From positions 768,001 through 832,000 of the forward strand of contig OZ242374.1 in NCBI GenBank assembly GCA_965209055.1: a stretch of 64,000 nt of DNA, in the 5' to 3' direction. Positions 1-64,000 of this stretch are shown piece by piece; position 1 is the first letter of the stretch; every line of letters begins with the position of its first letter. The notes beneath the pieces were generated by a model, which worked only from the letters and a program-made list of their open reading frames with translations, had not been told where the DNA came from and searched no databases. Source of the stretch: Acidobacteriota bacterium. GTDB taxonomy: Bacteria > Acidobacteriota > UBA6911 > RPQK01 > JAJDTT01. The position numbers were made by a program, and so were the translations under genes.

Positions 1-158
1 AGATCGTGCCCTATGCCGACCGGGTGCTGGTCGCTCAGGTGTTCGACCTCAAGTCGCTGGATCCGGGAGATTACCGGTTGGAGATCAAAGTCGAGGATCG
101 GATCGCCGACGCGGACGTGGCCGGAGAAGCCCTCTTCCAGGTCAAAGTCCCGGACTAG
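1..158 (+). CDS. 3' end of a probable GWxTD-family protein (partial)
   Basis: Frame from nt 3 reads IVPYADRVLVAQVFDLKSLDPGDYRLEIKVEDRIA...FQVKVPD*, resembling the C-terminus of the GWxTD protein at 27031 (DDRVVLIQEMELKDLVPGTYRIMLQVQDQ). Confidence 0.55.
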   Translation, partial: IVPYADRVLVAQVFDLKSLDPGDYRLEIKVEDRIADADVAGEALFQVKVPD

Positions 159-220
159 TCATCGATTCACCCGGATATCCGCCGGTTGGGAGGCGCCGGT
201 TCCTCTTTGGGGCGCCGGCA

Positions 221-529
221 TCAATCCATGTGGAAGACTTCTTCCCAGGGTTCCGACTGCTGGGCCTGGATGCTGCCGTCGAAATAATCAGCCATGTACG
301 CATTCCAGCGCTTGACGACGTCTTTCTCCGCTAGCTCCCGGGCGGCTGCCGCGTAGTCCTCGGTTTCGAGGTAGATGATCACAGTATTTCCTCGGACGAA
401 ACAACTGTGATTCCTGATTCCCGCTCTGTTCCCCGCCTCGATCAACTCAGGCCAGACCTGCTGGTGGGCCTCCTTGTAGGCCTGAACCATGTCCGGCTTC
501 AGTCTCATAATGTAAGCGATACGTTCCAT
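221..529 (-). CDS. rhaM: L-rhamnose mutarotase family protein
   Basis: ~102 aa; MRLKP..YKEAHQQVWPEL..GIRNHS..RWNAYM..EEVFHMD family motifs; start could be up to 553. Confidence 0.85.
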   Translation of the reverse strand: MERIAYIMRLKPDMVQAYKEAHQQVWPELIEAGNRAGIRNHSCFVRGNTVIIYLETEDYAAAARELAEKDVVKRWNAYMADYFDGSIQAQQSEPWEEVFHMD

Positions 530-746
530 CGTCCCCATCCCAGTGTGTCGCAACGTTCGTGGACCGGCTCCCGCTCAGGACTCCGTCCAGTCAGTCTATC
601 TCAACTTGCGCCTTGGCGATTCGGCCGGAAAAACACCGGAAGCAGACTGAAGAATAGCGCAAGTTCGTCATATACTTTCGGCGCCGTGAGAGTCTCCGGC
701 TAACCAATTTGCGTCTTTCCGTCACGTCCGAAAGGAGATTCAAGTC

Positions 747-2186
747 ATGTCGTCAACACTTTACGCGGGTGTCGCCCGCAGGGTGATCAACCCCGAGATC
801 GGCACGGCCATGGGAGGGCTGAGGCTGTTCTCGAGTCCGATTCAGGCCATCGAGAGCGACTTGACGGGAACCGTCCTGGTGCTGTCGAACCAGGCCACCA
901 AGGTGGCCATCGCCGCCCTGGATCTTGCCGTGTTCTCTCCCTCGGAGGGCTTGGCGATGCGCGAGCGCATGGGAAACGCCATCGGTACTCCTGCGGCCAA
1001 CGTCATGCTCAATCTGAGCCACAACCACAGCTCCCCCTGCCTGCCCAATTGGGTTCCCGACACCGATGAGCAGATCCGGCTGAAGTCCCGATACCGGGAC
1101 GACTTGAGTGATTGGCTCGTCGAGGCGGTCCAGGAGGCCGATTCCCGTCTCCAACCGGCGCGGATCGGCGCCGGCTGGGGGGAGAGCGACATCGGCATCT
1201 ACCGGCGGGAGACCGGGACGGACGGCCGGGATGTGCTGGGCGAAGTGCCGGATCACCCCATCGACCCGGCCGTGGGTGTGGTCCGGGTCGACGATCTGGA
1301 CGGCAACCCCATCGCGGTCCTGTTCAGCTACGGCTGCCACCCGGTCACGGTGGGACCGCGTTCCATGGTGGCCTCGACCGACTTTCCCGGTCCGGCGCGA
1401 GAGGTGCTGGAGAAGTGCCTGGGTACGACGGCGATATTCCTGCAGGCGTGCGGCGGCAACATCAATCCCCGCCCCGGCATCGGCTACGAGGTCGATTGCC
1501 GGGACGTGAAGGGGCGAATCGGAATGGCGCTGGGGGGAGAAGCCCTGCGGGTCGCCAGCGGGATTCGAACCCACCTGGAGCCGGGAGACCGGATCCCTCT
1601 CGGCAACGTTCCCAACATCCTGTTCCGGCCCTGGCTGTCCGCGCAGGGGGACACCTGCACCTACCTGGGGGCCGTTGAAGAGACCATCGGGCTCGAATTC
1701 GGGAATCTCCCCTCCCCCGAGGAGGCCGGGCGGATCCGCGACCAGTGGAGCGCCGAGCTGGAGCGGCGGAAGGCCGGCAATGCCCGTCAGTGGGAGATTC
1801 GTGTCGCGGCCCGGTTTGCCGAGTGGTCCGAAAATCTGCTGGCGGCCGCCGAAGCGGACCATCCGACGCTGGACCTGGAAGCACAGGCCATCCGGGTCAA
1901 CGATATCGTCCTGGTGGGCATGAACATGGAGATCTTCTTCGAGACGGGACTGGCCATCAAGGCCCGGTCGCCTCTGAAGCACACCCTCCCGTTGGGTTAC
2001 ACCAACAGCTCCATCGGCTACCTGCCCCGCGAGGTGGACTATCCCGAGGGGGGCTGGCAACTGGGTGAGCTCTACCACGTGCCGGACCTGCTCTTCCAAT
2101 CCTATGGCGTGCCGGTCGCACCGCGGCCCGACGCCGAGGAGATCGTCGTCGATAGAGTGTCGGCGCTGATTCGGAAGCTGGCGTAG
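747..2186 (+). CDS. Neutral/alkaline ceramidase-like hydrolase
   Basis: SHNHSSP, YGCHPV, STDFPG, FLQACGGNINP, GYTN..GYLP motifs; AAAGGAG RBS. Confidence 0.75.
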   Translation: MSSTLYAGVARRVINPEIGTAMGGLRLFSSPIQAIESDLTGTVLVLSNQATKVAIAALDLAVFSPSEGLAMRERMGNAIGTPAANVMLNLSHNHSSPCLPNWVPDTDEQIRLKSRYRDDLSDWLVEAVQEADSRLQPARIGAGWGESDIGIYRRETGTDGRDVLGEVPDHPIDPAVGVVRVDDLDGNPIAVLFSYGCHPVTVGPRSMVASTDFPGPAREVLEKCLGTTAIFLQACGGNINPRPGIGYEVDCRDVKGRIGMALGGEALRVASGIRTHLEPGDRIPLGNVPNILFRPWLSAQGDTCTYLGAVEETIGLEFGNLPSPEEAGRIRDQWSAELERRKAGNARQWEIRVAARFAEWSENLLAAAEADHPTLDLEAQAIRVNDIVLVGMNMEIFFETGLAIKARSPLKHTLPLGYTNSSIGYLPREVDYPEGGWQLGELYHVPDLLFQSYGVPVAPRPDAEEIVVDRVSALIRKLA

Positions 2187-2191
2187 CCGCT

Positions 2192-3019
2192 CTACCCGGA
2201 AGAGCTCAGGTAGTCCATCCGTCCTCCGTCGACGGTCAGAATCTGCCCGGTCACGAAGCGGGCTTCGGAGGAGGCCAGGTAGGCCACGGCGGCGGCGATG
2301 TCGTCGGGTTCTCCGATCCGTCCCAGCACGCTGCGTCCGGCGAACTCTTGAATGACCCGATCCAACTCCCCAGGCGGGGTTTGCTGCACGAGCAGGTCGG
2401 TTCGGACCAGGCCGGGAGCCACGGAATTGACGTTGATGTTGTCCGGGCCCAGTTCCAGCGCGAAGCGTTTGGTCAGGTTCATGACGGCCGCCTTGGTCGC
2501 GCTGTAGAAGGTTCTGAGCGGGGAGATGTTGCCATAGCCGGCAATGGACGAGATGTTGACGATGGCGCCGGAACGCCGCTCTTGCATCTGCGGCAGGACC
2601 GCCCGCGTGCAGTTGATGATTCCCCGGACGTTGACGCCCCACATGGATTCCAGGTCCCGCTCCAGGTCGTCATCGGAGGCGTATGAGGTCAGGTCACCGT
2701 CGAGCACGATGGCGGCGTTGTTGACCAGGATGTCGATGCGGGAAAACCTCTCCAGAATCCGGTCGACCATGGCCCGGACTGCGGAGCCATCGGAGACGTC
2801 CGCTCGCACCGCCTCGGCCTTCGATCCCAGCCGGTTCACATGCTCGACGGTCTCGGCGGCGGCCGGCTCGTTGCTCACGAAGTTGATCCCGACCCGGGCT
2901 CCTTCCCGGGCCAGGCGCAGGGACACCGCCCGGCCGATCCCCCGGGACCCGCCGGTCACGAGGGCCACCTTGCCCCGAAATCTTCGACCTGGATTTCCTC
3001 TGTCGTTCTGCGCCGCCAT
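2192..3019 (-). CDS. SDR family oxidoreductase (FabG-like)
   Basis: TGGSRGIG, LVNNA, YSATK catalytic motif, VNSVAPG, TGQILTVDGG. Confidence 0.92.
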   Translation of the reverse strand: MAAQNDRGNPGRRFRGKVALVTGGSRGIGRAVSLRLAREGARVGINFVSNEPAAAETVEHVNRLGSKAEAVRADVSDGSAVRAMVDRILERFSRIDILVNNAAIVLDGDLTSYASDDDLERDLESMWGVNVRGIINCTRAVLPQMQERRSGAIVNISSIAGYGNISPLRTFYSATKAAVMNLTKRFALELGPDNINVNSVAPGLVRTDLLVQQTPPGELDRVIQEFAGRSVLGRIGEPDDIAAAVAYLASSEARFVTGQILTVDGGRMDYLSSSG

Positions 3020-3134
3020 CGGGCCTCTCGCGGGTAGCCTATCAGTCCCGTTTGCCGCCATCAAAACCATGACCTGAATCCAGTAGGAAGACTGTGCGCT
3101 GAGCAGAATTCGTTGCGATGGGCTAGAATGTTTC

Positions 3135-5546
3135 GTGTCCGATGAGCTCTCCGCCCCGGAGAGAACGGCCACATTCCAGCGCCGGAGATCCGGATCGCGA
3201 GAGAGCCTCAAGTTCAAGGGAGACAGTCCTTTGCCCTCTGTCAGACAGCGACTCGGAGTCTTGGCCTTCCTGACGGTGCTCGTCGCCGGGAATGCCCACG
3301 GCAATGACAAGGGCGTTCGCCTTCCCCACCTGGAAGCCATGCGTCCCATCGGGGGGCAGGCCGGCGCCCAGGTCGAGGTCGTACTTCTGGGAGACATGCT
3401 CTCCAACGCCGAGTCGGTGGAGTTCGATTGCGAAGACCTCGACTTCACCTTGGCGAAGGCGACGGCGGAACGAATCGAGGGAACGATCCGAATCTCCAGG
3501 GATGCCCCCCTGGGACAGCACATCTTGAGGGCCAAGACCAAGGACGGCTACACTACCGCCCTCTGGTTCACGGTGGGGCAATTCGATCCGGTTCCTGAAC
3601 AGGAGCCCAACGAGACTCTCGCCGGCGCTCAGGCCATTTCTCCACCCTGTGAGATCTACGGGACCATGGAGAAGAAGGAGCGCGATTTCTATTCTCTCCA
3701 GGCGAAGAAGGGAGACCGTTGGATCTTCGAAGTTCGGAGCATCCAGTACGGTTCCATGTTCGAGAGCTATCTCAACCTGCGAGACGAAACCGGGAGAGAA
3801 CTGGTCTTCAACGACGATCGCTCCGACTTCGATGTGAACTCGCTGATCGACCACACGTTCGAGAAGGACGGCACCTATTTCATCGAGGTCGATTCTTTCC
3901 GGGGCGTACGGGGGTGGGGTTTCACGAAGAACAACGGATACGTCCTGCGAGTCTCCCGAATCCCCCTGGTCGACCACGTCTCGCCTCTGGGAGGCCGCGC
4001 GGGCAGCCGGGTCACGGTCCGGCTCTCGGGTCAGGGCTTGCAGCAGGTGGAAGAGGTCTTCTTGTCACCGACCCGCCGGGGGGAACATGTCACCCTGACG
4101 ATTCCCTGGACCATGGACGTCCGATTCGCCGACGATTATTCCACTTCGTCGGAGATTCCCAGGGTGGAGGGGAAGATCCTGCGTCGAGCAGCCGAAGCCA
4201 TGGAAGTCGAGTTCCAACTGCCGGAAGAACCCCTGGGCGTCTGGTCCCTCTTTGTGGAGGACGAGAGCGGGATCGCGGATCCCAGGTATTTCGAGATCAC
4301 CCCGTCAGATGAGGTCGCGGAAATCGAGTCCAATGACCGGCGCGACGAACCGCAGGAATTGCCTTTTTCCGCCGGCAAGAACCTGGTGGTCAACGGCAGG
4401 CTGGAGCGGCGCGAGGTGACGGAGCTGAGTCAGGACAAGGATTTCTATGCCCTCGACGCCAAGAAGGGCATGCCGCTACGGATTCACACCAACGCCTACC
4501 AGCTCCTCTCGCCGAGTATCGACACCGTCGTCAGCCTGTTCGATACGGACGGAAAACTGTTGGCGGAGAGTGACGATCTGACGCACGGCCGCGGGTTCTA
4601 CACCGGAAGTGTCGACAGCAACCTGTATTACATCCCCGAACGGGACGAGAGGGTCGTCATCTCCGTATCGGACCGGGTCGGCCGGGGCGGTCCCGGGTAT
4701 GACTACCGTCTCCATGTGAAGTCGGAGGAGCCGGGTTTTCTCCTCGTCGTCTCTCCGCAGTTCGGGCTCCAATCGATCTCCCTGTCCAACTTCACCGTGG
4801 AGCAGGGGGGAGAGAGCAACATGGTGGTGGGCATGATCCGGATGCCCCCCAAGATTCATACCGACGATCCTATTCCCGCCGCCCTGGCCCCGCCTCCGGG
4901 GGCCGCAATGGAAGGGGAGGTTCGGGTCTGGGTCGAGGGGCTTCCGCCGGGAGTGACCGCCGAGGAGCATCGGTTTCGCGCCGATGAGGTCGTCGAGCCG
5001 GGGGGAGATGGAGCCACCTTCATGGTGCCGGAACGGCTGCTCACGATTCGCGCCGATGCCCAGGTGCCGCCTGGGACTTACCCCTTTCGCGTGTTGGGCG
5101 AAGTCGTTGGAAATGAAGGAATCACCGCAGTCGGCAGAGCCATGGACTCGATGGGCGGCATCACCGAGCTGTATAATTTTCCGTGCCGGCCCGTCGCCGA
5201 AACGGCTCTCACCGTCATCGAGCCGGGTGCCGTGACCGTTGAACTCGATGCGAAAGGGGACAAAGTTGTGGTGATGCAGGGAGAGACCTCCCTGGTCGGG
5301 ATCAAGAACCGGATCCCCGTGGCGACGGAATTGAAACCGGACGTCTGGCTGACGAATGCCCCTGAAGGTGTTTCGGCCCACCTGGAATCGGATCCGGAGG
5401 GGAACCTGCGTGTGGGCATCCGGGCGGCCGAGGAGACGGGGGTCGAGTCCACCGAGAATGTCTACGTCGAGTTCGACGTCGGCAGGCGAATCGTCTCGAG
5501 CCACCGCTTTACCGTCCAGGTCGTTGCGAGGGAGCATACGCCGTGA
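3135..5546 (+). CDS. Secreted pre-peptidase C-terminal (PPC) repeat protein of the DUF1553/DUF1501 cluster
   Basis: Signal-like segment; two EQEPNE/EIESND..D-Y PPC repeats; GRGGPGYDYRL; overlaps the next gene's start. Confidence 0.75.
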   Translation: MSDELSAPERTATFQRRRSGSRESLKFKGDSPLPSVRQRLGVLAFLTVLVAGNAHGNDKGVRLPHLEAMRPIGGQAGAQVEVVLLGDMLSNAESVEFDCEDLDFTLAKATAERIEGTIRISRDAPLGQHILRAKTKDGYTTALWFTVGQFDPVPEQEPNETLAGAQAISPPCEIYGTMEKKERDFYSLQAKKGDRWIFEVRSIQYGSMFESYLNLRDETGRELVFNDDRSDFDVNSLIDHTFEKDGTYFIEVDSFRGVRGWGFTKNNGYVLRVSRIPLVDHVSPLGGRAGSRVTVRLSGQGLQQVEEVFLSPTRRGEHVTLTIPWTMDVRFADDYSTSSEIPRVEGKILRRAAEAMEVEFQLPEEPLGVWSLFVEDESGIADPRYFEITPSDEVAEIESNDRRDEPQELPFSAGKNLVVNGRLERREVTELSQDKDFYALDAKKGMPLRIHTNAYQLLSPSIDTVVSLFDTDGKLLAESDDLTHGRGFYTGSVDSNLYYIPERDERVVISVSDRVGRGGPGYDYRLHVKSEEPGFLLVVSPQFGLQSISLSNFTVEQGGESNMVVGMIRMPPKIHTDDPIPAALAPPPGAAMEGEVRVWVEGLPPGVTAEEHRFRADEVVEPGGDGATFMVPERLLTIRADAQVPPGTYPFRVLGEVVGNEGITAVGRAMDSMGGITELYNFPCRPVAETALTVIEPGAVTVELDAKGDKVVVMQGETSLVGIKNRIPVATELKPDVWLTNAPEGVSAHLESDPEGNLRVGIRAAEETGVESTENVYVEFDVGRRIVSSHRFTVQVVAREHTP

Positions 5547-8182
5547 CCCTCAAACGCCGTAACGCCACGATGAAAACGGTCTACAGATCCGCCGCGACCC
5601 CCAAGTGCGCACGAATCCTACCGGGGGTTCTGGGGATCGCTGCAAGAGTTCTGACCAATTTTTGTCTGATCGGTTTTCTCGGTCTGGCGGTAGCTACGCC
5701 GAGCGCTGCGTCGGAGAATCGGGGAGAAACGGCGAAGCCGGACGTCTCTCAAGTCACCGAGCCGTCTGCGAGCGTTTTGTCCGCCCCGACAGCCGATCTG
5801 AAGCGTATCGACCTGGAGCCGAAGGACCTCGTTCTGTCTCATCCCGGCGCGACCCAACGACTTGTGGTCACGGGTTACTACGCCGACGGGACGGCCCACG
5901 ACGTGAGCCTCCTTTCCCGCTACGTCTCCTCCGCTCCTCAGGTCCTCTCGATCAGTTCCGATGGCGTCGTCCGGGCTCTGGCGCCGGGACGCGCCGAGGT
6001 GGAAGCGCAACTGGGAGAGGCCCGCTCCGGCCTCCAGGCTCGGGTCTCCGACCAGGCCGCGGAGGTGAGCATCAACTTCAGTCAGGACCTCCTGTCCATC
6101 TTTACTCAGAGGTCCTGCAACACTCCCACGTGCCACGGTGCCATCGGCGGACAGGCCGGCTTCAAACTCTCGCTGTTCGGCTATGATCCACAGGCCGACT
6201 ACCGGATGATCGTCGAAGCGGACCAAGGGCGCCGGGTCGATCTGGAAGACCCGGAAAAGAGCCTGCTTCTGATGAAGCCCACCTTCAGCGTGCCCCACGG
6301 TGGCGGCAAGCGGCTGACCCTGGAATCGGCCGAATACGAGACCATCGCCGGCTGGCTGAACCAGGGAGCCCGTTACAACTCGGACGGACCTCGGGTGACC
6401 GGCATCGCCATCTATCCCCGGGAACGGATACTCCTCGGCCTGGGGACCACCCAGCGCTGGGTGGTCTTGGGGACCCTGTCCGACGGAACCACGCGGGACA
6501 TGACCGGGGAGGTCAAGTACCAGGTGGGAAACGACAACGTCGTCCAGGTGACGCCGGAGGGTGATTCCAAGGCGGTCGGGCGGGGCCAGACTCACATGAT
6601 GGTCCGGGCCATGGGCCGGGTCGCGGTGGCCCGGGTCGGCGTCGTGGATGAGCCTCCAATGGCCGACTATCCTTCCCTGCCGACTCGCAACTTCGTCGAC
6701 GAGGCCATGCTCCGGCAGTGGAAAGAGCTGAATCTGGTCCCGTCGGAGATCTGCAGCGACGAGGAGTTTCTGAGACGAGTCTATCTGGATGTGATCGGGT
6801 TGCTGCCGACGGTGGAGGAGAGTGAGCGCTTCCTGGCGGATACCCGGACCGGCAAGAGGGCGGCCCTGATCGACGAACTGCTGGAGCGGGACGAGTACGC
6901 CATCTACTGGACGACCAAGCTCGGAGACAGTTTCCGCGTCCACCAGACAAACATTCCCAGTCGCGCGCAGGGCCTGCTGAAGAGATTCATCCGGACCTTT
7001 CTCCGCGAAGACCGCCCCTACGATGAGTTCGTTCGAGAGATATTGACCAGCACCGGAGACCAGGCCAGGAATCCTGCGGCCATGTTCTGGGCCCCCATGT
7101 CCAATACGGTTCTGGACGTCACCAATGTCAATCAGGTGACGACCACGGTCAGCCGCCTCTTCCTGGGGATCCGGATGGAGTGCGTGGAATGCCATAACCA
7201 TCCCCTGGAGAATCTGACCCAGGACGACTTCTTCGACTTGAGTGCGTTTTTCGGACAGTTGCGTCAGAAACGGGGATACGAGACCTACCGCCGAGTCTGG
7301 TGGCTGGACCCGAAGTCCCATTTTGTGCACCCGCGGACCAAGAAACCGGTGCGGCCCAGAGTTCCTTTCGAACCGGATTTTCCCGTGAGAGCCCACGGGG
7401 ACTACCGCAAGGACCTGGCGGCGTGGATCACCTCACCCGAGAATCCCTATTTCGCCCGGTCCATCGTCAACCGTATCTGGAGGGAGTATTTCAACCTGGG
7501 AATCGTGGAGCCCTACGACGATTTCCGAACCACCAACCCTCCCTCCAACGAGGTTCTGCTGGACGGATTGGCCCGGCATCTGATCGACAACGGATTTCGT
7601 TTGAAGGCGGTGCACCGGGCGATCCTCAATTCCGCGACTTACCAGCGGACATCCTCTCCCAACCCCCGGAACAAGCTGGACGATCCTCGCTTGTTCACCC
7701 GTTACAACATTCGAATTCTTCCCGCCGAGGCCATGCTCGACGCCTTGTCGCAAGTCACCGGAGTCGAACACTCTTTCAATGTCAGTCCCGAGGGGACCCG
7801 GGCCCAGGAGGTCATCTACCCCGACTACGCCGGTTATTTCCTGAGCATTTTCGGTTACCCGGAGCGCTTGAGCCTGGAGGAGCGGCCCAAGAAACCCACA
7901 CTGAGCCAGGCTCTCCACATGAGGTTCGGCGACACGGTCATGGACAAGGTCCAATCGGATGAGAATGTGGTGGCCAGGCTGCTCGAATCGGGCAAGTCCG
8001 ATCGCGAGATCTACGATCATGTCTTCATGAGCGCCTACAGCCGCAAGGCGACCGATCGCGAATGGAACCTCGCCTCCAACTACGTCGCCAGCATGGGTTC
8101 CCAGGGGGTGGAACGGAAGCAGATTCTTGATGACCTGCTTTGGACAGTGATAAACTCCCAGGAATTCCTGGTCAATCATTAG
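5543..8182 (+). CDS. DUF1549/DUF1553 protein with Ig-like (Big_2) domains
   Basis: CNTPTCHG, GFKLSLFGYD, SDEEFLRRVYLDVIG, FLGIRMECVECHNHP, NPYFARSIVNRIW, terminal EFLVNH. Confidence 0.9.
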   Translation: MTLKRRNATMKTVYRSAATPKCARILPGVLGIAARVLTNFCLIGFLGLAVATPSAASENRGETAKPDVSQVTEPSASVLSAPTADLKRIDLEPKDLVLSHPGATQRLVVTGYYADGTAHDVSLLSRYVSSAPQVLSISSDGVVRALAPGRAEVEAQLGEARSGLQARVSDQAAEVSINFSQDLLSIFTQRSCNTPTCHGAIGGQAGFKLSLFGYDPQADYRMIVEADQGRRVDLEDPEKSLLLMKPTFSVPHGGGKRLTLESAEYETIAGWLNQGARYNSDGPRVTGIAIYPRERILLGLGTTQRWVVLGTLSDGTTRDMTGEVKYQVGNDNVVQVTPEGDSKAVGRGQTHMMVRAMGRVAVARVGVVDEPPMADYPSLPTRNFVDEAMLRQWKELNLVPSEICSDEEFLRRVYLDVIGLLPTVEESERFLADTRTGKRAALIDELLERDEYAIYWTTKLGDSFRVHQTNIPSRAQGLLKRFIRTFLREDRPYDEFVREILTSTGDQARNPAAMFWAPMSNTVLDVTNVNQVTTTVSRLFLGIRMECVECHNHPLENLTQDDFFDLSAFFGQLRQKRGYETYRRVWWLDPKSHFVHPRTKKPVRPRVPFEPDFPVRAHGDYRKDLAAWITSPENPYFARSIVNRIWREYFNLGIVEPYDDFRTTNPPSNEVLLDGLARHLIDNGFRLKAVHRAILNSATYQRTSSPNPRNKLDDPRLFTRYNIRILPAEAMLDALSQVTGVEHSFNVSPEGTRAQEVIYPDYAGYFLSIFGYPERLSLEERPKKPTLSQALHMRFGDTVMDKVQSDENVVARLLESGKSDREIYDHVFMSAYSRKATDREWNLASNYVASMGSQGVERKQILDDLLWTVINSQEFLVNH

Positions 8183-8196
8183 GGATACCGCACACC

Positions 8197-9486
8197 ATGA
8201 GAATTTATCCTGCGGAGTTGTCCTGCAGCCCGTCGCGGAGGGACTTCATCCGCATCGGAATGGCGAGTCTGGGAGGCTTGAGTCTCGCCAGCCTGTTGCG
8301 GCAGCAGAGCGTTTTGGGATCGAAGAAGAGAGATCTCAACTGCATCGTGCTGTTCCAGGCAGGGGGCAACAGCCAGGTCGACACCTGGGATCCCAAGCCG
8401 GACGCCGAGGCGGAGATTCGAGGCTACTTCAAGACGATACCGACCGTGATTCCGGGGATTCAATTCTCCGAGCTGTTGCCCGAGTCGGCGAAGCGGCTCG
8501 ACAAATACGCGGTGATCCGGTCCATGTACTCGGACGATGCGGTCCACGAGAGCGCCCAGCAATACGTGATCAGCGGCACCAAGCGTAGAAACGACCTGGT
8601 TCATCCCGCTCTGGGTTCGGTCCTGGCCCATGAGTGGGGCTCTTCCGCAGGCCTTCCACCCTACGTCGCCATTCCCAGGAACAGCCGTTCCGGTGGAGCC
8701 GGTTTTCTGGGTTCGGTCTACGATCCCTTCCAGTCCGGAGATCCCAACCAGAAGACCTACTCGGTCAAGGACCTGACTCTGCCGCTGGGTATGAAGCTGG
8801 ATCAGGCCCGGGCCCGATCGGAACTCCTGAACGCCTTGGACAATCGTTTCCGCAAGGTGGAGAGATCCGGTCTGTTGGATCGGATGGATCAGTTCTCGCA
8901 GAAGGCCCACGACCTGGTGAGCTCGCCGGCCGCCAAGAAGGCCTTCAACATCTCCGAGGAGAGCGAAAAACTGAGGGACGCCTACGGGCACACCACGGTG
9001 GGGCAGGGAGCGCTGTTGGCTCGCCGGCTCATCGAATCGGGCGTTCGCGTGGCGACGGTCTTCCAGGGCGGCTACGACACGCACTTCGACAACAAACCCG
9101 GGATGGAGAAGGTCAACATCCCGTTCGATCAGGCCTTCGGCGCGCTCTTGGACGACCTCGAGAATCGAGGCCTGTTGGAGACGACGCTGGTCCTGGTCCT
9201 CTCCGAGTTCGGACGGACACCCCGCATCAACAACCAGGCGGGACGGGATCATTGGCCACGATCCTTTTCCGTGGCTCTGGCTGGAGCCGGAATCAGCGGA
9301 GGAGTGGTCGTGGGCAGCACCACGCCGACCGGTTCCGATCCCCACGACCGGCCGGTGTCGGTGGAAGACCTGGCGGTTACCGTCTACCGCATTCTGGGAA
9401 TCGACCCGGAACATGAATTCCATGCCGGCGGGCGCCCCGTCAAGATCGCCACAAACGGCACGTTCGTCCACGAGTTGTTCTCGTAG
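8197..9486 (+). CDS. DUF1501 domain protein
   Basis: SRRDFIRIG Tat-like motif, GGNSQVDTWDPKP, LLARRLIESGV, GYDTH, SEFGRTPRIN..GRDHWP. Confidence 0.92.
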   Translation: MRIYPAELSCSPSRRDFIRIGMASLGGLSLASLLRQQSVLGSKKRDLNCIVLFQAGGNSQVDTWDPKPDAEAEIRGYFKTIPTVIPGIQFSELLPESAKRLDKYAVIRSMYSDDAVHESAQQYVISGTKRRNDLVHPALGSVLAHEWGSSAGLPPYVAIPRNSRSGGAGFLGSVYDPFQSGDPNQKTYSVKDLTLPLGMKLDQARARSELLNALDNRFRKVERSGLLDRMDQFSQKAHDLVSSPAAKKAFNISEESEKLRDAYGHTTVGQGALLARRLIESGVRVATVFQGGYDTHFDNKPGMEKVNIPFDQAFGALLDDLENRGLLETTLVLVLSEFGRTPRINNQAGRDHWPRSFSVALAGAGISGGVVVGSTTPTGSDPHDRPVSVEDLAVTVYRILGIDPEHEFHAGGRPVKIATNGTFVHELFS

Positions 9487-9556
9487 GAGGGGGGACAGTC
9501 TTGTCCCCCTCTTCATCTCCAGGGGCGGGGACAGTCTTGTCCCCCTCTTCATCTCC
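9483..9556 (+). repeat. Tandem pair of GTAG-headed REP palindromes (family A)
   Basis: GTAGGAGGGGGGACAGTCTTGTCCCCCT, then a second GGGGACAGTCTTGTCCCCCTCTTCATCTCC copy. Confidence 0.8.
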
Positions 9557-9665
9557 GATCCGAAACCGTTGGCCGGGAAGTCTGTGCACCCAGATTCCCT
9601 TTTTCGGCCAGCATTGCGGGAGTCGGCGCGGGGTGGAGGCCTTCTTTCTGTCAAATAAGTCCGGG

Positions 9666-11552
9666 ATGAGAAGATCCTTCCTCCTGATCGCCCTGCTCTT
9701 GCTGAGTCTCCCCGCGAAGGCTCTCGCCCAGGACGAAAGCGCTGTGGCGGCCGGAGCTCCGCGCGCCCCCGTACGGGACGAAATGATGCGTCCCATCACG
9801 GCAGGAGGTTTCGTCGACGGAGCGCCCGTGGTCTTTTCCGACGCCACAGCCTCGAGCGGGCTGGACGGTTTCCTGCATAGCGCCGGATCGAAGGTGAAGC
9901 GGTTCCTGATGGAGGTCCCGTCCGGGGGAGTGGCCCTCTTCGACTACGACCGGGACGGGTGGTTGGACATCTACCTGGTCAACGGTTCCAGCTTCGAGGC
10001 GGTTCGTGGCCAGCAGGAACATCCGAGGGCGGCCCTCTATCGCAACAACGGGGACGGCACCTTCACCGACACCTCGGTGACGGCGGGAGTGGCCAACGAA
10101 GGTTGGGGTTTCGGCGCCGCCGTGGGGGACTACGACAACGACGGCTGGCCCGACCTGCACGTTTCCAACTTCGGTAAGGACCGGCTCTATCGAAACAACG
10201 GCGACGGGAGCTTCACCGACGTCACGGACCGGGCCGGGATCTCGATCCCGGGATGGTCGACGGCCGCTTCCTTCGGAGATTTCGATCGGGACGGAGATCT
10301 GGACCTTTTCGTCTGTGGATACCTGGAGTTTCCGCCATGCTCTGCGGCGGCAGACAACCCGCCGGAAGAATGTCTGCGGGACCGGAAAGCGGAGATGGAG
10401 ACGGCTCCGGAGATTCGGCTCTCGGAGGAGGCATTGGCCCGGTCCTTTTCCATGATTCCCAAGCACGCCTGCTCTTTTCGCGGAAAACAGGTCCTTTGCG
10501 GTCCCCTGGGACTCATCGGAATTCGCGACTTTCTCTTCCGCAACAACGGGGACGGCACCTTCACCGAGATCGCCGCCGCCGCCGGCGTCCACGATCCGAA
10601 CCGGTACTACGGGTTCGCCAGCACCTTCGTGGACGTGGACGGAGACCGTTGGGTGGACTTGGTGGTCGCCAACGATTCCAAACCCAACTATCTCTACCGG
10701 AACCGGGGGGACGGGACCTTCGAGGACATGAGCTATCCGTCCGGGTTCGCGTTCAACCAATATGCAAAAGCCCAGGCGGGAATGGGCCTGGCGGTGGGGG
10801 ACTACGACAACGACGGGCAGGTCGACTTCTATGTGACCAATTTCTCAGACGACCACAACACCCTCTACAAGAACGAAGGGGATAATTTTTTCCTGGATGT
10901 GACCTTCCAAGTGGGATTGGGCGAGGCTACATTTCCCTTTCTGGGGTGGGGAACCGGATTTCTGGACTATGACAACGACGGGTGGAAGGACCTGTTCGTG
11001 GCCAACGGACATATTTATGCGGCCGTGGATTCCTACGATTGGGGGACCACCTACTCGCAGCGGCCGCAACTTTTCCGAAACCTGGACGGAGAACGCTTCG
11101 AGGTGGTCCCTCCCGCCACGGGGAGCGGTCTGGCCGTCGTCGTCTCGGCCCGGGGAGCCGCCTTCGGCGACCTGAACAACGACGGGCGCGTCGACGTGGT
11201 GCTCAACTGTGCCGACGGCCCGCCGGTGGTCCTGAAAAACGAGGCCTCGACGACCGGGCATCACTGGTTGTCCCTGCGGCTGGTAGGCGGGGAAAAGAGC
11301 CCCCGCGACGCCATCGGGGCCACCGTCTTCGTGACCGCCGGCGGCCGGCGGCAGCGGGGGGACGTCATCAGCGGAGCCAGCTATTCCTCCTCCTCCGACT
11401 TTCGGCTGCACTTCGGACTGGGCCGAGCCGAAAAGGTCGAGTCGGTGGAAATCCTTTGGCCCAGCGGCCGGAGCCAGACTCTGTCTGATCTGCCCGTGGA
11501 CCGGATCATCACCATCCATGAGGGGCAGGGACCGACCCATTCAGGTAGTTGA
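9666..11552 (+). CDS. CRTAC1/ASPIC-UnbV FG-GAP repeat protein
   Basis: Signal peptide; repeated DYDxDGxxD and [10 protein letters not shown]; C-terminal LHFGLG..WPSG. Confidence 0.9.
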   Translation: MRRSFLLIALLLLSLPAKALAQDESAVAAGAPRAPVRDEMMRPITAGGFVDGAPVVFSDATASSGLDGFLHSAGSKVKRFLMEVPSGGVALFDYDRDGWLDIYLVNGSSFEAVRGQQEHPRAALYRNNGDGTFTDTSVTAGVANEGWGFGAAVGDYDNDGWPDLHVSNFGKDRLYRNNGDGSFTDVTDRAGISIPGWSTAASFGDFDRDGDLDLFVCGYLEFPPCSAAADNPPEECLRDRKAEMETAPEIRLSEEALARSFSMIPKHACSFRGKQVLCGPLGLIGIRDFLFRNNGDGTFTEIAAAAGVHDPNRYYGFASTFVDVDGDRWVDLVVANDSKPNYLYRNRGDGTFEDMSYPSGFAFNQYAKAQAGMGLAVGDYDNDGQVDFYVTNFSDDHNTLYKNEGDNFFLDVTFQVGLGEATFPFLGWGTGFLDYDNDGWKDLFVANGHIYAAVDSYDWGTTYSQRPQLFRNLDGERFEVVPPATGSGLAVVVSARGAAFGDLNNDGRVDVVLNCADGPPVVLKNEASTTGHHWLSLRLVGGEKSPRDAIGATVFVTAGGRRQRGDVISGASYSSSSDFRLHFGLGRAEKVESVEILWPSGRSQTLSDLPVDRIITIHEGQGPTHSGS

Positions 11553-11576
11553 GTCCGTGATCTCCGGAGAGGGTAC

Positions 11577-13259
11577 GTGATCCAAGACCGGGTGAGTTGG
11601 GTTGCCGTATCGTTGCTTTGGCTCGCTCCCGTAACCGGCGCGGCAGAAGAACCCGCCAGTCCCGGAATCGTCTTCGAGGAAGCCTCTTCCCGTTCCAGCG
11701 GCATCCGCTGGGTTCACGAGAACGCCATGTCTCCCCAGCGGCACTTGCCGGAGACGGTCGGTCCGGGGTGCGCCTTCTTCGACTACGACAATGACGGATG
11801 GATGGATCTGTACCTGGTCAATAGCGGGGTTTCCGATTTTTACGCGCCCCCGACGCCGCTCCGGAACGCCCTCTACCGCAACGACGGGGATGGGACCTTC
11901 ACCGACGTCACCGACGCAGCGGGAGTAGCAGGGGGTCGATTCGGAATGGGCGTGGCGGTGGCCGACTACGATGGCGACGGCTGGCAGGACCTCTACGTCA
12001 CGAACTACGGGCCCAACTATCTCTATCGAAATAACGGCGACGGAAGCTTCTCGGAGGTGGCCCGGGATGCGGGGGTCCGGGCTCCCGGCTGGTCCACCAG
12101 CGGGGTCTGGTTCGACTACAACGGTGACGGGAGGTTGGACCTGTTCGTCTGCAGCTTCGTCCGTTACGACGAGTCCCTCAGCAAGCTCTGCTTCGATCAC
12201 CTGCGGAAACGGACCTACTACTGCCTGCCGACCCTCTTCGATCCCACTTCCAGTCATCTTTTTCGCAATGACGGCAACGGCCGCTTCACCGACGTCAGCC
12301 GGGAATCAGGGATCGCCGGGCACCCGGGCAAGGCGTTCGGCGTGGTGGCCACCGACGTGAACGACGACGGGTATCTGGACCTGTTCGTTGCCAACGACAC
12401 AGTGGCGGACTTTCTCTTCGTGAACCAGGGAGACGGGACCTTCCGGGAGATGGGCCTCTGGGCCGGAGTCGCGTTCGACGACGGCGGCAAGCCGCGCTCC
12501 GGCATGGGCGTGGATGCCACCGACTACGACGGCGACGGCCGGCAGGATCTCTTCGTCTCCAACATCGACCACGAAGTATTCAGCCTCTACCGGAATCAGG
12601 GGGACCTGACCTTCACCGACGAAGCGGCCGACGTGGGGAAATTGACTTGGTTGCTGAGCGGGTGGGGATTGCGCTTTTTCGATGCGGACAACGATGGTGA
12701 CGACGACCTGTTCCTGGCCAACGGCCACCCGGACGACATGGTGGAAGAGTTCCGCCCGAGCCTGGGGTATCGGGAACCCCTCCTCTACTTCGAGAACGTC
12801 TCCGGCCACTTCCGCGACCGTAGCGGCCAATCGGGCGCCGTCTTTTCTCGCGAATTTTCGGCCCGGGGTCTGGCCACGGGAGACGTGGACAACGACGGTG
12901 ATCCGGACCTGATCATCACCGACAACGGCGGACCGCCCGTGCTTCTCCTGAACCGCGGAGGCAACCGCAACCGTTGGGTCGGCCTCGATCTGATTCCCCG
13001 CCAAGGCCAAACCGCTGTAGGCGCCCTCATCACCTGGTCGGCCGCAGGTGTCGAGCGCCGCCGCTTGAAAAGGGCCGGTGGAAGCTACCTCTCCTCCAGC
13101 GATCCCCGGGAGATCCTGGGTCTCGGCGTAGCCAAAACTCTCGACTGGGTGCAGGTCCATTGGCCCAGCGGCGTCAAGACCAAGCTGACCGGGCTCCAAC
13201 CGAACCAATACCACAAGATCAACGAGTCGGCAGGAGGGGGGACTGTTAGTCCCCCGTGA
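11577..13259 (+). CDS. CRTAC1/ASPIC-UnbV FG-GAP repeat protein (paralog)
   Basis: Same DYDNDG repeats and GGSYLSS..GLG..WPSG end. Confidence 0.9.
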
Positions 13260-13276
13260 CGCGGGGGTTAACAACC

Positions 13277-14635
13277 CATAAGCGCTAACTTGTTTAATGG
13301 TCCATAAAATATCTGCAGACTTGACTGAACCTTTTTCGGGGAGGTTCTGCCAAGGACGCCGAGATTTCGTGCCATTCGTCGACCATGCGGGTCAGGGAAT
13401 ACGCCGGCTCAATGGCTCGCGTGACCTGGTTCAAAGCGAATTTGAACTCACGCCACGGGCTGCGAGTCCGGTCGGATCGCGACATCGTATCCCCAGGGGG
13501 AAATGGTTCGCGCATGGCGGAGCACCTTTTCGACCAGGAGCGCCACCAACAGCTTGCCGTACAACCAAGCCTGGGCACTTGCCTCATCGTGCTTCGGGAG
13601 GTGGCCGAGTTGGGCCAGGGACTTGAAGCGCTTGAAGACCAGCTCAACTTGCCAGCGCAGGCGGTACCACTCCAGCACCTCGGCGGCTGGGAACTCCTCG
13701 GCTGGGTAGGTGGTGAAAACGATGACGTAGCGCGCGAACCGCAGAGTTTCCGGCTGCACCCGTTTGCCCTTGCGCCGAGCCGTCCGGCGGATCTTTCGAT
13801 GCGCGACTTCAATGGCCTCGTCGGTCTTGCGCACCGCGCAGATGCGGCCCACTACGGGGGGGCCGGCCCGAGCGACGGTGCGGACCCTCCAACTGCCGAC
13901 CGGCCCCGGTCGGAGTAGCGTTTCCACCGATGTGAGCAGGTCGAACCTCCGGCCAGCCTCGGTTTCCAGCAACAGCGATCGGGTGTTCACGCGCACCGTC
14001 ACGTACCCTCCGCCTGCCGCGACGTGCTGAATCCCGATCGCCGTCGAGTAACCGCGGTCGCCCAGCACGTAATCGCCCGGCCGAATCGGGAAATGGGTGA
14101 ACGACTCGCCGGTGCCGCGCCCCTTGGTCGCGGTTAGCTTGAAGAAATCGCAGCCGAGCGACGGGAGGTTCACACTGTAGTGAAGGCGCCACAGCGACCC
14201 GGTCCGTCCCGGCTCGTGCACCGTCGTCCCATCGAACGCCCGCACTTGCAAGCCGCCACTGTTCGAAACCACGAGACCATGCTCCCGGAACAGTTCCACG
14301 CACAGCGCGTAGAGCCAGTCGCGGGATTTCCTCAGCCGCTTGAGCAGCGCCACGTCGGATAAATCGGCCAAGTTCGCTTGCCGAGCCCGCACGACGGTTT
14401 CGCGCAAGGAATGCCCGCAGCCGAGATGGATCAGCAGGGTCCGCAACAGGTTTTCCGGTGACTTGTCCTTGCGCAGGCCCTTCAAGGCCCCGGTCGAAGC
14501 CGCCAACTCCCGCCAATTGTCGGGGAAAAACGACATCAGCAAGTCCCAGTCCTCATTCGCAGCCGCCTTGACTACCGTTCTGCTCATGCCCACACTATAC
14601 AAGATAGCGGTTAGGCAAACAAGTTAGCTCTTATG
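13277..14635 (-). mobile_element. IS4-family insertion sequence
   Basis: Terminal inverted repeats CATAAG(C/A)GCTAACTTGTTT; 11-bp target duplication GGTTAACAACC at 13266-13276 and 14636-14646. Confidence 0.92.
13448..14602 (-). CDS. IS4-family DDE transposase
   Basis: AFDGT, LGDRGY, YRLRWQVELVFKRFK (YREK motif). Confidence 0.92.
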   Translation of the reverse strand: MYSVGMSRTVVKAAANEDWDLLMSFFPDNWRELAASTGALKGLRKDKSPENLLRTLLIHLGCGHSLRETVVRARQANLADLSDVALLKRLRKSRDWLYALCVELFREHGLVVSNSGGLQVRAFDGTTVHEPGRTGSLWRLHYSVNLPSLGCDFFKLTATKGRGTGESFTHFPIRPGDYVLGDRGYSTAIGIQHVAAGGGYVTVRVNTRSLLLETEAGRRFDLLTSVETLLRPGPVGSWRVRTVARAGPPVVGRICAVRKTDEAIEVAHRKIRRTARRKGKRVQPETLRFARYVIVFTTYPAEEFPAAEVLEWYRLRWQVELVFKRFKSLAQLGHLPKHDEASAQAWLYGKLLVALLVEKVLRHARTISPWGYDVAIRPDSQPVA

Positions 14636-14737
14636 GGTTAACAACCCCCGCTCCTACTTCGTCGATATTCGTGGGTGATCGTTAGGATTGTTGTGCCGAC
14701 CCCGACGAAAACGTGGGGGTTGGAAAACCCCCACTCC

Positions 14738-14996
14738 TATTTCGACCACCACGGCGAGGTCGACGTCACCAAAAACCGCCTTCCCCATTGGTAGCAACGA
14801 AACGTCTTCGTCACTTGGCGGCTGGGAGACTCGCTTCCACGAACGGTTCCCACGACGAATCGAAGACGGATTGGACCCGGGAAGCGGTTCCTGCGTGCTG
14901 AAGGATCCGGCGCTGGCAGGTGTCGTGGCCGAATACATCCGCGAGAATCCGACGAGGGCCGGATTGCGTGATGGCCAGTTCATACTCTTCGAGACC
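14738..14996 (+). pseudogene. REP-associated tyrosine transposase (RAYT, Y1/HUH) remnant
   Basis: NRLPHW*QRNVFVTWRLGDSLP, frameshift, then RIEDGLDPGSGSCVLKDPALAGVVA joined directly to EYIRENPTRAGL; the HUH core is missing; REPs on both sides. Confidence 0.75.
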
Positions 14997-15013
14997 GTTG
15001 GGAGGGGGACTGT

Positions 15014-15046
15014 TAGTCCGGTGCTCTGTCCAACTGAGCTACGGGA
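15014..15046 (-). pseudogene. tRNA 5'-half fragment (att-site remnant, Arg-like)
   Basis: TCCCGTAGCTCAGTTGGACAGAGCACCGGACTA = acceptor 5' strand, D-arm and anticodon stem; stops in the anticodon loop. Confidence 0.7.
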
Positions 15047-15068
15047 TTGATCCTTTCCTTTCAACAGG

Positions 15069-18000
15069 TTATCCCGATGCTCCTCTCAAATCGTTCGTCC
15101 TATTTCCTCCCCGTTGCCTGTTTGTTGCCGGTCGCATTTGTGAGTCTTCGGTAGCCTGTGCCTCCCGTATGCTGGCCAGCGCATGCGAACTGACGTACCC
15201 CGCGTAGCGCATCGTCGTGCTGATCGCCGAGTGTCCCATCAGCTTCTGCACCGTCCTTACGTCCACCCCCTGCATCAGCCAGTGGCTGCACCGGAATCGC
15301 CTCAGATCGTGAAATCCGACCTTCAACCCCACCCGCTCGGCGGCTCGGCGCAATGGCTTGTCCGGATTCACCCATCTCGTGCCGGTCCGGGTGTTGACAA
15401 AGACATATGGGGTGCTCAGGTAGCGAACCAGCCCGACCAGATATCCAGCCGCGTACTTCGAGAGTGGAATCTCCCTCGGCTCGTCGTCCTTGGTGAACTC
15501 CACCCATAACAGCCTCCGGGATAGGTCCACCCGTTTCCAGGTGAGCGACAACGCTTCGCCTTTCCGAATCCCCGTCTCGCCGATCACCGCAACCATGGCT
15601 TGCAGGTAAGGGTTGTCCATCGCCTCGACCAGGTCGCGGAACTGTTGAACCGTCAAAGGCCGGAAGACCTTCTTGGGTTCTTTGAGTTTGGGGAACCGAA
15701 CCAGCGGGTGCGTGTCCACTTCCCCGCACTCCAGCGCGTAGGAAAACAGCTTGCTGATGGCGGCAATGTCGCGGTTCACCGTGGCCGGCTGCACTTGCTT
15801 CTTCCTCCGGGCGACGTAGCGGTACAGGTCCTTGCGTTGGAACTCCTTCAGGGGAATGTTCCCCAGCACGGCGTTGAGGCTCTTGAACGAGAGCGCGTAG
15901 CGACGGCGGGAGCGCATGCGAGGTTTGCAATACTCCTCGAAGAAACGCTCGTAGAAGCTCCGTACCGTCCAGACGGTGCGATTCCCGCCGGCGAGCTCCT
16001 CCTTGAGCTGCTTCCAGGTGCCGTCCAGGATGCTGGACTCGATTCGTGTTTGAAGCGCCTGCGCGCTCCGGTAGTTGGGGGCGTACATTCGGAGCCGACC
16101 GGATCCGTTCGGCCAGTACTTGCTGACGACGTACCGTCGTCTCCCCCGGCGATCCTTCACCTTGTGTCGCGGTAGGAACGGCGGTTTCCCTCCGCCCCCC
16201 GCACAGATCCGTGCGTGCCCGTTAGGGCACACGGCTCCTGCCTTGGGTCGTTACGGTGAGCCGTTCGCTCGGCCACGGGTGGCGAATCGTCACCGACGGC
16301 CAGAGAAGCTTGGCCATCTTTCGGAGCCGTCTCCACGTGAAGCGCGCTCGCTGCGACCGGCGGCGCAACACCCGCATCCACTGCTCTCGCAGCCGATATC
16401 GAAAGCCTTGCAGCCATCGTCCACTTCCGGGGACCGCAAAGTAGTTGAGCCAGCCGTTCAATACGCGGCCCAACCATTTCCCGACCTCCCAGATGTCGTC
16501 GTGCCGGCGTCTTCGCAGCCTCTCCCCCACCCGTTTCAGGGTTCGTTGCATCCGCTTCGCACTCGGTTTCCGCCCCAGCCGGAACCGCCCCTTCCGGGTC
16601 TTCGCACAGTAGTGCGTGAAGCCCAGGAAATCGAACGTTTCCGGTTTCCGCGCCCCGCGTCGCCGCCGATCCGCTGCCGCAAATCGCCCGAACTCCACCA
16701 GTCGCGTCTTTTCCGGGTGCAGTTCCAGTCCGAACTCGGCGCACCGTTCCCCCAGGTCTCGGAGAAACCGCTCCGCGTCTGCCCGCTTCTCGAATCCGGC
16801 CACGAAGTCGTCCGCATACCGCACCAGGATCGCCTCGCCTTTCGGGACTCGTGGACGCCATTTCCGATGGAACCACTGGTCCAGCACGTAGTGCAGGTAC
16901 ACATTTGCCAGCACCGGGGAGACGATGGAGCCCTGAGGCGTCCCTTTCCCCGTGTCCGACCGGGTCCCTTCTTCCATCACTCCCGCGTTCAGCCACTTGG
17001 TCAGGAGCCGCAACACCCGCCGGTCCCCGATCCGATGTTCCACGAACCGGATCATCCAGTCCCGGTCGATCGCATCGAAAAACGTTCGGATGTCCGCGTC
17101 CACGATCCAATTGACTTTCCGCCGTTCGATCCCGTAGGCCAGGGCATCCAGCGCGTCATGCGCCTTCCGTCCGGGCCGGAACCCGTAGCTGAGCCCGAGA
17201 AACTCCGCCTCATAGATCGGCGTCAGGAGCTCGTCCACCACGGCCTTCTGGAGGATCTTGTCCTCCAGTGCCGCGATCCCGAGCGGTCGTGTCCGTCCGT
17301 CCGGCTTGGGGATTCTCACCCGCCGGACGGGAGGCGCCCGGTACGCGCCCCGGTGCACGCGGCGATGCAGGTCCAGCAGTCGCTCTTCCAGCTTCGCCCC
17401 GTACTCCTCCCACCGCACTCCGTCGATTCCCGGGGCCGCATCCTTCCTCAGTCCGAGGTAGGCGCGGCGCAAGGCCTCCACGGTGATATGGTGCAACAGC
17501 GCGGTCAGTCGCTCCTTGGGGTTTCTCGCTATGGCTCGCCGTATCCGGTCCGCCGCTTGGGACACGCTCCCCCGACTCTGCGTCCGGCGCGTGCTTTGGC
17601 ACACCGAATTCCCCTTGGCTTCATCCCTTCGCTCCACCGGCTCCGCCGAGGGTTCCCCCTCTTTGTTCGCCCGCTTCATCGCTACTATGGATGAATCCGA
17701 CTGCTTCGTTTCGTCCATCATGAGGTTCGGTTTGCTCCTTTCTCATGCGGCCCTGGCTCGACCACCGGAGCGAAATGAAGCCCTCCCAGGTCCCGACACA
17801 AGACGTACGTGCGTGCTTGGGTTCCTAGACACCGCGGTGTCCGTCTGTCCCTCACCTTCCCGGTCCAGCCGGTGTTGCCTTCGACCGCATCCACAGCCTC
17901 GGCACTTCCGTTCCTGCATGTTTCGATGCTCAATAGCCCCGCCCACACGCGCCGCTGCCGACGCTTCGCCGACACCCTCACGGGTGCCAACGCACGGCTC

Positions 18001-18087
18001 GCGGAGAAACGTGGATGGTTAGTCCTTCGTTTCAGCGGACTTTCACCGCTTGTCTTGTGCCAGTTAGCCTGGCGCACAGATGCCCAT
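15069..18087 (-). CDS. Tyrosine recombinase/integrase split by a group II intron (exons 18087-18078 and 16165-15069; 368 aa spliced)
   Basis: AGGAGGAG RBS; ATG GGC ATC T|AC AAG gives MGIYKVKDRRG in frame; catalytic GIRKGE, TK, HDLRR, MGHS, TMRY. Confidence 0.88.
16166..18077 (-). mobile_element. Group II intron (1912 nt)
   Basis: 5' GTGCG; domain V GAGCCGTGTGCCCTAACGGGCACGCACGGATC; domain VI ending TACCGCGAC; EBS1/EBS2 complementary to the 5' exon. Confidence 0.93.
16222..17721 (-). CDS. ltrA: Group II intron reverse transcriptase/maturase
   Basis: APGIDG, IPKPDGRTRPLGI, SYGFRPGR, GTPQGS, RYADDF, FDFLGFTH, domain X GWLNYF; no HNH endonuclease visible. Confidence 0.95.
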   Translation of the reverse strand: MMDETKQSDSSIVAMKRANKEGEPSAEPVERRDEAKGNSVCQSTRRTQSRGSVSQAADRIRRAIARNPKERLTALLHHITVEALRRAYLGLRKDAAPGIDGVRWEEYGAKLEERLLDLHRRVHRGAYRAPPVRRVRIPKPDGRTRPLGIAALEDKILQKAVVDELLTPIYEAEFLGLSYGFRPGRKAHDALDALAYGIERRKVNWIVDADIRTFFDAIDRDWMIRFVEHRIGDRRVLRLLTKWLNAGVMEEGTRSDTGKGTPQGSIVSPVLANVYLHYVLDQWFHRKWRPRVPKGEAILVRYADDFVAGFEKRADAERFLRDLGERCAEFGLELHPEKTRLVEFGRFAAADRRRRGARKPETFDFLGFTHYCAKTRKGRFRLGRKPSAKRMQRTLKRVGERLRRRRHDDIWEVGKWLGRVLNGWLNYFAVPGSGRWLQGFRYRLREQWMRVLRRRSQRARFTWRRLRKMAKLLWPSVTIRHPWPSERLTVTTQGRSRVP

Positions 18088-18676
18088 GCATCTCCTCCTT
18101 TCTGGATCCGGGTTCTTCGCCGTGGGGCGAATCGTACCACGGCTCCAGAGAACGGACCGGTGGGACCTGTCCCCCCAGACCCCCCAGTGGCGCCAGAACC
18201 CGCGCCGGATCACCATTCCGGCGCTGAACCGGGCGCTTTTATTTGTCGCGTCCCATAAGAATGGGTCCCTCGCGCAGGATTCCCGCCGCGTCTCTCGCAG
18301 GCTTCCCGGTCGGAGCAAATCTGTCCCCGGCCGAGGTGTCGCTTGAAACCCCCTCAGGCGGGAATTCTCGTGAGATCGTGAAAAAACAAGCCCGCCATCG
18401 GGCCTGTGTTGGCCCGCCGCAGCCGGACGAAGGGTTAGGTATAGGCCCCGGAGCGTCGTCCAGAAGCCTCCGGCGCGGCGCGGGGAAACAGGCAATTCTC
18501 AGCACGGGCGCAGCCCGTTAGGTAGTCCGTGAGATCCGGAGCTCGGGCGATCGGCAAGACGCGATCCTGCTTCCGGAACTCAGCCTGATGGTGAAGACGG
18601 CTGACGTCATCCGATCTTCGTGAGTAGAATCTGATGGAAGTGGGTCAATCGAAAGCAGGCCAAGGAGGCAAAGCAG

Positions 18677-18805
18677 ATGCGCTCAGACCACACCCCCCCC
18701 ACCATGCTCAGGATGGTCGTTGCCGTCGTCATCGGACTGATTGTGTTCGAGGTGGTGGCGGCGCTGTATCAGGTCGTCGCCGGGTTCTTTCTGGCGGCTT
18801 TCTGA
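18677..18805 (+). CDS. 42-aa hydrophobic membrane peptide
   Basis: AGGAGG RBS; MRSDHTPPTMLRMVVAVVIGLIVFEVVAALYQVVAGFFLAAF*. Confidence 0.55.
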   Translation: MRSDHTPPTMLRMVVAVVIGLIVFEVVAALYQVVAGFFLAAF

Positions 18806-19249
18806 CGTCTTGCCGGGTTTTCGGCCCCAAGAGCAATCCAAAATCACGGCGATGGTAGCCGGTCGGGCCAAGGGTTCCACCTCGATGGCCAGGCCGACAT
18901 GGAAAGCGTCCTCGGTTCTGGCGATCCAGGGGAGAAAGTAAATTGCACCGGTGGGGCTGGGGGCTTGAGAGATCGGTGGCAACACTGAACTGGAGGCAAA
19001 ACGACGCACCCTGTGGGAAATCTCTGATTTTCCACAGGGTGGGGAGGTTCGTTGAGACGAAGCTCGATCCCTCTTTGGAGAGTTCTTTGGTGGGTATGTG
19101 TCTCTTCGCATCCGGGGGGTTCGGGGGGGCTGGCCCCACCGCTACGAGCGTCAGGTTCACGGTCGGCTTGGTGTGCCGAACGGGGTTCAGGCGCACCAGG
19201 GGGGTCTGGGGGGACAGGTCCACCCGGTCCTCGGTCTTCTTCCGGGCCT

Positions 19250-19372
19250 TCCCGCAGGGAGAATTGAGACGGGAGCGACCCCCCCAGGGGGTGTTGCGCA
19301 AATGTGAATTGCGCAACGCCCCCGCGCCCGCACCGGGCAGCAAAAAGGGGGGGTCGCTCCCGTCCACCTCCG
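19250..19372 (+). ncRNA. Conserved structured non-coding motif, copy 1 (RNA or ssDNA)
   Basis: GACGGGAGCGACCCCCC...GGGGGGTCGCTCCCGTC stem enclosing two hairpins; three more copies at 46.8, 47.6 and 48.5 kb with covariation. Confidence 0.55.
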
Positions 19373-19769
19373 ATTTCCCCGAGCGGCCACCCTGTGGCCG
19401 GCAATATGGCCGTAACTGATTGAGACGACAAAGGATCAGGAAAGCGGTTTTGTGAATCACCGGGACTGCTTTTTGTGAATCCACCCCCCGTGTCCCATTC
19501 ACACTCCCGGATCGGGCGCGAGACCCTCTTTTCGCCCACCCGAAACAAGTCGCCGTAAACCTTTGCGACTGCCAAGTGCGGAACTGTCTCGGCGACCGTC
19601 CCGCAGCGTTCGCAATACTGCTCACCTGGCCCAACCTGTTAGTCTCGGCCTCCATGTGTCCATCCTGCGAGCCGGCTCGGTGGAGGACGAACAATTGTCG
19701 GTACAGTCCGTTACCAGGGATGCTCCACTGACTCGGCCAAGGCTGCATTGAAGAGGGAGGAGCGCGACC

Positions 19770-20009
19770 GTGAGGGGACCGAACGGAGGGGTTCAAGTAG
19801 TCTTCTCCGGGGGAGAGTTTGCAATCTACCGGGCGGAGTCGGTGAACTGGGACCGGCGGACCGGAACATTGACCTTGGAGCATTCCGGCCGATCCTCCGT
19901 GTTCGAGCATTGGGGCGCGAGCCTCCAGGTCATCGCCTGGCGGTGGGTTGATGGGTCGATTCAGGACCGGACCTGGAGAGTGAAGACCGAATACGGCGGG
20001 CGCCTCTAA
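19770..20009 (+). CDS. Hypothetical protein (79 aa)
   Basis: GGGAGGAG RBS before GTG; protein-like composition. Confidence 0.4.
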   Translation: MRGPNGGVQVVFSGGEFAIYRAESVNWDRRTGTLTLEHSGRSSVFEHWGASLQVIAWRWVDGSIQDRTWRVKTEYGGRL

Positions 20010-20216
20010 GGCACGATAAGTTGATCTTATTGGACCCTGTGCCGTCCTAGAGTGGCTTGGGCAGCTTCTCTCGGACCACGTTACCGGATGGCTCAGGGCG
20101 GATCCCCGCCCCCGGGAGAACCGGAGAAACCCGCTTCTTTCCCTCAGGATGTCCATTAATTTCAGTGAACGGACCTCCTTGGTGGCTCCCCCTTCCGAAT
20201 CTCTGAGCGTGGGACT

Positions 20217-20732
20217 CTAAGGAGTTGCGGGAGCTTTGTAGAGCACGGTGTCCTCGGTTTCCGTCGCGGCATCGACAGCGATCCCTAGGCCGACTCCAAT
20301 TCCTGTTAAAAGAGCACCGAGTATCAACCCCTGAAAGGCGGTATCGGTCTTTGTTGACTCTTCAACTGTGGCAATTCCAATCAAGGTCAGTCCACCGCCG
20401 ACTGCGGCTCCAACAGCGGCTCCTTTCCATGCTCCGTCTCCCAACCCATCCTTGGAAGGAAGGTTAACTGTCTGGATGTCCGTTTTCGGAATCACTGCAC
20501 GGCCGGCGGGGTTCAGGAGTTCCAGGGCTGACGCCGACAGGCCTCGGAATTGGCCGTGGATTCGATCCCCGTTTTTGAGTTCCACCGTGATGGATGATGC
20601 CATTTCCAAGGCGGAGACCTTCTCCCAGCGGCCGGGGATCACCTCCGCCCGTGCTGGCATGGAGGCCAATCCGGCAAGAATCAAGGCAAGTAATCGAATC
20701 CGGCATGTCTTCATCGTTTGGGTTTTCTTCAT
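20217..20732 (-). CDS. Exported protein with glycine-zipper-like hydrophobic segments
   Basis: AGGAGGT RBS, signal peptide, GAWKGAAVGAAVGGG and GALLTGIGVGLG segments. Confidence 0.7.
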   Translation of the reverse strand: MKKTQTMKTCRIRLLALILAGLASMPARAEVIPGRWEKVSALEMASSITVELKNGDRIHGQFRGLSASALELLNPAGRAVIPKTDIQTVNLPSKDGLGDGAWKGAAVGAAVGGGLTLIGIATVEESTKTDTAFQGLILGALLTGIGVGLGIAVDAATETEDTVLYKAPATP

Positions 20733-21422
20733 GGCACCTCCTTCTACCTTGGAGTAACATCGCTTCTTGTTAGCGACTCCTCATCAGAAAATGTGATTTT
20801 TTCGTCGGAAGTGGCTCACCGAGGCGAGCAGACGGTGATCGATTCCAGGTAGTCCCCGACGAAGAACGGCATGGAGCCGCCAGGTGGGGAACAGCGAGTC
20901 GATTTTCAGGATCTGGCTATGCTGCCTGTATGTTGCCTGTTCAGCACGTCAAATATTGGCAGTCAAGCACTATACCGATTGGGCGAAGAACCCGGTAAAT
21001 AAATGAAAACGTTAATGTTCGGTAGTCTTTGACTTTCGAACAGTTGGGACTGTTAGTCCCCCCGTCTTCCCTCTTCCTCGTCGCTGCGGGGATAGGAAAA
21101 CCCCCGCTACCAGCGACTGGGAAGTTGCCATTCCCCGGATCTCGAAGCTCGCCGGCTCCACCAGGGGTCGGCTCCTGAACGCCGACGCACCCTTTTCCCC
21201 TTCCATGGAAACAGTCCTGCGGGGCCCAGACAGCGATGGCCGCCACCACGCCGCCCCGTCACCAGAGCACGGCGCTCGCCCGGCTCGTCACACAGCGCTT
21301 GGTGTATCAATACCGGCATTCAAGCCCATCACGCCCACTGAATCTTCCATCCGGAGAACTGCTGAGCCCACACGGTTTGCTCGGACCGTTGGACGGTATG
21401 ATATTGCTTGCATGGGACTCTG

Positions 21423-24400
21423 ATGGAGTTGAATCGGCTAGGACAGCGGATATGTCTGGCTACGGTATTGTGCGTTGTTCCGTTGGCGATGCCTTCGGCA
21501 ACTGCGCAGTCCACATCGGGGTCGATCCTGGGCGACGTAGCGGACCCATCGGGAGGATTCCTGCCGGGAGCGATCGTGAGCGTTAGAAACAACGCAACCG
21601 GTGCGACCCGGGAGGCGTTGACAAACGAAGTGGGGGCCTTCCGGTTCTCGGGGCTGCCACCGTCCAACTACTCTGTGACGGTAGAGTTTCCCGGCTTTCA
21701 GACCGTAACGCGGCCGTCGGTGACGCTGGCCGTGGGCGGCACGACGAAAGTCGATTTCGAGTTGAATGTGGGGTCGGTCGCCGAGTCGATCACCGTCGCC
21801 GGGGCGGTGCCGCTGGTGCAGCCGACGGAGAACACGGTCCAGGTTGTGGTGGCCAACCAGCGAGTGCAGGAACTGCCGACCAAGAGCCGCGACTTCATGA
21901 ATCTGATGCTGCTGTCGCCGGGCGTGACGGTAGACCAGAGCTCGGCCAGCAGTGGCAACAGCGACTCGGTCAGCTTCTACGGCATGGACGAACGGAACAA
22001 GTCGGTTTGGCTGGAAGGCGTGGACTTCAATGACGAGGTCACGATGGGCGGTTCGGACATTTCCGAGGCGACCCGGACGCGATTGGGGCAGGAAGCGATT
22101 CAGGAGTTTCAGGTGTTGTCGTCGGCCTTTTCGGCCGAGTTCGGCCGGACCGGCTCGGGGGCGATCAATGTTGTCGTGAAGTCGGGAGGCAACGACATCC
22201 ACGGCAGCGGCTTTTACTTCGTCCGCGACGACGCCTTCGACAAGGATCCGTTCCAGGTGGTCCGGGGTGAAGCAGTGCCGGATGCCAACCCGCCGCCGTT
22301 CCAGACCCAGCAGTACGGGTTCACGATAGGCGGCCCGTTCGTGCGGCACAAGGTGTTCTACTTCGGATCCATCGAACGCCGCACCGAAGCGAACAGCTCG
22401 CAGGTGACGATTCCAGATTCGGTGAAGGCGTTCGTGGATTCCCTGAATGCCGGCTACGACACGTCCAGCGCTCTGCCGCGGTCGGTGGACGAGCGGAACG
22501 TGTTGGGCAAGTTCACGCTCAACCTGCATCCGAGGCACACGATGAACGTCATGTACCTGTACGACGACAGGGAGTTCACCAACAAGCGGACCGGGCAGAC
22601 CAACGGAGCCGACAACGGGTTCGACGACACGCGCAGCTCCTATTACGCAACGGCGAGCCTGACGTCTCTCATCAGCAACAGAATCGTGAACGAATTCCGG
22701 GCGAACCGCTCGATCCAGCGCCTGTTCCGGGATTTGCAGGCCAGTGCGAGCGGACGGTTTCTGCCGACGCTGGATTTTCCCTCGGTCGACCTCGGAGCGG
22801 CGAGCGATGTCCCGCAGGGCCGGGTCCAGGCGAACTGGATCTTCTCGGACACGATGAGCTGGGAGTGGGGCAACCACTCGTTCAAGTGGGGCTGGGAATC
22901 GAATCGGATCCTGGCAACGGCCGACGCGAACGTGGATTTCCAGGGGGTCTACCGGTTCCCATCCGATACGGCGACGTTGCCGGACCGCTATACGGCGAAC
23001 TTCAACCTCCCGTTCGAGAACGGCAATTCAACGGAGCCGAGGTTCATCAGCATCCGCCGCGACGTGGCCTCCTACGCCGCATTCGTCAACGACACGTGGC
23101 GGGTGACGCCGAGCTTCACGATCAACATGGGGCTGCGCTGGGACAAGCGGACCTACCTGGATGTGGACGGCGTGGCGTCTATCGGCGGACCGGACGCTTT
23201 CGAACAGCCGGGTTTCTCGCGGGACCGGCCGCAGGATGTCTGGGTGTCAGTGGCGCTGGGCGAACTTGGCGCCTTGCCGGTGATGGACTGGCGTCCGGGT
23301 GTCGAGGACAAGCTGGACCTCTCGCCGCGTTTCGGTTTCTCCTGGGATGTGACCGGCAACGGTCACGCGGTGGTCCGGGCCAGCTACGGCATCTTCCATG
23401 ACCGGATCAACACGAGCACGCTCCGGAGCCGGGTCTTGAGCTACAACGGGCTGTTGACTTCGGGAACCCAGTTGGACGCCTCGAACGCGGCGCAGAACGT
23501 GATCATCCAGAGGAACTTCCCGAACCGGATCGCGACCCTGCTCTTGCCGGGAGGCGCCAGTGTCGGTGGAACCCCCGATGCGCCTTCGGCGCGGATGAAC
23601 ACGCCCTACACCCAACAGTCCCACGCGGGCTTCCAGTACGGGATCAAGCGGGACCTGGCCGTGTCGGTGGACTTCGTGCACATCTTGGGTCTGAACTACG
23701 ACTGGGGTTCGGGCCTGTCAACCTCATGGGAACCGAACGCACCGCTGCCAGGGGCCACGTCGCCGTCAGGTCGAGTGTGCCCGTTCGCCCGCCAGATCGT
23801 TGCGCAGTTGGGGTTGCCGGCAACGGCGGCCAACCTGCGTTCCAACAGTGCCGGCTGTCTGCGGATCCAGGTCGCCGACTTCACCAACCGGTTGCACATC
23901 AACAGCTTGAGTTTCCGGCTCGAGAAGCGGTTCACGCGGAACTTCGGTTTCCTGGCCGGGTACACGCTAGGCTCAGCGAAAGGCTTCGACTGGACCTCAC
24001 CGCACATCAAGCACGGCGAGGCCAATTTCGGCCCGACCGAAAACGACGTGCGGCATCGTTTCACGGGCAACTTCATCTACCAGTTTCCCCACGACGTCCA
24101 GGTGTCGTCGATCCTTACAGCCAACAGCGCGCCGCCCTACGACATCACGACCGGCAACGACGACAACTTTGACTTCCTGCGCAACGACCGTCCGGCCGGA
24201 GTCGGGGCCTGGGCCGGCCGCGGCGCGAATTTCTTCCGGTGGGACCTGCGGTTGACGAAGAAGTTCGCCATTACCGAGGCTACGAGAGTGGACGTGATGT
24301 GGGAGATGTACAACATTGGCAACCGGGCCAACTTCGTGAACTTCGATGGCAACCAGCGCTCCTCCAGCGCTAACCAGGCGCGGGGCGTCGTCCCCAGCGG

Positions 24401-24440
24401 TCAGTTCCAGGGTCAGTTCGGCCTGCGGTTCGTTTTCTGA
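21423..24440 (+). CDS. TonB-dependent receptor (carboxypeptidase-regulatory N-domain, Oar-like)
   Basis: Signal peptide, GSILGDVADPSG, EAIQEFQV..SAEFGR..KSGGN, SPRFGFSWD, terminal QFGLRFVF. Confidence 0.92.
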   Translation: MELNRLGQRICLATVLCVVPLAMPSATAQSTSGSILGDVADPSGGFLPGAIVSVRNNATGATREALTNEVGAFRFSGLPPSNYSVTVEFPGFQTVTRPSVTLAVGGTTKVDFELNVGSVAESITVAGAVPLVQPTENTVQVVVANQRVQELPTKSRDFMNLMLLSPGVTVDQSSASSGNSDSVSFYGMDERNKSVWLEGVDFNDEVTMGGSDISEATRTRLGQEAIQEFQVLSSAFSAEFGRTGSGAINVVVKSGGNDIHGSGFYFVRDDAFDKDPFQVVRGEAVPDANPPPFQTQQYGFTIGGPFVRHKVFYFGSIERRTEANSSQVTIPDSVKAFVDSLNAGYDTSSALPRSVDERNVLGKFTLNLHPRHTMNVMYLYDDREFTNKRTGQTNGADNGFDDTRSSYYATASLTSLISNRIVNEFRANRSIQRLFRDLQASASGRFLPTLDFPSVDLGAASDVPQGRVQANWIFSDTMSWEWGNHSFKWGWESNRILATADANVDFQGVYRFPSDTATLPDRYTANFNLPFENGNSTEPRFISIRRDVASYAAFVNDTWRVTPSFTINMGLRWDKRTYLDVDGVASIGGPDAFEQPGFSRDRPQDVWVSVALGELGALPVMDWRPGVEDKLDLSPRFGFSWDVTGNGHAVVRASYGIFHDRINTSTLRSRVLSYNGLLTSGTQLDASNAAQNVIIQRNFPNRIATLLLPGGASVGGTPDAPSARMNTPYTQQSHAGFQYGIKRDLAVSVDFVHILGLNYDWGSGLSTSWEPNAPLPGATSPSGRVCPFARQIVAQLGLPATAANLRSNSAGCLRIQVADFTNRLHINSLSFRLEKRFTRNFGFLAGYTLGSAKGFDWTSPHIKHGEANFGPTENDVRHRFTGNFIYQFPHDVQVSSILTANSAPPYDITTGNDDNFDFLRNDRPAGVGAWAGRGANFFRWDLRLTKKFAITEATRVDVMWEMYNIGNRANFVNFDGNQRSSSANQARGVVPSGQFQGQFGLRFVF

Positions 24441-24753
24441 TTGCGAGACGGAGCCATGGATCCGTCCCGGATCCGGGACTCACCGCAACTTCCACGGACC
24501 CGATCTTCAAGACCGTCTGTGATCGCTTGCCCGAGAGTGGTCCCGACTTGGCCACTCAGGCCACGTTGTGCCGGCTGGAGAACGGCGTCCAGCGCTCGGA
24601 GCTCGGGTTCGGGAAACGACCCGCTGCATCTGGATCCACTTGAGCTCAGCCGACTCCGACCAGAAGGCTGCCCCCCCGGAACCCACGCACCAAGGCCTGC
24701 GATCCCGGCAAAAATCGAGGATCTCTGTCAGGTTTGTGAATCATCGCGGCTAG

Positions 24754-25659
24754 TCATTCCCCCTGGTTCCTGTCCGTTGTTGGCGGGTCCGCCAAAGCGA
24801 TGGGATATTGGCGCTCGCTGGGACGGTCAGCGTCCTGACCCGGAGCCACACCGCCTTTTACGGCCACGATCGCAGTCGCGGCCAAGTGCGCGGAGTAACG
24901 TCGAAACGTGGCGCGCATCTTGCGGATTCGTTGGCGCGCGGCGGGTGTCCGCGCCACGTTCCAGATGAAGCGAAGCGCCTGCCGCAGACCCTCATCGCGA
25001 ATGAGCCTCCTGGGTTCAAGAAGCCGCATCGGGGCACTGATCTGTTTCTCAATGGTGAATCCCTGTGCGCTGAGCAATGTGCGCCATTCTTTCGCTGTGA
25101 GGGGCCGCGCTCCTATGTGGATGGCATCGGACAGGGCCATCTGGATCCTCATTTTGATGGTGCCGGGCAAGTCGTTCGGCCTCAGCGACAACTCGTGAAT
25201 GCCGTAGCGCCCGCCGCTGCGTAGCACCCGGGCGGCCTCCGAAACGATTGCGTCCTTCTTCTCGTACGGCTGCATGGTGAGCATGGCCTCGCCGTAGATG
25301 ACACTCGCGGACGCGCTCGGCAGGCCGGTCTTTTCAGCGCGTCCGACGAGGCATTGCCGGTTGACGCCGCTGAGGTATCCGCGCACGTTCTTCGCGGCAT
25401 CTTCGTTTCGTTCGATCCCAACGTACGAGCGGGGCCGGAGTTCAAGTGTGGCGCGCGCCGTCACGCCCAGTCCGGGGGCGAACTCCACCACGTCGTCGCC
25501 GGAGCCGATATTCAGGGCGTCCAACATATGCCGAGTCAACTCGAAGCCCCCGGGACGCAGAACCCGCTTCCCCATCTGGGCAAGCAGCCAATGGCCGGGC
25601 ATGCGGCTGAACTGGAGTCCAGCTCCGGGTTTTTGGGGATCGGATGCTTCGTGCCGCAT
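24754..25659 (-). CDS. Class I SAM-dependent methyltransferase
   Basis: MPGHWLLAQMGKRVLRPGG, VVEFAPGLG, GEAMLTMQ, RVLRSGG. Confidence 0.85.
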   Translation of the reverse strand: MRHEASDPQKPGAGLQFSRMPGHWLLAQMGKRVLRPGGFELTRHMLDALNIGSGDDVVEFAPGLGVTARATLELRPRSYVGIERNEDAAKNVRGYLSGVNRQCLVGRAEKTGLPSASASVIYGEAMLTMQPYEKKDAIVSEAARVLRSGGRYGIHELSLRPNDLPGTIKMRIQMALSDAIHIGARPLTAKEWRTLLSAQGFTIEKQISAPMRLLEPRRLIRDEGLRQALRFIWNVARTPAARQRIRKMRATFRRYSAHLAATAIVAVKGGVAPGQDADRPSERQYPIALADPPTTDRNQGE

Positions 25660-25732
25660 AAGGAACTCCGTCCTGGAGGAGAGACCGGCGAGCGGATCCC
25701 GGTCTGAATGGACTGGTTTGAATCACAATCAC

Positions 25733-26554
25733 TCAAGTCTTTACGGCGACGATCGCCGTGGCGCACAAATGCTGGGCGTAACGCCGGAACGTCGCGTACA
25801 TCGCCCGGACGCTGCGGCGCACGGCAGGAGTCCTGACCGCGTTCCAGATGATGCGAAGCGCCCGCGGAAGGCCCTCGTCGCGCACGAGTTGTCTGAGTTT
25901 GAGCAGTTGCATCGGAACACGCATCTGCTTCTCGACCCTGAACCCCTGGGCGGCGAGCAATTCGCACCATCCGTTCGCCGTGAGGGGATGCGCTCCCACG
26001 TGGATGGCGTCGGATAGTGACTGCGGAATGATTGATTTGATGGCGGGCGAGAGGTTGTCCGGTTTCAGCGACAGCTCGTGAATCCCGAACCGTCCGCCGG
26101 TGCGGAGCACTCTGGCCGCCTCCGCGACGATCGCGGTTTTCTGCTCGGCCGTCTGCATGGTCAGCATGGACTCTCCGTAGAAAACGCTCGCGGACGCTCC
26201 GGGAAGACCGGTCTTTTCCGCACGGCCGACGAGACACTGCCGGCTGTTCCCTCTCAAATACCAGCGCACGTGCCTTGCGGCGTCCTCGCTGGGTTCGATT
26301 CCGATGTATGAGCGGGGCCTGCGCTCAAGAGTGGCGCGCGCGGTGACACCCAACCCGGGGGCAAGTTCGACCACGTCGTCGCTGGTACAAATATCCAACG
26401 CATTCAGCATGCGACTTGTCAACTCCAGGCCTCCGGGCCTCTGGACGCGTTTTCTTGCTTGGGCCAGCAGCCAGGGACCGCGCATCAGGCTGTATTGCAG
26501 GCCAACACCGAATGTCGTCGGATCAGAAATTTGGCATTGCATTGGACTCTCCAT
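25733..26554 (-). CDS. Class I SAM-dependent methyltransferase (tandem paralog)
   Basis: VVELAPGLGVTARATL, GESMLTMQ; collinear with the neighbouring gene. Confidence 0.82.
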   Translation of the reverse strand: MESPMQCQISDPTTFGVGLQYSLMRGPWLLAQARKRVQRPGGLELTSRMLNALDICTSDDVVELAPGLGVTARATLERRPRSYIGIEPSEDAARHVRWYLRGNSRQCLVGRAEKTGLPGASASVFYGESMLTMQTAEQKTAIVAEAARVLRTGGRFGIHELSLKPDNLSPAIKSIIPQSLSDAIHVGAHPLTANGWCELLAAQGFRVEKQMRVPMQLLKLRQLVRDEGLPRALRIIWNAVRTPAVRRSVRAMYATFRRYAQHLCATAIVAVKT

Positions 26555-26574
26555 TCCGTAATGGATCGTCACTA

Positions 26575-26598
26575 TAATGATATTGAAATTCATTTTCA
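26575..26598. promoter_or_regulatory. Fur-family box-like operator
   Basis: AT-rich TAATGATATTGAAATTCATTTTCA; 7-1-7 repeat TGAAAAT-G-AATTTCA 30 bp upstream of the methyltransferase start. Confidence 0.5.
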
Positions 26599-26984
26599 CT
26601 AGTGGATGGGAATTCCTGTCGTCAGCCTGACGCCGTGTCCAGTGGCCGAGGTCGTAGGTTGGAGGCGAGGATTCCCGGCTACGGACCCTGCGGGCCAGGA
26701 TCCGAGCCCACTGGAAGACGCCGTCACGGGAGCTTTGTTCACGGAGGAGATCATCGAGGTCGCCACGTCGGACGGGGGCTATGTCGAGTATCATTTCGAT
26801 GACCCGGCGGTGGAAGATCTGGTCACCTCGGGTTTGCTCGAGCCCCACGCTCTGGCACTGGACTTGGACAGCGTCATCGAGCGCGCGCAGATGGCTAATG
26901 TTGACGTTCGTTAGGTTTTGACGGCGGGACAGCCAGGACTGTTCGTCCCCCACTCGTCTTTGTTCCTAGGTGATTCAGGAAAGT

Positions 26985-27020
26985 GTAGAAGCGGGGACTG
27001 CCGTCCCCTCTACCCCCCCC
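26985..27020 (+). repeat. Intact REP (family A)
   Basis: GTAGAAGCGGGGACTGCCGTCCCCTCTACCCCCCCC. Confidence 0.75.
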
Positions 27021-27030
27021 TGGTCGGCGG

Positions 27031-28653
27031 CTAGGATGTCTCCGCTCCTTGGATCTTGAAGCTCGCCGGCTCCACCAGGGACTGGCCCGAGACCTGGTCC
27101 TGGACCTGCAGCATGATCCGGTAGGTGCCGGGAACCAGGTCCTTGAGCTCCATCTCCTGGATCAACACCACGCGGTCGTCCAGTTGGATCATCCGGGGCT
27201 CTTCCACCAGGATCTGGTCCCTTCCGCGGAAGACCAGGAGCTTGGCCTGAACCAGCGGCGCCAGCATGGCCTGGTCCACCTGGAGCTCGTAGATTTCGGT
27301 GTAGACGTGCAACTTCGATCCGGTCCGGAACTCGCGGGTGATGTTGGGAAAGACCTTCAGCCCGCTGGGCGTGTTGAACGGGTCCGACAGCGTCTCTTCC
27401 CGTGCGGATGAAGCCAACCCGTCCGCCAGGATGAGGCTGCTGGTGGCCAGGTTCCCGGCCTTCGACTCGCTGACGTGAATGGAGGTCGCGGCCTGGGACA
27501 CCCGCTGGCTGCGCGTGTCCTTGGCCACCAGGTTGAACTTGAAGCGTCCCGGCCGGAGCGGAATCTGCTTCTGGTAGAGGAAATGGGTCTCCGTGCTCAG
27601 GATCTCGTCGACTCCCTTGTCTCCCGCCAGAGTGTCCTCGAACTCATACACCACCTTTCCTGACAGGTCCTCGACCTTGCCGTAGATTTCGACCGTCGCC
27701 CGTTGGTTCGATTCTCCGAACTGCGCGTACGACAGCTCGGTCGCGGGAATCTGGACGGTCAGAGGAATCAGGAAGGCGTTCTGACCCACGCGGTAGACGG
27801 CGGAGACGACCTTCAGAGGGATCGGATTGTAAAGAATCCGGGTCTCCACTTCGGTGGCCAGCTTTTCGAACTTGAACTCGGGAGGCCTGCGAAGGTCGAA
27901 ATATTGCCGCAGGCGGTCGAAGGGCTTGGCGCCCCTCATGTACATGGGCTCGGTTTCCAGACCCAGGCGCCGCATGGCCAGGTCGGAGACCATGCTTCCG
28001 TCGCGGGTCGCCAGGCCCATCTGCTCCCAGCGGGTCGGCCCTCCGCCGCTCACCCAGAGGGCGTCCTTCTCGGAAGGCCTCAGCGCCAGCTTGTATTCCC
28101 CCGTCCTGCTGGCGTCCACGAACTCGATCTCGATCCCCGATCCGATGCCCGGAATGTAGTTGTAGAACCAGCGCTGGAAGGCATAGGTGCTGGTCCAGCC
28201 GCCCCCCTCTTCGGGCCGGCGCCGATACATGCCCCCCATGTGGTCGTCGATGGTGTTGGGGGGGCCGTAGGTGATGTAGATGCGGCCCCGGTCCGTGTAC
28301 CAGCCCTCCACGCCGGAAGCGTAGCGTTCGTTGGCGTAGGCGACGCGGCGGTAGTGTTCTTCCTTGAATTCGTTGTAGGTGGTCCTGGGGTCCGGGTCCC
28401 TCCGCCTCCAGAACTGCTCGATGAAGGCGTCGCGCTCGTCGTCGGCAGTCAGGCTCTGGAAGATCTCCCGTTCCTCTTGGGTGATGATGTAGACCACGTC
28501 CTCCCGGAGCCACTTCCGGTAGTAGTCCTCCTGCTCCTCCTGGAGCATCTTCTCGCGGCGCTCTTCGTCGCTTTGGGATTGCCCGGCGGCGTCCGTCGAA
28601 GCGGACGCCAGCAGGATCAAACCGGCGGCCACCGAGTTTCGAAGGGTGAGCAT
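27031..28653 (-). CDS. GWxTD domain protein
   Basis: KWLREDVVYIIT, FIEQFWRRRDPDP, EEHYRRVAYANE, GWYTDRGRIYITYGPP. Confidence 0.92.
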   Translation of the reverse strand: MLTLRNSVAAGLILLASASTDAAGQSQSDEERREKMLQEEQEDYYRKWLREDVVYIITQEEREIFQSLTADDERDAFIEQFWRRRDPDPRTTYNEFKEEHYRRVAYANERYASGVEGWYTDRGRIYITYGPPNTIDDHMGGMYRRRPEEGGGWTSTYAFQRWFYNYIPGIGSGIEIEFVDASRTGEYKLALRPSEKDALWVSGGGPTRWEQMGLATRDGSMVSDLAMRRLGLETEPMYMRGAKPFDRLRQYFDLRRPPEFKFEKLATEVETRILYNPIPLKVVSAVYRVGQNAFLIPLTVQIPATELSYAQFGESNQRATVEIYGKVEDLSGKVVYEFEDTLAGDKGVDEILSTETHFLYQKQIPLRPGRFKFNLVAKDTRSQRVSQAATSIHVSESKAGNLATSSLILADGLASSAREETLSDPFNTPSGLKVFPNITREFRTGSKLHVYTEIYELQVDQAMLAPLVQAKLLVFRGRDQILVEEPRMIQLDDRVVLIQEMELKDLVPGTYRIMLQVQDQVSGQSLVEPASFKIQGAETS

Positions 28654-28687
28654 CCTTATGAAGACAATATAGCAGCCTGTGGCATGA

Positions 28688-30304
28688 TCATTGCGGGGGA
28701 TCCGCCATGAGCCATTCCGCAAAGAACTGGAAGGAAAAGATCTTGCTGCGCTGCATGTGGAACCTGAGCTGGAGGACGCGCCCCTTCAGAGCCGTCAGGT
28801 CGAATTTTTTCTTCCAGCTCACGGTGTGCGCGATCGAGTCTCCCCGAAACGATTGGCAATCCTCTCGCGAATAGCCGGGCAGGGGCTCCCCGGTCTCGGG
28901 GTCCAGGATCTCCACCTGAATGGCGCCCTCGTCTCCCGCCGTCGACCCGTTCAGTCTCAGCCGGTTCCCGGAGAATCTCAGAGGCTTGGTAGTGAAGCTG
29001 CCCCGTCCCGCCGCCAGCGAGACGAAGCCGTCCAAACGCAGGGTGGCGAGGTTCTGCGAACTCTCCTGGTTCTCACCCCGGCGCACCCCCCAATGGCCCT
29101 TCTTGAACCCGGTGTAGTAGAGCCAGATCTCGCCCCGGTCCTCCCGGACCAGGGGAGGCTGGGCCACGAAGATCATCCCCGAGTCGTAGCTGCCTTCCGG
29201 TCCGTTGGGAATGAAGGGCCGACGCTGGCCCACCCGCTGCCAGTTCGTGCCGTCGCGGCTGAAGGCCAACTGGATGTCGATGCGGTCCAGCCAGGGGTTT
29301 CGCGCCAGATCCCGGCTGGGAGGCGTCATGGGCTCCATCCCCGGACAGATGTGATAGGGGGTCAGGAACCCGATGTAGATCCCTTCGTAGAGCAGGGTCT
29401 CGAAGGTGTAGAAACCGCCGGTGCAGGGGGCGTCCTTCTCGTCCGGGGGGACCAGGATGTATTTCCGGTTCACCTCCACCGGGTCCCTCATCTCCGCGGG
29501 GGCGTCCCAGGTCAGGAAATCGGGACTGGTGGCGATCCCCGGAGTCCTCACCCGGCCCTCGCGCCTCGTGCCCCGAAACAACGGATGGTCCTTGAAGATG
29601 GGCGGCCAGAGACGGATATGGGCCACGTAGAGGTTGCGCCGGGGATCCCAGAAGAAGACCTGGTGGGTGTCGTTGTTCAGGAAGACCGGATTGATGCCGT
29701 CGTAGAGTTCCCATTGGATGCCGTCGGGCGAATGGGCCGCCCAGACTCCGTTCACCTTCGGGTCCTTGCTGTTGTGGCGGTAGAGCATCTTGTAGCGCTT
29801 GCGGGGATCGGACTCGTGCGGGTCGCGAGCCACGCCGGGGGCGCGGGCTCCAACGTCCTTCCCGAAGACGAAATTGTGCTTGCGGGAGGCTTCTCCCGGG
29901 CACCACTTGGAGTGGTAGTCGAACTGGCCCACCATTGGCTTGTCCCAGTTGAGGCCGTCGCGGGACTCGTAGTAGCCGACGAAATTGTCCGACCAGTCGT
30001 AGTTCACCACCTGGTGCCACATCTGGTAGACGTTCCGGTCCGGATCGAAGGCCAGGTTGGGGGAATTGCCGAAGTGCATGTCCGCCTCCCAGCACCGGTC
30101 CATCCGGATTACCGGGTTCCCGGCATATTTGAGCGGCTGGTTCATGATCCGGTAGACGCCCTGCATGGATTCGATCACGTGGTCGTCGAAGAAGAGCTGC
30201 TTCCGGGATCCCACGTCGACTGGATTGGCCCGGATCCCGGCTCCCCACACCCCCAGAAGCAATAAATAGCATTGAAGCCGACGGAATCCCCTGCGGACGA
30301 ACAT
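28688..30304 (-). CDS. Secreted beta-propeller glycoside hydrolase-like protein (GH32/43/117-type fold)
   Basis: KQLFFDD, KYAGNPVI, ESRDGLNWDKP, SPDGIQW, SRDGTNW, LRLDGFVS. Confidence 0.7.
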   Translation of the reverse strand: MFVRRGFRRLQCYLLLLGVWGAGIRANPVDVGSRKQLFFDDHVIESMQGVYRIMNQPLKYAGNPVIRMDRCWEADMHFGNSPNLAFDPDRNVYQMWHQVVNYDWSDNFVGYYESRDGLNWDKPMVGQFDYHSKWCPGEASRKHNFVFGKDVGARAPGVARDPHESDPRKRYKMLYRHNSKDPKVNGVWAAHSPDGIQWELYDGINPVFLNNDTHQVFFWDPRRNLYVAHIRLWPPIFKDHPLFRGTRREGRVRTPGIATSPDFLTWDAPAEMRDPVEVNRKYILVPPDEKDAPCTGGFYTFETLLYEGIYIGFLTPYHICPGMEPMTPPSRDLARNPWLDRIDIQLAFSRDGTNWQRVGQRRPFIPNGPEGSYDSGMIFVAQPPLVREDRGEIWLYYTGFKKGHWGVRRGENQESSQNLATLRLDGFVSLAAGRGSFTTKPLRFSGNRLRLNGSTAGDEGAIQVEILDPETGEPLPGYSREDCQSFRGDSIAHTVSWKKKFDLTALKGRVLQLRFHMQRSKIFSFQFFAEWLMADPPQ

Positions 30305-30474
30305 GATTGATTTCTCCGTTGGACCGGCTCGATGTGTTCGGGGCCTGGATGCAACCCCGCGACTTGCTAAAACTCTACAGGGTCGCCGCCGCATTGTCAT
30401 TTGATCGGACGGGAAAGGCCGGTACACTGGGTGATAACACCGGCCGTTGGTATGAGACTTCCGCGAGAGGTTCA

Positions 30475-31278
30475 ATGATGCATGAAGATCCGATGGACGT
30501 GCTCCGCCGTGACGGCTATGTGATCCTGCGATCGGTCATTCCCGTCGACAAGGTGGGTGCCGTTCGAAGAAGTGTCGCCGCCACGGTTCGCGAGCACACG
30601 AGCCTGCCCCTGCCCCAGGGATACGTCACCGGTTTCCTCCGCTTGAATCAGGCCATCGCCCCCTACCTGACCCATCCCCGGATCATGGCCGTCGTCGACG
30701 AGCTCTTCGGCGACAACGCCCGCATCTCCATGCTCACCGGAACCATCAACGGTCCCGGACTTCAGCGGGGGACAGTCCACGCCGACTGGCCCTACAACCA
30801 GGACCAATTCTCCTGCGTCCGTGCCCCCTATCCCGACGTGATCTTGAATCTGGTGACCATGTGGATGATGTCCCGGTTCACCCGGGCCAATGGCGGAACC
30901 ATGGTGATCCCCGGCAGCCACTTGCGGAACCGGGCTCCCCGGAAGGGGACCGACCTGGATCCCAACTCGGTATTCGAGGGGGAGACCCAGATCGAGGGAA
31001 ACCCCGGCGACGTGGCCGTCTTCGATGCCCGGACCTGGCACAGCATCGCGCCCAACGTGACCAACGAGGAGCGGGTCGGGGTCCTGGTTCGATACGCTCC
31101 CTGGTGGGTCAACCTGGGGCCGCTGCGCCCCGGCAGCCGCGACCGGAAGCAGATCATCGAGGATCGGGGAGGAGGCGACCATACCGATCCCAAGGTCCAG
31201 CCCCTGCCGGAATCGGTCTATCAACGCCTCCCCGCCGACGTGCAGCCCCTCGTCTACCACATGGTGGTTCCGGACTAG
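30475..31278 (+). CDS. Phytanoyl-CoA dioxygenase family Fe(II)/2OG enzyme
   Basis: DGYVIL, HADWP (HxD), NGGTMVIPGSH, GDVAVFDARTWH, N...R. Confidence 0.88.
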   Translation: MMHEDPMDVLRRDGYVILRSVIPVDKVGAVRRSVAATVREHTSLPLPQGYVTGFLRLNQAIAPYLTHPRIMAVVDELFGDNARISMLTGTINGPGLQRGTVHADWPYNQDQFSCVRAPYPDVILNLVTMWMMSRFTRANGGTMVIPGSHLRNRAPRKGTDLDPNSVFEGETQIEGNPGDVAVFDARTWHSIAPNVTNEERVGVLVRYAPWWVNLGPLRPGSRDRKQIIEDRGGGDHTDPKVQPLPESVYQRLPADVQPLVYHMVVPD

Positions 31279-31338
31279 CCCCCCAGTGCGCGCGGAGAGA
31301 CCCGCCGCCGCGCAGAGCGAACGTCCGCACGACAGGCA

Positions 31339-32073
31339 ATGGAACGATACGACTCCATCGCTGAAGCCTACCGGGATTCCAAGCAACTCCCGTTTCGGCA
31401 CCTGATCGAGCGGTTCACACTGTTCGAGCTCCTGGGAGACGTTCGAGGAAACAGGGTCCTGGACCTGGCCTGCGGGGACGGCTTCTACACGCGGCTGCTG
31501 AAACGGGCCGGCGCGTCCGAGGTCACGGGCGTCGACGTCTCCAGGGAAATGATTCGATTGGCGGAACGGGAAGAAAGGCGAAATCCTCTCGGTTGCACTT
31601 ATCTGCAGCGGGACGCCGCGGCTTTCGCACCGGCGGAGCCGGTCGACCTGGTCGTCGCCACGTACCTCCTGAACTACGCCCGCACTCGGGAGCGGCTCCT
31701 CCGCTTCTGCCAGGGCTGCCACGACGCGCTACGGCCGGGAGGACGATTCGCCGGCGTGAACGACAACGTCCGGAATCCGCCCGTGGAGTCCGTTTCCCTG
31801 CAAAAATACGGCCTGGAGAAATCCTGCCCGCCCCAGCCGAAGGAAGGGGACGTCATTCTGTACGCCATCACCAACGAGGACGGGCAGCGATTCGAGTTTG
31901 AGAACTACTACCTCGAACCGCGCAGCTACGAGCGCGCCTTCCGCGCCGCCGGTTTCCGGGACTTCCGATGGGTGGAGTTGGGGCTGCACCCGTCCCAGCA
32001 AGACAATCCCTTCTGGGACGATTTCATGGCCTCCCCGCCCATCACCGCCTTCGCCGCGTCAAGACCGGTGTGA
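31339..32073 (+). CDS. Class I SAM-dependent methyltransferase
   Basis: VLDLACGDG, GVDVSREMI, YLLNYA, LRPGGRF. Confidence 0.88.
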   Translation: MERYDSIAEAYRDSKQLPFRHLIERFTLFELLGDVRGNRVLDLACGDGFYTRLLKRAGASEVTGVDVSREMIRLAEREERRNPLGCTYLQRDAAAFAPAEPVDLVVATYLLNYARTRERLLRFCQGCHDALRPGGRFAGVNDNVRNPPVESVSLQKYGLEKSCPPQPKEGDVILYAITNEDGQRFEFENYYLEPRSYERAFRAAGFRDFRWVELGLHPSQQDNPFWDDFMASPPITAFAASRPV

Positions 32074-32092
32074 AACCCTCCCCGCCGCGCCG

Positions 32093-33709
32093 TCAGGTCC
32101 CGACATAGAGGGCGTAGACGCGGATTCCAGCCACCTTTTCTCCCTCGAAGCTCACCTTGATCTTGAAGGGTTGCTCCATTCCCGGAATCCCGTTCCCTTC
32201 CGGCCAGGAGACTGGGACCCGCAACCCCGATTCCGTCAACAAGGCGGCCCCCTCGCCCGAATAACCGGCCATCGGCCGCTCCAACGCGTCATAGAGTTCC
32301 AGCCGAAGCGTGGCGTCTTCGGAAACTCCCTCGGCATTGACCCACAGCGTCGCTTCGCCGCGGGCCTCGACGGCGGCCGTCATGAAGGCTGCCGGAATCG
32401 AGTCGTCCCGCACCGAGAAGGAGCCCAGGCGGTCCCGCTCCAGCGTCGCCAGACCCACGCCGCCCCGGGGCTCCAGCGACCCCGGGTCCCAGGCGCCGTA
32501 CCAGATATAGGTCTCCTCCCCCACGTTCTCGAATCCCTGGCCCTGGATCAGGCCGCCCTGGTCCCACTCGTGGTCCTCCCCCCGCCGGATGAAGATGAAA
32601 TCGGTGAGAGGCTCCCGGAAATGGACGCCGTCGTTGCTGACGACGAAACCCAGGTCCACGGTCCTGCCACGCCAATCGGGCGAGCCGTGCCAGACTCCGT
32701 AGAGCCCCAGCAGCACATTGCCCCGGTTCCAGACGCTGATCCCTTCGTGAGACTCTTCCCCGGAGCCGCTGGGGACTTTCTTGTGCTGTCCCTCCCGGGA
32801 AAAGGAGAGGGTCCCGGTGTGTTCCCACCGGACGAAATCGGGTGAGCGGTAGGTGCCCACCGACCGGCCCCAGGAGTCGACCGCATAGACCGGCCGGGCT
32901 CCCTGGCCCGATGCGTGAAACAGTCCGCCCCACTTGTAGAGTCCCCCGGCGGCCTCGAAATGGTCCGTAGGGATGACCGTGCTCTCCTTGGGCAGCAGTC
33001 CGTTCTCCGGTGTCGCCGGAATGGCCAGACGCCAGCGCAGGCCGTCGCCGCTCACCGCGGGGGCCAGGGTCGCCAGCCCCTTCTTCCCCTCCTCGTGCCA
33101 CCAGGTGTGCAGCGACATCTTGAACCGCCGGGAGGGATCGGGGTCTTCGGGATCGTGGATCACCTTCAGGTTGATGACTCCCAGCGGCGCCGGCTCCATC
33201 AGCACCAGGTTGTTGTCCCGGCTGCCGTCGTATTCCTCCAGTCCCAGCGCGGGGCGCGTCCAGTGAATTCCATCGGTGCTCTCGGCGTAGGCGGCGCGCC
33301 ACTTCAAGGGGATGACGTCCACCCGGGGAGTCCACATCATGTCCTCCTCCACGACCGTGAAGGGATCGCGGCCGATGGCCACGTACCAGAGCTTGAACTT
33401 CCCCTGGTGGCGAACCACGGAGCCGTAGAACTGGACCCCGAACTCGTCTGGCGCCCCCTCCGGCCCCCGGGGCAGGACCGGATTGCCGGGAAACTTGCGC
33501 GGCGGATGCAGTTCCAACCCGACGTTCTGGGTGAAGGGAATCGAATGGCTGTCGAAGGGGAAGAGCGAAGCCTCCGCAACAGTCGGCCGGGTTCCCACCA
33601 GCACCGTCACCCCGTCCGGGCGATCGCCGGTGGGCGCTCCCGGCTGGCATGCGCCGCCCAGCACGAACCCGAGCAGCGGAATCATCCTCACTGAAAATGC
33701 CAGCTTCAT
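32093..33709 (-). CDS. Lipoprotein, beta-propeller glycoside hydrolase-like
   Basis: LGGAC lipobox-like motif; GNPVL, AYAESTDGIHWTRP, SNDGVHF. Confidence 0.65.
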   Translation of the reverse strand: MKLAFSVRMIPLLGFVLGGACQPGAPTGDRPDGVTVLVGTRPTVAEASLFPFDSHSIPFTQNVGLELHPPRKFPGNPVLPRGPEGAPDEFGVQFYGSVVRHQGKFKLWYVAIGRDPFTVVEEDMMWTPRVDVIPLKWRAAYAESTDGIHWTRPALGLEEYDGSRDNNLVLMEPAPLGVINLKVIHDPEDPDPSRRFKMSLHTWWHEEGKKGLATLAPAVSGDGLRWRLAIPATPENGLLPKESTVIPTDHFEAAGGLYKWGGLFHASGQGARPVYAVDSWGRSVGTYRSPDFVRWEHTGTLSFSREGQHKKVPSGSGEESHEGISVWNRGNVLLGLYGVWHGSPDWRGRTVDLGFVVSNDGVHFREPLTDFIFIRRGEDHEWDQGGLIQGQGFENVGEETYIWYGAWDPGSLEPRGGVGLATLERDRLGSFSVRDDSIPAAFMTAAVEARGEATLWVNAEGVSEDATLRLELYDALERPMAGYSGEGAALLTESGLRVPVSWPEGNGIPGMEQPFKIKVSFEGEKVAGIRVYALYVGT

Positions 33710-34557
33710 TTGTCCGATCTCTCTTCCTTGGCCAGGAGGGGGGACATTCCTGTCCCCCTGTCTTCTCTTTTGCGGTCAGGAAGCGTACAGGGGGGACTGC
33801 CGTCCCCACCACGGAAAGGATCTATTAAGTATCTGATAATAAAGGAGTTATGATCTATACTCCCGAGTGGGTTACGCCATTGCATCCCACCTTCTAAACG
33901 GGATTCCATTCGATCCTATTGGAGGTCCGTGGACTCCATGGACAGTTTCGCGCCTCGACTCCCAGGTTTCAAGAGCCTGCGCGCTCCGGGAATTGGGGGC
34001 GTCCATGCGGAGCCGACAGGGTCCGTTTGGCCAGGAGTTCCGGAAACGGGCCACCGATCCCGGCCATGAGAAGGAAACCCTGAGCTATTGGCAACCCTGT
34101 GCCAGCTGCCTTGGCCTCCGCGCAATGCGCGTTCCCCAGCACTGCGAGCGCTGAGGAACGGTCGCCGAGACTCTGTTGTGCTGGATGGAGTCCCAGCCCC
34201 ACGTCCGGTGTGGACGGGACATCCGCATGGTCACTGTGTGAGCGTTGCCGTCGCCAGATGGCGGCCGCGCGCTATCGGGAACGCGCCGATCGACGAGACG
34301 GGGAACTACGGCTCTATTGAGGGCCGGGGGGTGGCCATGACCCCTTAGCCAGGGATTTTTTAGTGCCAAAACACATTTCGCTCGAAACTGATCATCACAC
34401 TCTTTTCCGCGACTACTTAGTGGATCACCCCATCCAAGTCACGATCCGGAAGGGAGCAACCTGGATCGCAACAATCCTGGAGATCTCTCACCGGGATGGT
34501 GATTTCATCCTAGCCCGCGAATCAGCGAACGGATAGACTAGAGGGCAGGAGAAATAA

Positions 34558-34848
34558 ATGGCTCCAGACCTCGCCCCGTGGATCACTCCCGCCGTCGTCG
34601 TTGCGGTTCTACTCTACATGCACCGCTCTATCCGTCGGGATATGACTCAGATGGAAACGCGGTTGCGCCAAGACATGAAGGAAATGGAGTCTCGGTTCGA
34701 GACCCGGATGGACCGGATGGAGTCGCGGCTACGCGAGGACATGGAGCGCCTAGACGGGCGTGTCGCTCGGCTTGAACACGGCCAAGCCAAGCTCGAAGGG
34801 CTCTTAGAGGGCTTGCGCGAGGCCATCACCCGCCAAAACGTCGCTTGA
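34558..34848 (+). CDS. Small membrane-anchored coiled-coil protein
   Basis: AGGAG RBS, N-terminal transmembrane segment, repeated ME(S/T)R units, LEGLLEGLR end. Confidence 0.7.
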   Translation: MAPDLAPWITPAVVVAVLLYMHRSIRRDMTQMETRLRQDMKEMESRFETRMDRMESRLREDMERLDGRVARLEHGQAKLEGLLEGLREAITRQNVA

Positions 34849-34927
34849 GCGGCACGGTCCTGCACAAAAGGCTTCTACACCGGGTGATTCCCGAGTAATC
34901 AGCGGGCGGAAACCAACGGACTGACTG

Positions 34928-35368
34928 GTGAGCGACATCTTCGAGCGTGCCAAGCGAAGCGAGATCATGTCACGGATCCGCGGACGCGACACCAAGCCCG
35001 AATTGGTAGTGCGTCGGATCGCCCACAGGCTCGGATTCCGCTTCAGGCTCCACCGTAAGGACCTTCCCGGCAGCCCGGATATCGTATTTCCACGGTATCG
35101 GGCCATCATAATGGTGCATGGATGCTTCTGGCACCGCCATTCCGGCTGCAAGTACGCCTACACCCCGAAGACGCGAGTTCAGTTCTGGCGGAATAAGTTC
35201 GAAGGCAACGTCGTCCGGGACAGGCGGAACGAACTGGCGTTGTCTGAACGCGGCTGGAGGACGATGGTGATCTGGGAGTGCGAATCCAAGGACCACCAAG
35301 CCGTGGCTGAGCGAATTGAATCTTTTCTGCGGGAATCTACCCCGGATATGGACGGATCGACTCAGTAA
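34928..35368 (+). CDS. vsr: Very short patch repair endonuclease
   Basis: RSEIMSRIRGRDTKPEL, LPGSPDIVF, VHGCFWHRH, VIWEC. Confidence 0.95.
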   Translation: MSDIFERAKRSEIMSRIRGRDTKPELVVRRIAHRLGFRFRLHRKDLPGSPDIVFPRYRAIIMVHGCFWHRHSGCKYAYTPKTRVQFWRNKFEGNVVRDRRNELALSERGWRTMVIWECESKDHQAVAERIESFLRESTPDMDGSTQ

Positions 35369-36411
35369 ACGGGCGAGCCGTCACCCGTTCGTGGGAGACA
35401 TTTCTCGCCGAAACCCTCTGGAACGCAGTTTTGCCAGCGCGCGGAGTACAACGAGCGATTGCCTATCTGTAGGCGTCCGGCGGGGAACACCAGCCGCCAC
35501 CGTGAGAACTCCGATCTCGGTAGGCGTCAGCAGTCCCTGCTCGCGGCCCCACGCGAGAGCGTGCGCCCAGAAGTCACCACCCTCGTTCAGCACCGCGATC
35601 TGGGCTTCCATGCCGTTCAGTTGGCGTTGCTCACGTCGGGCGCTCAGGGCTGCACTTCGCTGATCTTCTGCTGAAATCAGCGCGTCATCCAGTTCGGCAG
35701 GCCATCGCACAGGGATTCTGCTGGCACGGTCCCAACAGGCTTGCTTCTTGGCCCACTCCGTGACGTTGCGCATCTCTTCGGGTGGATTGGTCAGTATATG
35801 GTTGACTCGTTCCGCCACGACCGCGATGGTGCGCTTAAGCTCTGGACCCGGTGCCTGTCGATGCCAGATGCCCTCGAAATCGACGGTCTGGCCGATCTCT
35901 TTCACATGATGGCCTATTCGGGCGATTGTGTACGCGACAATGTTCGCGCGGAACCCGCCTTGGTACCACGGTTGGGCCGAGACGATGCGTTCGGTTGCCT
36001 TGAACACTATCGCCTTGGCGATAGCCTCCCGATACCAAGCCTCGTTGAAGTCGTTTGATACCCTCTTCCACGCCTGCCCGATGCGACGGGCGAAGGCTGC
36101 GAAGTTCTTCTGCGCGCCTTGGCTTACCTCGTGCGGTCTTCCCCCCCACACATTCAGGAACTTGGCGAGGTCGGTCTTTGTGAACCGCTGGCTACGCGGA
36201 TACTCAATGTCGAATTTCCTTCGTTGAGCGGTGGTCTTGTAGGCCCGGGCATCCGCGTACTGGCCGCGTGCCCGCTCGTAGAACCACTTGCTTTCCTGAA
36301 AGGTCCCGTCCGGCGACGGGGCGTACAGCCTTCGGGAGAAGTTCTCGACCCTGATGTGGAACGGGTGGTTGGCGAAGAAGTCGGAAGCCATCACACGGTT
36401 CTGGCTATTAG

Positions 36412-37601
36412 GGAAGGTCTGATTAAGTCGAGTCAGCGTTCTGCACGATAATCCCTTCATCATCACTGCGTGGGGGGAAAGACGATGTCGCAACGGACGT
36501 TCGCAGATCTGGAATACGACGCCAAGAAGCGGGTGACCCGTCGGGAGAAGTTTCTGGTCCGCATGGACGGGTTGATTCCGTGGGAGCAGTTGGAAGCCCG
36601 GATTGAGCCGTTTTACCCGAAAGCGGGACGGGGCCGGCGTCCCTACCCGCTCTCGGCGATGCTGCGGATCCACTGCGTGCAGTTGTTTTACAACCTGAGC
36701 GATCCGGGGATGGAGGATCTGCTTTACGAGGTGGAGTCGGTGCGGCGGTTCGTGGGTCTGAAGCTCACAGGGCCGCTGCCGGACGAGACGACGATTCTGA
36801 AGTTCCGTCATCGGCTGGAGGAGCATGGTCTGGGGGAGGCGCTGTTCGAGGAGATCGGTTCTCACCTGCAGCGTCAAGGCCTGCGGCTGAGCCGGGGGAC
36901 GATCGTGGACGCGAGTATCCTGGCGGCGCCTTCCTCGACGAAAAACAAGGATCGGGCGCGGGATCCGGAGATGCACCAGACGAAAAAGGGAAAACAGTGG
37001 TATTTCGGAATGAAGGCCCACCTGGGGGTGGACGCCCAGACGGGGGTGGCGCACACGGTGGTGACGGCTCCGGCCAACGAGCATGACGTGACGCGGGCCT
37101 CCGAATTGCTGCACGGCTCGGAGTCGCAAGTTTGGGGGGATTCCGGATACCAGGGAGTGCAGAAGCGGTCGGAGAATCGAGATCGGCCGGTGGATTGGCA
37201 GGTGATGATGAAGCCCGGGAAGCGTTGGCAGCTGTCGCCGGAGAGTGAGGCGGCGTTGGCCGAGCGGCGTAAGGCATCGGTACGGGCGAAGGCAGAACAT
37301 GTGTTCGGGTACCTGAAACGGCATTTCGGCTACGCCAAGGTGCGCTACCGCGGGCTGGCGAAAAACACCCAACGGATCTATCTGCTGGTGGGATTCGCCA
37401 ATCTGATGATCGCCGAGCGCTCCGGTGTGACCGCCTGATCGGAATGCGGCACGGCTGTGTTTGAGGCTGGGGAAACCGTCTCGCAATCGCTTGGTCAAGA
37501 CCAATTCAGGGTTGCAAATCCCAGGTTAGAGCGTCTGGATCCGAAAAAGGGAGGGATACAAGGTCTGTTTCGCCCCATATGAGGACTTAATCAGACCTTC
37601 C
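36412..37601 (+). mobile_element. IS5-family insertion sequence
   Basis: 18-bp inverted repeats GGAAGGTCTGATTAAGTC; TTAG target duplication (36408-36411, 37602-37605). Confidence 0.95.
36470..37438 (+). CDS. IS5-family transposase
   Basis: PDETTILKFRH, IVDAS, WYFGMKAH, GDSGYQG, VRAKAEHVF, VRYRGLAKN. Confidence 0.95.
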   Translation: MGGKTMSQRTFADLEYDAKKRVTRREKFLVRMDGLIPWEQLEARIEPFYPKAGRGRRPYPLSAMLRIHCVQLFYNLSDPGMEDLLYEVESVRRFVGLKLTGPLPDETTILKFRHRLEEHGLGEALFEEIGSHLQRQGLRLSRGTIVDASILAAPSSTKNKDRARDPEMHQTKKGKQWYFGMKAHLGVDAQTGVAHTVVTAPANEHDVTRASELLHGSESQVWGDSGYQGVQKRSENRDRPVDWQVMMKPGKRWQLSPESEAALAERRKASVRAKAEHVFGYLKRHFGYAKVRYRGLAKNTQRIYLLVGFANLMIAERSGVTA

Positions 37602-38624
37602 TTAGCATATTCCGATATCTTTGGAACAATCTCTGTTGCCCGATCGGAGTCCACCACGGAGAGCTTCATCTGCACGAAGATCTGGGAAAGATCCTCGCCT
37701 TTCCGCATTGCCGAGTGGATTGACGCAGTCGTCTGCCCGCCGTTTACGATCTGGAAGTTCGTCATCCGCTGTAGCGATAGCCGACCGCGCTCGTTGCTGA
37801 TATCGACCTGCTGGGCAGTGGCGGTAATGCCGTTATTGTACGCGAAGAACATCGTGGGCTCGTGCGCCAATGTATCCCGGATGCCCCGATTCACCTTGCT
37901 GCGGGCTTGGAGGAATACGCGGACATTCTGCTCCAGGAGCCTGGGACCCCAACGATCATAGATCTCGGAAAGGACCGAACCCGGGATAACGCTCAAATAG
38001 GACTCGTGAGCCCCTGCAATGTGCTGCGCGGGAAGCACGGCGATGGCCCCCCCGAAGTCGTTGGCGAGATCAATCTCCATGACTTCCGGTTCGCCGCTAG
38101 CGTCAGCGCGATGGAGCCGCCGCAGGTCCCAAACGCTGTAAGTGACCCGCTTGCCCTCCAAGGTTCTCGCCGGCCGGCCATCGACTCGTTCGCTGAGTTC
38201 CCGGTTGCTCACCACCACCAACCGCAACTTGCTGACGCTCGGCCATCGGTACGCGACCATGTCTGCGAGCCCGAACGCAGGACTCGTCTCTTCCAGAGCA
38301 TTCCGCCATTTGTCGTTCATCGCGTGAGTAACGAATCTCTCCATGCGCCGAAAGATCGCGTCCATCTCGCTACCGACAAGGCGCCCGCTGCGAGGCTCCG
38401 CGTTGAAATCCAGGCCGATCAAGCTCAGGGTACCGGCGGAATCAACGGGGTCACCGCCTGAGCCATCGACGCGGATTCCGCGCGTGGGGTGCCAGTACGG
38501 CGCCCGATCAGCGGTGTCGAGGTCGCCCGCTTCCACGAGGTAGGCGCATGCCTTGTCGAAAAACACGTCCTCCCGGAACTGGCGGTCCGCATCAGCTTCC
38601 GCGAGCACATCCTGCCTGAGGGCG

Positions 38625-39644
38625 TCAGCGAACTCGCGTATCGTCACCACCGTCTCCGGAAAGGCTGTTGGCCACAGCCGCCGCGTCTACACGGAATTCT
38701 TCGCACTCCGCGAGTGCGACTCGGTAACCCACCTGCGTCACCCCGGCGGGGAGCATTCGTGGCGTGATTCTAGGAAAGCCGGCGACGACCCCATAGAAGG
38801 AAGTGTTTCCGATGACCCATCGCCGGTCAGTATAGTCGTCCTCACAATCGTATCCGACCGCCCATAATCGCTCCTCGAAATCCCCACGGACGGCCATGTC
38901 GCTGGCCTCGATCAGCTGCCTAAATCGATCCACCACGTCAGTGACGGTGACAGCGCCTGCTACGTCGCCACGGTCCTCAGCGATCTCGATCACGTGCAGG
39001 AATATGGGTGTTGCGTGCGTCGAGTCTAGCTGATCCGCTGAAGCGATTCGGAGGGTGGACGCCAAGGGTGCGTGTGCCTTGCATTCCACTCCCGTAATGC
39101 CGATCTCGAAGTCCCTCTGCGCTCCAAGCGGCCCCACCCAGCTACGCACGCCTTGTCCGACTCCGATTACAGGCACAACATGCTGCTCAAGGAAAGCGAG
39201 TTCCCCGATTAACCCCTTCTGTTCCTCCACAGTGAGCCGCCCGTCTCTCCCTCCCTTGAGGAGCCGGTGCCAGCGCCACGTTCGCATGATACATGTGTCA
39301 AGGGCCTCTTGCCCCGTTTCGGCCGCTCTTACGGCATCCACGATATCGATGCAAAACCGATGGAAGATGTCCCGGTATTGGACTTCCGCCAACCGGAGGA
39401 CAAGCAACTCTCGATGCCCTTCCTCGTCCGGCTGTCTCTCGATCCGAAGGCCCCGTAGGGTCGGCCACCGATGCTGCGACCGGAGTCCCAATTCGTGTGT
39501 CACGATCAACAGGTAATGCCGCCGCCGGTCGACTGCCCAGTAGAGTCCCCACTGCGTCGATCCCACACCGGCAATTCTCATTGCGCTGAACCCTATCGGC
39601 TCAGGTGTGGCTAGATCTCTCCAGGGGTTGTCACTCACTGTCAT
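38625..39644 (-). CDS. PD-(D/E)XK motif protein (DUF4420, MzaD-like)
   Basis: RWHRLL, EQKGLIGEL, WVGP..DF..VECK, IASADQLD, FPRI. Confidence 0.85.
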   Translation of the reverse strand: MTVSDNPWRDLATPEPIGFSAMRIAGVGSTQWGLYWAVDRRRHYLLIVTHELGLRSQHRWPTLRGLRIERQPDEEGHRELLVLRLAEVQYRDIFHRFCIDIVDAVRAAETGQEALDTCIMRTWRWHRLLKGGRDGRLTVEEQKGLIGELAFLEQHVVPVIGVGQGVRSWVGPLGAQRDFEIGITGVECKAHAPLASTLRIASADQLDSTHATPIFLHVIEIAEDRGDVAGAVTVTDVVDRFRQLIEASDMAVRGDFEERLWAVGYDCEDDYTDRRWVIGNTSFYGVVAGFPRITPRMLPAGVTQVGYRVALAECEEFRVDAAAVANSLSGDGGDDTRVR

Positions 39645-42336
39645 CTTCGTCCCAATCATCGTCGCCAAAGTGGTCCCGGAACCAGATTTCGTTCACCACG
39701 TACTCCACAGTCTCTTCTGGACCACTCGTCTTAGGGAAGCTGATGCTCCAAGCCACCACGGGGGTCTCTTCGCTAAAGTCCTTCTCTCTACTTCCGATAG
39801 CCAGCAGGTGAATGATCAGCAACGGTCGCTCGCGGATCTCCCGGTAGATTCGATCCGGATAATTCCAAGTGCTCTTGTCTCCGCGGCCGTCGCTCTCCTT
39901 TTTTGTCCTCCATCCCGCCTCTGCCGTTGCGCGCTGGAATTCAGATAGGCCCACGCGCTCCACGCCACGGCTCGCAACTCTACGTTTCCGCGCAAAGCTG
40001 ACGGTGCGAACGTCACTTCTAGATCCCGGCGCCCTTCTCTGGCAGATAACTTCAAGACCGGGCAGTTGATATACCAGCGATCCATGCATCTTTTTCTTGA
40101 TGCCAGCGAACAGCACGTCCCACCTCGCAAGCTCTGTGGCGCGGCTTGCTATGTGTTTCCTCACAGGATCCGTCTGCGTCAACGGCGATTTCGGATGGTT
40201 CTTGTACCTCACCAGAAACGCGTCGACTATCTCCACGGGTAGGTCGCGCACCAAGTGTCCTTCGGGCACATCTTGACCACGAGCTCCTCCACCATCAGAG
40301 ATCATGGCCGTCACCAGTTCCCCAACCGCCCGAAGGTTCACCTCCAGTGATGATGGATCTCTGTGCAGCACCGTTGTCTCTACAAACCTGTTCGCGAGCC
40401 CAATCTTGACTCTGTGCGTAAACCCAGTACCCATCTTGTTTCGAGCGGTTACCATGAGCGAGTCCGGATGACTACGCACCTTCAAACCGAACTCCCGTGG
40501 TGTCGCTCTAGCAATCTCCATCTGAACAAGCTCTTCTCGCAGCTCTTCGATGGACTCCGCAATATGTTCGTACCATCCGCGCGCCTCATCGGGCATCCAG
40601 ACGCGGCACAGATCGTCATAGTCATCCCGATAGCCGAACCATCGGCCCATTTGAAAGAGCGTGTCATACATCATCGAGCGGCGAAGCACGTAACTCACCG
40701 ACAGTCCTTCCAGCGTCAAACCGCGTGACAGCGAAAATCCCCCCACGGCGATAACCGTCCATCCCGAGTCTTGATACTCGGAATACATCAAGGAGTCGGG
40801 CGATTTGCTGTTTATCTCAGCAACCCGTATCGCGCCGACGACCTCGACCAAGCGGGGTTGGACCTGATCCCAGGGGACACTCGCCGAGTCGGCATACTGC
40901 TCCTCAAACGTCTGGCGCAGAGCCCGGATCTCGGGGTCACGCACCGCTTCATGCTCCGGTCGCCCTCCGTTGACTCGAATGCTTGCGGCCACTCCATCTA
41001 CGAAAGCGTGGATCTCATTGCGAATCTGCCGTTGAACCGACGTGAAGCGAGACACGTTGACGAGCATGGAATTGTGGACACTGCGCTGCCCGCGAACCAT
41101 TCTGATCGCCTTCGCCAAGAGGAAAGTGCGCACCGCTTCTCGCAGACTGCTCGGCAGACGGGTTACCTTGTGATCGATCTTGTGAGACATCGGAAGCAGG
41201 TCGCGATGGTCGTCGATCGCTTGAATCACCTGTGCTCGCCGGTCCGAAAAGACATCTTCTGCACCAAAGTAGTTCGAGGGTGCATTCAGGGACACAATAA
41301 AGTCGCGTGGAAACAGATCTTGTCCGACCAGCGAATTGTCGTCATCCGGATCAATAAGAATGTTCGCAAACGGTGTGGCGGTGTATCCGACGTAGGCGCT
41401 CCGCTCAAACAAGCTGAGCAACACCCGTATCTGACGGTTGATCGTCGATACGTTGTCCACATGGCGCTGGATGTTTATCGACGCGTTGTCAGCCTCGTCG
41501 TCGATCAGGAGCATTGGTTCCGAGATGGCATTCGCGTGCAGATGATAAGCGTTGTGCGTAGTCAGCCACTCGATGAGATTCCCGAGTATGTTTGTTTCCT
41601 TCTTTATCACCAACAGAACAGGCCTTCGCAGATCCTTTAATGGGATTCCGATCTGACTAGCTGCCAACTTGTTGAAGTCACTAACGGCGGTTGTAAACGT
41701 GATGGGCTTGCGATGCAATCCGTAGCGGCCAACCCCGATGGGCTCAAAGCCGGAGGGACCTAAGCTCCTGCCGGTGTCGTAACCGACGAAGGCCTCGTCG
41801 AGGCGCTCTTGCGTCTGATTGCGTAATCTGTTTTGTACCCCCGCGATGACGATTATTACGCGATATCCGGCATCCGCCGCCTTAGTGGCTACGCCAATGT
41901 AGTTTCCAGTCTTGCCTGATTGGACGTGCCCCATGACCATCCCCCGACGGTCCCATGACTCGGTTTTGCCAGGATCTTCCAGGTATCCGACGATCCTGTC
42001 GGTGTCCTTGTCGATCTCAGCGACTACCTGCGGCGGGAAGCCCTTCCGGTGAACAAGAAAATCCCGGTACCGATTCCAATAGTGCCAGTCTACGCTAGGC
42101 TTTCGTTCGTCGAGCCAGGGCTTGAAGGGTCGCGATAGTGCCAGCGCAGGTTTGAGCAGTATTCCAAAGGTTTCCTCTAACTTAAGGGCGAGACCCTCCG
42201 CTTCGTCGGTGGTTACAGTGGGACAGGCTGGAAGAACCTTGCCAATCAGTTCCCGGATTCGTCCGGGCGTGGGGGCGTCCTTCTCGTCTCCGACTAGGTG
42301 CCACACCAGCCGACGAAGGGTGGTCAAGTCACTCAT
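39631..42336 (-). CDS. Z1-domain SF2 helicase/endonuclease (MzaC-like)
   Basis: GHVQSGKT, IDDEADNAS, YVGYTATPFAN, LSRGLTLEGL, DTLFQMGRWFGYR. Confidence 0.92.
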   Translation of the reverse strand: MSDLTTLRRLVWHLVGDEKDAPTPGRIRELIGKVLPACPTVTTDEAEGLALKLEETFGILLKPALALSRPFKPWLDERKPSVDWHYWNRYRDFLVHRKGFPPQVVAEIDKDTDRIVGYLEDPGKTESWDRRGMVMGHVQSGKTGNYIGVATKAADAGYRVIIVIAGVQNRLRNQTQERLDEAFVGYDTGRSLGPSGFEPIGVGRYGLHRKPITFTTAVSDFNKLAASQIGIPLKDLRRPVLLVIKKETNILGNLIEWLTTHNAYHLHANAISEPMLLIDDEADNASINIQRHVDNVSTINRQIRVLLSLFERSAYVGYTATPFANILIDPDDDNSLVGQDLFPRDFIVSLNAPSNYFGAEDVFSDRRAQVIQAIDDHRDLLPMSHKIDHKVTRLPSSLREAVRTFLLAKAIRMVRGQRSVHNSMLVNVSRFTSVQRQIRNEIHAFVDGVAASIRVNGGRPEHEAVRDPEIRALRQTFEEQYADSASVPWDQVQPRLVEVVGAIRVAEINSKSPDSLMYSEYQDSGWTVIAVGGFSLSRGLTLEGLSVSYVLRRSMMYDTLFQMGRWFGYRDDYDDLCRVWMPDEARGWYEHIAESIEELREELVQMEIARATPREFGLKVRSHPDSLMVTARNKMGTGFTHRVKIGLANRFVETTVLHRDPSSLEVNLRAVGELVTAMISDGGGARGQDVPEGHLVRDLPVEIVDAFLVRYKNHPKSPLTQTDPVRKHIASRATELARWDVLFAGIKKKMHGSLVYQLPGLEVICQRRAPGSRSDVRTVSFARKRRVASRGVERVGLSEFQRATAEAGWRTKKESDGRGDKSTWNYPDRIYREIRERPLLIIHLLAIGSREKDFSEETPVVAWSISFPKTSGPEETVEYVVNEIWFRDHFGDDDWDEDDSE

Positions 42337-43810
42337 CGTGGTCTCCGAGCACGTCTATGATGATCGGTTCCGTCTGCCGCCACTGGAAACTGAACGGCTC
42401 GGCCGATCGCATCCACTCCTTGATGGCTTGATGGGACAGACCGCGCTCTTTCAGAACTCCACACATAGTCGACACCACAAGACGCAGATCACGGATCGAC
42501 AACGGTGTGGCACGGACAGCCTCGGGGTGCGCGCTGACGTCCTGGTGAAGGGACTCAACTGGCAGCGCCGCTGCCACCAAGCGAAGAACGCGGTCGTATT
42601 GCGCTCCCAATGTTGGCGAAAGCCCTTCCCTGAGTGCTTTGATTGCCGGATAGTCGGTGGCGATGTCATAAGATATGCGGCTCTTGTTCTGTCGCCGAAT
42701 CCAAACCGGGAGACGATTGCTCGAAGCTTGTCGGGTGCCCCGACCCCGGTAGGTGCGCCGGGACCCTTCAACCATCCGCTCAACGATCTTCGCTAGGCGC
42801 TTGCGGACGGCAGGCGGGGGCTGCGCAGATGCCTTCTTGACGTCGATCTTCCATTCCGCGTCCATCGTATTCGGAATGTCGATTCCGATGCGAGCCAGCT
42901 TCGTCAGTTCTTGTTTTCGGGTAAGACGAAACCATGTACCGTGCACTATGAGGCGTCGGTTGCGGTAAAGGTAGAACCCCTGGTTACTGACATAGCCCTC
43001 AGGCCCAGCATACCGCTTCCATTCGGCAGTCGACACCTTGTCATGGTGAGGCAGAGTAACAGGGTGTATTCGAATCTCGCGGCCTCCAAGCCTCATTCTC
43101 TCTATCGGGTGATGCTGAGTCGCAGGATGGTTGGAGTGGAACGGATCGAAGGGCTCCAGTAGGTTGTCGTTCATCGACAAGCGAATCTTATGACGACCGG
43201 CCAAGAAACGATGAAACACGAACCTCAGGTGCCTTGCAGCCTCGGCCAACTGGCGCACCAAGTCGCTCCTCCCGGATGCCTCGACAAGGCGGTCGAGCTT
43301 TTCCCATACAACGAGTGTTCCGTCCGCCCGCAGACACCGCGACCAGCGTACTTCATCAACATCGCCGGGGATCTCGACCAGCCATCGATCGTTAGCGACG
43401 ACTGAATCGAGGTCCCAGCGCGCGCAGGAGATTTCGCCCTGATGTTGCGTTACGACCGTGACGCGTCGGCACTGCGAGAAAGATGCGGTCTTCAGGCCGA
43501 GACCAAATCGGCCGAGGTCGGCGTCGTCTCGTGCTTCGCGGGGGCTTCGGGTGCCCGGCCGCATTGCTTCACGCAACTGGCCCCAACTCATGCCACATCC
43601 GTTGTCCAGCACACCGATCGCCGGACGCTCGGCGTGAGTGTCTGCCAATATCTGAATCTTGCGTGCTCTGGCAGTGATTGAGTTGTCGATGACATCGGCA
43701 AGTGCGGTCTTCAGAGAGTAGCCCATGTCCCGCAGGCTCTCGATGAGGGCGGCTGGACTGGGCGCGAGCTCCAGTTCGAGCTCATGCTGTGGAGATGCCG
43801 TCTTGCTCAT
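42329..43810 (-). CDS. MORC/MutL-like GHKL ATPase (MzaB-like)
   Basis: ALADVIDNSI, DNGCGM, DLGRFGLGLKTASFS, QGFYLYRNRRLI. Confidence 0.92.
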   Translation of the reverse strand: MSKTASPQHELELELAPSPAALIESLRDMGYSLKTALADVIDNSITARARKIQILADTHAERPAIGVLDNGCGMSWGQLREAMRPGTRSPREARDDADLGRFGLGLKTASFSQCRRVTVVTQHQGEISCARWDLDSVVANDRWLVEIPGDVDEVRWSRCLRADGTLVVWEKLDRLVEASGRSDLVRQLAEAARHLRFVFHRFLAGRHKIRLSMNDNLLEPFDPFHSNHPATQHHPIERMRLGGREIRIHPVTLPHHDKVSTAEWKRYAGPEGYVSNQGFYLYRNRRLIVHGTWFRLTRKQELTKLARIGIDIPNTMDAEWKIDVKKASAQPPPAVRKRLAKIVERMVEGSRRTYRGRGTRQASSNRLPVWIRRQNKSRISYDIATDYPAIKALREGLSPTLGAQYDRVLRLVAAALPVESLHQDVSAHPEAVRATPLSIRDLRLVVSTMCGVLKERGLSHQAIKEWMRSAEPFSFQWRQTEPIIIDVLGDHDE

Positions 43811-45447
43811 GTGACCGCAGCCACGAGGGCGCCCGAAGCTGCCTGTTCGGGATATCGTACGGAGTCGTCGTGTGCGGGTCCACTGAACGTGCGAGTCTTG
43901 GTGCGCTCATACTCTCCGATCACATCGGCCACGCATCTCGCGATTTGTAGCGCCAAGTAGGGCGGTACGGCGTTCCCAACCTGAACGTACTGCCGAGTCC
44001 TGTCCCCCATGAAAAAGTAGTCGTCCGGGAAGGTTTGGAGCCGGGCAGCCTCACGGACGGTAAGGCTGCGACACTGTGTCGGGTCGGGATGAATGAAATA
44101 GTGGCCGTCCTTGGACATGTGGCTGGTGACCGTGCTCGAAGGACGATCACCGACTTGGACCCGGAAACGGTCGGCGAACTTCCCGGTTCCCCAGTTCGCA
44201 TGGTTTGGGGCCAGAATCTCTGGGAAGTCGGAAGCTTTCGGCGAGACTCCCTTGGCTTTCGCAAATGCGCTCGCGAACAGATACCGCTCTATATCGGCAG
44301 GCATATGCCGTCTCGTCTCGTTGTTAGGTAGTTGCGTCACCCGGGGGTCCCGTATCCAAGTGCGGAGAGGATCGGGGCAAGCCATCTCTGTGCCGCCCGG
44401 CGTGTTACCGTACTCGGGCACCGACCCCGTAACTGCGTCCCGCGTTTCGAGGATTTCGCTGCGGAATCGCGACATCTGATCCGAGGTCATGCGCGGCATC
44501 GGAAGGTCCCCAAGTCGCTTGCACGCTGCCACGACGACATCGCGCCATGCTTCAGAGTTGTCGGCGCGGCTGATTCGGCTGCGAAGCCGCGGCATCTGAC
44601 CGATGACATCTTTCACAGGGACTTGATGATCACTTTTCTCTAAGCGGAGGAGGTCACCCACCGGCAGGACCTTCGCGATGTCGCTCCGTACACAGACCAC
44701 GATGACTCGATGCCGGGCTTGTGGAACACCGTGCTCGTCAGCACGCACCAGGAAATCACTGGGTCTCCGGTCGTCCTTCCAGAGTCCACTGTCTGGTCCA
44801 GCGACCGTGTAGAGTCGATAGCTATCGGTCCCTGTGGCGTGGCGCAGACTCTTCAGGACCTTCTCGATGACCAGATCGTCACCAAGGCGAGCCGAGAGCA
44901 TCCCCTTAACGTTCTCCATAACGGCTACGGCAGGCCTGAGCGCGGCCAAGATCCTCACGTACTCGAAATACAGCGATTGCCGTGTGTCCTTCGCGGGATC
45001 GTAGTTCGCGTTACCTACATTCCTAGCCCTTCCGACGAGCGAGTACGACTGACACGGAGGGCCTCCGAGGAGCACGGCTTCGGGTCCCTGCCGTTCCCGT
45101 ATGCGGTGAATCCGCTTGTCAACCTCCTTGGTGGCACCCGGAGTCCCGAGTTCCAATCGCTGCGTCTCGTCGGCTGCTTCGGCCCACTGCTTCGGGTAGC
45201 TCCGTTGCCAGTCGGGTGCTCGGATGGCACCGCGATTCAGAAAGCTGTGGTATTCGGAAGGGTAATCTTGGCCGAACTTTCTCAGGAAAGCCCTCATGAG
45301 CAGCGTCTTGTGAGCCGACCGCTCCATCTCCACCGAGAGTGCGACCTCGAATCGCACCCGGCTTCGTCCGCCCCGGCACCTAGCGAACCCTTCGGCCAGC
45401 CCTCCAGGACCCGAAAAGAGGTCAACGACCGGGACTGCCTTGCTCAA
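43807..45447 (-). CDS. dcm: DNA (cytosine-5)-methyltransferase
   Basis: DLFSGPGG, GGPPCQ, MENVKG, GVPQARHR, LTVREAARLQTFPD, QVGNAVPP; TTG start after GAGGA. Confidence 0.95.
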   Translation of the reverse strand: MSKAVPVVDLFSGPGGLAEGFARCRGGRSRVRFEVALSVEMERSAHKTLLMRAFLRKFGQDYPSEYHSFLNRGAIRAPDWQRSYPKQWAEAADETQRLELGTPGATKEVDKRIHRIRERQGPEAVLLGGPPCQSYSLVGRARNVGNANYDPAKDTRQSLYFEYVRILAALRPAVAVMENVKGMLSARLGDDLVIEKVLKSLRHATGTDSYRLYTVAGPDSGLWKDDRRPSDFLVRADEHGVPQARHRVIVVCVRSDIAKVLPVGDLLRLEKSDHQVPVKDVIGQMPRLRSRISRADNSEAWRDVVVAACKRLGDLPMPRMTSDQMSRFRSEILETRDAVTGSVPEYGNTPGGTEMACPDPLRTWIRDPRVTQLPNNETRRHMPADIERYLFASAFAKAKGVSPKASDFPEILAPNHANWGTGKFADRFRVQVGDRPSSTVTSHMSKDGHYFIHPDPTQCRSLTVREAARLQTFPDDYFFMGDRTRQYVQVGNAVPPYLALQIARCVADVIGEYERTKTRTFSGPAHDDSVRYPEQAASGALVAAVT

Positions 45448-45627
45448 GGCCTTTCCTCGACCGCAAAAGACTCGCCCGAACGCGCTAGATCGGGCACCTC
45501 GCCGCTCCACGCGGCAGACTCCAATGGTCGCTTCAAGGTAACTCCACAGCTGATCTGGCGCCCCGAGATAGTCCCGCTTGGCGGGGCTCCCAGGACTGCC
45601 CAGCCCTGCCATCGGTCTTGAGTTCCG

Positions 45628-45879
45628 TTAGCGCAAACGCCATCGCTTGGTATCCGCATCTTGGGTCACGATTCCATCCGACTCCAGTAGCGCGAGCATC
45701 GTTCGAGATATGTGTCCCTCGTGTCCGGCGTGTCCATCGTAGATGCCCAGTCTGCGCCCAATATCCACGTTCCGTAGTCCTTGCGCCGTGTCCCGTTCCC
45801 GGAGGAGCATCACGATTGCCGCTTTCATGTCGGCGACCGCCTTCTGAGCAATACGATAAGCCTCGTCTACTCGATCCAT
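45628..45879 (-). CDS. Small winged-helix DNA-binding protein
   Basis: AGGAGG RBS; GLRNVDIGRRLGI...LALLESDGIV..WRL pattern. Confidence 0.6.
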   Translation of the reverse strand: MDRVDEAYRIAQKAVADMKAAIVMLLRERDTAQGLRNVDIGRRLGIYDGHAGHEGHISRTMLALLESDGIVTQDADTKRWRLR

Positions 45880-45989
45880 TCGTCCTCCTGTGCTAAGGGG
45901 TGCCACATCGGAAAGCCGATCCCGGTGGTGTCGAGGATCCGATCTGCAACGGAGCTACCCGGCATATTGCCGTGCTCCGCCACCCGCCC

Positions 45990-46200
45990 CCAAACAAATC
46001 CCTCGGCCAGCCCTCCTGGACCCGAGAAGAGACCGACGACCGTGACCGCCTTGTTCACAGACTGTCCTCGACCGCGATGGACTCGGCCACACGCGCGTGA
46101 TCGAGCATGACGTCTCTCCGGGTGGGAAATTTCGATGGTCGCTTCAAGGTAACTCCACAGCGGCTTGGGGGACCGAGCACGTCCCGCTTCGTGGGAGGAT
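45990..46200 (-). pseudogene. Duplicate of the dcm leader and first codons
   Basis: NKAVTVVGLFSGPGGLAEGF; ATGGTCGCTTCAAGGTAACTCCACAGC shared with ~45523-45550. Confidence 0.7.
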
Positions 46201-46795
46201 ATCGAAGGAATGGACTACCTGTCCATGGACCCGTGTCTGTTGGGGCGCGGCCCGGAACCTCCGCTGCAATTGTCCTCTCGGGCCGCCAGCAGTCGCGCTG
46301 GACTCCCGCCGGGCCGTACTCGCCTCAGCCGGTCCCGGCTACGATACCTCGACCACGCTCTGCTCATGGCGTGCCGCACACGGGCGACTCTGGAAAGCGG
46401 TGACGTAGAGGGCCGGGCCGTCGCGGTGGCATAGTGGCGCGCGCCCCGCAGGCAACTCGATCGGGCTTGGATCAACATCAGCCGCCCTTCGACTCTCCGG
46501 CTAGATTGAAACCAATTGCAGATTGAATCCGTAGAATGTTGCCTTTCGGGCCAGGCCCTGGACCGGGCGCTGGGCCTGGAGCGGACCCCGCCGCCGACCT
46601 CCACCACACGTTCCGAGTTCAGACCTTCCGGGGTTCGGTCCCGGTCCTCGTCCAAGGGGACGCCGAAAATCCACCTGCACCTGCGGACCCCAGTGGCACG
46701 TGTCGCCTGTGGTCATCCCTGGATCACGCACCATGTGTCGTGAACGGACGCCTTGCAGAACCCTAACAGGTCTTCCGGATTCTTCTCCGGGTGCT

Positions 46796-46920
46796 TCCCG
46801 ACAGGGATATTTTGGAAGGGAGCGACCCCCCCAGGGGGTGTGGCGCAGATGTAAATTGCGCCACACCCCCGCGCCCGCACCGGGCAGGAAAAAGGGGGGG
46901 TCGCTCCCTTCCACCTCCGC
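46796..46920 (+). ncRNA. Structured non-coding motif, copy 2
   Basis: GGAAGGGAGCGACC...GGTCGCTCCCTTCC stem. Confidence 0.5.
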
Positions 46921-47552
46921 TTTCCCCGTGCGGGCACGGCGAAGCCGGGAATGTGGCCGCAACTGCATGAGCGACAAAGAGATCGGGGAAATCGCGTGTG
47001 TAAGTAGGCAGACTCCCATGATGTAAGTTGCCCCCTTTGTCTCCCTTACACTCCTGGATCGACACGGTGTGTTGCTCTGTACCCGTCAAAATGAGGTCCC
47101 CGGCAAGCGTGTCGTCCGGCACGAGAGCGTCGCGAACGTCGTCGTCGATCTCCACGCCGGCGGCGCGATCTTCCGCCCATGGTCGCAACTCGATGGCCGG
47201 TTTCAGCGAGGCCGTGACGCTGCCATAGCCGTCGAATCGGCCCGCGTTCCTTGCAGCACACTCCGCATTTCTGGAAGAAGATTGCCTGACACGAAGGCCA
47301 ATGGAGGTCTGGCTCGGCCAGCACGAGGGCGACACCGGGAGCCAAGGAGTGCCAGACCTAGTTCCTGAACGGCGATCAGATCCAGTACGGGATTGTCTCC
47401 AGGCCCGGAACAAGATCAATTTCGATCCGCCAGATCACTCCGCCCAGCCAGCGGGGCCGTCCACAGACGCTTGTACGAGCACTGGCCCGCGGCGGCTTGC
47501 ACACCGCGCCGTTGCGCGGTGCACCGCCACGCGCTGAGGCGATCCAAACGGC

Positions 47553-47677
47553 TTCCCGCAGGGATCAATGGGACGGGAGCGACCCCCCGAGGCGATGGCA
47601 CGGAGAGTGCCCATCAGCCTGCCCCGCTTTGCCGATCCGGGAGGCAAAAAAGGGGGGTCGCTCCCGTCCACCTCCGC
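47553..47677 (+). ncRNA. Structured non-coding motif, copy 3 (divergent inner hairpin)
   Basis: GGACGGGAGCGACC...GGTCGCTCCCGTCC stem. Confidence 0.5.
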
Positions 47678-47914
47678 TTTCCCCGAGCGGCACCGCCGAG
47701 CCGCGATCCGATCCGGAACTCGAACGGGGACAGCAGTTTAGAGAAAAGTAGCCGTGCACGTCGAAGTGGCCTCCTGGCGCACATGCCTCCCGTTGTCTCC
47801 TGTGCACTCCCCGGGCGGCACGGAACCCCACTTTCCGGCGGTCCAGTTCGAGCTCGCGGACGCCGGCTCGAACGCCAGATTACGAAGCCTGCCGGGAGGA
47901 CGACCACGGCGGAT

Positions 47915-48132
47915 CAACGGAGCCGGCCGGCTACCCGTTCCGGACTCTCGCCGGCCAGATAGTTCGCCCAGTCCACCATGAGCCGACACCGGCGCTCGAA
48001 CAGGTCCGTCCGCCGATACGCCGCCTCGACCTTGTTCTTCACCACCTGCGCCAGCGCCGCCTCGACGACCTTGCGCGGATGGTCCGTCTCCTCCTCTGCC
48101 CGGTCCCGGCACGACGACCGGAACCCGTGCGC
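47915..48132 (-). pseudogene. C-terminal remnant of a second P4-type integrase
   Basis: HGFRSSCRD..ETDHPRKVVEAALAQVVKNKVEAAYRRTDLFERR; paralog of 48800-49020. Confidence 0.85.
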
Positions 48133-48437
48133 ACGGCCACGATGTCATTCTGGTGGAGTCGCCGGCGCAGCCGCATTTCTGTGGACTCGGCACCGCGTGG
48201 CGCAAGGATCCGGGACACCGAAAGGAATCAGTGGGCAGAGACGGCGACGCTTGGAGCCAAATCGTCCCCCGCCTGGATCACCGCACGCAGCATCGGCTCG
48301 TGAACCGCGATCCGATCCGATCCGGGATTGTCTCCAAGTCCGGGAAGGGGATCCTATCCGGTGCGCCAGATCACTGCCGCCGCTCCACCCGGAACGAGGG
48401 CCACGTTTCTCCACTTCATAGGGCGTTTCTTCCACCT

Positions 48438-48562
48438 TCCCGTCAGGGATCAATTGGATGGGAGCGACCCCCCCAGGGGGTGTGGCGCAAATGTGAATGG
48501 CGCCACACCCCCGCGCCCGCACCGGGCAGGAAAAAGGGGGGGTCGCTCCCATCCACCTCCGC
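48438..48562 (+). ncRNA. Structured non-coding motif, copy 4
   Basis: GGATGGGAGCGACC...GGTCGCTCCCATCC; homology to copy 1 continues to ~48700. Confidence 0.5.
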
Positions 48563-48799
48563 TTTCCCCGTGCGGGCGCGGCGAAGCCGGGAAAGTGGCC
48601 GTAACTGACTGAAAGGAAAAAAGATCGGGAAAGCGGAGTTGTGAATCGCCGGGACCGCTTTTTGTGAATCCGCCCCGCATGTCCCGTTCACACTCCCGTA
48701 CGGGCACGACACGACACTTTTCAGCGGTCAAAACCGACCTCCCGGATGCCAACTCGGACGCCAGATCCCGAAGCCGGCCGGGAGGACCACCACGGCGGC

Positions 48800-50035
48800 T
48801 CAACGCCGCCGGCCGGACACCAGTTGCCGGCTCCCGCCGGCCAGATAGCCCGCCCAGTCCTCCATGAGCACGCGCCGCCGCTCGAACAGGTCCGTGCGCC
48901 GGTACGCCGCCTCCACCTTGTTCTTCACCACATGCGCCAGCGCCGCCTCGACCACCTCGCGTGGATGATCCGTCTCCTCCGCCGCCCAGTCCCGGAAACT
49001 CGACCGGAACCCGTGCGGCACGGCCGCGATCCCGTTCCGGCGCAGCAGCTTGCGCAACCGGCCGGAGCCGAGCGGCTTTCCGCCCCTTCGGGCGAAGATC
49101 AACCGGGCGGCTCCATGATCCAGCGTGCGGGCCTTCTCCAGGATCTCATTCGCCCGGCGGCACAAAGGCACCCGGTGCGCCCGTTTGGTCTTCATGCGCA
49201 TTCCGGGAACCGTCCACATCCCTTGCGCCGGATCGATCTCCGGCCATTCGGCCCACCGCACCTCGCCCCACCTCGCCGCTGTAAGCACCAGGAACTCGAA
49301 GGCCAGCAGGGACACGGGCATCGCGTTGGAGGCCCGCACCTTCCGGAGGGCCGCCCCCACCTCGCGATGCGGCAAGGCCGGCATGTGCCGCACCACGTCG
49401 TCCTGTGCTCCGAGGACCGCCACGACGCGGTCGCAGGGGTTGTCGGTCCGGTATTCCATCGCCACGGCCCACTCCAGGACCGTGCGGAGGCGCTGTCGCA
49501 CGGTCCGGGCCGTCTTCGACTTCACGTGCCAGATGGGCACCAGGATCTCCAGGACGTCGCCGCTGGTCACCTCCGAGACCGGCATCCGGCCGATGCACGG
49601 AAAGGCGTAGCGTCGAAAGCTCGCCATCCAGTCGTGGGCCTGCCTTGGATTGCGCCAGCCGGGCCGCTTCTGCTCCACCACCCGCTCGGCGGCTTCGGCG
49701 AAGGTGGGCATGGTCCGCGTGCGTCGTCTCTCGGTCAGGGGATCCCCACCTTCGCGGGCCAGCTTGCGGTTGGCCCGCGCCTTCTCGCGGGCCTCGGCCA
49801 GGGACACCAGCGCCACACCGCCGAGACCGAAGTCGCGGCGGCGACCGCGGATGACGAGGCGTTGGATCCAGCTTCGGGCTCCGTTAGGCTTGACGAAGAG
49901 GTACAGGCCGTTGCCGTCGCAGTGTTTGCCCGGTGGGGCGGAGCGGACGAACGCGGCGGAAAGGGCCTTGTGGGGGTGCCGGCCCTTCGGTTTGGATTTC
50001 CGGGGCGGAGCGGGAGAAACAGTTACATCTATCAT
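48800..50035 (-). CDS. P4/IntA-type tyrosine integrase with arm-binding domain
   Basis: DGNGLYLFV..GARSW, VSLAEAR, TAARWGE, RMKTKRAHRVPL, HGFRSSFRDW, LAH, AAY. Confidence 0.93.
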   Translation of the reverse strand: MIDVTVSPAPPRKSKPKGRHPHKALSAAFVRSAPPGKHCDGNGLYLFVKPNGARSWIQRLVIRGRRRDFGLGGVALVSLAEAREKARANRKLAREGGDPLTERRRTRTMPTFAEAAERVVEQKRPGWRNPRQAHDWMASFRRYAFPCIGRMPVSEVTSGDVLEILVPIWHVKSKTARTVRQRLRTVLEWAVAMEYRTDNPCDRVVAVLGAQDDVVRHMPALPHREVGAALRKVRASNAMPVSLLAFEFLVLTAARWGEVRWAEWPEIDPAQGMWTVPGMRMKTKRAHRVPLCRRANEILEKARTLDHGAARLIFARRGGKPLGSGRLRKLLRRNGIAAVPHGFRSSFRDWAAEETDHPREVVEAALAHVVKNKVEAAYRRTDLFERRRVLMEDWAGYLAGGSRQLVSGRRR

Positions 50036-50254
50036 TACACCATAATAAACGGGAACGGGATGGATATCAAGGGATGTCAGGGGAGGACGAAACGGGGTGA
50101 GAACAGTTATAAACTTAATAAATACAACGACTTAAAAGACATTCCGGGATCTCTTTGGATTTCTCTGGATTCAATGGACATGTTGCCGTCCCCCCTACCC
50201 CCCCCCCCCCCCCCCCCCCCCCAATCGGCGGTAAGAAAACCGCCGCTCCTCCCC

Positions 50255-51952
50255 TCATTCGTCCCTCGTCGCTGCGATCCGCTCGATGAGCATTCCAGCC
50301 GGGTCCGGCGACGCCGCGCTGGAGCGCACCCGCAAGTAGCTCAGAGGATCGCTGTCGTTGTTCAGACGGGGCAGATCCAATGCGGTCTTGCCGTCGACCA
50401 CCACCGAGCAGCGGTTGCGATTCAGGTCCCAGGCGAGGCGGAGAGCATGCCAGCGGCCCTTGGCCAGGACCGGTCCGCCCTCGATCCTTCCAGCGGCGTC
50501 TAAATGAAGCCGGAAAACCTCCAACCGTTCGGCCGCCGGCTCAGCCGGCTGAATAAACCGGTCGGCGAGAGCGATGACTCCGCCCCCGAAGCCTTCCGGC
50601 AGCAGGACCCGGAGTGAGACCTGCCCTCGCCTTCCGGCCGGAAAGTTCCAGACCGCCTCGTCGCCGCTCTTCTCATCGGGCCGCCGCACCTGAAGCGACT
50701 TGGCGCCCTCCCGGGTGGGATGATCCACCAGCCGGGGACCCTGGACTCGGTCGCGCCAGTAGTATTCGGCGGGCCCGAAGGGCTTGAAGACGCTCCAGCC
50801 TTCCAACCCCGCCGAGAAGTCGTCCTCACGGGTGGTGGCCCCGATCCATTCCGGGTCGATGCGCACCAGGGCGATCCGGCCCTGCCCCTGACCCGTCGCC
50901 AGGATGACCTGTCCGTCACGGGTCGCCGTGGAAAACGGATAGGCGGTTCCTCGGTCGCCCCGCCGGGGAGGGGGCCGGTTGCGGTTGGGATCCCGGAAGG
51001 CCTCCCGAAATCCCTTCCAGGTCCGTCCTTCGTCGCCGGAGATGGCCACGTGGAGGGCATCGCGTGTCGTGTACACGGGCTCCCCGTCCACACGGGACGG
51101 GTTCTCGCAGTTGTTCCAGAACACCACCAGCCGGCCGTCGGGCAGGCGCAACAGGTTGGCCGGAGAGTTGGAGGAGCGGAAGCGGGTGGGCCTGGCCTCG
51201 GACCACTCGACCCCGTCCGGGGAGAACGATTCGTAGAGGAATCCTGTCTGGGTCCGGATCAACATCCAGACCCGTCCGTCCCGAAGCTGGACCGCCACCG
51301 GTTCGGTCGCGCCGTAGTTACTGCCGATGTAGCCGCTGTGGCAGGGAGAGGTGAGCCGCGCCGGCGAGAGCCGCCAGCTCCGGCCGCCGTCGTCCGAGGT
51401 GCTAGTGGTGACCACGTGGGACCCCGTGGGCGGCTCCGACCGCAATCCCGGAACCCAGAACTGGTGGGGCACTACGATCCTTCCGCTCTCGAGTTGGAGG
51501 ACCCCGTTCAGGGCGCCCACGTAGCCTTCGAAGATCCTCTTGGGATCGGACCACCGCGAGCGGCCGTCCCGCGTCGCCGCGTGCCAGATGTCGTAGAAGT
51601 AATCCACCGTCGGCGTCCGCCCGGCACCCCGCAGCACCAGCATGAAGGCGTGGAGCTCTCCCTCCCGGTCCACCAGAACCACCGGAACTCCGGCGGGATT
51701 CCTGAAGTCGAACTCGACCCGGGGCTCGCTCCAGGTGGCTCCTCCGTCGATGGAGCGGATCGAGGCGCAGTGTTTTCCGGAGACCATGTAGAGAATGCAG
51801 AGTTCGCCTCCCGGCAGCGTCACGATCGCCTTGCCGGGCGGAGACGCCTGGAGCAACACCGGCGGCTCGGCGCTCCGGACCGGAGTTTCCAGACCGACCA
51901 TGAGCAGGGTCGTCAGGAAATAATTTCGAACGATGCGGCCGGAATGGGTCAT
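50255..51952 (-). CDS. Exo-alpha-sialidase/BNR-repeat glycoside hydrolase
   Basis: Asp-boxes SIDGGATW, SDDGGRSW, SPDGVEW, SGDEGRTW; EP..QLRDGRVWMLIR; AYP. Confidence 0.82.
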   Translation of the reverse strand: MTHSGRIVRNYFLTTLLMVGLETPVRSAEPPVLLQASPPGKAIVTLPGGELCILYMVSGKHCASIRSIDGGATWSEPRVEFDFRNPAGVPVVLVDREGELHAFMLVLRGAGRTPTVDYFYDIWHAATRDGRSRWSDPKRIFEGYVGALNGVLQLESGRIVVPHQFWVPGLRSEPPTGSHVVTTSTSDDGGRSWRLSPARLTSPCHSGYIGSNYGATEPVAVQLRDGRVWMLIRTQTGFLYESFSPDGVEWSEARPTRFRSSNSPANLLRLPDGRLVVFWNNCENPSRVDGEPVYTTRDALHVAISGDEGRTWKGFREAFRDPNRNRPPPRRGDRGTAYPFSTATRDGQVILATGQGQGRIALVRIDPEWIGATTREDDFSAGLEGWSVFKPFGPAEYYWRDRVQGPRLVDHPTREGAKSLQVRRPDEKSGDEAVWNFPAGRRGQVSLRVLLPEGFGGGVIALADRFIQPAEPAAERLEVFRLHLDAAGRIEGGPVLAKGRWHALRLAWDLNRNRCSVVVDGKTALDLPRLNNDSDPLSYLRVRSSAASPDPAGMLIERIAATRDE

Positions 51953-52370
51953 CCCATCGTGAATCGTAGTCCACCGGAGACACGAAGTGGAATCGGAATG
52001 TCGGAGGCGAGTGGAACTGGACCGCCAACGGTGTGAACACTGTCCAGCGTGTCGGCTCAGAGATTTGCCTACTACGAAACGCAGACGGACAAGGTAAAAT
52101 CGGCCGGACAAATAATTCCAGAAGTAGTATCGCATCGACTTGCTACGGTCACCGAGGGTTTCTCCCGCAAATGTCATGTCCAATTGGGGGTAACAGGGAC
52201 AGCTTGGCCAAACGCAGCCGCAGTTTCATGGTCGAGATCGACGAAGAGTTGATCGGAGGCTATCTTGGGACAGCCTCGTCGCCTTTCGATGCCGGCGGTC
52301 GCCGGCACTGCTGCGGCAACATGGTCGACGATCGGGCAACTGAGAGCCAGAAAGAAATCCAGATAGATCA

Positions 52371-52682
52371 ATGACATCACGCATCGCCCTTCCAGAGGAA
52401 GAAATCGCTGCCTTTTGCCGGCGTTGGCGCATCATTGAATTGGCGGTGTTTGGTTCAGTGTTGCGAGACGATTTTAGTCCCGAAAGCGACGTGGATGTAC
52501 TCGTCCGCTTTGACCCGCAAGCGCGTCACACTCTTCTGGATGTTGCACAGATGCAGGACGAGTTGAGTTTGACGCTCGGCCGGGAGGCGGACTTGGTCGA
52601 GAGAGCTGCCGTCGAGCGAAGTCCAAACTACATTCGCCGCAGGGCCATTCTCCAGTCTGCCGAGATCGTATATGCGGCGTAG
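52371..52682 (+). CDS. MNT nucleotidyltransferase antitoxin (MntA-like)
   Basis: FGSVLRDDFSPESDVDVLV (GSx10DxD). Confidence 0.9.
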   Translation: MTSRIALPEEEIAAFCRRWRIIELAVFGSVLRDDFSPESDVDVLVRFDPQARHTLLDVAQMQDELSLTLGREADLVERAAVERSPNYIRRRAILQSAEIVYAA

Positions 52683-53013
52683 CGACGCCTATCTCCTCGA
52701 CATGTTGATGGCGGCGCGCGAGGCGAGACGATTCGCCGTGAGCCTGACGTTTCCGGAGTTCGAGCAAAACCGCATGGCGCAGCTTGCCATCTTGAAGGCA
52801 GTAGAAGTCGTTGGCGAAGCGGCGTCCCATGTGAGCGCCGAATTCAGGGCAGAACATCCGGAAATTCCCTGGTCCAAAATCATCGGAATGCGGAATCGTC
52901 TCGTCCATGGGTATTTCAGTGTCCGCCTGGAGCGGGTATGGGACACCGTGAAGCAAGACCTCCCACGTCTTATCTCCCAACTGGAACCGCTGGTCCCACC
53001 AGAAATGGAATAG
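52672..53013 (+). CDS. HepT-like HEPN ribonuclease toxin (DUF86)
   Basis: IGMRNRLVHGY (Rx4HxY); overlaps the MNT gene. Confidence 0.9.
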   Translation: MRRSDAYLLDMLMAAREARRFAVSLTFPEFEQNRMAQLAILKAVEVVGEAASHVSAEFRAEHPEIPWSKIIGMRNRLVHGYFSVRLERVWDTVKQDLPRLISQLEPLVPPEME

Positions 53014-53092
53014 CGACTCGCACAGCAATTGATCCGTAGACCATCGGCTATTGCCAGGTAGATCCGATCGAAAACTGGAGCCATTTCCACAG

Positions 53093-53947
53093 TCAGTTGT
53101 CGGATTTCGTGCAGCCGATCCGCGTCAAGGGTATGAACCGAGGTGTCGAGGCTTGGTAGTCGCGGTACGCGGGGTATCGATCCAGAGATATGGATTCGGT
53201 CAATCTTGTCGACCCGCCAAAGATGAACATCAGGAAAATGAATCCCAGGCTGGACCAATGGATCCATTGGCCGGTTGCCGCGACCCCGAACAGGTAGAAC
53301 ACGGTCCACATGCCCATCTCGCAGACAAAACTGGGATGGCGGCAGTACCGGAACAAGCCGCTGTTGACGAAGGGCTGCGTCACGGGTTCACCCGCCTCGA
53401 TCCTGCGCTTCTTGTCCTGCTGAAACGTCCACATCTGCTGGTCGTTGATCGCTTCCACGACCCAAAACGCCACGAACAGTGCCATCGCGGCGGCATCCAG
53501 GACATTCAGGGGCCGATCCTGCCGGGTCCAGGCCTGATGCACCGGAGACGTGAACAGCCAGATGACGAGCAACTGCCCGGGTGCGACGAAGGTGAGATTG
53601 AGGATTTGAAACTTGATCGGACCAAGCTGTTCCCGCAGGGCTTTCCAGCGATAGTCTTCACCGCCGCGCCGATACCCGCCCTTGCGAGCCAGATTGAAGG
53701 TCAATCGGACCCCCCACGCAAAAACCAGGAGCGCCATGACGTTGAGCCGCGCCGAACCGAAGTCCGAGTCGGCGGCCACCATCAGGCAATAGATGGGGGG
53801 ACAGACGGTCCAGATGCGGTCCACCCAGGAATATTCGCGGGTGATGACCGACAAGAGCCAGCAGGCGATGGCGAGAACCACCGTCAGGTCGAGGGCTGCT
53901 CCGTACGGAGTGCCCTGAAGCGGATGGGAAATGAGGTTGATGTCCAT
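53093..53947 (-). CDS. DUF1295 / steroid 5-alpha-reductase-like membrane protein
   Basis: YSWVDRIW, WGVRLTFN, GEDYRW, GLFRYCRHP. Confidence 0.88.
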   Translation of the reverse strand: MDINLISHPLQGTPYGAALDLTVVLAIACWLLSVITREYSWVDRIWTVCPPIYCLMVAADSDFGSARLNVMALLVFAWGVRLTFNLARKGGYRRGGEDYRWKALREQLGPIKFQILNLTFVAPGQLLVIWLFTSPVHQAWTRQDRPLNVLDAAAMALFVAFWVVEAINDQQMWTFQQDKKRRIEAGEPVTQPFVNSGLFRYCRHPSFVCEMGMWTVFYLFGVAATGQWIHWSSLGFIFLMFIFGGSTRLTESISLDRYPAYRDYQASTPRFIPLTRIGCTKSDN

Positions 53948-53998
53948 TGACCTGATCTTTTTGGCCCGGGCTGGACCCGGAGCGCCGTTTTTCGGCTG

Positions 53999-55522
53999 CT
54001 ATCGGAACCTCAGGGAGTAGAGATCCGCGTCCTTCATCACCAGGCGCAGGCGCACCGGATTCCCGGCGAGGCGCCGGAGAGGCCTGTCCGAAATCGCTTT
54101 GCGGTGACTTCGCTCCCACCGGACCACCTGCTCGATCTCGTCCCCCCAGATCAGCGGCGACTCCTCCAGGGAGAACCCGGGAACGGGGTGGCCGCGGACA
54201 TCCTGTATCTCCACCCGGATGCTGCCGGCGGCCGAGGTGGCGAAGTTGAGGACCAGGTTGTCCCCCTCGAAGAGCAGCGGTTTGGTGATCATTTCGCCGC
54301 CGGACCAGCCGGCGTGGACCGAGACGAACCCATCGGTGCGCAGCACCAGCCGCTGCAGGTGGTTGGTGGGCGCCGAGCGGTGACGCTCGACGTAGAGGGA
54401 GATTTCGTCCTCGGCGGTGGGGACGATGCCCCGCGCCGGCGTATTGGTCCGCTGCGGCCAGTTGCGCGGGTCGCGGCCGGGCCGGATGAACGACTCCAGG
54501 AAGCGGCGGTCCCAGCGGACCCCGTCGCGGCTGCTCATGAGGACTCCGTCGGACGCGCCCGGCACCGGAGCGTCCGGGTAGAGCTGCCGCCAGGGGAGAA
54601 AACGTCTCGGCAGAGCCAGAAAGAGGTGCGGGGCGCGGAAATAGGCGACGGTCCCGTTGGTGTAGAGGTGTTCCGGAGGAGTGTCTCCGAAGTCGCCCCA
54701 CTGCCCGGCCGTCCAATCCAGAAAATTCGCCGAGGTGGCGTGCTTGATGGTTCGCACGCCGTGGCGGAAGTCGCGGTAGAAGGCGACGTAGCGGTTTCGC
54801 ACCGAGTCCCAAAAGGTGACGTTCAGGGAATCGAATTTCCCGTCGGTGAGAAGCGGCTCCTCCCGCAGGCGCTTCCAGCGGATGCCGTCCGGGGAGACGT
54901 AACCCAGCAGCACCGGTTGTCCGTCCATCCGGCCGCTGCCCACGGCCTTGTAGCGCTGCTCGGGAGGGGCGTCGGGATTGGTGTCCTTGAAGGGGGAGAA
55001 GTTGTGCCCGCCGGAGCCGGTCCAGACGATGTTGTTGTCCGTGGAGCCGTTGAACTCGAACCGGCCGAGCGACGGTCGGGTCCAGATGATCCCGTCACGA
55101 CTCTCGGCGTAGCAGGCCACCTGGGGGTGATCCGGCACGGACGTTTCACCCGGCCTCAAAAGGGAGGGGACCGCGTATCCCCTGGAGCTGGCGCCCCGGT
55201 AGTACATGCGGTAACGGCCGCCGTCCCGGAACACGGTGACGTAGCCGCTGTTTCCCCCTTCCCATTCCCGGTCGAAGAAGAGAACCCGCTCCGCCGGTCG
55301 GGGAGAGTGAAGCTTCAGCCGCGCTCCCTTCAGCGACTCGATGAGGTGGCCGTCCACGAACAATTCGAGCCGGGAGCCGATGGACAGGGAGTCGGGCTGC
55401 GTCTTCCGAGAGGGCTCGGCACCCGCGGCGAGGGCCACGGAAACAAGACAGGCGGCCATCGGTGCCGCCCTCATCGTTCCTCTTCCGTTCCGCCGAGGAA
55501 CTTCCATGGGTTCGGAATCCAT
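53999..55522 (-). CDS. Secreted beta-propeller glycoside hydrolase-like protein
   Basis: LELFVD, CYAESRDGIIW, SPDGIRW, FDSLN, SRDGVRW, LRTDGFVS. Confidence 0.7.
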   Translation of the reverse strand: MDSEPMEVPRRNGRGTMRAAPMAACLVSVALAAGAEPSRKTQPDSLSIGSRLELFVDGHLIESLKGARLKLHSPRPAERVLFFDREWEGGNSGYVTVFRDGGRYRMYYRGASSRGYAVPSLLRPGETSVPDHPQVACYAESRDGIIWTRPSLGRFEFNGSTDNNIVWTGSGGHNFSPFKDTNPDAPPEQRYKAVGSGRMDGQPVLLGYVSPDGIRWKRLREEPLLTDGKFDSLNVTFWDSVRNRYVAFYRDFRHGVRTIKHATSANFLDWTAGQWGDFGDTPPEHLYTNGTVAYFRAPHLFLALPRRFLPWRQLYPDAPVPGASDGVLMSSRDGVRWDRRFLESFIRPGRDPRNWPQRTNTPARGIVPTAEDEISLYVERHRSAPTNHLQRLVLRTDGFVSVHAGWSGGEMITKPLLFEGDNLVLNFATSAAGSIRVEIQDVRGHPVPGFSLEESPLIWGDEIEQVVRWERSHRKAISDRPLRRLAGNPVRLRLVMKDADLYSLRFR

Positions 55523-55587
55523 ATTGAGCTATTCTTGTACCAACTCTGACATTCCCTCGCTACGTCCGAGCAGCAAACGGAGGCGCC

Positions 55588-57213
55588 ATGGATCACAGGA
55601 TGAAATCCCGTCGACGGTTTGGAGCATCCCGGGCCGCGGGCGCGGCCGGTCCGGCCCTGATCCTGGCGCTCTTGTCCATGCCGCCGCTTTCCGCCACGGT
55701 CCTGGAAATCGGCAACGGAAAGCAACTCTTCATCGACGACTACGTCATCGAGTCGCTGGACGGCACCGTCTTCAAGCTCTTGAACCAACCTCTCAAATAT
55801 GCCGGGAACCCGGTGATCGAGATGGACCAGTGCTGGGAGGCGGACATGCACTTCGCCAACTCTCCCAATCTGGTCTACGACGAGGCGGACCGCCGCTTCA
55901 AGATGTGGAATCAGGCGGTCAACTACTCCTGGTCCACCAGCCTGCTGGGCTACTACGTCTCGGAAGATGGGCTGCGCTGGGAGAAGCCGCCGGTGGGACA
56001 GTTCGAGTACAAGTCGGACTACTGCCGGAGAGAGGCGTCCGGTTCCCACAACTTCGTGTTCGGCAACGCCCATCGGCTGGGTGCTCCCGGAGTCTTCAAG
56101 GATCTTCACGAAACCGATCCCGCGAAACGCTACAAGATGCTCTACAACCGGAGGCGTCCCGAGAGCGGTGTCTGGGCCGCGTACTCGGCCGACGGAATCC
56201 AATGGAAGGACTACCCGTACCCGGAAGTGAATCCGGTCTACCTCAACAACGACACCCACCAGGCGGTGTTCTGGGACGAACAACGGGAGAGCTATGTGGC
56301 CCACATCCGGCTCAAGCCTCCCCTTTTCGCCGACGATCCCAGGTTCCATTTCAAGAACCGGAAAGGGAACGTCAGGACTCCCGGTATCGCCACCAGTCCC
56401 GACTTCATCCACTGGGACGCTCCCAAGGACATGCGGGATCCGGTGGAGGTGAACCGGAAGTACATCCTGGTGGCGCCCGACGCGGAGGACGGCCCCTGCA
56501 CCGCCGGGTTCTACACCTTCGAGATCCTTCAGTACGAAGGGGTCTACGTGGGCTTCCTCACCCCGTATCACGTCTGTCCCGGGATGGAGCCCGAGATTCC
56601 TCCGGTGCGGGGAAATGCCCGAAATCCCTGGATGGATCGGATCGACATCCAGTTGGCCTTCAGCCGGGACGGAAAGGTCTGGCAACGGGTGGGGAATCGG
56701 CGCACCTTCATCCCCAACGGTCCCGAGGGGAGCTACGACGCCGGCATGATCTTCGTGGCCCAGCAGCCGGTCGTGCGGGAGGAGCTGGAAGAAATCTGGA
56801 TTTACTACGTGGGGTTCGAACGGGGCCACTGGGCCGTCCGGCGGGGCGGGAATCAGGAGAGCTCGGTGTCGCTGGCCACGCTGCGGCTGGACGGGTTTGT
56901 CTCGCTGACCGCGGGAGAGGGATCGGTGACCACCAAGCCGCTGGTATTCGCGGGAGAACGGTTGGAGATCAATGCCGCCACGGCCGGACCTCAGGGCGAA
57001 GTCTCCGCCGAAATCCTCGACCCCGAGACGGGGCGGCCAATACCGGGCTACGCGAGAAAAGACTGCGACGCCTTCCAGGGAGATTCGGTCCGCCATGCCG
57101 TGACCTGGAAGGGCAAGGGGCGGGTGGGGCGGCTGGCCGGGCAACCGGTCCAACTGCGCTTCCATCTGAAGCAGGCCAAGCTCTTCTCCTTCCGCTTTCG
57201 TTACGGGCGATGA
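55588..57213 (+). CDS. Secreted beta-propeller glycoside hydrolase-like protein (close paralog of 28688-30304)
   Basis: Shares CWEADMHF, NNDTHQ, MRDPVEVNRKYILV, DRIDIQLAFSRDG. Confidence 0.7.
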   Translation: MDHRMKSRRRFGASRAAGAAGPALILALLSMPPLSATVLEIGNGKQLFIDDYVIESLDGTVFKLLNQPLKYAGNPVIEMDQCWEADMHFANSPNLVYDEADRRFKMWNQAVNYSWSTSLLGYYVSEDGLRWEKPPVGQFEYKSDYCRREASGSHNFVFGNAHRLGAPGVFKDLHETDPAKRYKMLYNRRRPESGVWAAYSADGIQWKDYPYPEVNPVYLNNDTHQAVFWDEQRESYVAHIRLKPPLFADDPRFHFKNRKGNVRTPGIATSPDFIHWDAPKDMRDPVEVNRKYILVAPDAEDGPCTAGFYTFEILQYEGVYVGFLTPYHVCPGMEPEIPPVRGNARNPWMDRIDIQLAFSRDGKVWQRVGNRRTFIPNGPEGSYDAGMIFVAQQPVVREELEEIWIYYVGFERGHWAVRRGGNQESSVSLATLRLDGFVSLTAGEGSVTTKPLVFAGERLEINAATAGPQGEVSAEILDPETGRPIPGYARKDCDAFQGDSVRHAVTWKGKGRVGRLAGQPVQLRFHLKQAKLFSFRFRYGR

Positions 57214-57289
57214 GGAAACCGAACGAAGAGAAATCGTCTCGATCCAACAGGGATAAGAGAGCTGAAGTGTCGACGAAGATCGACGTCAC
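57210..57289 (-). pseudogene. VapC/PIN toxin remnant (internal deletion)
   Basis: MTSIFVDTSALLSLLDRDD joined directly to a C-terminal-like FSSFGF; GTGA overlap with the antitoxin. Confidence 0.7.
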
Positions 57290-57531
57290 TCGTCGAAGGT
57301 CTCCGCCAGGTAGTCGTCGTGACGACGGCCCAGATCCTTCACGCCGCTGGATGCAATACCGGCAATGCTCAACAGCCCCTCCACGCCGGACTGTTTTTCC
57401 TTTAATCCTTCTCGGAGACTCTGTCGGACGAGGCGGCGAACCGCTTCGGAAATTGAAATCCTCTTCCGATGAGCCAGAGATCGGATTTGCTGATATTGCC
57501 TTTCTTCGAACTGAATCTGAGTTCGTACCAT
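57286..57531 (-). CDS. Ribbon-helix-helix (VapB/CopG-like) antitoxin
   Basis: MVRTQIQF..ISISEAVRRLV..DLGRRHDDYL. Confidence 0.8.
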   Translation of the reverse strand: MVRTQIQFEERQYQQIRSLAHRKRISISEAVRRLVRQSLREGLKEKQSGVEGLLSIAGIASSGVKDLGRRHDDYLAETFDE

Positions 57532-57706
57532 GTCGTCATGCTGGGTTCGTGTCATATCCCGGCCCGGCCGGACCGCCGCGGACACCCCTCGCGCCCCACC
57601 CGAACATTGCCGCCCACGCCACCAGTTTCTCGGGGGATCATGCCGGAGGGCCGCCGGTGCGGGTCGCTAATGAGGGGGATTCCAACAATGGCGCCCAAGG
57701 GCGGGG

Positions 57707-58273
57707 CTACGACTTGCTCAACTCGTCTCGAAGCACAATCGCCAAGACCTGCAAGATGCCGTCCATTTGCACTCCCATTTCAAAAGCGCATTTTTCCAGC
57801 ACAGCCAAATAGGATTCGGAGGGAGTGTACTCAAACAGGCAATATCGAATGCAGTATTCTTGAATCCGGTAGTCAGACTTCCCGGCGACTTCCGCTCGGT
57901 GCTTTTCCACTTCACCCTTGGCCCATGAAGACGCATCAATCGAGCGTGCCGCCTCTTTGCCATGAGAGGTCAAGGTCATTGGGCTGTTCGTTCCAAACAG
58001 AGCCTCCCTTGGTCCTCCCAACAGAAACAAGATGAGGTTTCCGATTTTGTCTTCGATTTTGGCAAGGCGTCTGTCAACGCGCCCCCTCCACTCTGGAAAA
58101 TCCTCGGTTGCCGTCAATAGGTCGTTGATTTTTTGTCTCCGTGCCCCTGCCTTCATCAGTCCATTGATTGCGGCCGCAATAGCACAAAGAATCGCAGTGA
58201 TCCCTGCCCCGACACCGATCACGTGGGTCAAATTCCAATTCGTCTCGTCAACCGTGATGGATTCAAGTGTCAT
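57707..58273 (-). CDS. Hypothetical membrane-anchored protein
   Basis: AT-richer ORF with an N-terminal transmembrane segment, a short coil and an NSPMTLT motif. Confidence 0.6.
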   Translation of the reverse strand: MTLESITVDETNWNLTHVIGVGAGITAILCAIAAAINGLMKAGARRQKINDLLTATEDFPEWRGRVDRRLAKIEDKIGNLILFLLGGPREALFGTNSPMTLTSHGKEAARSIDASSWAKGEVEKHRAEVAGKSDYRIQEYCIRYCLFEYTPSESYLAVLEKCAFEMGVQMDGILQVLAIVLRDELSKS

Positions 58274-58479
58274 TGCCCAAAAGTATGCGGGCAAGCTGGG
58301 GGATAGTGCGAGGGCTTCGGGCATTTGAGACTCCGATTCTCAGTTGTGGTTCAACGAGGTCCCAGTCGTAATTATACCTTCGCTACCGAAAAGTTAACAC
58401 AGGACTCGATGGCAGCGACGGATGGTACCACCATGGGAGCATGGACCATGTGCCAGATCGAATCGGACAGCCCGGCTTC

Positions 58480-58690
58480 CATTTGCTATCCCGGCCCATG
58501 GCGATGAAGATCCACTGGGTGCCGGCCGTCTCCGGGTCCGCCGATGTCCCACGCTGATCCTTGCTGGCGACATAGGACCAGGGTTCGTCTATCTCAACGA
58601 CTGAGGGACTGGAACCACGAGACTCCGGTGCGCACGGAGTCAGGCCAGGACGTTAATTGGGTTCCCAGGAGCACGAACGCCGATGCCGCG
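58480..58690 (-). pseudogene. IS1-family transposase fragment
   Basis: VEIDEPWSYVASK...GTQWIFIAMGRDSK resembles the IS1 DDE motif (DExWSFVxxK..WxWxAxDxDSK). Confidence 0.5.
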
Positions 58691-58759
58691 GCATGGCTGG
58701 AATATGGACGTCCCGGTTCGCCTGTACGATCCGGAATCGGGGGTAAACAACTCCCGCTC

Positions 58760-60256
58760 CTATCCTTTTCGCCGGTCCCAGATCGTCAATCCCTCGAGGT
58801 CACGATCCTCGCTCGACCGTGATCTCGGCAGCAGGCTGAAGAGCCAGGACCCGCAGAGGCAGCTCAACAGCGCGACGGGCGTGTAGAAGATCCAGTGCAT
58901 CTCGACGAAGTTCTGCACGTAGATGCTGAGCGGAAGCGAGATCCCCAGGGTGGCGGCCAGCCAAGCCGGGAAATGTCCTCTCCGGGTCAGGACTCCCAAC
59001 AGAAAGAGGCCCGTGACCGGCGCGGCCGTGAGGCCGCCCACCTTGCTCATGGTTTCCAGAATGCCGGCGCCTTCCGATACCAACAGGGCGGCGGCGGTGG
59101 CCAGCAGGCCCAGCCCCGCCGTCAAGGCCCGGGCCAGCATCAGGCTCTGCCGCTGGGTCAGGGCACGCTTCCTGAGGGGGGTCACGAAATCGACCTGGAT
59201 CATGGTGGCTGAGGAGTGGATCCCCGAATCCACCGTGGACATGGCCGCGGCGAAGACGGCGGCGATGAGCAGGCCCGAGAAGCCGGCCGGAAGGGCATGG
59301 ACGATGTAGTAGGGCAGGATCCGGTCGCCGGCGACTCCCGGAGCCAGATGCTCGGGATATACCTGGAAATAAGCGAAGATCCCGAGTCCGATCATGTAGA
59401 GCAGCGCGGCCAACAGGATTTCCAGCACCCGGTCCAGCAACAGCGCCCGCGTCATTTCGCGGAGGCTCCTGGCCGCGAGCAGACGCTGCATGACCACCTG
59501 GTTGTTCCCGTATCCGAATCCGCTGATGAAGTAACAGAGTAAGACCGCCAGTCCGGTGGCCTCGGCCAGGTCGAACCGGAGATCGGTCACCCCCAACTTG
59601 TCCGCGGTCAGGACGATCTCGAAGAATTGATCCAGGCCACCCGGGAGCCGGTCGACCAGCGAGAACGCGACCACCACCGCGCCCGTGGTCAGGATCACGA
59701 ACTGGATCACGTCGGTCCAGATGACGGCCGCCAGTCCCCCCGTGCAGGTGTACGCCGTGGCCACCAGCCCCATGACCAGGATGGCGCGGGTCAGATCGAT
59801 CCCGGTGACGGTGGAAAGAGCCAGGGCGGGGGCGTAAAGGGCGATTCCCATCCAGCCCTGGATCTGAAGCACGGCCAGAGCCGAGGCGGCGTAGCGGGCA
59901 CGGTTCCCGAAGCGTGCGTTGACGTACTCGTAGATGGTGGTGACCTTGAGCCTACGGTAGATGGGAAAATAGAGAGCGATCATCAGCGGCGTGGCCAGCA
60001 GCGCCGCCGGTCCCGCCAGCATGAGGGAGGCGTTGTCCTTGTAGGCGGCCGCCGGAGCTCCCAGGTAGGTGAGGCCGCTCAGCATGCTGGCGACGGTGCT
60101 CAATGCGACGGCCAGCCACGGCATGCTGCGTCCGGCCAGAAAATAGGACTCGGTGTTCCGCTGGCGTCCGGCCAGCGCCAGCGCCAGCACGGTGACTCCC
60201 AGCAGATAGGCCACGAGAACCAGGGCGTTGAGGGTGCCGAAGCTGGCTTGGTCCAC
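58760..60256 (-). CDS. Sodium:solute symporter (SSS; sugar/sialic-acid-like)
   Basis: YFLAGRSMPW, GGLAAVIWTDVIQ, QVVMQRLLAA, FAAAMSTVDSG. Confidence 0.92.
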   Translation of the reverse strand: MDQASFGTLNALVLVAYLLGVTVLALALAGRQRNTESYFLAGRSMPWLAVALSTVASMLSGLTYLGAPAAAYKDNASLMLAGPAALLATPLMIALYFPIYRRLKVTTIYEYVNARFGNRARYAASALAVLQIQGWMGIALYAPALALSTVTGIDLTRAILVMGLVATAYTCTGGLAAVIWTDVIQFVILTTGAVVVAFSLVDRLPGGLDQFFEIVLTADKLGVTDLRFDLAEATGLAVLLCYFISGFGYGNNQVVMQRLLAARSLREMTRALLLDRVLEILLAALLYMIGLGIFAYFQVYPEHLAPGVAGDRILPYYIVHALPAGFSGLLIAAVFAAAMSTVDSGIHSSATMIQVDFVTPLRKRALTQRQSLMLARALTAGLGLLATAAALLVSEGAGILETMSKVGGLTAAPVTGLFLLGVLTRRGHFPAWLAATLGISLPLSIYVQNFVEMHWIFYTPVALLSCLCGSWLFSLLPRSRSSEDRDLEGLTIWDRRKG

Positions 60257-60301
60257 GGTGTGGAAAACTTCTGGGAAAACTGTGGAAAGGTTGTTGGCGA
60301 C

Positions 60302-61348
60302 TTAGAGCGGACGGCCCCAGGAGTCCATCTTCGGCTCCGGCGGCATCGAAATCCTCCTGCCTTCGTAGATCGACTGGGCCACCGCCTCGCAGAATTCCAT
60401 GTAGCGGATCCCTTCTGCGAAATCGGGAGCCACCGGCGTGCCGCGCCGGATGGCCTCGATGAACTCGGCGTCCATGGTTCGGTCCCGCCGTTCTTCCCGC
60501 GGCATTTCGATGGGGTGCATCCCGGTATCGCCGCGGGTCATGCCGAACAGTTCTTCGTCTTCCACCAGCCCTCCCGGTTTTTCAACCAGCAGCTTGTAAT
60601 CCAGCGCTCCCCGCGTGCCGTAGATCTCCACCGAGCTGCCCGGACCCCGGGGGACCCGGAACGAAAGGTGAAAGCTGGCGGTGGCTCCTCCCTGCAACTC
60701 GGCCCCGATGGACAGGGACTGGGGCACGGACAACAGGTCTTCGCCGGTGGTGGCGATCAGGGAGACGGGAGGGTCGATCCAGCGGTAGACGACCTCGGCC
60801 AGGATCCCCAGCATCATGGTGTTGACGCCCACCACCTCCGGGTCCAACAGCCAGGCGCCGGACTCGGGAAGGGCCGGAACCAGCGACGTGACCCGCACTT
60901 CCCGGAGGTCTCCCACGTAGCCCTGACTGAGCAGCCGGCGCATCACCCGGTCCCCCTTGAGGCCGAAACCGGCCGCATAGAGGGAGGTGACCAGGTCGGT
61001 CTTCCGGGAGGCTTCCAGCATCTGCCGGGCCTCGTTGAGGTTACGCGCCATCCTCGCCTGACAGAGGACGTGCTTGCCGGCATCCAGGGCGGCCACGGTG
61101 GCCGGCAGGTGGAGGTGAGGCGGGGTGGCGATCACCACGGCGTCGATGTCGCGGTTTTCGATGATCTGCACCCAGCGGTCGACCAGGTTGGGAATATTGA
61201 ACTTCCGGGCCGCCGTTCGAGCCGTTTCCTTCCGGCGGGACCAGGCGTGGGTGATCTCGACGCCGGGAACCCTCAGCAGCAGAGGGATGTGCCGGGCCTG
61301 GGCGATCTTTCCCGCTCCGATGATGCCGACCCTGATGATGTCCGTCAT
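60302..61348 (-). CDS. Gfo/Idh/MocA oxidoreductase
   Basis: VGIIGAGKIA, DAVVIATPPHLH, AGKHVLCQARMA. Confidence 0.9.
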   Translation of the reverse strand: MTDIIRVGIIGAGKIAQARHIPLLLRVPGVEITHAWSRRKETARTAARKFNIPNLVDRWVQIIENRDIDAVVIATPPHLHLPATVAALDAGKHVLCQARMARNLNEARQMLEASRKTDLVTSLYAAGFGLKGDRVMRRLLSQGYVGDLREVRVTSLVPALPESGAWLLDPEVVGVNTMMLGILAEVVYRWIDPPVSLIATTGEDLLSVPQSLSIGAELQGGATASFHLSFRVPRGPGSSVEIYGTRGALDYKLLVEKPGGLVEDEELFGMTRGDTGMHPIEMPREERRDRTMDAEFIEAIRRGTPVAPDFAEGIRYMEFCEAVAQSIYEGRRISMPPEPKMDSWGRPL

Positions 61349-61372
61349 GGCGATTCTTCTCCCGGCAAATGT

Positions 61373-62086
61373 TCAGATCCACTCGCCCCGCCGACGGGCC
61401 CGGTGGATCAGGATGCGGAGTTTGTCGGCCTCGTTGAGGTAGGGCTCGAACTTTTCCAGGAACCGGGCCAACGTCTCCTCCGGTGTCCTGCGGGTCGTGT
61501 CGATGCTGAACTTGTTGCGCATGGACGACCGTTCGAACTCGGCCTCGAACTCTTCCAGCACCCGCTCGATGTCGGGTTTCTGCAGCACGCCGTTGGGATG
61601 GGGGTTCTCCTTCATGCGCCGGGCGATGGTCTCGGGCGAAGCCTTCACCAGCACCAGCGGCATGTCGGGCGCGAACTCCTGGATGCTCTCTTCGAAGTGG
61701 TCCAGAACGGCCCGGCGCATCCAGGCCTGCTCTCCGGTGTAGTACCCGAAGTACAGCGCCCCGTAGATGGCGTTTTCGATGTGGAGGCCGACGGAAACGT
61801 AGTCCGGATTGCGAAGCGCGCCCGGCGTGAGGTGGTAGGTGACGCTGTAGCGCTGGATCATCTCCTTGGTCTTGGGGGTCAGGGCCAGGAACTGCTCCTG
61901 CTCTTCCGGCGTGAACAGGTTTTCGTCGTCGAGTCCGGGATGCCCGCTGACGTGCGGGATCTTCCAATGGTCATGGAAGGCCCTGAGACCGTTGTCCTCG
62001 CCCATGACCTCATGGCTCCAGCGCTGGATTCCGTCGGCCAGCGTTGTGGTCCCCGCGTATTCGCAGCCAATCAGAATGACTCTCAT
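61373..62086 (-). CDS. P-loop nucleotide-kinase-like protein
   Basis: ILIGCEYAGTTTLA (atypical Walker A), LVKASPETIARR, IDTT. Confidence 0.6.
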   Translation of the reverse strand: MRVILIGCEYAGTTTLADGIQRWSHEVMGEDNGLRAFHDHWKIPHVSGHPGLDDENLFTPEEQEQFLALTPKTKEMIQRYSVTYHLTPGALRNPDYVSVGLHIENAIYGALYFGYYTGEQAWMRRAVLDHFEESIQEFAPDMPLVLVKASPETIARRMKENPHPNGVLQKPDIERVLEEFEAEFERSSMRNKFSIDTTRRTPEETLARFLEKFEPYLNEADKLRILIHRARRRGEWI

Positions 62087-62097
62087 TTGGTCTCCTT

Positions 62098-62228
62098 GGA
62101 GGGGGGACCGTCTTGTCCCCCTTCGTCCTTATTCCCGGTCCTGCTCCGGGTCGTTAATGCACCGGAGTTCGGCGGTTAGGAAACCGCCGCCCCTCAGGGA
62201 GTTCGGCGGTTAGGAAACCACCGCTCCG
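62098..62228. repeat. REP cluster (one family A, two family B)
   Basis: GGAGGGGGGACCGTCTTGTCCCCCT, then two copies of GAGTTCGGCGGTTAGGAAACCRCCGC. Confidence 0.75.
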
Positions 62229-62245
62229 GCCGGAAGGGCGATTTC

Positions 62246-64000
62246 CTAATCGCCCGGTCCCCCCCGTTCGCCGACCGATTCCAACAAGGCGCCGGATGCG
62301 GTGCGGATCCTGTCGAAGACGACCCGGTCCTTCGCCGCCAGCCGGGCCAAGTCTTCCAGATCGTACCAGCGGAGCGCTCCGTGGACCGTATTCTCGAGTT
62401 GATCCACGGTGACGTCGGTTTCGACGACGCGCCGCCAACTGTCGATGGAGTCCCGGATGCCGATCCGGCCAAACAGCTCCGGCTCCACGGCCGCGGCATG
62501 CAGGGCGGCAACCCCCGCCCTTCCCACGGCGACCAGGTTCACTCGCTTCGCCTCCTCGGTCGCTACGCGCAGGTAACGCGCGCAGGCGAGTATGTCCTCA
62601 GCCCGCATGCCAACCAGTGAACGTCCCAGCATGTAGGCGATGAAATACTCTGCCGAGTTGTTTCCGATGTATTTCGGGTCGTACCGCCACGCCGTGGACT
62701 CGGTCTCCCCCAAGCCGGTCAGATCCACGGCCAGCACCGGATGCCCGCCGCGCGCCAGCGACTCTATGGGCCCTCCGGGACCCGCGTCGACCTGCTTGCC
62801 CCGCCCGTTCAGGTACAGCGTCCACTCGCTTCGCGAGCGTTCGGGAACGAACCGCAGCACCGGCAGTGGAAACCCGCCGGCGGACTGCAGGATCAACTTC
62901 TCGATGCGGTAACCGGTGCGCCGGACCGTACCGTACGTTTGGACTGCCAGTGGCGGGATCTCCGAGAGGGGACGGATGCCCGCGGTTTCCCTCACCTTGG
63001 TTCGTCGCTCCCTGCCGGTCATTTGCTGCCACGACCGCTCGCGATGCCGCCGGAGCCTCTCCTCCTCGGCACGGTAGAGTTGGAACACCGAGCGTGCGCC
63101 CTCCAGCAACAGAACCTGCCCCTGGGGCGTGCATTGAAGCTGCCGGTCGGAGAAGACGTCGAAGTCCGGCTCGTTCACCTCGTCGACCCGGTTCAGCAGC
63201 CACCGACGCATCCAGCGGCAGGCGCCGGTGCGCAGATGGAGGGAGAATCCGTGCTTCTCGTCCGCCTCCACCAGGCCGACCCGCTCCGCGACGCCCAACC
63301 GCGTGTAGAGCCGTTTGGCTTGCCGGTACGTCTCCCAGGCGCCCGCAATGGGCACGAAGTCCTTGGTGGCGGCAAGAATCAACGCAGGCTTAGGCGCTCT
63401 CATCAGGATGTAGTCCGCGTGGTCCATGCCGTAAGCGGTCTGTGCGTAGATGTTCTGCTCGGCGTCGCCCGGACCGGGGTCGTCGTTCTTGCGGCGGGTG
63501 GTGGTGATGAAACAACTGGACGCCGCAGCGGCGATCCTCGGATCGAGCGCCATCAGGTAGGCGGTCATGAGGCCGCCGCCCGAGTTTCCGGTGCAGCCGA
63601 TGCGCGACTCGTCGACGTCGTCCCGTCCCGCCAGGTAATCGATGCTGCGGATCCCGTCCCAGATGCGATAGGTAGCCAGGTTCCGGCCCAGCAAAATGGG
63701 GGCGACGCCGGCCAGGTTGTGTTCTTCGGTGGGCCGAAACCGCCCCTTCGCGGTCTCCGACCGTGCCGCGCCGTCCTCGAGAATCTGCTTCCGCTCCCCT
63801 TGGCCGACGGGGTCGTAGCAGAGCACCGCCAGACCGTTCCTGGCCATCAGGATGGCCGCCCGCTGGTAGAGTTCGGCCGCCTTTCCGTTCTCGCTGTGGC
63901 CGCAGGGGACCAGGACGCCGGGGTACGGCGGTTCGGCCTCCGGCAGGTACAGGACCGCCGTCACGTGGAAGCCGGGCCGGCTCTCGTAGATCAGCTTTTC
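62246..64000 (-). CDS. Acetylxylan-esterase-like double alpha/beta hydrolase (5' partial)
   Basis: VLVPCGHS, YDPVGQGER, IGCTGNSGGG nucleophile elbow, GDAEQN. Confidence 0.85.
   Translation of the reverse strand, partial: EKLIYESRPGFHVTAVLYLPEAEPPYPGVLVPCGHSENGKAAELYQRAAILMARNGLAVLCYDPVGQGERKQILEDGAARSETAKGRFRPTEEHNLAGVAPILLGRNLATYRIWDGIRSIDYLAGRDDVDESRIGCTGNSGGGLMTAYLMALDPRIAAAASSCFITTTRRKNDDPGPGDAEQNIYAQTAYGMDHADYILMRAPKPALILAATKDFVPIAGAWETYRQAKRLYTRLGVAERVGLVEADEKHGFSLHLRTGACRWMRRWLLNRVDEVNEPDFDVFSDRQLQCTPQGQVLLLEGARSVFQLYRAEEERLRRHRERSWQQMTGRERRTKVRETAGIRPLSEIPPLAVQTYGTVRRTGYRIEKLILQSAGGFPLPVLRFVPERSRSEWTLYLNGRGKQVDAGPGGPIESLARGGHPVLAVDLTGLGETESTAWRYDPKYIGNNSAEYFIAYMLGRSLVGMRAEDILACARYLRVATEEAKRVNLVAVGRAGVAALHAAAVEPELFGRIGIRDSIDSWRRVVETDVTVDQLENTVHGALRWYDLEDLARLAAKDRVVFDRIRTASGALLESVGERGGPGD

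Follow-up and report, generated by a model that had tools for sequence, protein, structure and literature searches.

Tyrosine integrases of islands and prophages, described by Williams in 2002, reportedly use tRNA genes at an anticodon-loop sublocation. Tyrosine recombinases also act on short palindromic sites: the integron integrase uses attC hairpins, and IMEX elements mimic dif for XerCD. Such islands combine a tyrosine recombinase with terminal direct repeats and a core whose dyad symmetry is centred on a 7-nt spacer. The Islander database (PMC4383910) is devoted to islands of this kind. The tycheposons of Prochlorococcus target seven tRNA or tmRNA genes, including tRNA-Arg(tct), at 1–2 elements per genome on average, and form islands by stacking at one site (bioRxiv 10.1101/2020.12.28.424599). 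By the description in that preprint, tycheposons are small elements that encode a tyrosine recombinase and have partial tRNAs at their ends; their integrases cluster by target, and their cargo includes defence and niche genes. Insertion sequences (ISs) that target REPs include IS1397, IS621, ISPpu9/10, ISPa11, and the IS4-family ISRm22 (Tobes and Pareja, 2006; PMC1525189). In that survey, which covers five IS families, these elements use REPs as specific multi-copy targets with all copies in REPs and have DDE or DEDD transposases, and the word "tyrosine" is absent. Literature searches gave no report of REP-targeting tyrosine integrases.

The window analysed here, a 64,000-nt stretch of an Acidobacteriota genome, contains an IS, a 6-kb integrative element, and a 16-kb island, each of which splits a REP-type hairpin. 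A first-pass annotation had proposed that three unrelated mobile elements are inserted in REP hairpins and that removing each element rebuilds a REP; insertion and rebuilding are both confirmed, with all junctions read directly and the unsplit hairpin found at the same loci in relatives. The GTAG signature that was assigned to the hairpins is only partly right: it is present beside those of the IS and the 16-kb island, but the type used by the 6-kb element has mostly TAGGAG in its place. We consider it likely (probability about 0.8) that these hairpins are true REPs of a REP–RAYT system that serve as chromosomal attachment sites of two tyrosine-integrase island families, and that a tRNA-Arg family has been retargeted to them.

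The REPs are real REPs, present in hundreds of copies and flanking a RAYT-like Y1 transposase gene. The genome contains 124 hairpins of the G-run/AC...GT/C-run type (73 with a common TAGGA 5′ flank), 80 + 15 GCGATT..AATCGC hairpins, and 361 CGGCGG..CCGCCG hairpins. In the window, an intact REP of the GGGGGTT..AACCCCC type (14713..14740, + strand; same arrangement in six relatives) flanks an internally deleted RAYT-like (Y1 transposase) gene remnant (14742..15005, +; sequence read), in which LPHW is followed by an in-frame stop, both the HUH and the Tyr motif are missing, and the 3′ end continues into the REP-A copy occupied by the 6-kb element. The orthologue in the relative G001 is intact (Pfam Y1_Tnp, 35.1 bits, cut-off 23; NCBIfam REP_Tyr_transpos, E = 1.3e-19), and in relatives the RAYT-like gene at this locus likewise has REP arrays on either side.

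The IS (13277..14635, − strand; transposase ORF 13448-14602, −) has terminal inverted repeats that begin CATAAG, and its transposase matches Pfam DDE_Tnp_1 and the NCBIfam IS4 family (156 bits, cut-off 115). It lies between the left half of a REP-C hairpin (13261..13276, +) and a segment (14636..14657, +; junction read) that holds the second target duplication, the other half of the hairpin, and a CTCCTAC flank. The 11-bp target duplication is GGTTAACAACC (13266-13276, within the left half, and 14636-14646), and once the IS and a single duplicate are taken out, a hairpin with a 9-bp stem remains directly before TCCTAC, in agreement with the earlier reconstruction. The three copies in the genome are identical and all lie in the same hairpin type, and the site in G001 is an unsplit hairpin, i.e., an empty allele. 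The element probably transposed into this third REP type with its duplication centred on the loop; REP targeting by an IS4-family element is insertion-sequence behaviour already known from the survey cited above (PMC1525189).

The 6-kb element (15020..21045, −) belongs to a small-integrase family, and both its ends are conserved in about 28–30 copies genome-wide. It is bounded by direct repeats GGGACTGTTAGTCC (15006-15019 and 21046-21059). The left repeat is the attL core (15006..15019, +), which follows the G-run half of REP-A at a junction that is the same in seven family members; the right repeat forms the attR core, followed by the C-run half of REP-A and a GTCTTC flank (21046..21070, +), and both junctions were read. 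As first proposed, the outer flanks (left G-run, right C-run) join into the hairpin that stands intact at 13236-13255. This REP-A copy (13232..13258, +; sequence read) consists of a G-run, AC, a TGTTA loop, GT, and a C-run, has AGGAG as its 5′ flank, and is a vacant attachment site for the small-integrase family. The exact REP-A 17-mer has eight copies in the genome, and an unsplit REP-A is joined to the right flank of the 6-kb element in a paralogue at genome position 172931.

Within the element, the integrase-proximal arm (15020..15068, −) runs into the core and, on the minus strand, looks like the 5′ half of a tRNA, with a D-arm and a remnant of the acceptor. The gene for the integrase, a tyrosine recombinase of 368 aa, is divided into exon 2 (15069..16165, −; Pfam Phage_integrase, E = 2.6e-26) and exon 1 (ATGGGCATCT; 18078..18087, −; boundaries from an intron-less twin) by a group II intron of 1912 bp (16166..18077, −; Rfam RF02005, 160.7 bits; RF00029, 41 bits; RVT_1; RT/maturase ORF 16222-17721), inserted in sense orientation after nucleotide 10 of the coding sequence. 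The intron occupies the start codon region, and its position in the integrase is the same in all three copies. Further along lie a conserved non-coding segment, module M (19225..19560, +; nested long hairpin, four TGTGAAT motifs), a 171-aa cargo ORF (20217..20732, −) whose N-terminus resembles a signal peptide and which matches no family, and the conserved distal arm (20894..21045, +; 30 copies). In the twin (genome 2828078-2832191), the integrase gene is uninterrupted; it and the 6-kb element share a stretch of 2992 bp at 100% identity, which is counted as support for recent mobility, and the family may still be active. No excisionase was identified, and the contigs of four runs showed neither excision products nor circle junctions, nor an empty allele polymorphic within this organism.

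The same arrangement recurs throughout the family. The genome has 58 tyrosine recombinase matches, 28 of which match the window integrase at E ≤ 1e-30, and 25 elements (2.7–25 kb) were mapped with both conserved ends, each between two halves of a GC-rich hairpin. A perfect hairpin is rebuilt in all 25, the stem being 5 bp or longer in every case and 7 bp or longer in 21; this exceeds chance, as 107 of 3000 random 60-mers reach a 7-bp stem. Seven of these elements have the core GGACTGTTAGTCC, eight have its loop inverted (the opposite orientation at the same REP), five have GATT[G/A]GAAATC, and five have T[A/T]GGAAA. The first-pass annotation had suggested seeking REP enrichment by mapping element ends; all 25 small-integrase elements (none at a tRNA) and 5/5 close P4-like islands, the 16-kb island among them, lie in REP-type hairpins. 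In other MAGs of the genus, all 14 junctions read are hairpin-type, and at least eight further loop variants occur in G004. The empty alleles whose search it had also suggested were found as unsplit hairpins in relatives and in one paralogue; for example, G003 and G004 have an intact REP at a locus where G006 has an element.

The hairpin halves might instead belong to the elements, the intact REP-A copies being excision footprints or rewritten sites and not prior host repeats. REP-A is a small variant with 16 occupied and eight intact copies, attP and the site have 13–14 bp in common, and the REP after an FG-GAP gene has the TGTTA loop in this genome only, with other loops in all eight relatives. 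This explanation is nevertheless unlikely, given that REP-A occurs in 17 exact copies in G001, where nothing matches the small-family integrase at E ≤ 1e-30, that the stems and the TAGGA flank are also found in about 120 hairpins with other loops, that the targets of other subfamilies are abundant free of elements (80 + 15 copies), that RAYT genes are flanked by REPs, and that sequences outside the hairpin vary among element copies. Host REPs as attachment sites are preferred; the heavy occupancy of REP-A and the differing loop after the FG-GAP gene suggest that the elements may sometimes rewrite a loop, not merely find one.

The small-integrase family is linked to tRNA-Arg. Over 24 nt, the integrase-proximal arm is 96% identical to tRNA-Arg(TCT) of the same genome. 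In relatives, homologous integrases (72–87% identical) lie directly upstream of a real tRNA-Arg, which takes the place of the arm at the same spacing (G003, 83% identity; G010 and G035, 72%; L090, 87%, partial). G035 has two such integrases, at the TCT and TCG isoacceptors, whose 5′ parts are identical there. A 53%-identical integrase in G012 adjoins tRNA-Arg in reverse orientation, and with a distant relative of the 53% class in G009, a tRNA-Arg 3′ half ends exactly at the anticodon arm. The crossover core GGA-N7-TCC is located where the anticodon arm would be, and the overlap of one element equals the tRNA-Arg(TCT) anticodon loop at six of seven positions. The first-pass annotation had ascribed tRNA/tmRNA-like att ends to both integrase elements; this holds for the 6-kb element, whose arm has a decayed acceptor part and is not called by ARAGORN or Rfam. 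For the tRNA-type relatives, a search of 18 kb in G035 did not find the far junction with its displaced tRNA 5′ half, nor was this junction clear in G003, so that the suggestion that the element supplies the tRNA 5′ half in these relatives rests on position and homology.

Such close relatives at tRNA-Arg, the retained tRNA-like arm, and a 46%-identical relative of the 16-kb island integrase that adjoins ssrA would also fit accidental secondary-site integration by elements whose true target is still tRNA-Arg or ssrA. In this genome, however, none of 27 integrase-proximal junctions is at a tRNA, and tRNA-Arg(TCT) and tRNA-Arg(TCG) are both unoccupied, with the nearest recombinase matches about 40 kb off. 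With attP overlaps altered to match REP loops, a decayed acceptor part, and hairpin-type junctions in all 14 cases read in other MAGs of the genus, accidental integration is very improbable. REPs as multi-copy attachment sites standing in for the tRNA site are strongly supported for the family of the 6-kb element, as the annotation had put it.

In the mechanism we propose, the ancestral family would have integrated into the anticodon arm of tRNA-Arg, with the element providing the tRNA 5′ half, and in this genus would have been retargeted to REP hairpins. The hairpins would offer the geometry of the tRNA site, i.e., two inverted half-sites (GGA...TCC in a GC stem) around a 7-nt spacer. We infer that this spacer is the overlap region of strand exchange, in which case the choice of REP variant and orientation would depend mainly on identity between the attP overlap and the hairpin loop. 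The retained tRNA-like arm may be a decaying relic, or it may belong to an integrase-binding arm. In a midpoint-rooted tree of 24 integrases, the 19 REP-type sequences form one group (support 95/90) beside and inside the tRNA-type ones; L090 contributes only 165 residues, and the backbone is unsettled when these are used. Integrases of both site orientations are mixed in the tree, and one using GGGGGTT..AACCCCC groups (98/97) with one using GCGATT..AATCGC, the loop being the same in both hairpins.

The use of different stems with the same loop by sister integrases, the perfect hairpin at every target, and best NCBIfam matches to Xer and integron-type recombinases could also indicate that the hairpin is recombined in folded form (single-stranded or cruciform), like attC by the integron integrase, and not as ordinary duplex. 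We regard this as quite unlikely: integron-integrase models score far below cut-off (60 vs 265 bits), a full duplex-type direct repeat is present at both junctions, as in classical attP × attB exchange, and ancestral tRNA targeting would be classical duplex recombination. The data themselves fit folded and duplex substrates alike, and in contrast to attC, a folded single-stranded substrate does not appear to be indicated for these islands. As with integrons and IMEX elements, the sites of the tyrosine recombinases are short and palindromic, and mobile DNA takes advantage of site shape, not of a unique gene; the present islands differ in that each element brings its own integrase and integron-specific models are not matched.

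The 16-kb island uses a compound REP. Intact REP-B (26985..27062, +; sequence read), composed of a TGCC-loop hairpin, TCTAC, a C-run, and a CGGCGG-type hairpin, is an unoccupied site of P4-like islands; its 16-mer has 12 genome copies, five of which are island left junctions. The island itself (16.4 kb; 33808..50183, −; both ends read; occupied also in G008) is bounded by direct repeats TGCCGTCCCC. AttL (33790..33807, +) is the REP-B hairpin with the left repeat (33798-33807), and attR (50184..50260, +) comprises the right repeat (50184-50193), CCTAC, a 25-nt C-run, and the CGGCGG-type hairpin; the site rebuilds the hairpin whose intact counterpart is at 26993-27008, as annotated. A P4-like tyrosine integrase of 411 aa (48800..50035, −; Arm-DNA-bind_3, Phage_int_M, Phage_integrase) has 16 full-length relatives in the genome. 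The cargo is an Mza-type defence cluster (35381..45612, −; Pfam; PADLOC) encoding a C5 DNA methylase (43807-45612, −), MzaB (42329-43810, −), MzaC/Z1 (39631-42336, −), MzaD/DUF4420 (38625-39668, −), and MzaE/AIPR in two ORFs (37526-38650 and 35381-37504, −).

The five close P4-like islands all lie in compound REP-B, four of them being independent events, and an unsplit hairpin lies between the same two flanking genes in G001, G002, G003, and G006; these islands and empty orthologous alleles support REP-B as the landing pad for this island type. The mimicry of tRNA/tmRNA attB sites proposed for REPs is not supported for this island: ARAGORN found no genes in the window, Rfam gave no tRNA/tmRNA match at E ≤ 1, ACCA follows the repeat in one of five island copies only, and the ssrA-adjoining integrase, from another genus, is the sole tmRNA link. 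P4-like islands probably follow the same strategy at a different REP, with crossover in the loop and 3′ stem.

The first claim of unrelated elements is not accurate for the pair with integrases, because both have the conserved 335-bp non-coding module M. In the 16-kb island, three partial copies (46781-46990, 47552-47691, and 48427-48722, within 46781..48722, +) adjoin the integrase. Of the 66 genomic blast hits of module M, 33 fall within small-integrase elements. The module contains stop codons in all frames and has fold z-scores of −6.6 and −5.9.

The present elements resemble tRNA-gene islands in their tyrosine recombinase, terminal direct repeats, and core symmetry, in carrying a tRNA part, and in having relatives of the 6-kb integrase at tRNA-Arg. 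They differ in that a REP hairpin replaces the gene as chromosomal site, that one genome has tens of sites and 25 elements, that the tRNA part is the 5′ half where the 3′ part is usual, and that one site is used in both orientations. With tycheposons they share small size, a tyrosine recombinase, integrases grouped by target, a tRNA-Arg(tct) connection, partial tRNA ends, and cargo that includes defence genes. Unlike tycheposons as described in the preprint, they are spread across many REP sites. Specific, multi-copy use of REPs is common to them and the REP-targeting ISs of the survey, whose pattern the IS in the window follows exactly; in contrast to those ISs, the islands would move by conservative site-specific recombination with kilobases of cargo. 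In this uncultured Acidobacteriota genome, islands with cargo have probably switched from a tRNA gene to short intergenic hairpin repeats, which would give them dozens of landing sites in place of one.

All six junctions of the three mobile elements were read directly in the sequence. The window (positions 768001–832000) is part of a 6.08-Mb genome in one contig, with a GC content of 62.8%; among public genomes, its nearest relatives are MAGs of uncultured Acidobacteriota. The IS4-family insertion sequence (13277–14635) has inverted ends and an 11-bp target duplication (GGTTAACAACC), and splits a hairpin, here termed REP-C, that has a 9-bp stem followed by TCCTAC. The 6-kb element (15020–21045) is bounded by two copies of GGGACTGTTAGTCC, with a G-run outside the left repeat and a C-run outside the right one; when joined, these flanks form REP-A, the hairpin that is unsplit at 13236–13255. 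The 16-kb island (33808–50183) is bounded by two copies of TGCCGTCCCC and is followed on the right by CCTAC and 25 C; its unsplit counterpart, in the compound REP-B, is located at 26993–27008. These junctions bear out the three REPs that the first-pass annotation had rebuilt by removing each element, and the observation that three elements split REP hairpins is confirmed.

The hairpins hit by the elements are REPs of a REP/RAYT system (RAYT, REP-associated Y1 tyrosine transposase). They are short GC-rich palindromes at tens to hundreds of copies: the genome contains 124 hairpins of the G-run/AC...GT/C-run type (131 by another pattern), 95 with GCGATT...AATCGC stems and 361 with CGGCGG...CCGCCG stems. 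Of the first type, 73 have TAGGA beside them in one orientation. Several REP copies closely follow a stop codon or precede a start codon. Relatives have, at the orthologous locus that follows the FG-GAP gene (window 11577–13259), a RAYT-like Y1 transposase gene set within an array of REP hairpins. This gene matches Pfam Y1_Tnp (35.1 bits; cut-off, 23), its best NCBIfam match, REP_Tyr_transpos, scores 70.5 bits and is under the cut-off of 80, and HUH-like and Tyr motifs are visible in its translation. The window copy (14742–15005) is an internally deleted remnant, the last codons of which run into the REP-A hit by the 6-kb element. A GTAG-type tetranucleotide beside the hairpin is a conserved feature of REPs. 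GTAG adjoins the REPs that the insertion sequence and the 16-kb island have hit; in REP-A and its relatives, the flank is mostly TAGGA(G). Of the five Y1 transposase (RAYT-like) matches in the genome, two (1142970–1143203 and 3139898–3140086) are located within 1 kb of an element of the small-integrase family, the family of the 6-kb element, and with the window remnant, three RAYT loci carry an island in a flanking REP. ARAGORN miscalls tRNA-Ser and tRNA-Gly on CGGCGG-type REP arrays (genome 3279847, 3354464, 4203100 and others), which illustrates the likeness of these hairpins to an anticodon arm.

The insertion-sequence part of the observation is ordinary. The transposase matches NF033592 (156 bits; cut-off, 115), and the inverted repeats and 11-bp duplication agree with assignment to the IS4 family. 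All three identical copies in the genome are located in the same hairpin type, one in inverted sense, and the orthologous hairpin of relative G008 holds a related insertion sequence in reverse orientation; relative G001 keeps this hairpin unsplit. Targeting of REPs by IS families, IS4 included, is already described in the literature (PMC1525189).

The 6-kb element carries at one end a gene for a 368-aa tyrosine recombinase (PF00589 catalytic domain, E 2.6e-26). The genome has 58 tyrosine recombinase matches, 28 of which match this integrase at E<=1e-30. Conserved ends of the family (28 integrase-side and 30 far ends genome-wide) pair into 25 elements of 2.7–25 kb, leaving one element cut by the contig end, one degraded element and one end without an integrase. 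Direct repeats of 7–14 bp are found at both ends of all 25 elements, and in every case the flanks plus one repeat copy restore a perfect hairpin (median stem 8 bp; stem of at least 7 bp in 21/25, against 107 of 3000 random 60-mers). The repeat cores fall into four groups: GGACTGTTAGTCC (7 elements); the loop-inverted version of that hairpin, which is the same REP in the opposite orientation (8 elements); GATT[G/A]GAAATC in GCGATT...AATCGC hairpins (5 elements); and T[A/T]GGAAA in GGGGGT...ACCCCC hairpins (5 elements). Mapping of the family's ends, which the first-pass annotation had named as a check for REP enrichment, thus places 25 of 25 elements in hairpins. At genome positions 3379318–3381705, three tyrosine recombinase genes are arranged in tandem (open frames of 352, 320 and 261 aa), a layout that we take to resemble a recombinase-in-trio element.

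Unsplit sites indicate that the REPs exist independently of the elements. The paralogue of the right flank of the 6-kb element (genome 172931) continues on its left side with an unsplit REP-A; G006 has, at the FG-GAP locus, a family member in a REP that G003 and G004 keep unsplit; and G001 has 17 exact REP-A copies and no match to the small-family integrase. Exact REP-A copies number 14 in G008, and 8 unsplit and 16 occupied in the window's genome. Because REP-A sites show unusually high occupancy, and because all eight relatives have a different loop in the REP that follows the FG-GAP gene, the elements may themselves rewrite some loops.

The origin of this targeting is suggested by the sequence beyond the integrase gene. 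After the stop codon, on the integrase strand, a segment resembling a tRNA 5′ half (acceptor remnant and D-arm) runs straight into the core, and 24 nt of this arm are 96% identical to the tRNA-Arg(TCT) of the genome. The first-pass annotation had described tRNA- or tmRNA-like ends in both integrase elements. ARAGORN finds 0 tRNA or tmRNA genes in the window, Rfam searches of 12000–52000 at E<=1 find none at the ends of either island, and none of 27 junctions in the genome (0/27) is at a tRNA; a site in a tRNA is seen only in relatives (G003, G010, G035, G012 and the short contig L090). A complete tRNA-Arg occupies the position of the arm, at the same spacing, in G003 (integrase 83% identical), in G010 and G035 (72%) and in L090 (87% over 165 residues). 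G035 has two copies, at tRNA-Arg(TCT) and tRNA-Arg(TCG), with an identical 5′ part in both genes; in the window's genome the 5′ parts of these two tRNAs differ, as expected if the element supplies the tRNA 5′ half. A displaced 5′ half was not found in 20 kb of G003, which has only a degenerate D-arm-like piece, or within 18 kb upstream at both G035 loci with up to 3 mismatches. Relatives with 53% identity mirror the arrangement: the G012 integrase faces the 3′ end of tRNA-Arg, and that of G009 faces a tRNA 3′ half ending exactly at the anticodon arm.

When the D-arms are aligned, the core of every subfamily is GGA-N7-TCC at the position of the tRNA anticodon stem-loop, and in one element all but one of the seven core bases agree with the tRNA-Arg(TCT) loop. 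A maximum-likelihood tree was built from 24 integrases (10 of about 27 from the window's genome and 14 further loci, excluding L090, L005/L084, L009, L010 and duplicates). Its 19 REP-type rows form one group (95/90), outward of which lie G003, then G010/G035, then G012/G009. A second tree, with L090 and L084 added and restricted to 165 residues, joins L090 to G003 (98/95) and leaves the backbone without resolution. A tRNA-specific integrase lineage thus appears to have moved to host repeats of the same shape, a direction that depends on the midpoint root of the tree.

Several comparisons bear on what selects the target. Integrases of both REP-A orientations are intermixed in the tree, and an integrase using GGGGGTT...AACCCCC is sister (98/97) to one using GCGATT...AATCGC, with an identical loop in both hairpins. 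At least eight further loop variants are present among ten copies of 87–90% identity in G004. We infer from this analysis that the hairpin loop would serve as the overlap region; both site and orientation would then be decided by how well the attP overlap matches this loop. Such targeting would be in line with what is established for tyrosine recombinases through lambda-type systems. Scores against integron-integrase models are far below the cut-offs (TIGR02249, 60.4 bits against 265; PRK15417, 27.8 bits against 435).

The integrase gene of the 6-kb element is split after its tenth nucleotide by a group II intron of 1912 bp in sense orientation (16166–18077, minus strand). Ribozyme domains are recognized by RF02005 (160.7 bits; gathering 49) and RF00029 (41 bits; gathering 40), an RT/maturase ORF (RVT_1) is present, and an intron-less allele gives precise boundaries. 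The genome has three 100% identical copies (window 16166–18077, minus strand; genome 3708108–3710019 and 5306071–5307982), all three at the same site, following the 10 nt (ATGGGCATCT) with which the integrase coding sequence opens; the three host elements belong to different subfamilies. The intron therefore appears, as far as its insertion sites indicate, to home to the integrase gene itself. No excisionase or other conserved protein was found in the family: the minimal elements of 2.7 kb consist of the integrase and about 1.4 kb without an ORF that is kept across copies. The 475-aa ORF at 18729–20156 is probably not a gene and overlaps the conserved non-coding segment 19225–19560, here termed module M. 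None of the contigs of four runs skips the 6-kb element or joins its ends, which, as these are contigs, has no bearing on excision; joints at 16163–16165/18078 derive from intron-less integrase copies elsewhere, and joints such as 21034 to 14722 contain a different family member's end, adjacent to a REP of similar sequence. For window 12500–22400, contigs of runs X1 and X2 (labelled as sponge and marine metagenomes) include pieces 90–99% similar to the flanking gene, integrase and intron, which indicates that relatives of this lineage and of its elements occur in those sample types.

The 16-kb island encodes a P4-like integrase with arm-binding (PF13356, DUF4102), central (PF22022) and catalytic (PF00589) domains. 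The island's cargo, a candidate defence system, comprises a cytosine methylase and MzaB, C, D and E. MzaE/AIPR (35381–38650) is in two ORFs; the second, of 707 aa, is extended at its N-terminus by about 360 residues without a family match. Sixteen full-length relatives of the integrase are present in the genome. The five closest P4-like integrases (at least 91% identity) all abut the compound REP-B, in which a CGGCGG-type hairpin is followed by a G-run, TAG and a hairpin with a GGCA/TGCC loop; as one of the five islands lies within a segmental duplication of window 21046–51912, four independent events are represented. The unsplit compound repeat is found between the same two flanking genes in G001, G002, G003 and G006; G007 lacks the repeat and G008 carries the island at this locus. 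The site is not at a tRNA or tmRNA 3′ end, and 29 of 30 loci of P4-like relatives have no tRNA or tmRNA beside them, the exception being a relative with 46% identity that adjoins ssrA in another genus. After the repeat, the window island alone of the five copies has ACCA; the remaining four have TCTA or TATA at this place. Comparison by eye with the 3′ end of the genome's tmRNA and with the ssrA-adjacent relative gave no convincing similarity in the required orientation. From the shared compound repeat with its empty alleles, the variable ACCA and the tRNA/tmRNA-free loci, the landing-pad reading holds and tmRNA mimicry is unsupported. The proposal that REPs act as multicopy landing pads mimicking tRNA or tmRNA attB sites is accordingly supported for the small-integrase family, and for the P4-like island partly, in its landing-pad component.

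The surroundings of the island show further variation. The C-run beside it (50198–50222) is 25 nt long against 7–9 nt at the other four islands and the empty alleles. The segmental duplication (94–99% identity) relates window 21046–34061 and 48933–51912 to genome 172931–187661, which includes a shrunken island copy of 2.5 kb and has its left boundary exactly in REP-A. Two SAM-methyltransferase-like genes (24754–25659 and 25733–26953; region 24503–26935) are absent from the paralogous copy, which has 209 bp instead; the pair borders directly on the unsplit copy of REP-B at 26993, with no integrase nearby. A second P4-like group (63–66% identity; integrase starts at genome 68153, 580081, 1599016, 1610484, 2485161, 3143647, 3383889, 3838725, 3920035 and 4968583) abuts a CCTTCCCGCAAGGAA-like motif, which also begins module M. 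Two of its integrases lie within elements of the small-integrase family, a placement that suggests nesting of islands. A repeat of about 120 nt (starting CAGTCCGTGGTGAAAGTCCC), located ahead of several integrases of this group, also interrupts an integrase gene in G006.

The three elements had been regarded as unrelated, a description that fails for the two integrase elements, which share module M. This module (335 bp) is among the most conserved parts of small-integrase elements and has 66 blast hits in the genome; three partial copies are located by the integrase of the 16-kb island (46781–46990, 47552–47691 and 48427–48722), and others by other P4-like integrases. It folds into a long nested hairpin of about 18 + 15 bp (z-scores −6.6 and −5.9), contains four TGTGAAT motifs and has no match in Rfam. 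Module M may act as an origin, either of transfer or of replication, or it may be an RNA.

In a joint reading, to which we assign a probability of only about one in three, the small-integrase family would be naturally re-programmable: a GC hairpin with a GGA/TCC-like inner stem would suffice as a site, the 7-nt attP overlap would pick the REP loop and orientation, and module M, as an origin of transfer or of replication, could provide the means by which both integrase families multiply. If so, one point mutation in attP would give access to a further set of landing pads, RAYT-spread REP families and islands would diversify together, and a REP variant would become almost saturated in places (16 of 24 REP-A sites).

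No report of a REP-targeting tyrosine integrase was found in the literature, within limited coverage of subscription journals; the nearest known kinds are tycheposons and tRNA-integrating islands. Tyrosine-integrase islands are viewed as confined to a single conserved gene or a small number of them, in most cases tRNA genes, and this confinement limits the number of islands that can coexist in a genome. The findings join two fields that are usually apart, REP–RAYT biology and island integration, and show the spread of Mza defence cargo in an uncultured Acidobacteriota lineage. They offer a natural stepwise series, from the tRNA-Arg loop to a near-identical loop and then to unrelated loops, for studying the evolution of integrase specificity, and suggest a set of integrase/attP pairs that are close relatives with distinct short targets, which would interest builders of integrase tools. 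For the family itself, a tRNA-specific lineage appears to have been freed from the per-genome limit, leading to about 25 cargo-carrying islands in one genome.

Follow-up and report, generated by a model that had tools for sequence, protein, structure and literature searches.

A structured repeat unit of integrase-bounded islands in an acidobacterial genome as a candidate transfer origin of a conjugative element family

The oriT2 regions of pAD1 and pAM373, the subject of work by Francia and Clewell in 2002 and by Francia et al. in 2013, reportedly consist of a large conserved inverted repeat and short, plasmid-specific direct repeats. They are said to lie between the gene for the relaxase (TraX) and a TraG-like gene, the relaxase itself reportedly being PD-(D/E)XK-like and not HUH. 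MOBC relaxases are described as having a PD-(D/E)XK-like domain (PMC5714925), and IMEs as carrying oriTs that resemble those of their helpers (PMC6414798). Integrase islands that carry an oriT only (“iOriT,” Ares-Arroyo et al.) are common and often more numerous than their helpers, with defence genes near the oriT (bioRxiv 10.64898/2026.01.13.699239). Relaxases resembling tyrosine recombinases also exist, and AGCGA motifs occur in the oriT of pIGRK (PMC8152469). Against this background, a 64,000-nucleotide stretch of the genome of an Acidobacteriota bacterium (the window) was found to contain four copies of a structured modular unit. This unit is somewhat more probably than not (probability of about 0.55) the oriT region of an Acidobacteriota integrative conjugative element family, copied into relaxase-less hitchhiker islands.

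A preliminary description of the window had reported four copies of a three-way-junction motif, and all four were recovered in place on the + strand (c1 to c4; Table 1), far beyond chance as judged by covariance-model E-values (1e-19 to 1e-32) and folding z-scores (-8.0 for the + strand and -6.1 for the - strand). The parts described for them were present as well. These were a mini-hairpin (TCCC-N3/4-GGGA), an 18-bp outer stem with a variable pair (C-G, A-T, C-G, and T-A), and an inner hairpin that switches from TTGCGC/GCGCAA to TGGCGC/GCGCCA and is replaced in c3 by a sequence that still pairs. The number four applies within the window; genome-wide, a pattern scan of the 6.08-Mb genome (G000) gave 69 sites, of which 63 were distinct. 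The motif is a three-way junction, but it makes up just the first 125 nt (D1) of a unit of ~278 to 280 bp, which has a sharply defined 5' edge and contains two more domains. D1 comprises the mini-hairpin and the perfect 18-bp stem, which encloses a pair of variable hairpins; D2 forms another stem; and D3 contains direct repeats (two) and inverted repeats (one or two) of 7 to 9 bp, the sequence of which differs by lineage (classes GTGCAC, TGTGAA, ATGTTCCAC, GTGTCCCA, and TGTTAC). The 5' edge, at CCTTCC, was sharp to 1 to 2 nt over 31 flank families, as would be expected of a site-specific breakpoint.

Table 1. Features of the two integrative elements, the unit copies, and the attached gene fragments, in window coordinates
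Feature	Position	Strand	Description
Int2 element, left direct repeat GGGACTGTTAGTCC	15006..15019	+	Element spans 15006-21059, ~6 kb
Int2, second exon	15069..16165	-	Xer-like tyrosine recombinase; first 10 nt of Int2 at 18078-18087
Group II intron with reverse-transcriptase ORF	16166..18077	-	Inserted in codon 4 of Int2
Unit copy c1	19247..19525	+	D1 at 19247-19371, then D2 and D3 with TGTGAAT repeats; inside Int2 element
Int2 element, right direct repeat GGGACTGTTAGTCC	21046..21059	+	
Int1 island, left direct repeat TGCCGTCCCC	33798..33807	+	Island spans 33798-50193, 16.4 kb
ORF310-like gene fragment	46232..46402	+	Residues 144-199, 44% identity; beside c2
Unit copy c2	46793..47056	+	D1 at 46793-46918; D3 repeats of TGTAAGT class
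Unit copy c3	47551..47813	+	D1 at 47551-47675, alternative inner hairpin; D3 repeats of GTGCAC class
Fragment of older Int1 copy, C-terminal	47917..48129	-	Residues 341-411; between c3 and c4
T4CP gene stump	48270..48419	-	Residues 1-50, 64% identity; start 16 nt from 5' edge of c4
Unit copy c4	48435..48711	+	D1 at 48435-48560; D3 with TGTGAAT repeats; abuts 3' end of Int1
Int1	48800..50035	-	P4-type tyrosine integrase: Arm-DNA-bind_3, Phage_int_M, Phage_integrase
Int1 island, right direct repeat TGCCGTCCCC	50184..50193	+	GGATYTCT repeats between right repeat and start of int

The proposal that the structure is under selection was borne out by the wider set of copies. Compensatory double changes were found in 27 of 40 pairs, compared with 13.6 ± 2.0 in shuffles and 13 to 18 in slid controls, and pairing is kept in distant genomes, where the D1 stem GGGAGCG/CGCTCCC becomes GATAGCG/CGCTATC or GTGAGCG/CGCTCAC. 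Conservation of the sequence itself is seen in the stem core AGCGACCCC/GGGGTCGCT, where a few rows of the alignment have single-base mismatches, and both D1 arms share AGCGA as an invariant core. The preference of G-T pairs for the + strand, which had also been claimed, failed across the family: when 45 distinct copies were aligned with the model and the mini-hairpin was left out, 42 cells held G-T pairs and 40 held A-C mismatches, each of the latter being G-T on the opposite strand. Single-sequence folds of 90 distinct copies gave 108 (+) and 122 (-) G-T pairs and 15 (+) and 29 (-) 1x1 A-C mismatches, with the + strand more stable in 60 of the copies; G-T pairs were rare in these folds (108 versus 3,754 Watson-Crick pairs). 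The strand test is thus equivocal in single folds and symmetric in the model alignment, and symmetric wobble is easier to reconcile with a hairpin or inverted repeat at the DNA level than with a one-polarity RNA. A protein-coding reading of D1 on the - strand was ruled out because the mini-hairpin loop is 3 nt long in some copies and 4 nt in others and because the interior contains indels. Rfam, searched with the window at gathering score, returned group II intron matches only and no family for the motif; below threshold, the best match to the unit (31.9 bits, against a cut-off of 53.1 bits) was a generic long hairpin.

The statement that the motif is common to two integrative elements was confirmed, with c1 in the 6-kb element of the Xer-like recombinase (Int2) and c2 to c4 in the 16.4-kb island of the P4-type integrase (Int1), which contains defence genes (Dcm/Vsr/Z1/AIPR, beside c2); both elements end in direct repeats. 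Int2 best matched models of the Xer type, at scores far under cut-off, and reached 60 bits with the integron-integrase model (cut-off of 265 bits). Among the ORFs scanned in the two window elements, no relaxase or T4SS gene and no MOB domain was found. The idea of a TnpB/IscB guide RNA was dropped because the neighboring ORF is the P4-type integrase. Linkage to integrases extended over the genome: a unit lies within 10 kb of all 16 Int1 genes and of 23 of the 26 Int2 genes. Scatter like that of an ordinary REP or MITE repeat, named beforehand as evidence against the motif, was therefore seen by half, in that there are 69 copies, yet 56 of them lie within 10 kb of an Int1 or Int2 gene. An empty site in a relative (G001) places the ends of the Int1 island at the TGCCGTCCCC repeats, 1.5 to 15 kb from the units, and the unit was accordingly rejected as the Int1 att site. 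Across the genus, gene order in the flanks of the window was not conserved except on the BNR-gene side, the source of this empty site.

The native site of the unit is a spacer of ~280 to 340 bp upstream of the type IV coupling-protein (T4CP) gene of a conjugative T4SS cluster and downstream of the genes for VirB8 and an unnamed 310-aa protein (ORF310). All 12 native loci, each from a different genome, have D1 upstream of the T4CP gene; ORF310 and VirB8 are on the opposite side in 11, and the T4CP gene started ~40 to 105 nt beyond the mini-hairpin in all 12, at T4CP identities down to 39 to 55%. In G000, the sole full-length T4CP gene of the genome has a unit (at 1832116) 56 nt upstream, in a cluster that also encodes VirB2, VirB4, VirB9, VirB6, VirB8, a primase-helicase, and ArdC; the D3 class of this T4SS cluster (GTGCAC) is that of c3. 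Among 76 genomes of the order, D1 was present in 26, with both D1 and ORF310 in 25, D1 only in 1, ORF310 only in 1, and neither in 49; a plasmid collection matched neither the unit nor ORF310. Pieces of the native neighborhood remain attached to other copies. An ORF310 C-terminal fragment is retained in the native position by 31 of the 69 units, and a T4CP N-terminal stump is found at 7 units, c4 included (at a distance from the unit edge of 16 to 24 nt in 6 cases and of 158 nt in the other).

Two properties of an oriT were observed: D1 lies beside the coupling-protein gene of a conjugative transfer cluster, and the D1 stem and hairpins and the D3 repeats supply inverted repeats and putative protein-binding repeats. 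Between the functions first put forward for the motif, a single-stranded DNA or oriT signal used in trans fits the T4CP-gene context, and an ncRNA is unsupported, with Rfam, strand bias, and promoter/terminator results all null.

ORF310 was modeled as a winged helix (Z of 8 to 9, predicted model) joined to a restriction-endonuclease-like domain. The best matches of the C-terminal domain model were NucS (Z of 7.3), SdaI (7.0), and the nickase N.BspD6I (6.0), with AgeI, BglII, and SgrAI also among the matches; Z values over the whole range (5.2 to 7.3) are middling and are rated as common by the structure-search tool. The highest-scoring entries are, as we take them to be, mostly PD-(D/E)XK nucleases. 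Foldseek with the whole ORF310 model recovered the winged helix only. By sequence, ORF310 had no match in Pfam even at an E value of 10 and no function or match in NCBIfam, PHROG, or PDB sequences, and the ESM Atlas returned unnamed acidobacterial clusters only. Its 3,533 homologues are unnamed, and some carry the source labels Gemmatimonadota and Gammaproteobacteria. Replic_Relax (PF13814), which is presumably the relevant family for MOBC membership, matched neither ORF310 nor any other protein of the genome, and by sequence ORF310 fell into no named relaxase family. Conserved D/E/K residues of ORF310 include those in LSLD, TExEK, and VDPG. In a comparison of two ORF310 proteins, residues 37 to 62 (helix-turn-helix) were the most divergent, with 12 of 26 identical versus 73 to 92% elsewhere.

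Known relaxases (PF03432, PF03389, PF08751, PF07514, and PF01076) had no match in G000, PF02486 had a single sub-threshold match there, inside the Dcm gene, and PF03432 had no match in five relatives. The identity of the relaxase is a guess because these six Pfam families gave nothing above cut-off in G000. On the predicted structure, it is tentatively suggested that ORF310 may represent a new, widespread non-HUH relaxase family, composed of a winged helix and a PD-(D/E)XK-like nuclease and without a sequence link to MOBC, that would recognize the lineage-specific D3 and cut at or next to the three-way DNA junction of D1; we consider this less likely than its converse.

If the unit is an oriT region, the winged helix of ORF310 would bind the D3 repeats, ORF310 would, much as MOBC relaxases do, work on D1 as a relaxase of non-HUH type or as a relaxosome component, and the sharp 5' edge (CCTTCC) would be the candidate nick. 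The 60-odd copies outside the conjugative cluster, c1 to c4 included, would reside in small, integrase-bounded islands that have no mating-pore genes. An intact ORF310 gene is missing from both window elements and, apparently, from most other islands, and the resident conjugative element would transfer such islands in trans by way of their units; some island copies may be remnants of decayed elements. Several observations speak against an oriT, in addition to the null searches for known relaxases and for a family of ORF310 and the middling fold matches. The unit is downstream of ORF310, although the usual side of an oriT is upstream of the relaxase gene; wobble pairs do not favor a single (transferred) strand; the genome has 69 units but a single full T4CP gene; and the zinc-ribbon ORFs or the T4CP gene that often follow the unit closely on the - strand would also fit a leader or promoter role.

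The last observation is the basis of an unlikely, though not negligible, alternative in which the unit is a regulatory region, namely, a promoter/operator with a structured 5' leader on the - strand. ORF310 would then be a winged-helix regulator acting on D3, and the islands would time their zinc-ribbon ORFs and Int2 to the activation of the helper. The spacing of 40 to 105 nt between the unit and the T4CP gene on the - strand suits such a role, as do the small zinc-ribbon ORFs located 6 to 40 nt after many island copies on that strand and the - strand order of unit, small ORF, and Int2 in Int2 elements. The mini-hairpin also contains, on the - strand, an SD-like GGGAAGG ahead of the zinc-ribbon ORFs or the T4CP gene, a possible ribosome-binding site, and the operator-like D3 repeats covary with the ORF310 helix-turn-helix. 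This arrangement is not general, however, since Int1 islands have the unit downstream of int with no conserved gene following it, and the next ORF is on the opposite strand in class B copies. An operator, moreover, has no need of a perfect 18-bp stem, compensatory change, or symmetric wobble. Neither a sigma-70-like promoter consensus nor an intrinsic or bidirectional terminator consensus was found in the units, which is weak evidence in that promoters of this phylum may differ.

It is more doubtful still that the unit serves recombination, whether as a folded, attC-like site of the neighboring tyrosine recombinases or as an oriT for tyrosine-recombinase-type relaxases such as MobK, MpsA, and TcpM, or that it is a functionless, MITE-like selfish repeat. 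An Int1 gene lies within 2 kb of 25 of the 69 units, the 5' breakpoint is sharp, one copy (G000 479904) is a hybrid in which two stem types are mixed, and ORF310 fragments are flanked by inverted D1 pairs; the AGCGA motifs of the pIGRK oriT, reported with the tyrosine-recombinase-like relaxases (PMC8152469), recur in the D1 arms. The att sites of Int1 and Int2 are elsewhere, however, at the island ends and with unrelated cores (TGCCGTCCCC and GGGACTGTTAGTCC), and no tyrosine recombinase was present beside the unit in the native context of 12 genomes. Inspection of the unit ends showed no terminal inverted repeats, and the copies track integrases and are not scattered. Least probable is a stand-alone structured ncRNA on the + or - strand, like the P4 CI or C4-type immunity RNAs, which the strong predicted folds of both strands and the compensatory changes would suit but which is opposed by the lack of an Rfam family at gathering score (with long-hairpin noise only at the E-value level), the symmetry of G-T and A-C, the scarcity of G-T pairs, the failure to find a conserved promoter or terminator, and a + strand 5' flank that differs among 31 families and therefore holds no conserved upstream promoter for a + strand RNA.

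Conjugation has barely been studied in Acidobacteriota, and the lineage considered here comes from sponge metagenomes. Should the oriT reading be true, it would provide a transfer route for islands that have an integrase but no relaxase or pore genes and that seem immobile, and it would point to an unnamed protein family (ORF310) as the relaxase hitherto missing from T4SS elements of a family which standard MOB typing would class as relaxase-less. Were ORF310 indeed the relaxase, a whole class of “relaxase-less” T4SS elements would be conjugative, and one helper with some sixty oriT-only hitchhikers would be ferrying defence islands among sponge-associated bacteria. For annotation, it would account for ~60 repeats per genome, which would otherwise be catalogued as REP-like elements or ncRNA candidates.

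Among known systems, REP, REPIN, and MITE repeats resemble the unit in having dozens of structured copies of ~100 to 300 bp per genome. The copies here differ in being tied to two integrase families (56 of 69) and in descending from a single ICE spacer, with stumps of genes still attached to them, and a RAYT transposase, terminal inverted repeats, and target duplications were not seen; the unit does not qualify as a repeat of this kind. With attC sites, the unit shares a long imperfect palindrome in which structure is kept over sequence and the terminal part is variable and sometimes branched, as well as a position near tyrosine recombinases, at boundaries with shuffled flanks. It differs from them in the sequence conservation of its stem core and in that extrahelical bases were not seen, and the neighboring integrases, of P4 type and Xer-like, are not IntI enzymes and have their own att sites elsewhere; the unit does not qualify as an attC site.

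The arrangement of the large inverted repeat D1 and the lineage-specific D3 between ORF310 and the T4CP gene resembles that reported for oriT2 of pAD1 and pAM373. In contrast to TraX (MOBC) of these plasmids, ORF310 has no sequence similarity to a named family, Replic_Relax included, and a middling fold match, and the hosts here are Acidobacteriota of the Gram-negative type with a VirB-like T4SS. In comparison with iOriT islands, the oriT function of the shared unit is putative here, no relaxase is recognized in the helper, copies are very numerous (69 sites versus one full T4CP gene), and the host is acidobacterial, “Acidobacter” having 0 occurrences in the text of bioRxiv 10.64898/2026.01.13.699239. 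As with iOriT islands and IMEs, integrase-bounded islands without relaxase or pore genes share a noncoding region with a resident conjugative element. The islands also outnumber their helper, as iOriT islands often do, and defence genes (Dcm/Vsr/Z1/AIPR) adjoin the shared region at c2.

All four copies of the motif (c1 to c4) are present in the window, and their assignment in the preliminary description to two different integrative elements held: c2 to c4 lie inside the island of Int1, a P4-type tyrosine integrase, and c1 lies inside the element of Int2, a Xer-like tyrosine recombinase. The 125-nt core (D1) of each copy begins with a mini-hairpin (TCCC, 3 to 4 nt, GGGA), followed by a perfect 18-bp stem, GA-N-GGGAGCGACCCCCCC/GGGGGGGTCGCTCCC-N'-TC, that closes two hairpins of 13 and 5 bp. 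The variable third stem pair was, as had been read, C-G, A-T, C-G, and T-A in c1, c2, c3, and c4, and the inner hairpin of c3, described as replaced yet pairing, differs from that of the other copies and still pairs. D1 is merely the head of a ~278-bp unit with a sharp 5' edge, precise to 1 to 2 nt over 31 flank families, and two further domains: D2, a stem (CTCCGCTTTCCCC/GGGGAAAGCGGAG), and D3, in which a short word occurs twice directly and once inverted. In four or five units a common foreign end, ...GGTTTACGGA-N-TTTATAGAAACAGTCC, replaces the initial ~10 nt of the mini-hairpin, a pattern that looks like a mobile element inserting precisely into the D1 mini-hairpin.

Searching the 6.08-Mb genome (G000) with blastn produced 62 HSPs for the unit, and the two-stem-arm pattern occurred at 69 sites, 63 of them distinct. 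A covariance model of D1, built from 14 copies, detected D1 in 26 of 76 genomes and 10 of 32 genera of the order; the positives included every one of the 8 other genomes in the genus. The genome contains 26 Int2 genes and 16 Int1-family genes; 56 of the 69 units were <10 kb from one of these, and a unit was found within 10 kb of all 16 Int1 genes and 23 of the 26 Int2 genes.

The sole full-length type IV coupling-protein (T4CP) gene in the genome has a unit 56 nt upstream, within a cluster encoding VirB2/TrbC, VirB4, VirB9/CagX, VirB6/TrbL, VirB8, a CHC2-Toprim-helicase protein, ArdC, and, by a weak sub-threshold match, a VirB5/TrbJ-like ORF. The order along the transcribed strand is VirB8, ORF310 (an unnamed 310-aa gene), unit, and T4CP. 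D1 followed by a T4CP gene was found at 12 loci in 12 genomes (T4CP identity, 88% in the same-genus genome and 39 to 60% elsewhere), with ORF310 on the opposite side of D1 at 11 of the 12 and the T4CP reading frame starting 40 to 105 nt beyond the mini-hairpin; the unit is therefore essentially the entire ORF310-T4CP spacer. The main rival to an origin of transfer (oriT), improbable on balance and compatible with it, is a promoter/leader or helper-sensing region, since on the - strand the T4CP gene or small zinc-ribbon ORFs come after the unit and an SD-like GGGAAGG lies inside the mini-hairpin. These ~60-aa ORFs (double CPxCG), many of them frameshifted, start 6 to 40 nt from the 5' edge of many units on the - strand; nothing in Pfam, NCBIfam, or PHROG matched the family.

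The island copies descend from the spacer of this integrative conjugative element: a C-terminal fragment of ORF310 is retained in native position and orientation at 31 of the 69 units, and an N-terminal T4CP stump is retained at 7, including c4. A second stem type, GTGAGCG, is accompanied by a paralogue of ORF310 (45% identical; full-length at three loci). Across the genomes, D1 and ORF310 occurred together in 25, D1 alone in 1, ORF310 alone in 1, and neither in 49; because the genomes are kin, these counts do not amount to a statistical test. Two opposed D1 copies of differing stem type surround an ORF310 fragment in class B elements, and a lone D1 combines one arm of each stem type; both arrangements suggest that D1 copies recombine internally or with one another. 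That the unit is itself a recombinase substrate or a selfish repeat was considered unlikely, more so than a promoter/leader function.

Pairing was assessed in a model-based alignment of 45 distinct D1 copies from several families. Paired cells made up 91.5%, versus 81.1% in shuffles, and 27 of 40 pairs had changed on both sides (shuffled, 13.6 +/- 2.0; observed value reached in 0 of 500 shuffles), counts that lean towards the model's structure because the alignment was fitted to it. When partners were slid by 1 to 3 columns, 13 to 18 pairs had changed on both sides. Independently of that alignment, single-sequence folds of distant copies retained pairing as the stem GGGAGCG/CGCTCCC became GATAGCG/CGCTATC, GTGAGCG/CGCTCAC, or GCGGGAGCG/CGCTCCCGC; the stem core AGCGACCCC/GGGGTCGCT was constant in nearly all rows, a few having single mismatches. 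The D1 structure is thus under selection, as previously proposed. The accompanying claim that G-T pairs favor the + strand failed: with the mini-hairpin excluded, there were 42 G-T cells versus 40 A-C cells. Folds of 90 distinct copies were mixed (G-T, 108 against 122; A-C, 15 against 29), with the + strand more stable in 60, and G-T pairs were scarce overall. A palindrome at the DNA level fits this symmetry better than a single-polarity RNA does; no Rfam family matched the motif, the element is not rare and has little standing as an ncRNA candidate, and a stand-alone ncRNA is the least probable reading.

The Int1 island carries genes for Vsr, AIPR (IS-interrupted), DUF4420, Z1, a HATPase_c_3 protein, and a Dcm methylase, followed by c2, c3, an Int1 C-terminal stump, the T4CP stump, c4, and the P4-type integrase at the right end. 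At the empty site in a relative (G001), the BNR-repeat gene is directly joined to the homologue of window 33758 downwards, and the reverse complement of the repeat 10-mer lies inside a small hairpin, GGGGGGAC-GGCA-GTCCCCCC. A minimal 2.5-kb island, consisting of a single unit and Int1, occupies the same site in a duplicated genome region. From these ends and the minimal version, the units are internal, just 3' of int, and the unit was rejected as the Int1 att site. The duplicated segment comprises chromosomal genes (BNR-repeat protein, methyltransferase, PhyH) and the Int1 attachment site, filled in both duplicates by islands of different size. The C run after the right repeat is only about 7 to 8 long in the G001 empty site and the second G000 copy.

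In the Int2 element, a group II intron splits codon 4 of the recombinase gene; the intron portion of the query had 3 matches, window copy included, and the same 75-bp start region is uninterrupted in the other Int2 copies inspected, such as G000 2829223-2832214 and locus L002. The Int2 att core, GGGAC-TGTTA-GTCCC, is a small hairpin resembling the G001 Int1 attB, so both integrase families seem to target anticodon-arm-like GC hairpins. A second conserved noncoding module, GAGACCGCGCGAGGG-CCCATTC..ATGGGACGCG and then GGCGCCACTGGGGGGTCTGGGG, is common to Int1 islands and Int2 elements; in L002 it adjoins an apparent tRNA 3'-end fragment, GGTTCGAGCC.

Table. Locations of units, element boundaries, and associated features (L, locus labels)
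Feature	Location	Strand	Remarks
c1 D1	window 19247-19371		D3 word TGTGAAT
c2 D1	window 46793-46918		D3 word TGTAAGT
c3 D1	window 47551-47675		D3 word GTGCAC
c4 D1	window 48435-48560		D3 word TGTGAAT
c4 T4CP stump	window 48270-48419		residues 1-50
Int1 island repeats, TGCCGTCCCC	window 33798-33807, 50184-50193		16.4 kb between
Defence cluster (Int1 cargo)	window 34928-45612		lower GC3
DDE transposase	window 36470-37438		splits AIPR
~30-C run	window 50194-50223		one TA interruption; right after right repeat
Segmental duplication	G000 178279-191144, 796622-821703 (window 28622-53703)		~13-25 kb
Int2 element repeats, GGGACTGTTAGTCC	window 15006-15019, 21046-21059		6.05-kb element
Apparent tRNA 5' half	window 15020-15046	-	just inside left repeat; acceptor, D arm, up to anticodon loop
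Group II intron, RT/maturase ORF	window 16166-18077	-	junction in Int2 ATG GGC ATC T / GTGCG...
Native unit	G000 1832116		
Class B D1 copies	L001 4971-5107, L005 3603-3738		standard unit ~0.9 kb away
Mixed-arm D1	G000 479904		
Foreign 5' ends (unit 5' ends)	G000 1583530, 1608642, 3165140, 3375002, 4508896		
Zinc-ribbon ORF examples	L002 695-1090; G000 2104047, 3844684		
Second module	L020 3735-3870, L002 650-790		

ORF310 had no match in Pfam, NCBIfam, PHROG, or PDB sequences, and the few named proteins among its 3533 homologues are all "hypothetical." In an AlphaFold model from 8 sequences (pLDDT 80.5), the N terminus forms a winged helix that matches MarR/ArsR proteins (Z 8-9). When the last 216 residues were modelled separately (pLDDT 78), they matched mostly PD-(D/E)XK nucleases (NucS, Z 7.3; SdaI, 7.0; AF1548, 6.2; nickase N.BspD6I, 6.0; below these, AgeI, BglII, SgrAI, BstEII, BsoBI, and Can2). 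The predicted nuclease-like fold offers a lead but falls short of proof, because these Z values are in a range that the tool calls common. D3 words vary among lineages, and the helix-turn-helix of ORF310 (residues 37-62) is its most divergent stretch, with only 12 of 26 residues identical between the proteins of G000 and a second genome, G003, versus 73 to 92% identity elsewhere. Because this divergence separates proteins with different D3 words (GTGCAC in G000 and TGTGAA in G003), comparison of the sequences suggests recognition of D3 by ORF310.

With the location, structural conservation, and integrase-bounded carriers of the unit established, the most probable identity of the element is a new oriT family that has spread over dozens of integrase islands and whose candidate relaxase is unnamed. 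Counting against an oriT are the absence of known relaxase families (six Pfam families in G000; PF03432 in five relatives) and the position of the unit downstream of ORF310. As an oriT region, the unit would draw specificity from D3, and D1 would be the structure processed by ORF310, a putative relaxase or relaxosome protein. The sharp 5' edge may be the nick, where relaxase-type joining of two origins would give shuffled flanks of the kind observed. The significance would be greater if ORF310 represents a new relaxase family. The proposed protein would be non-HUH and restriction-endonuclease-like, a kind of relaxase known from MOBC (PMC5714925). The islands would be oriT-only hitchhikers, which fits two published accounts: that IMEs copy the oriT of their helper (PMC6414798), and that oriT-only islands are frequent, often more numerous than helpers, and carry defence genes near oriT (bioRxiv 10.64898/2026.01.13.699239).
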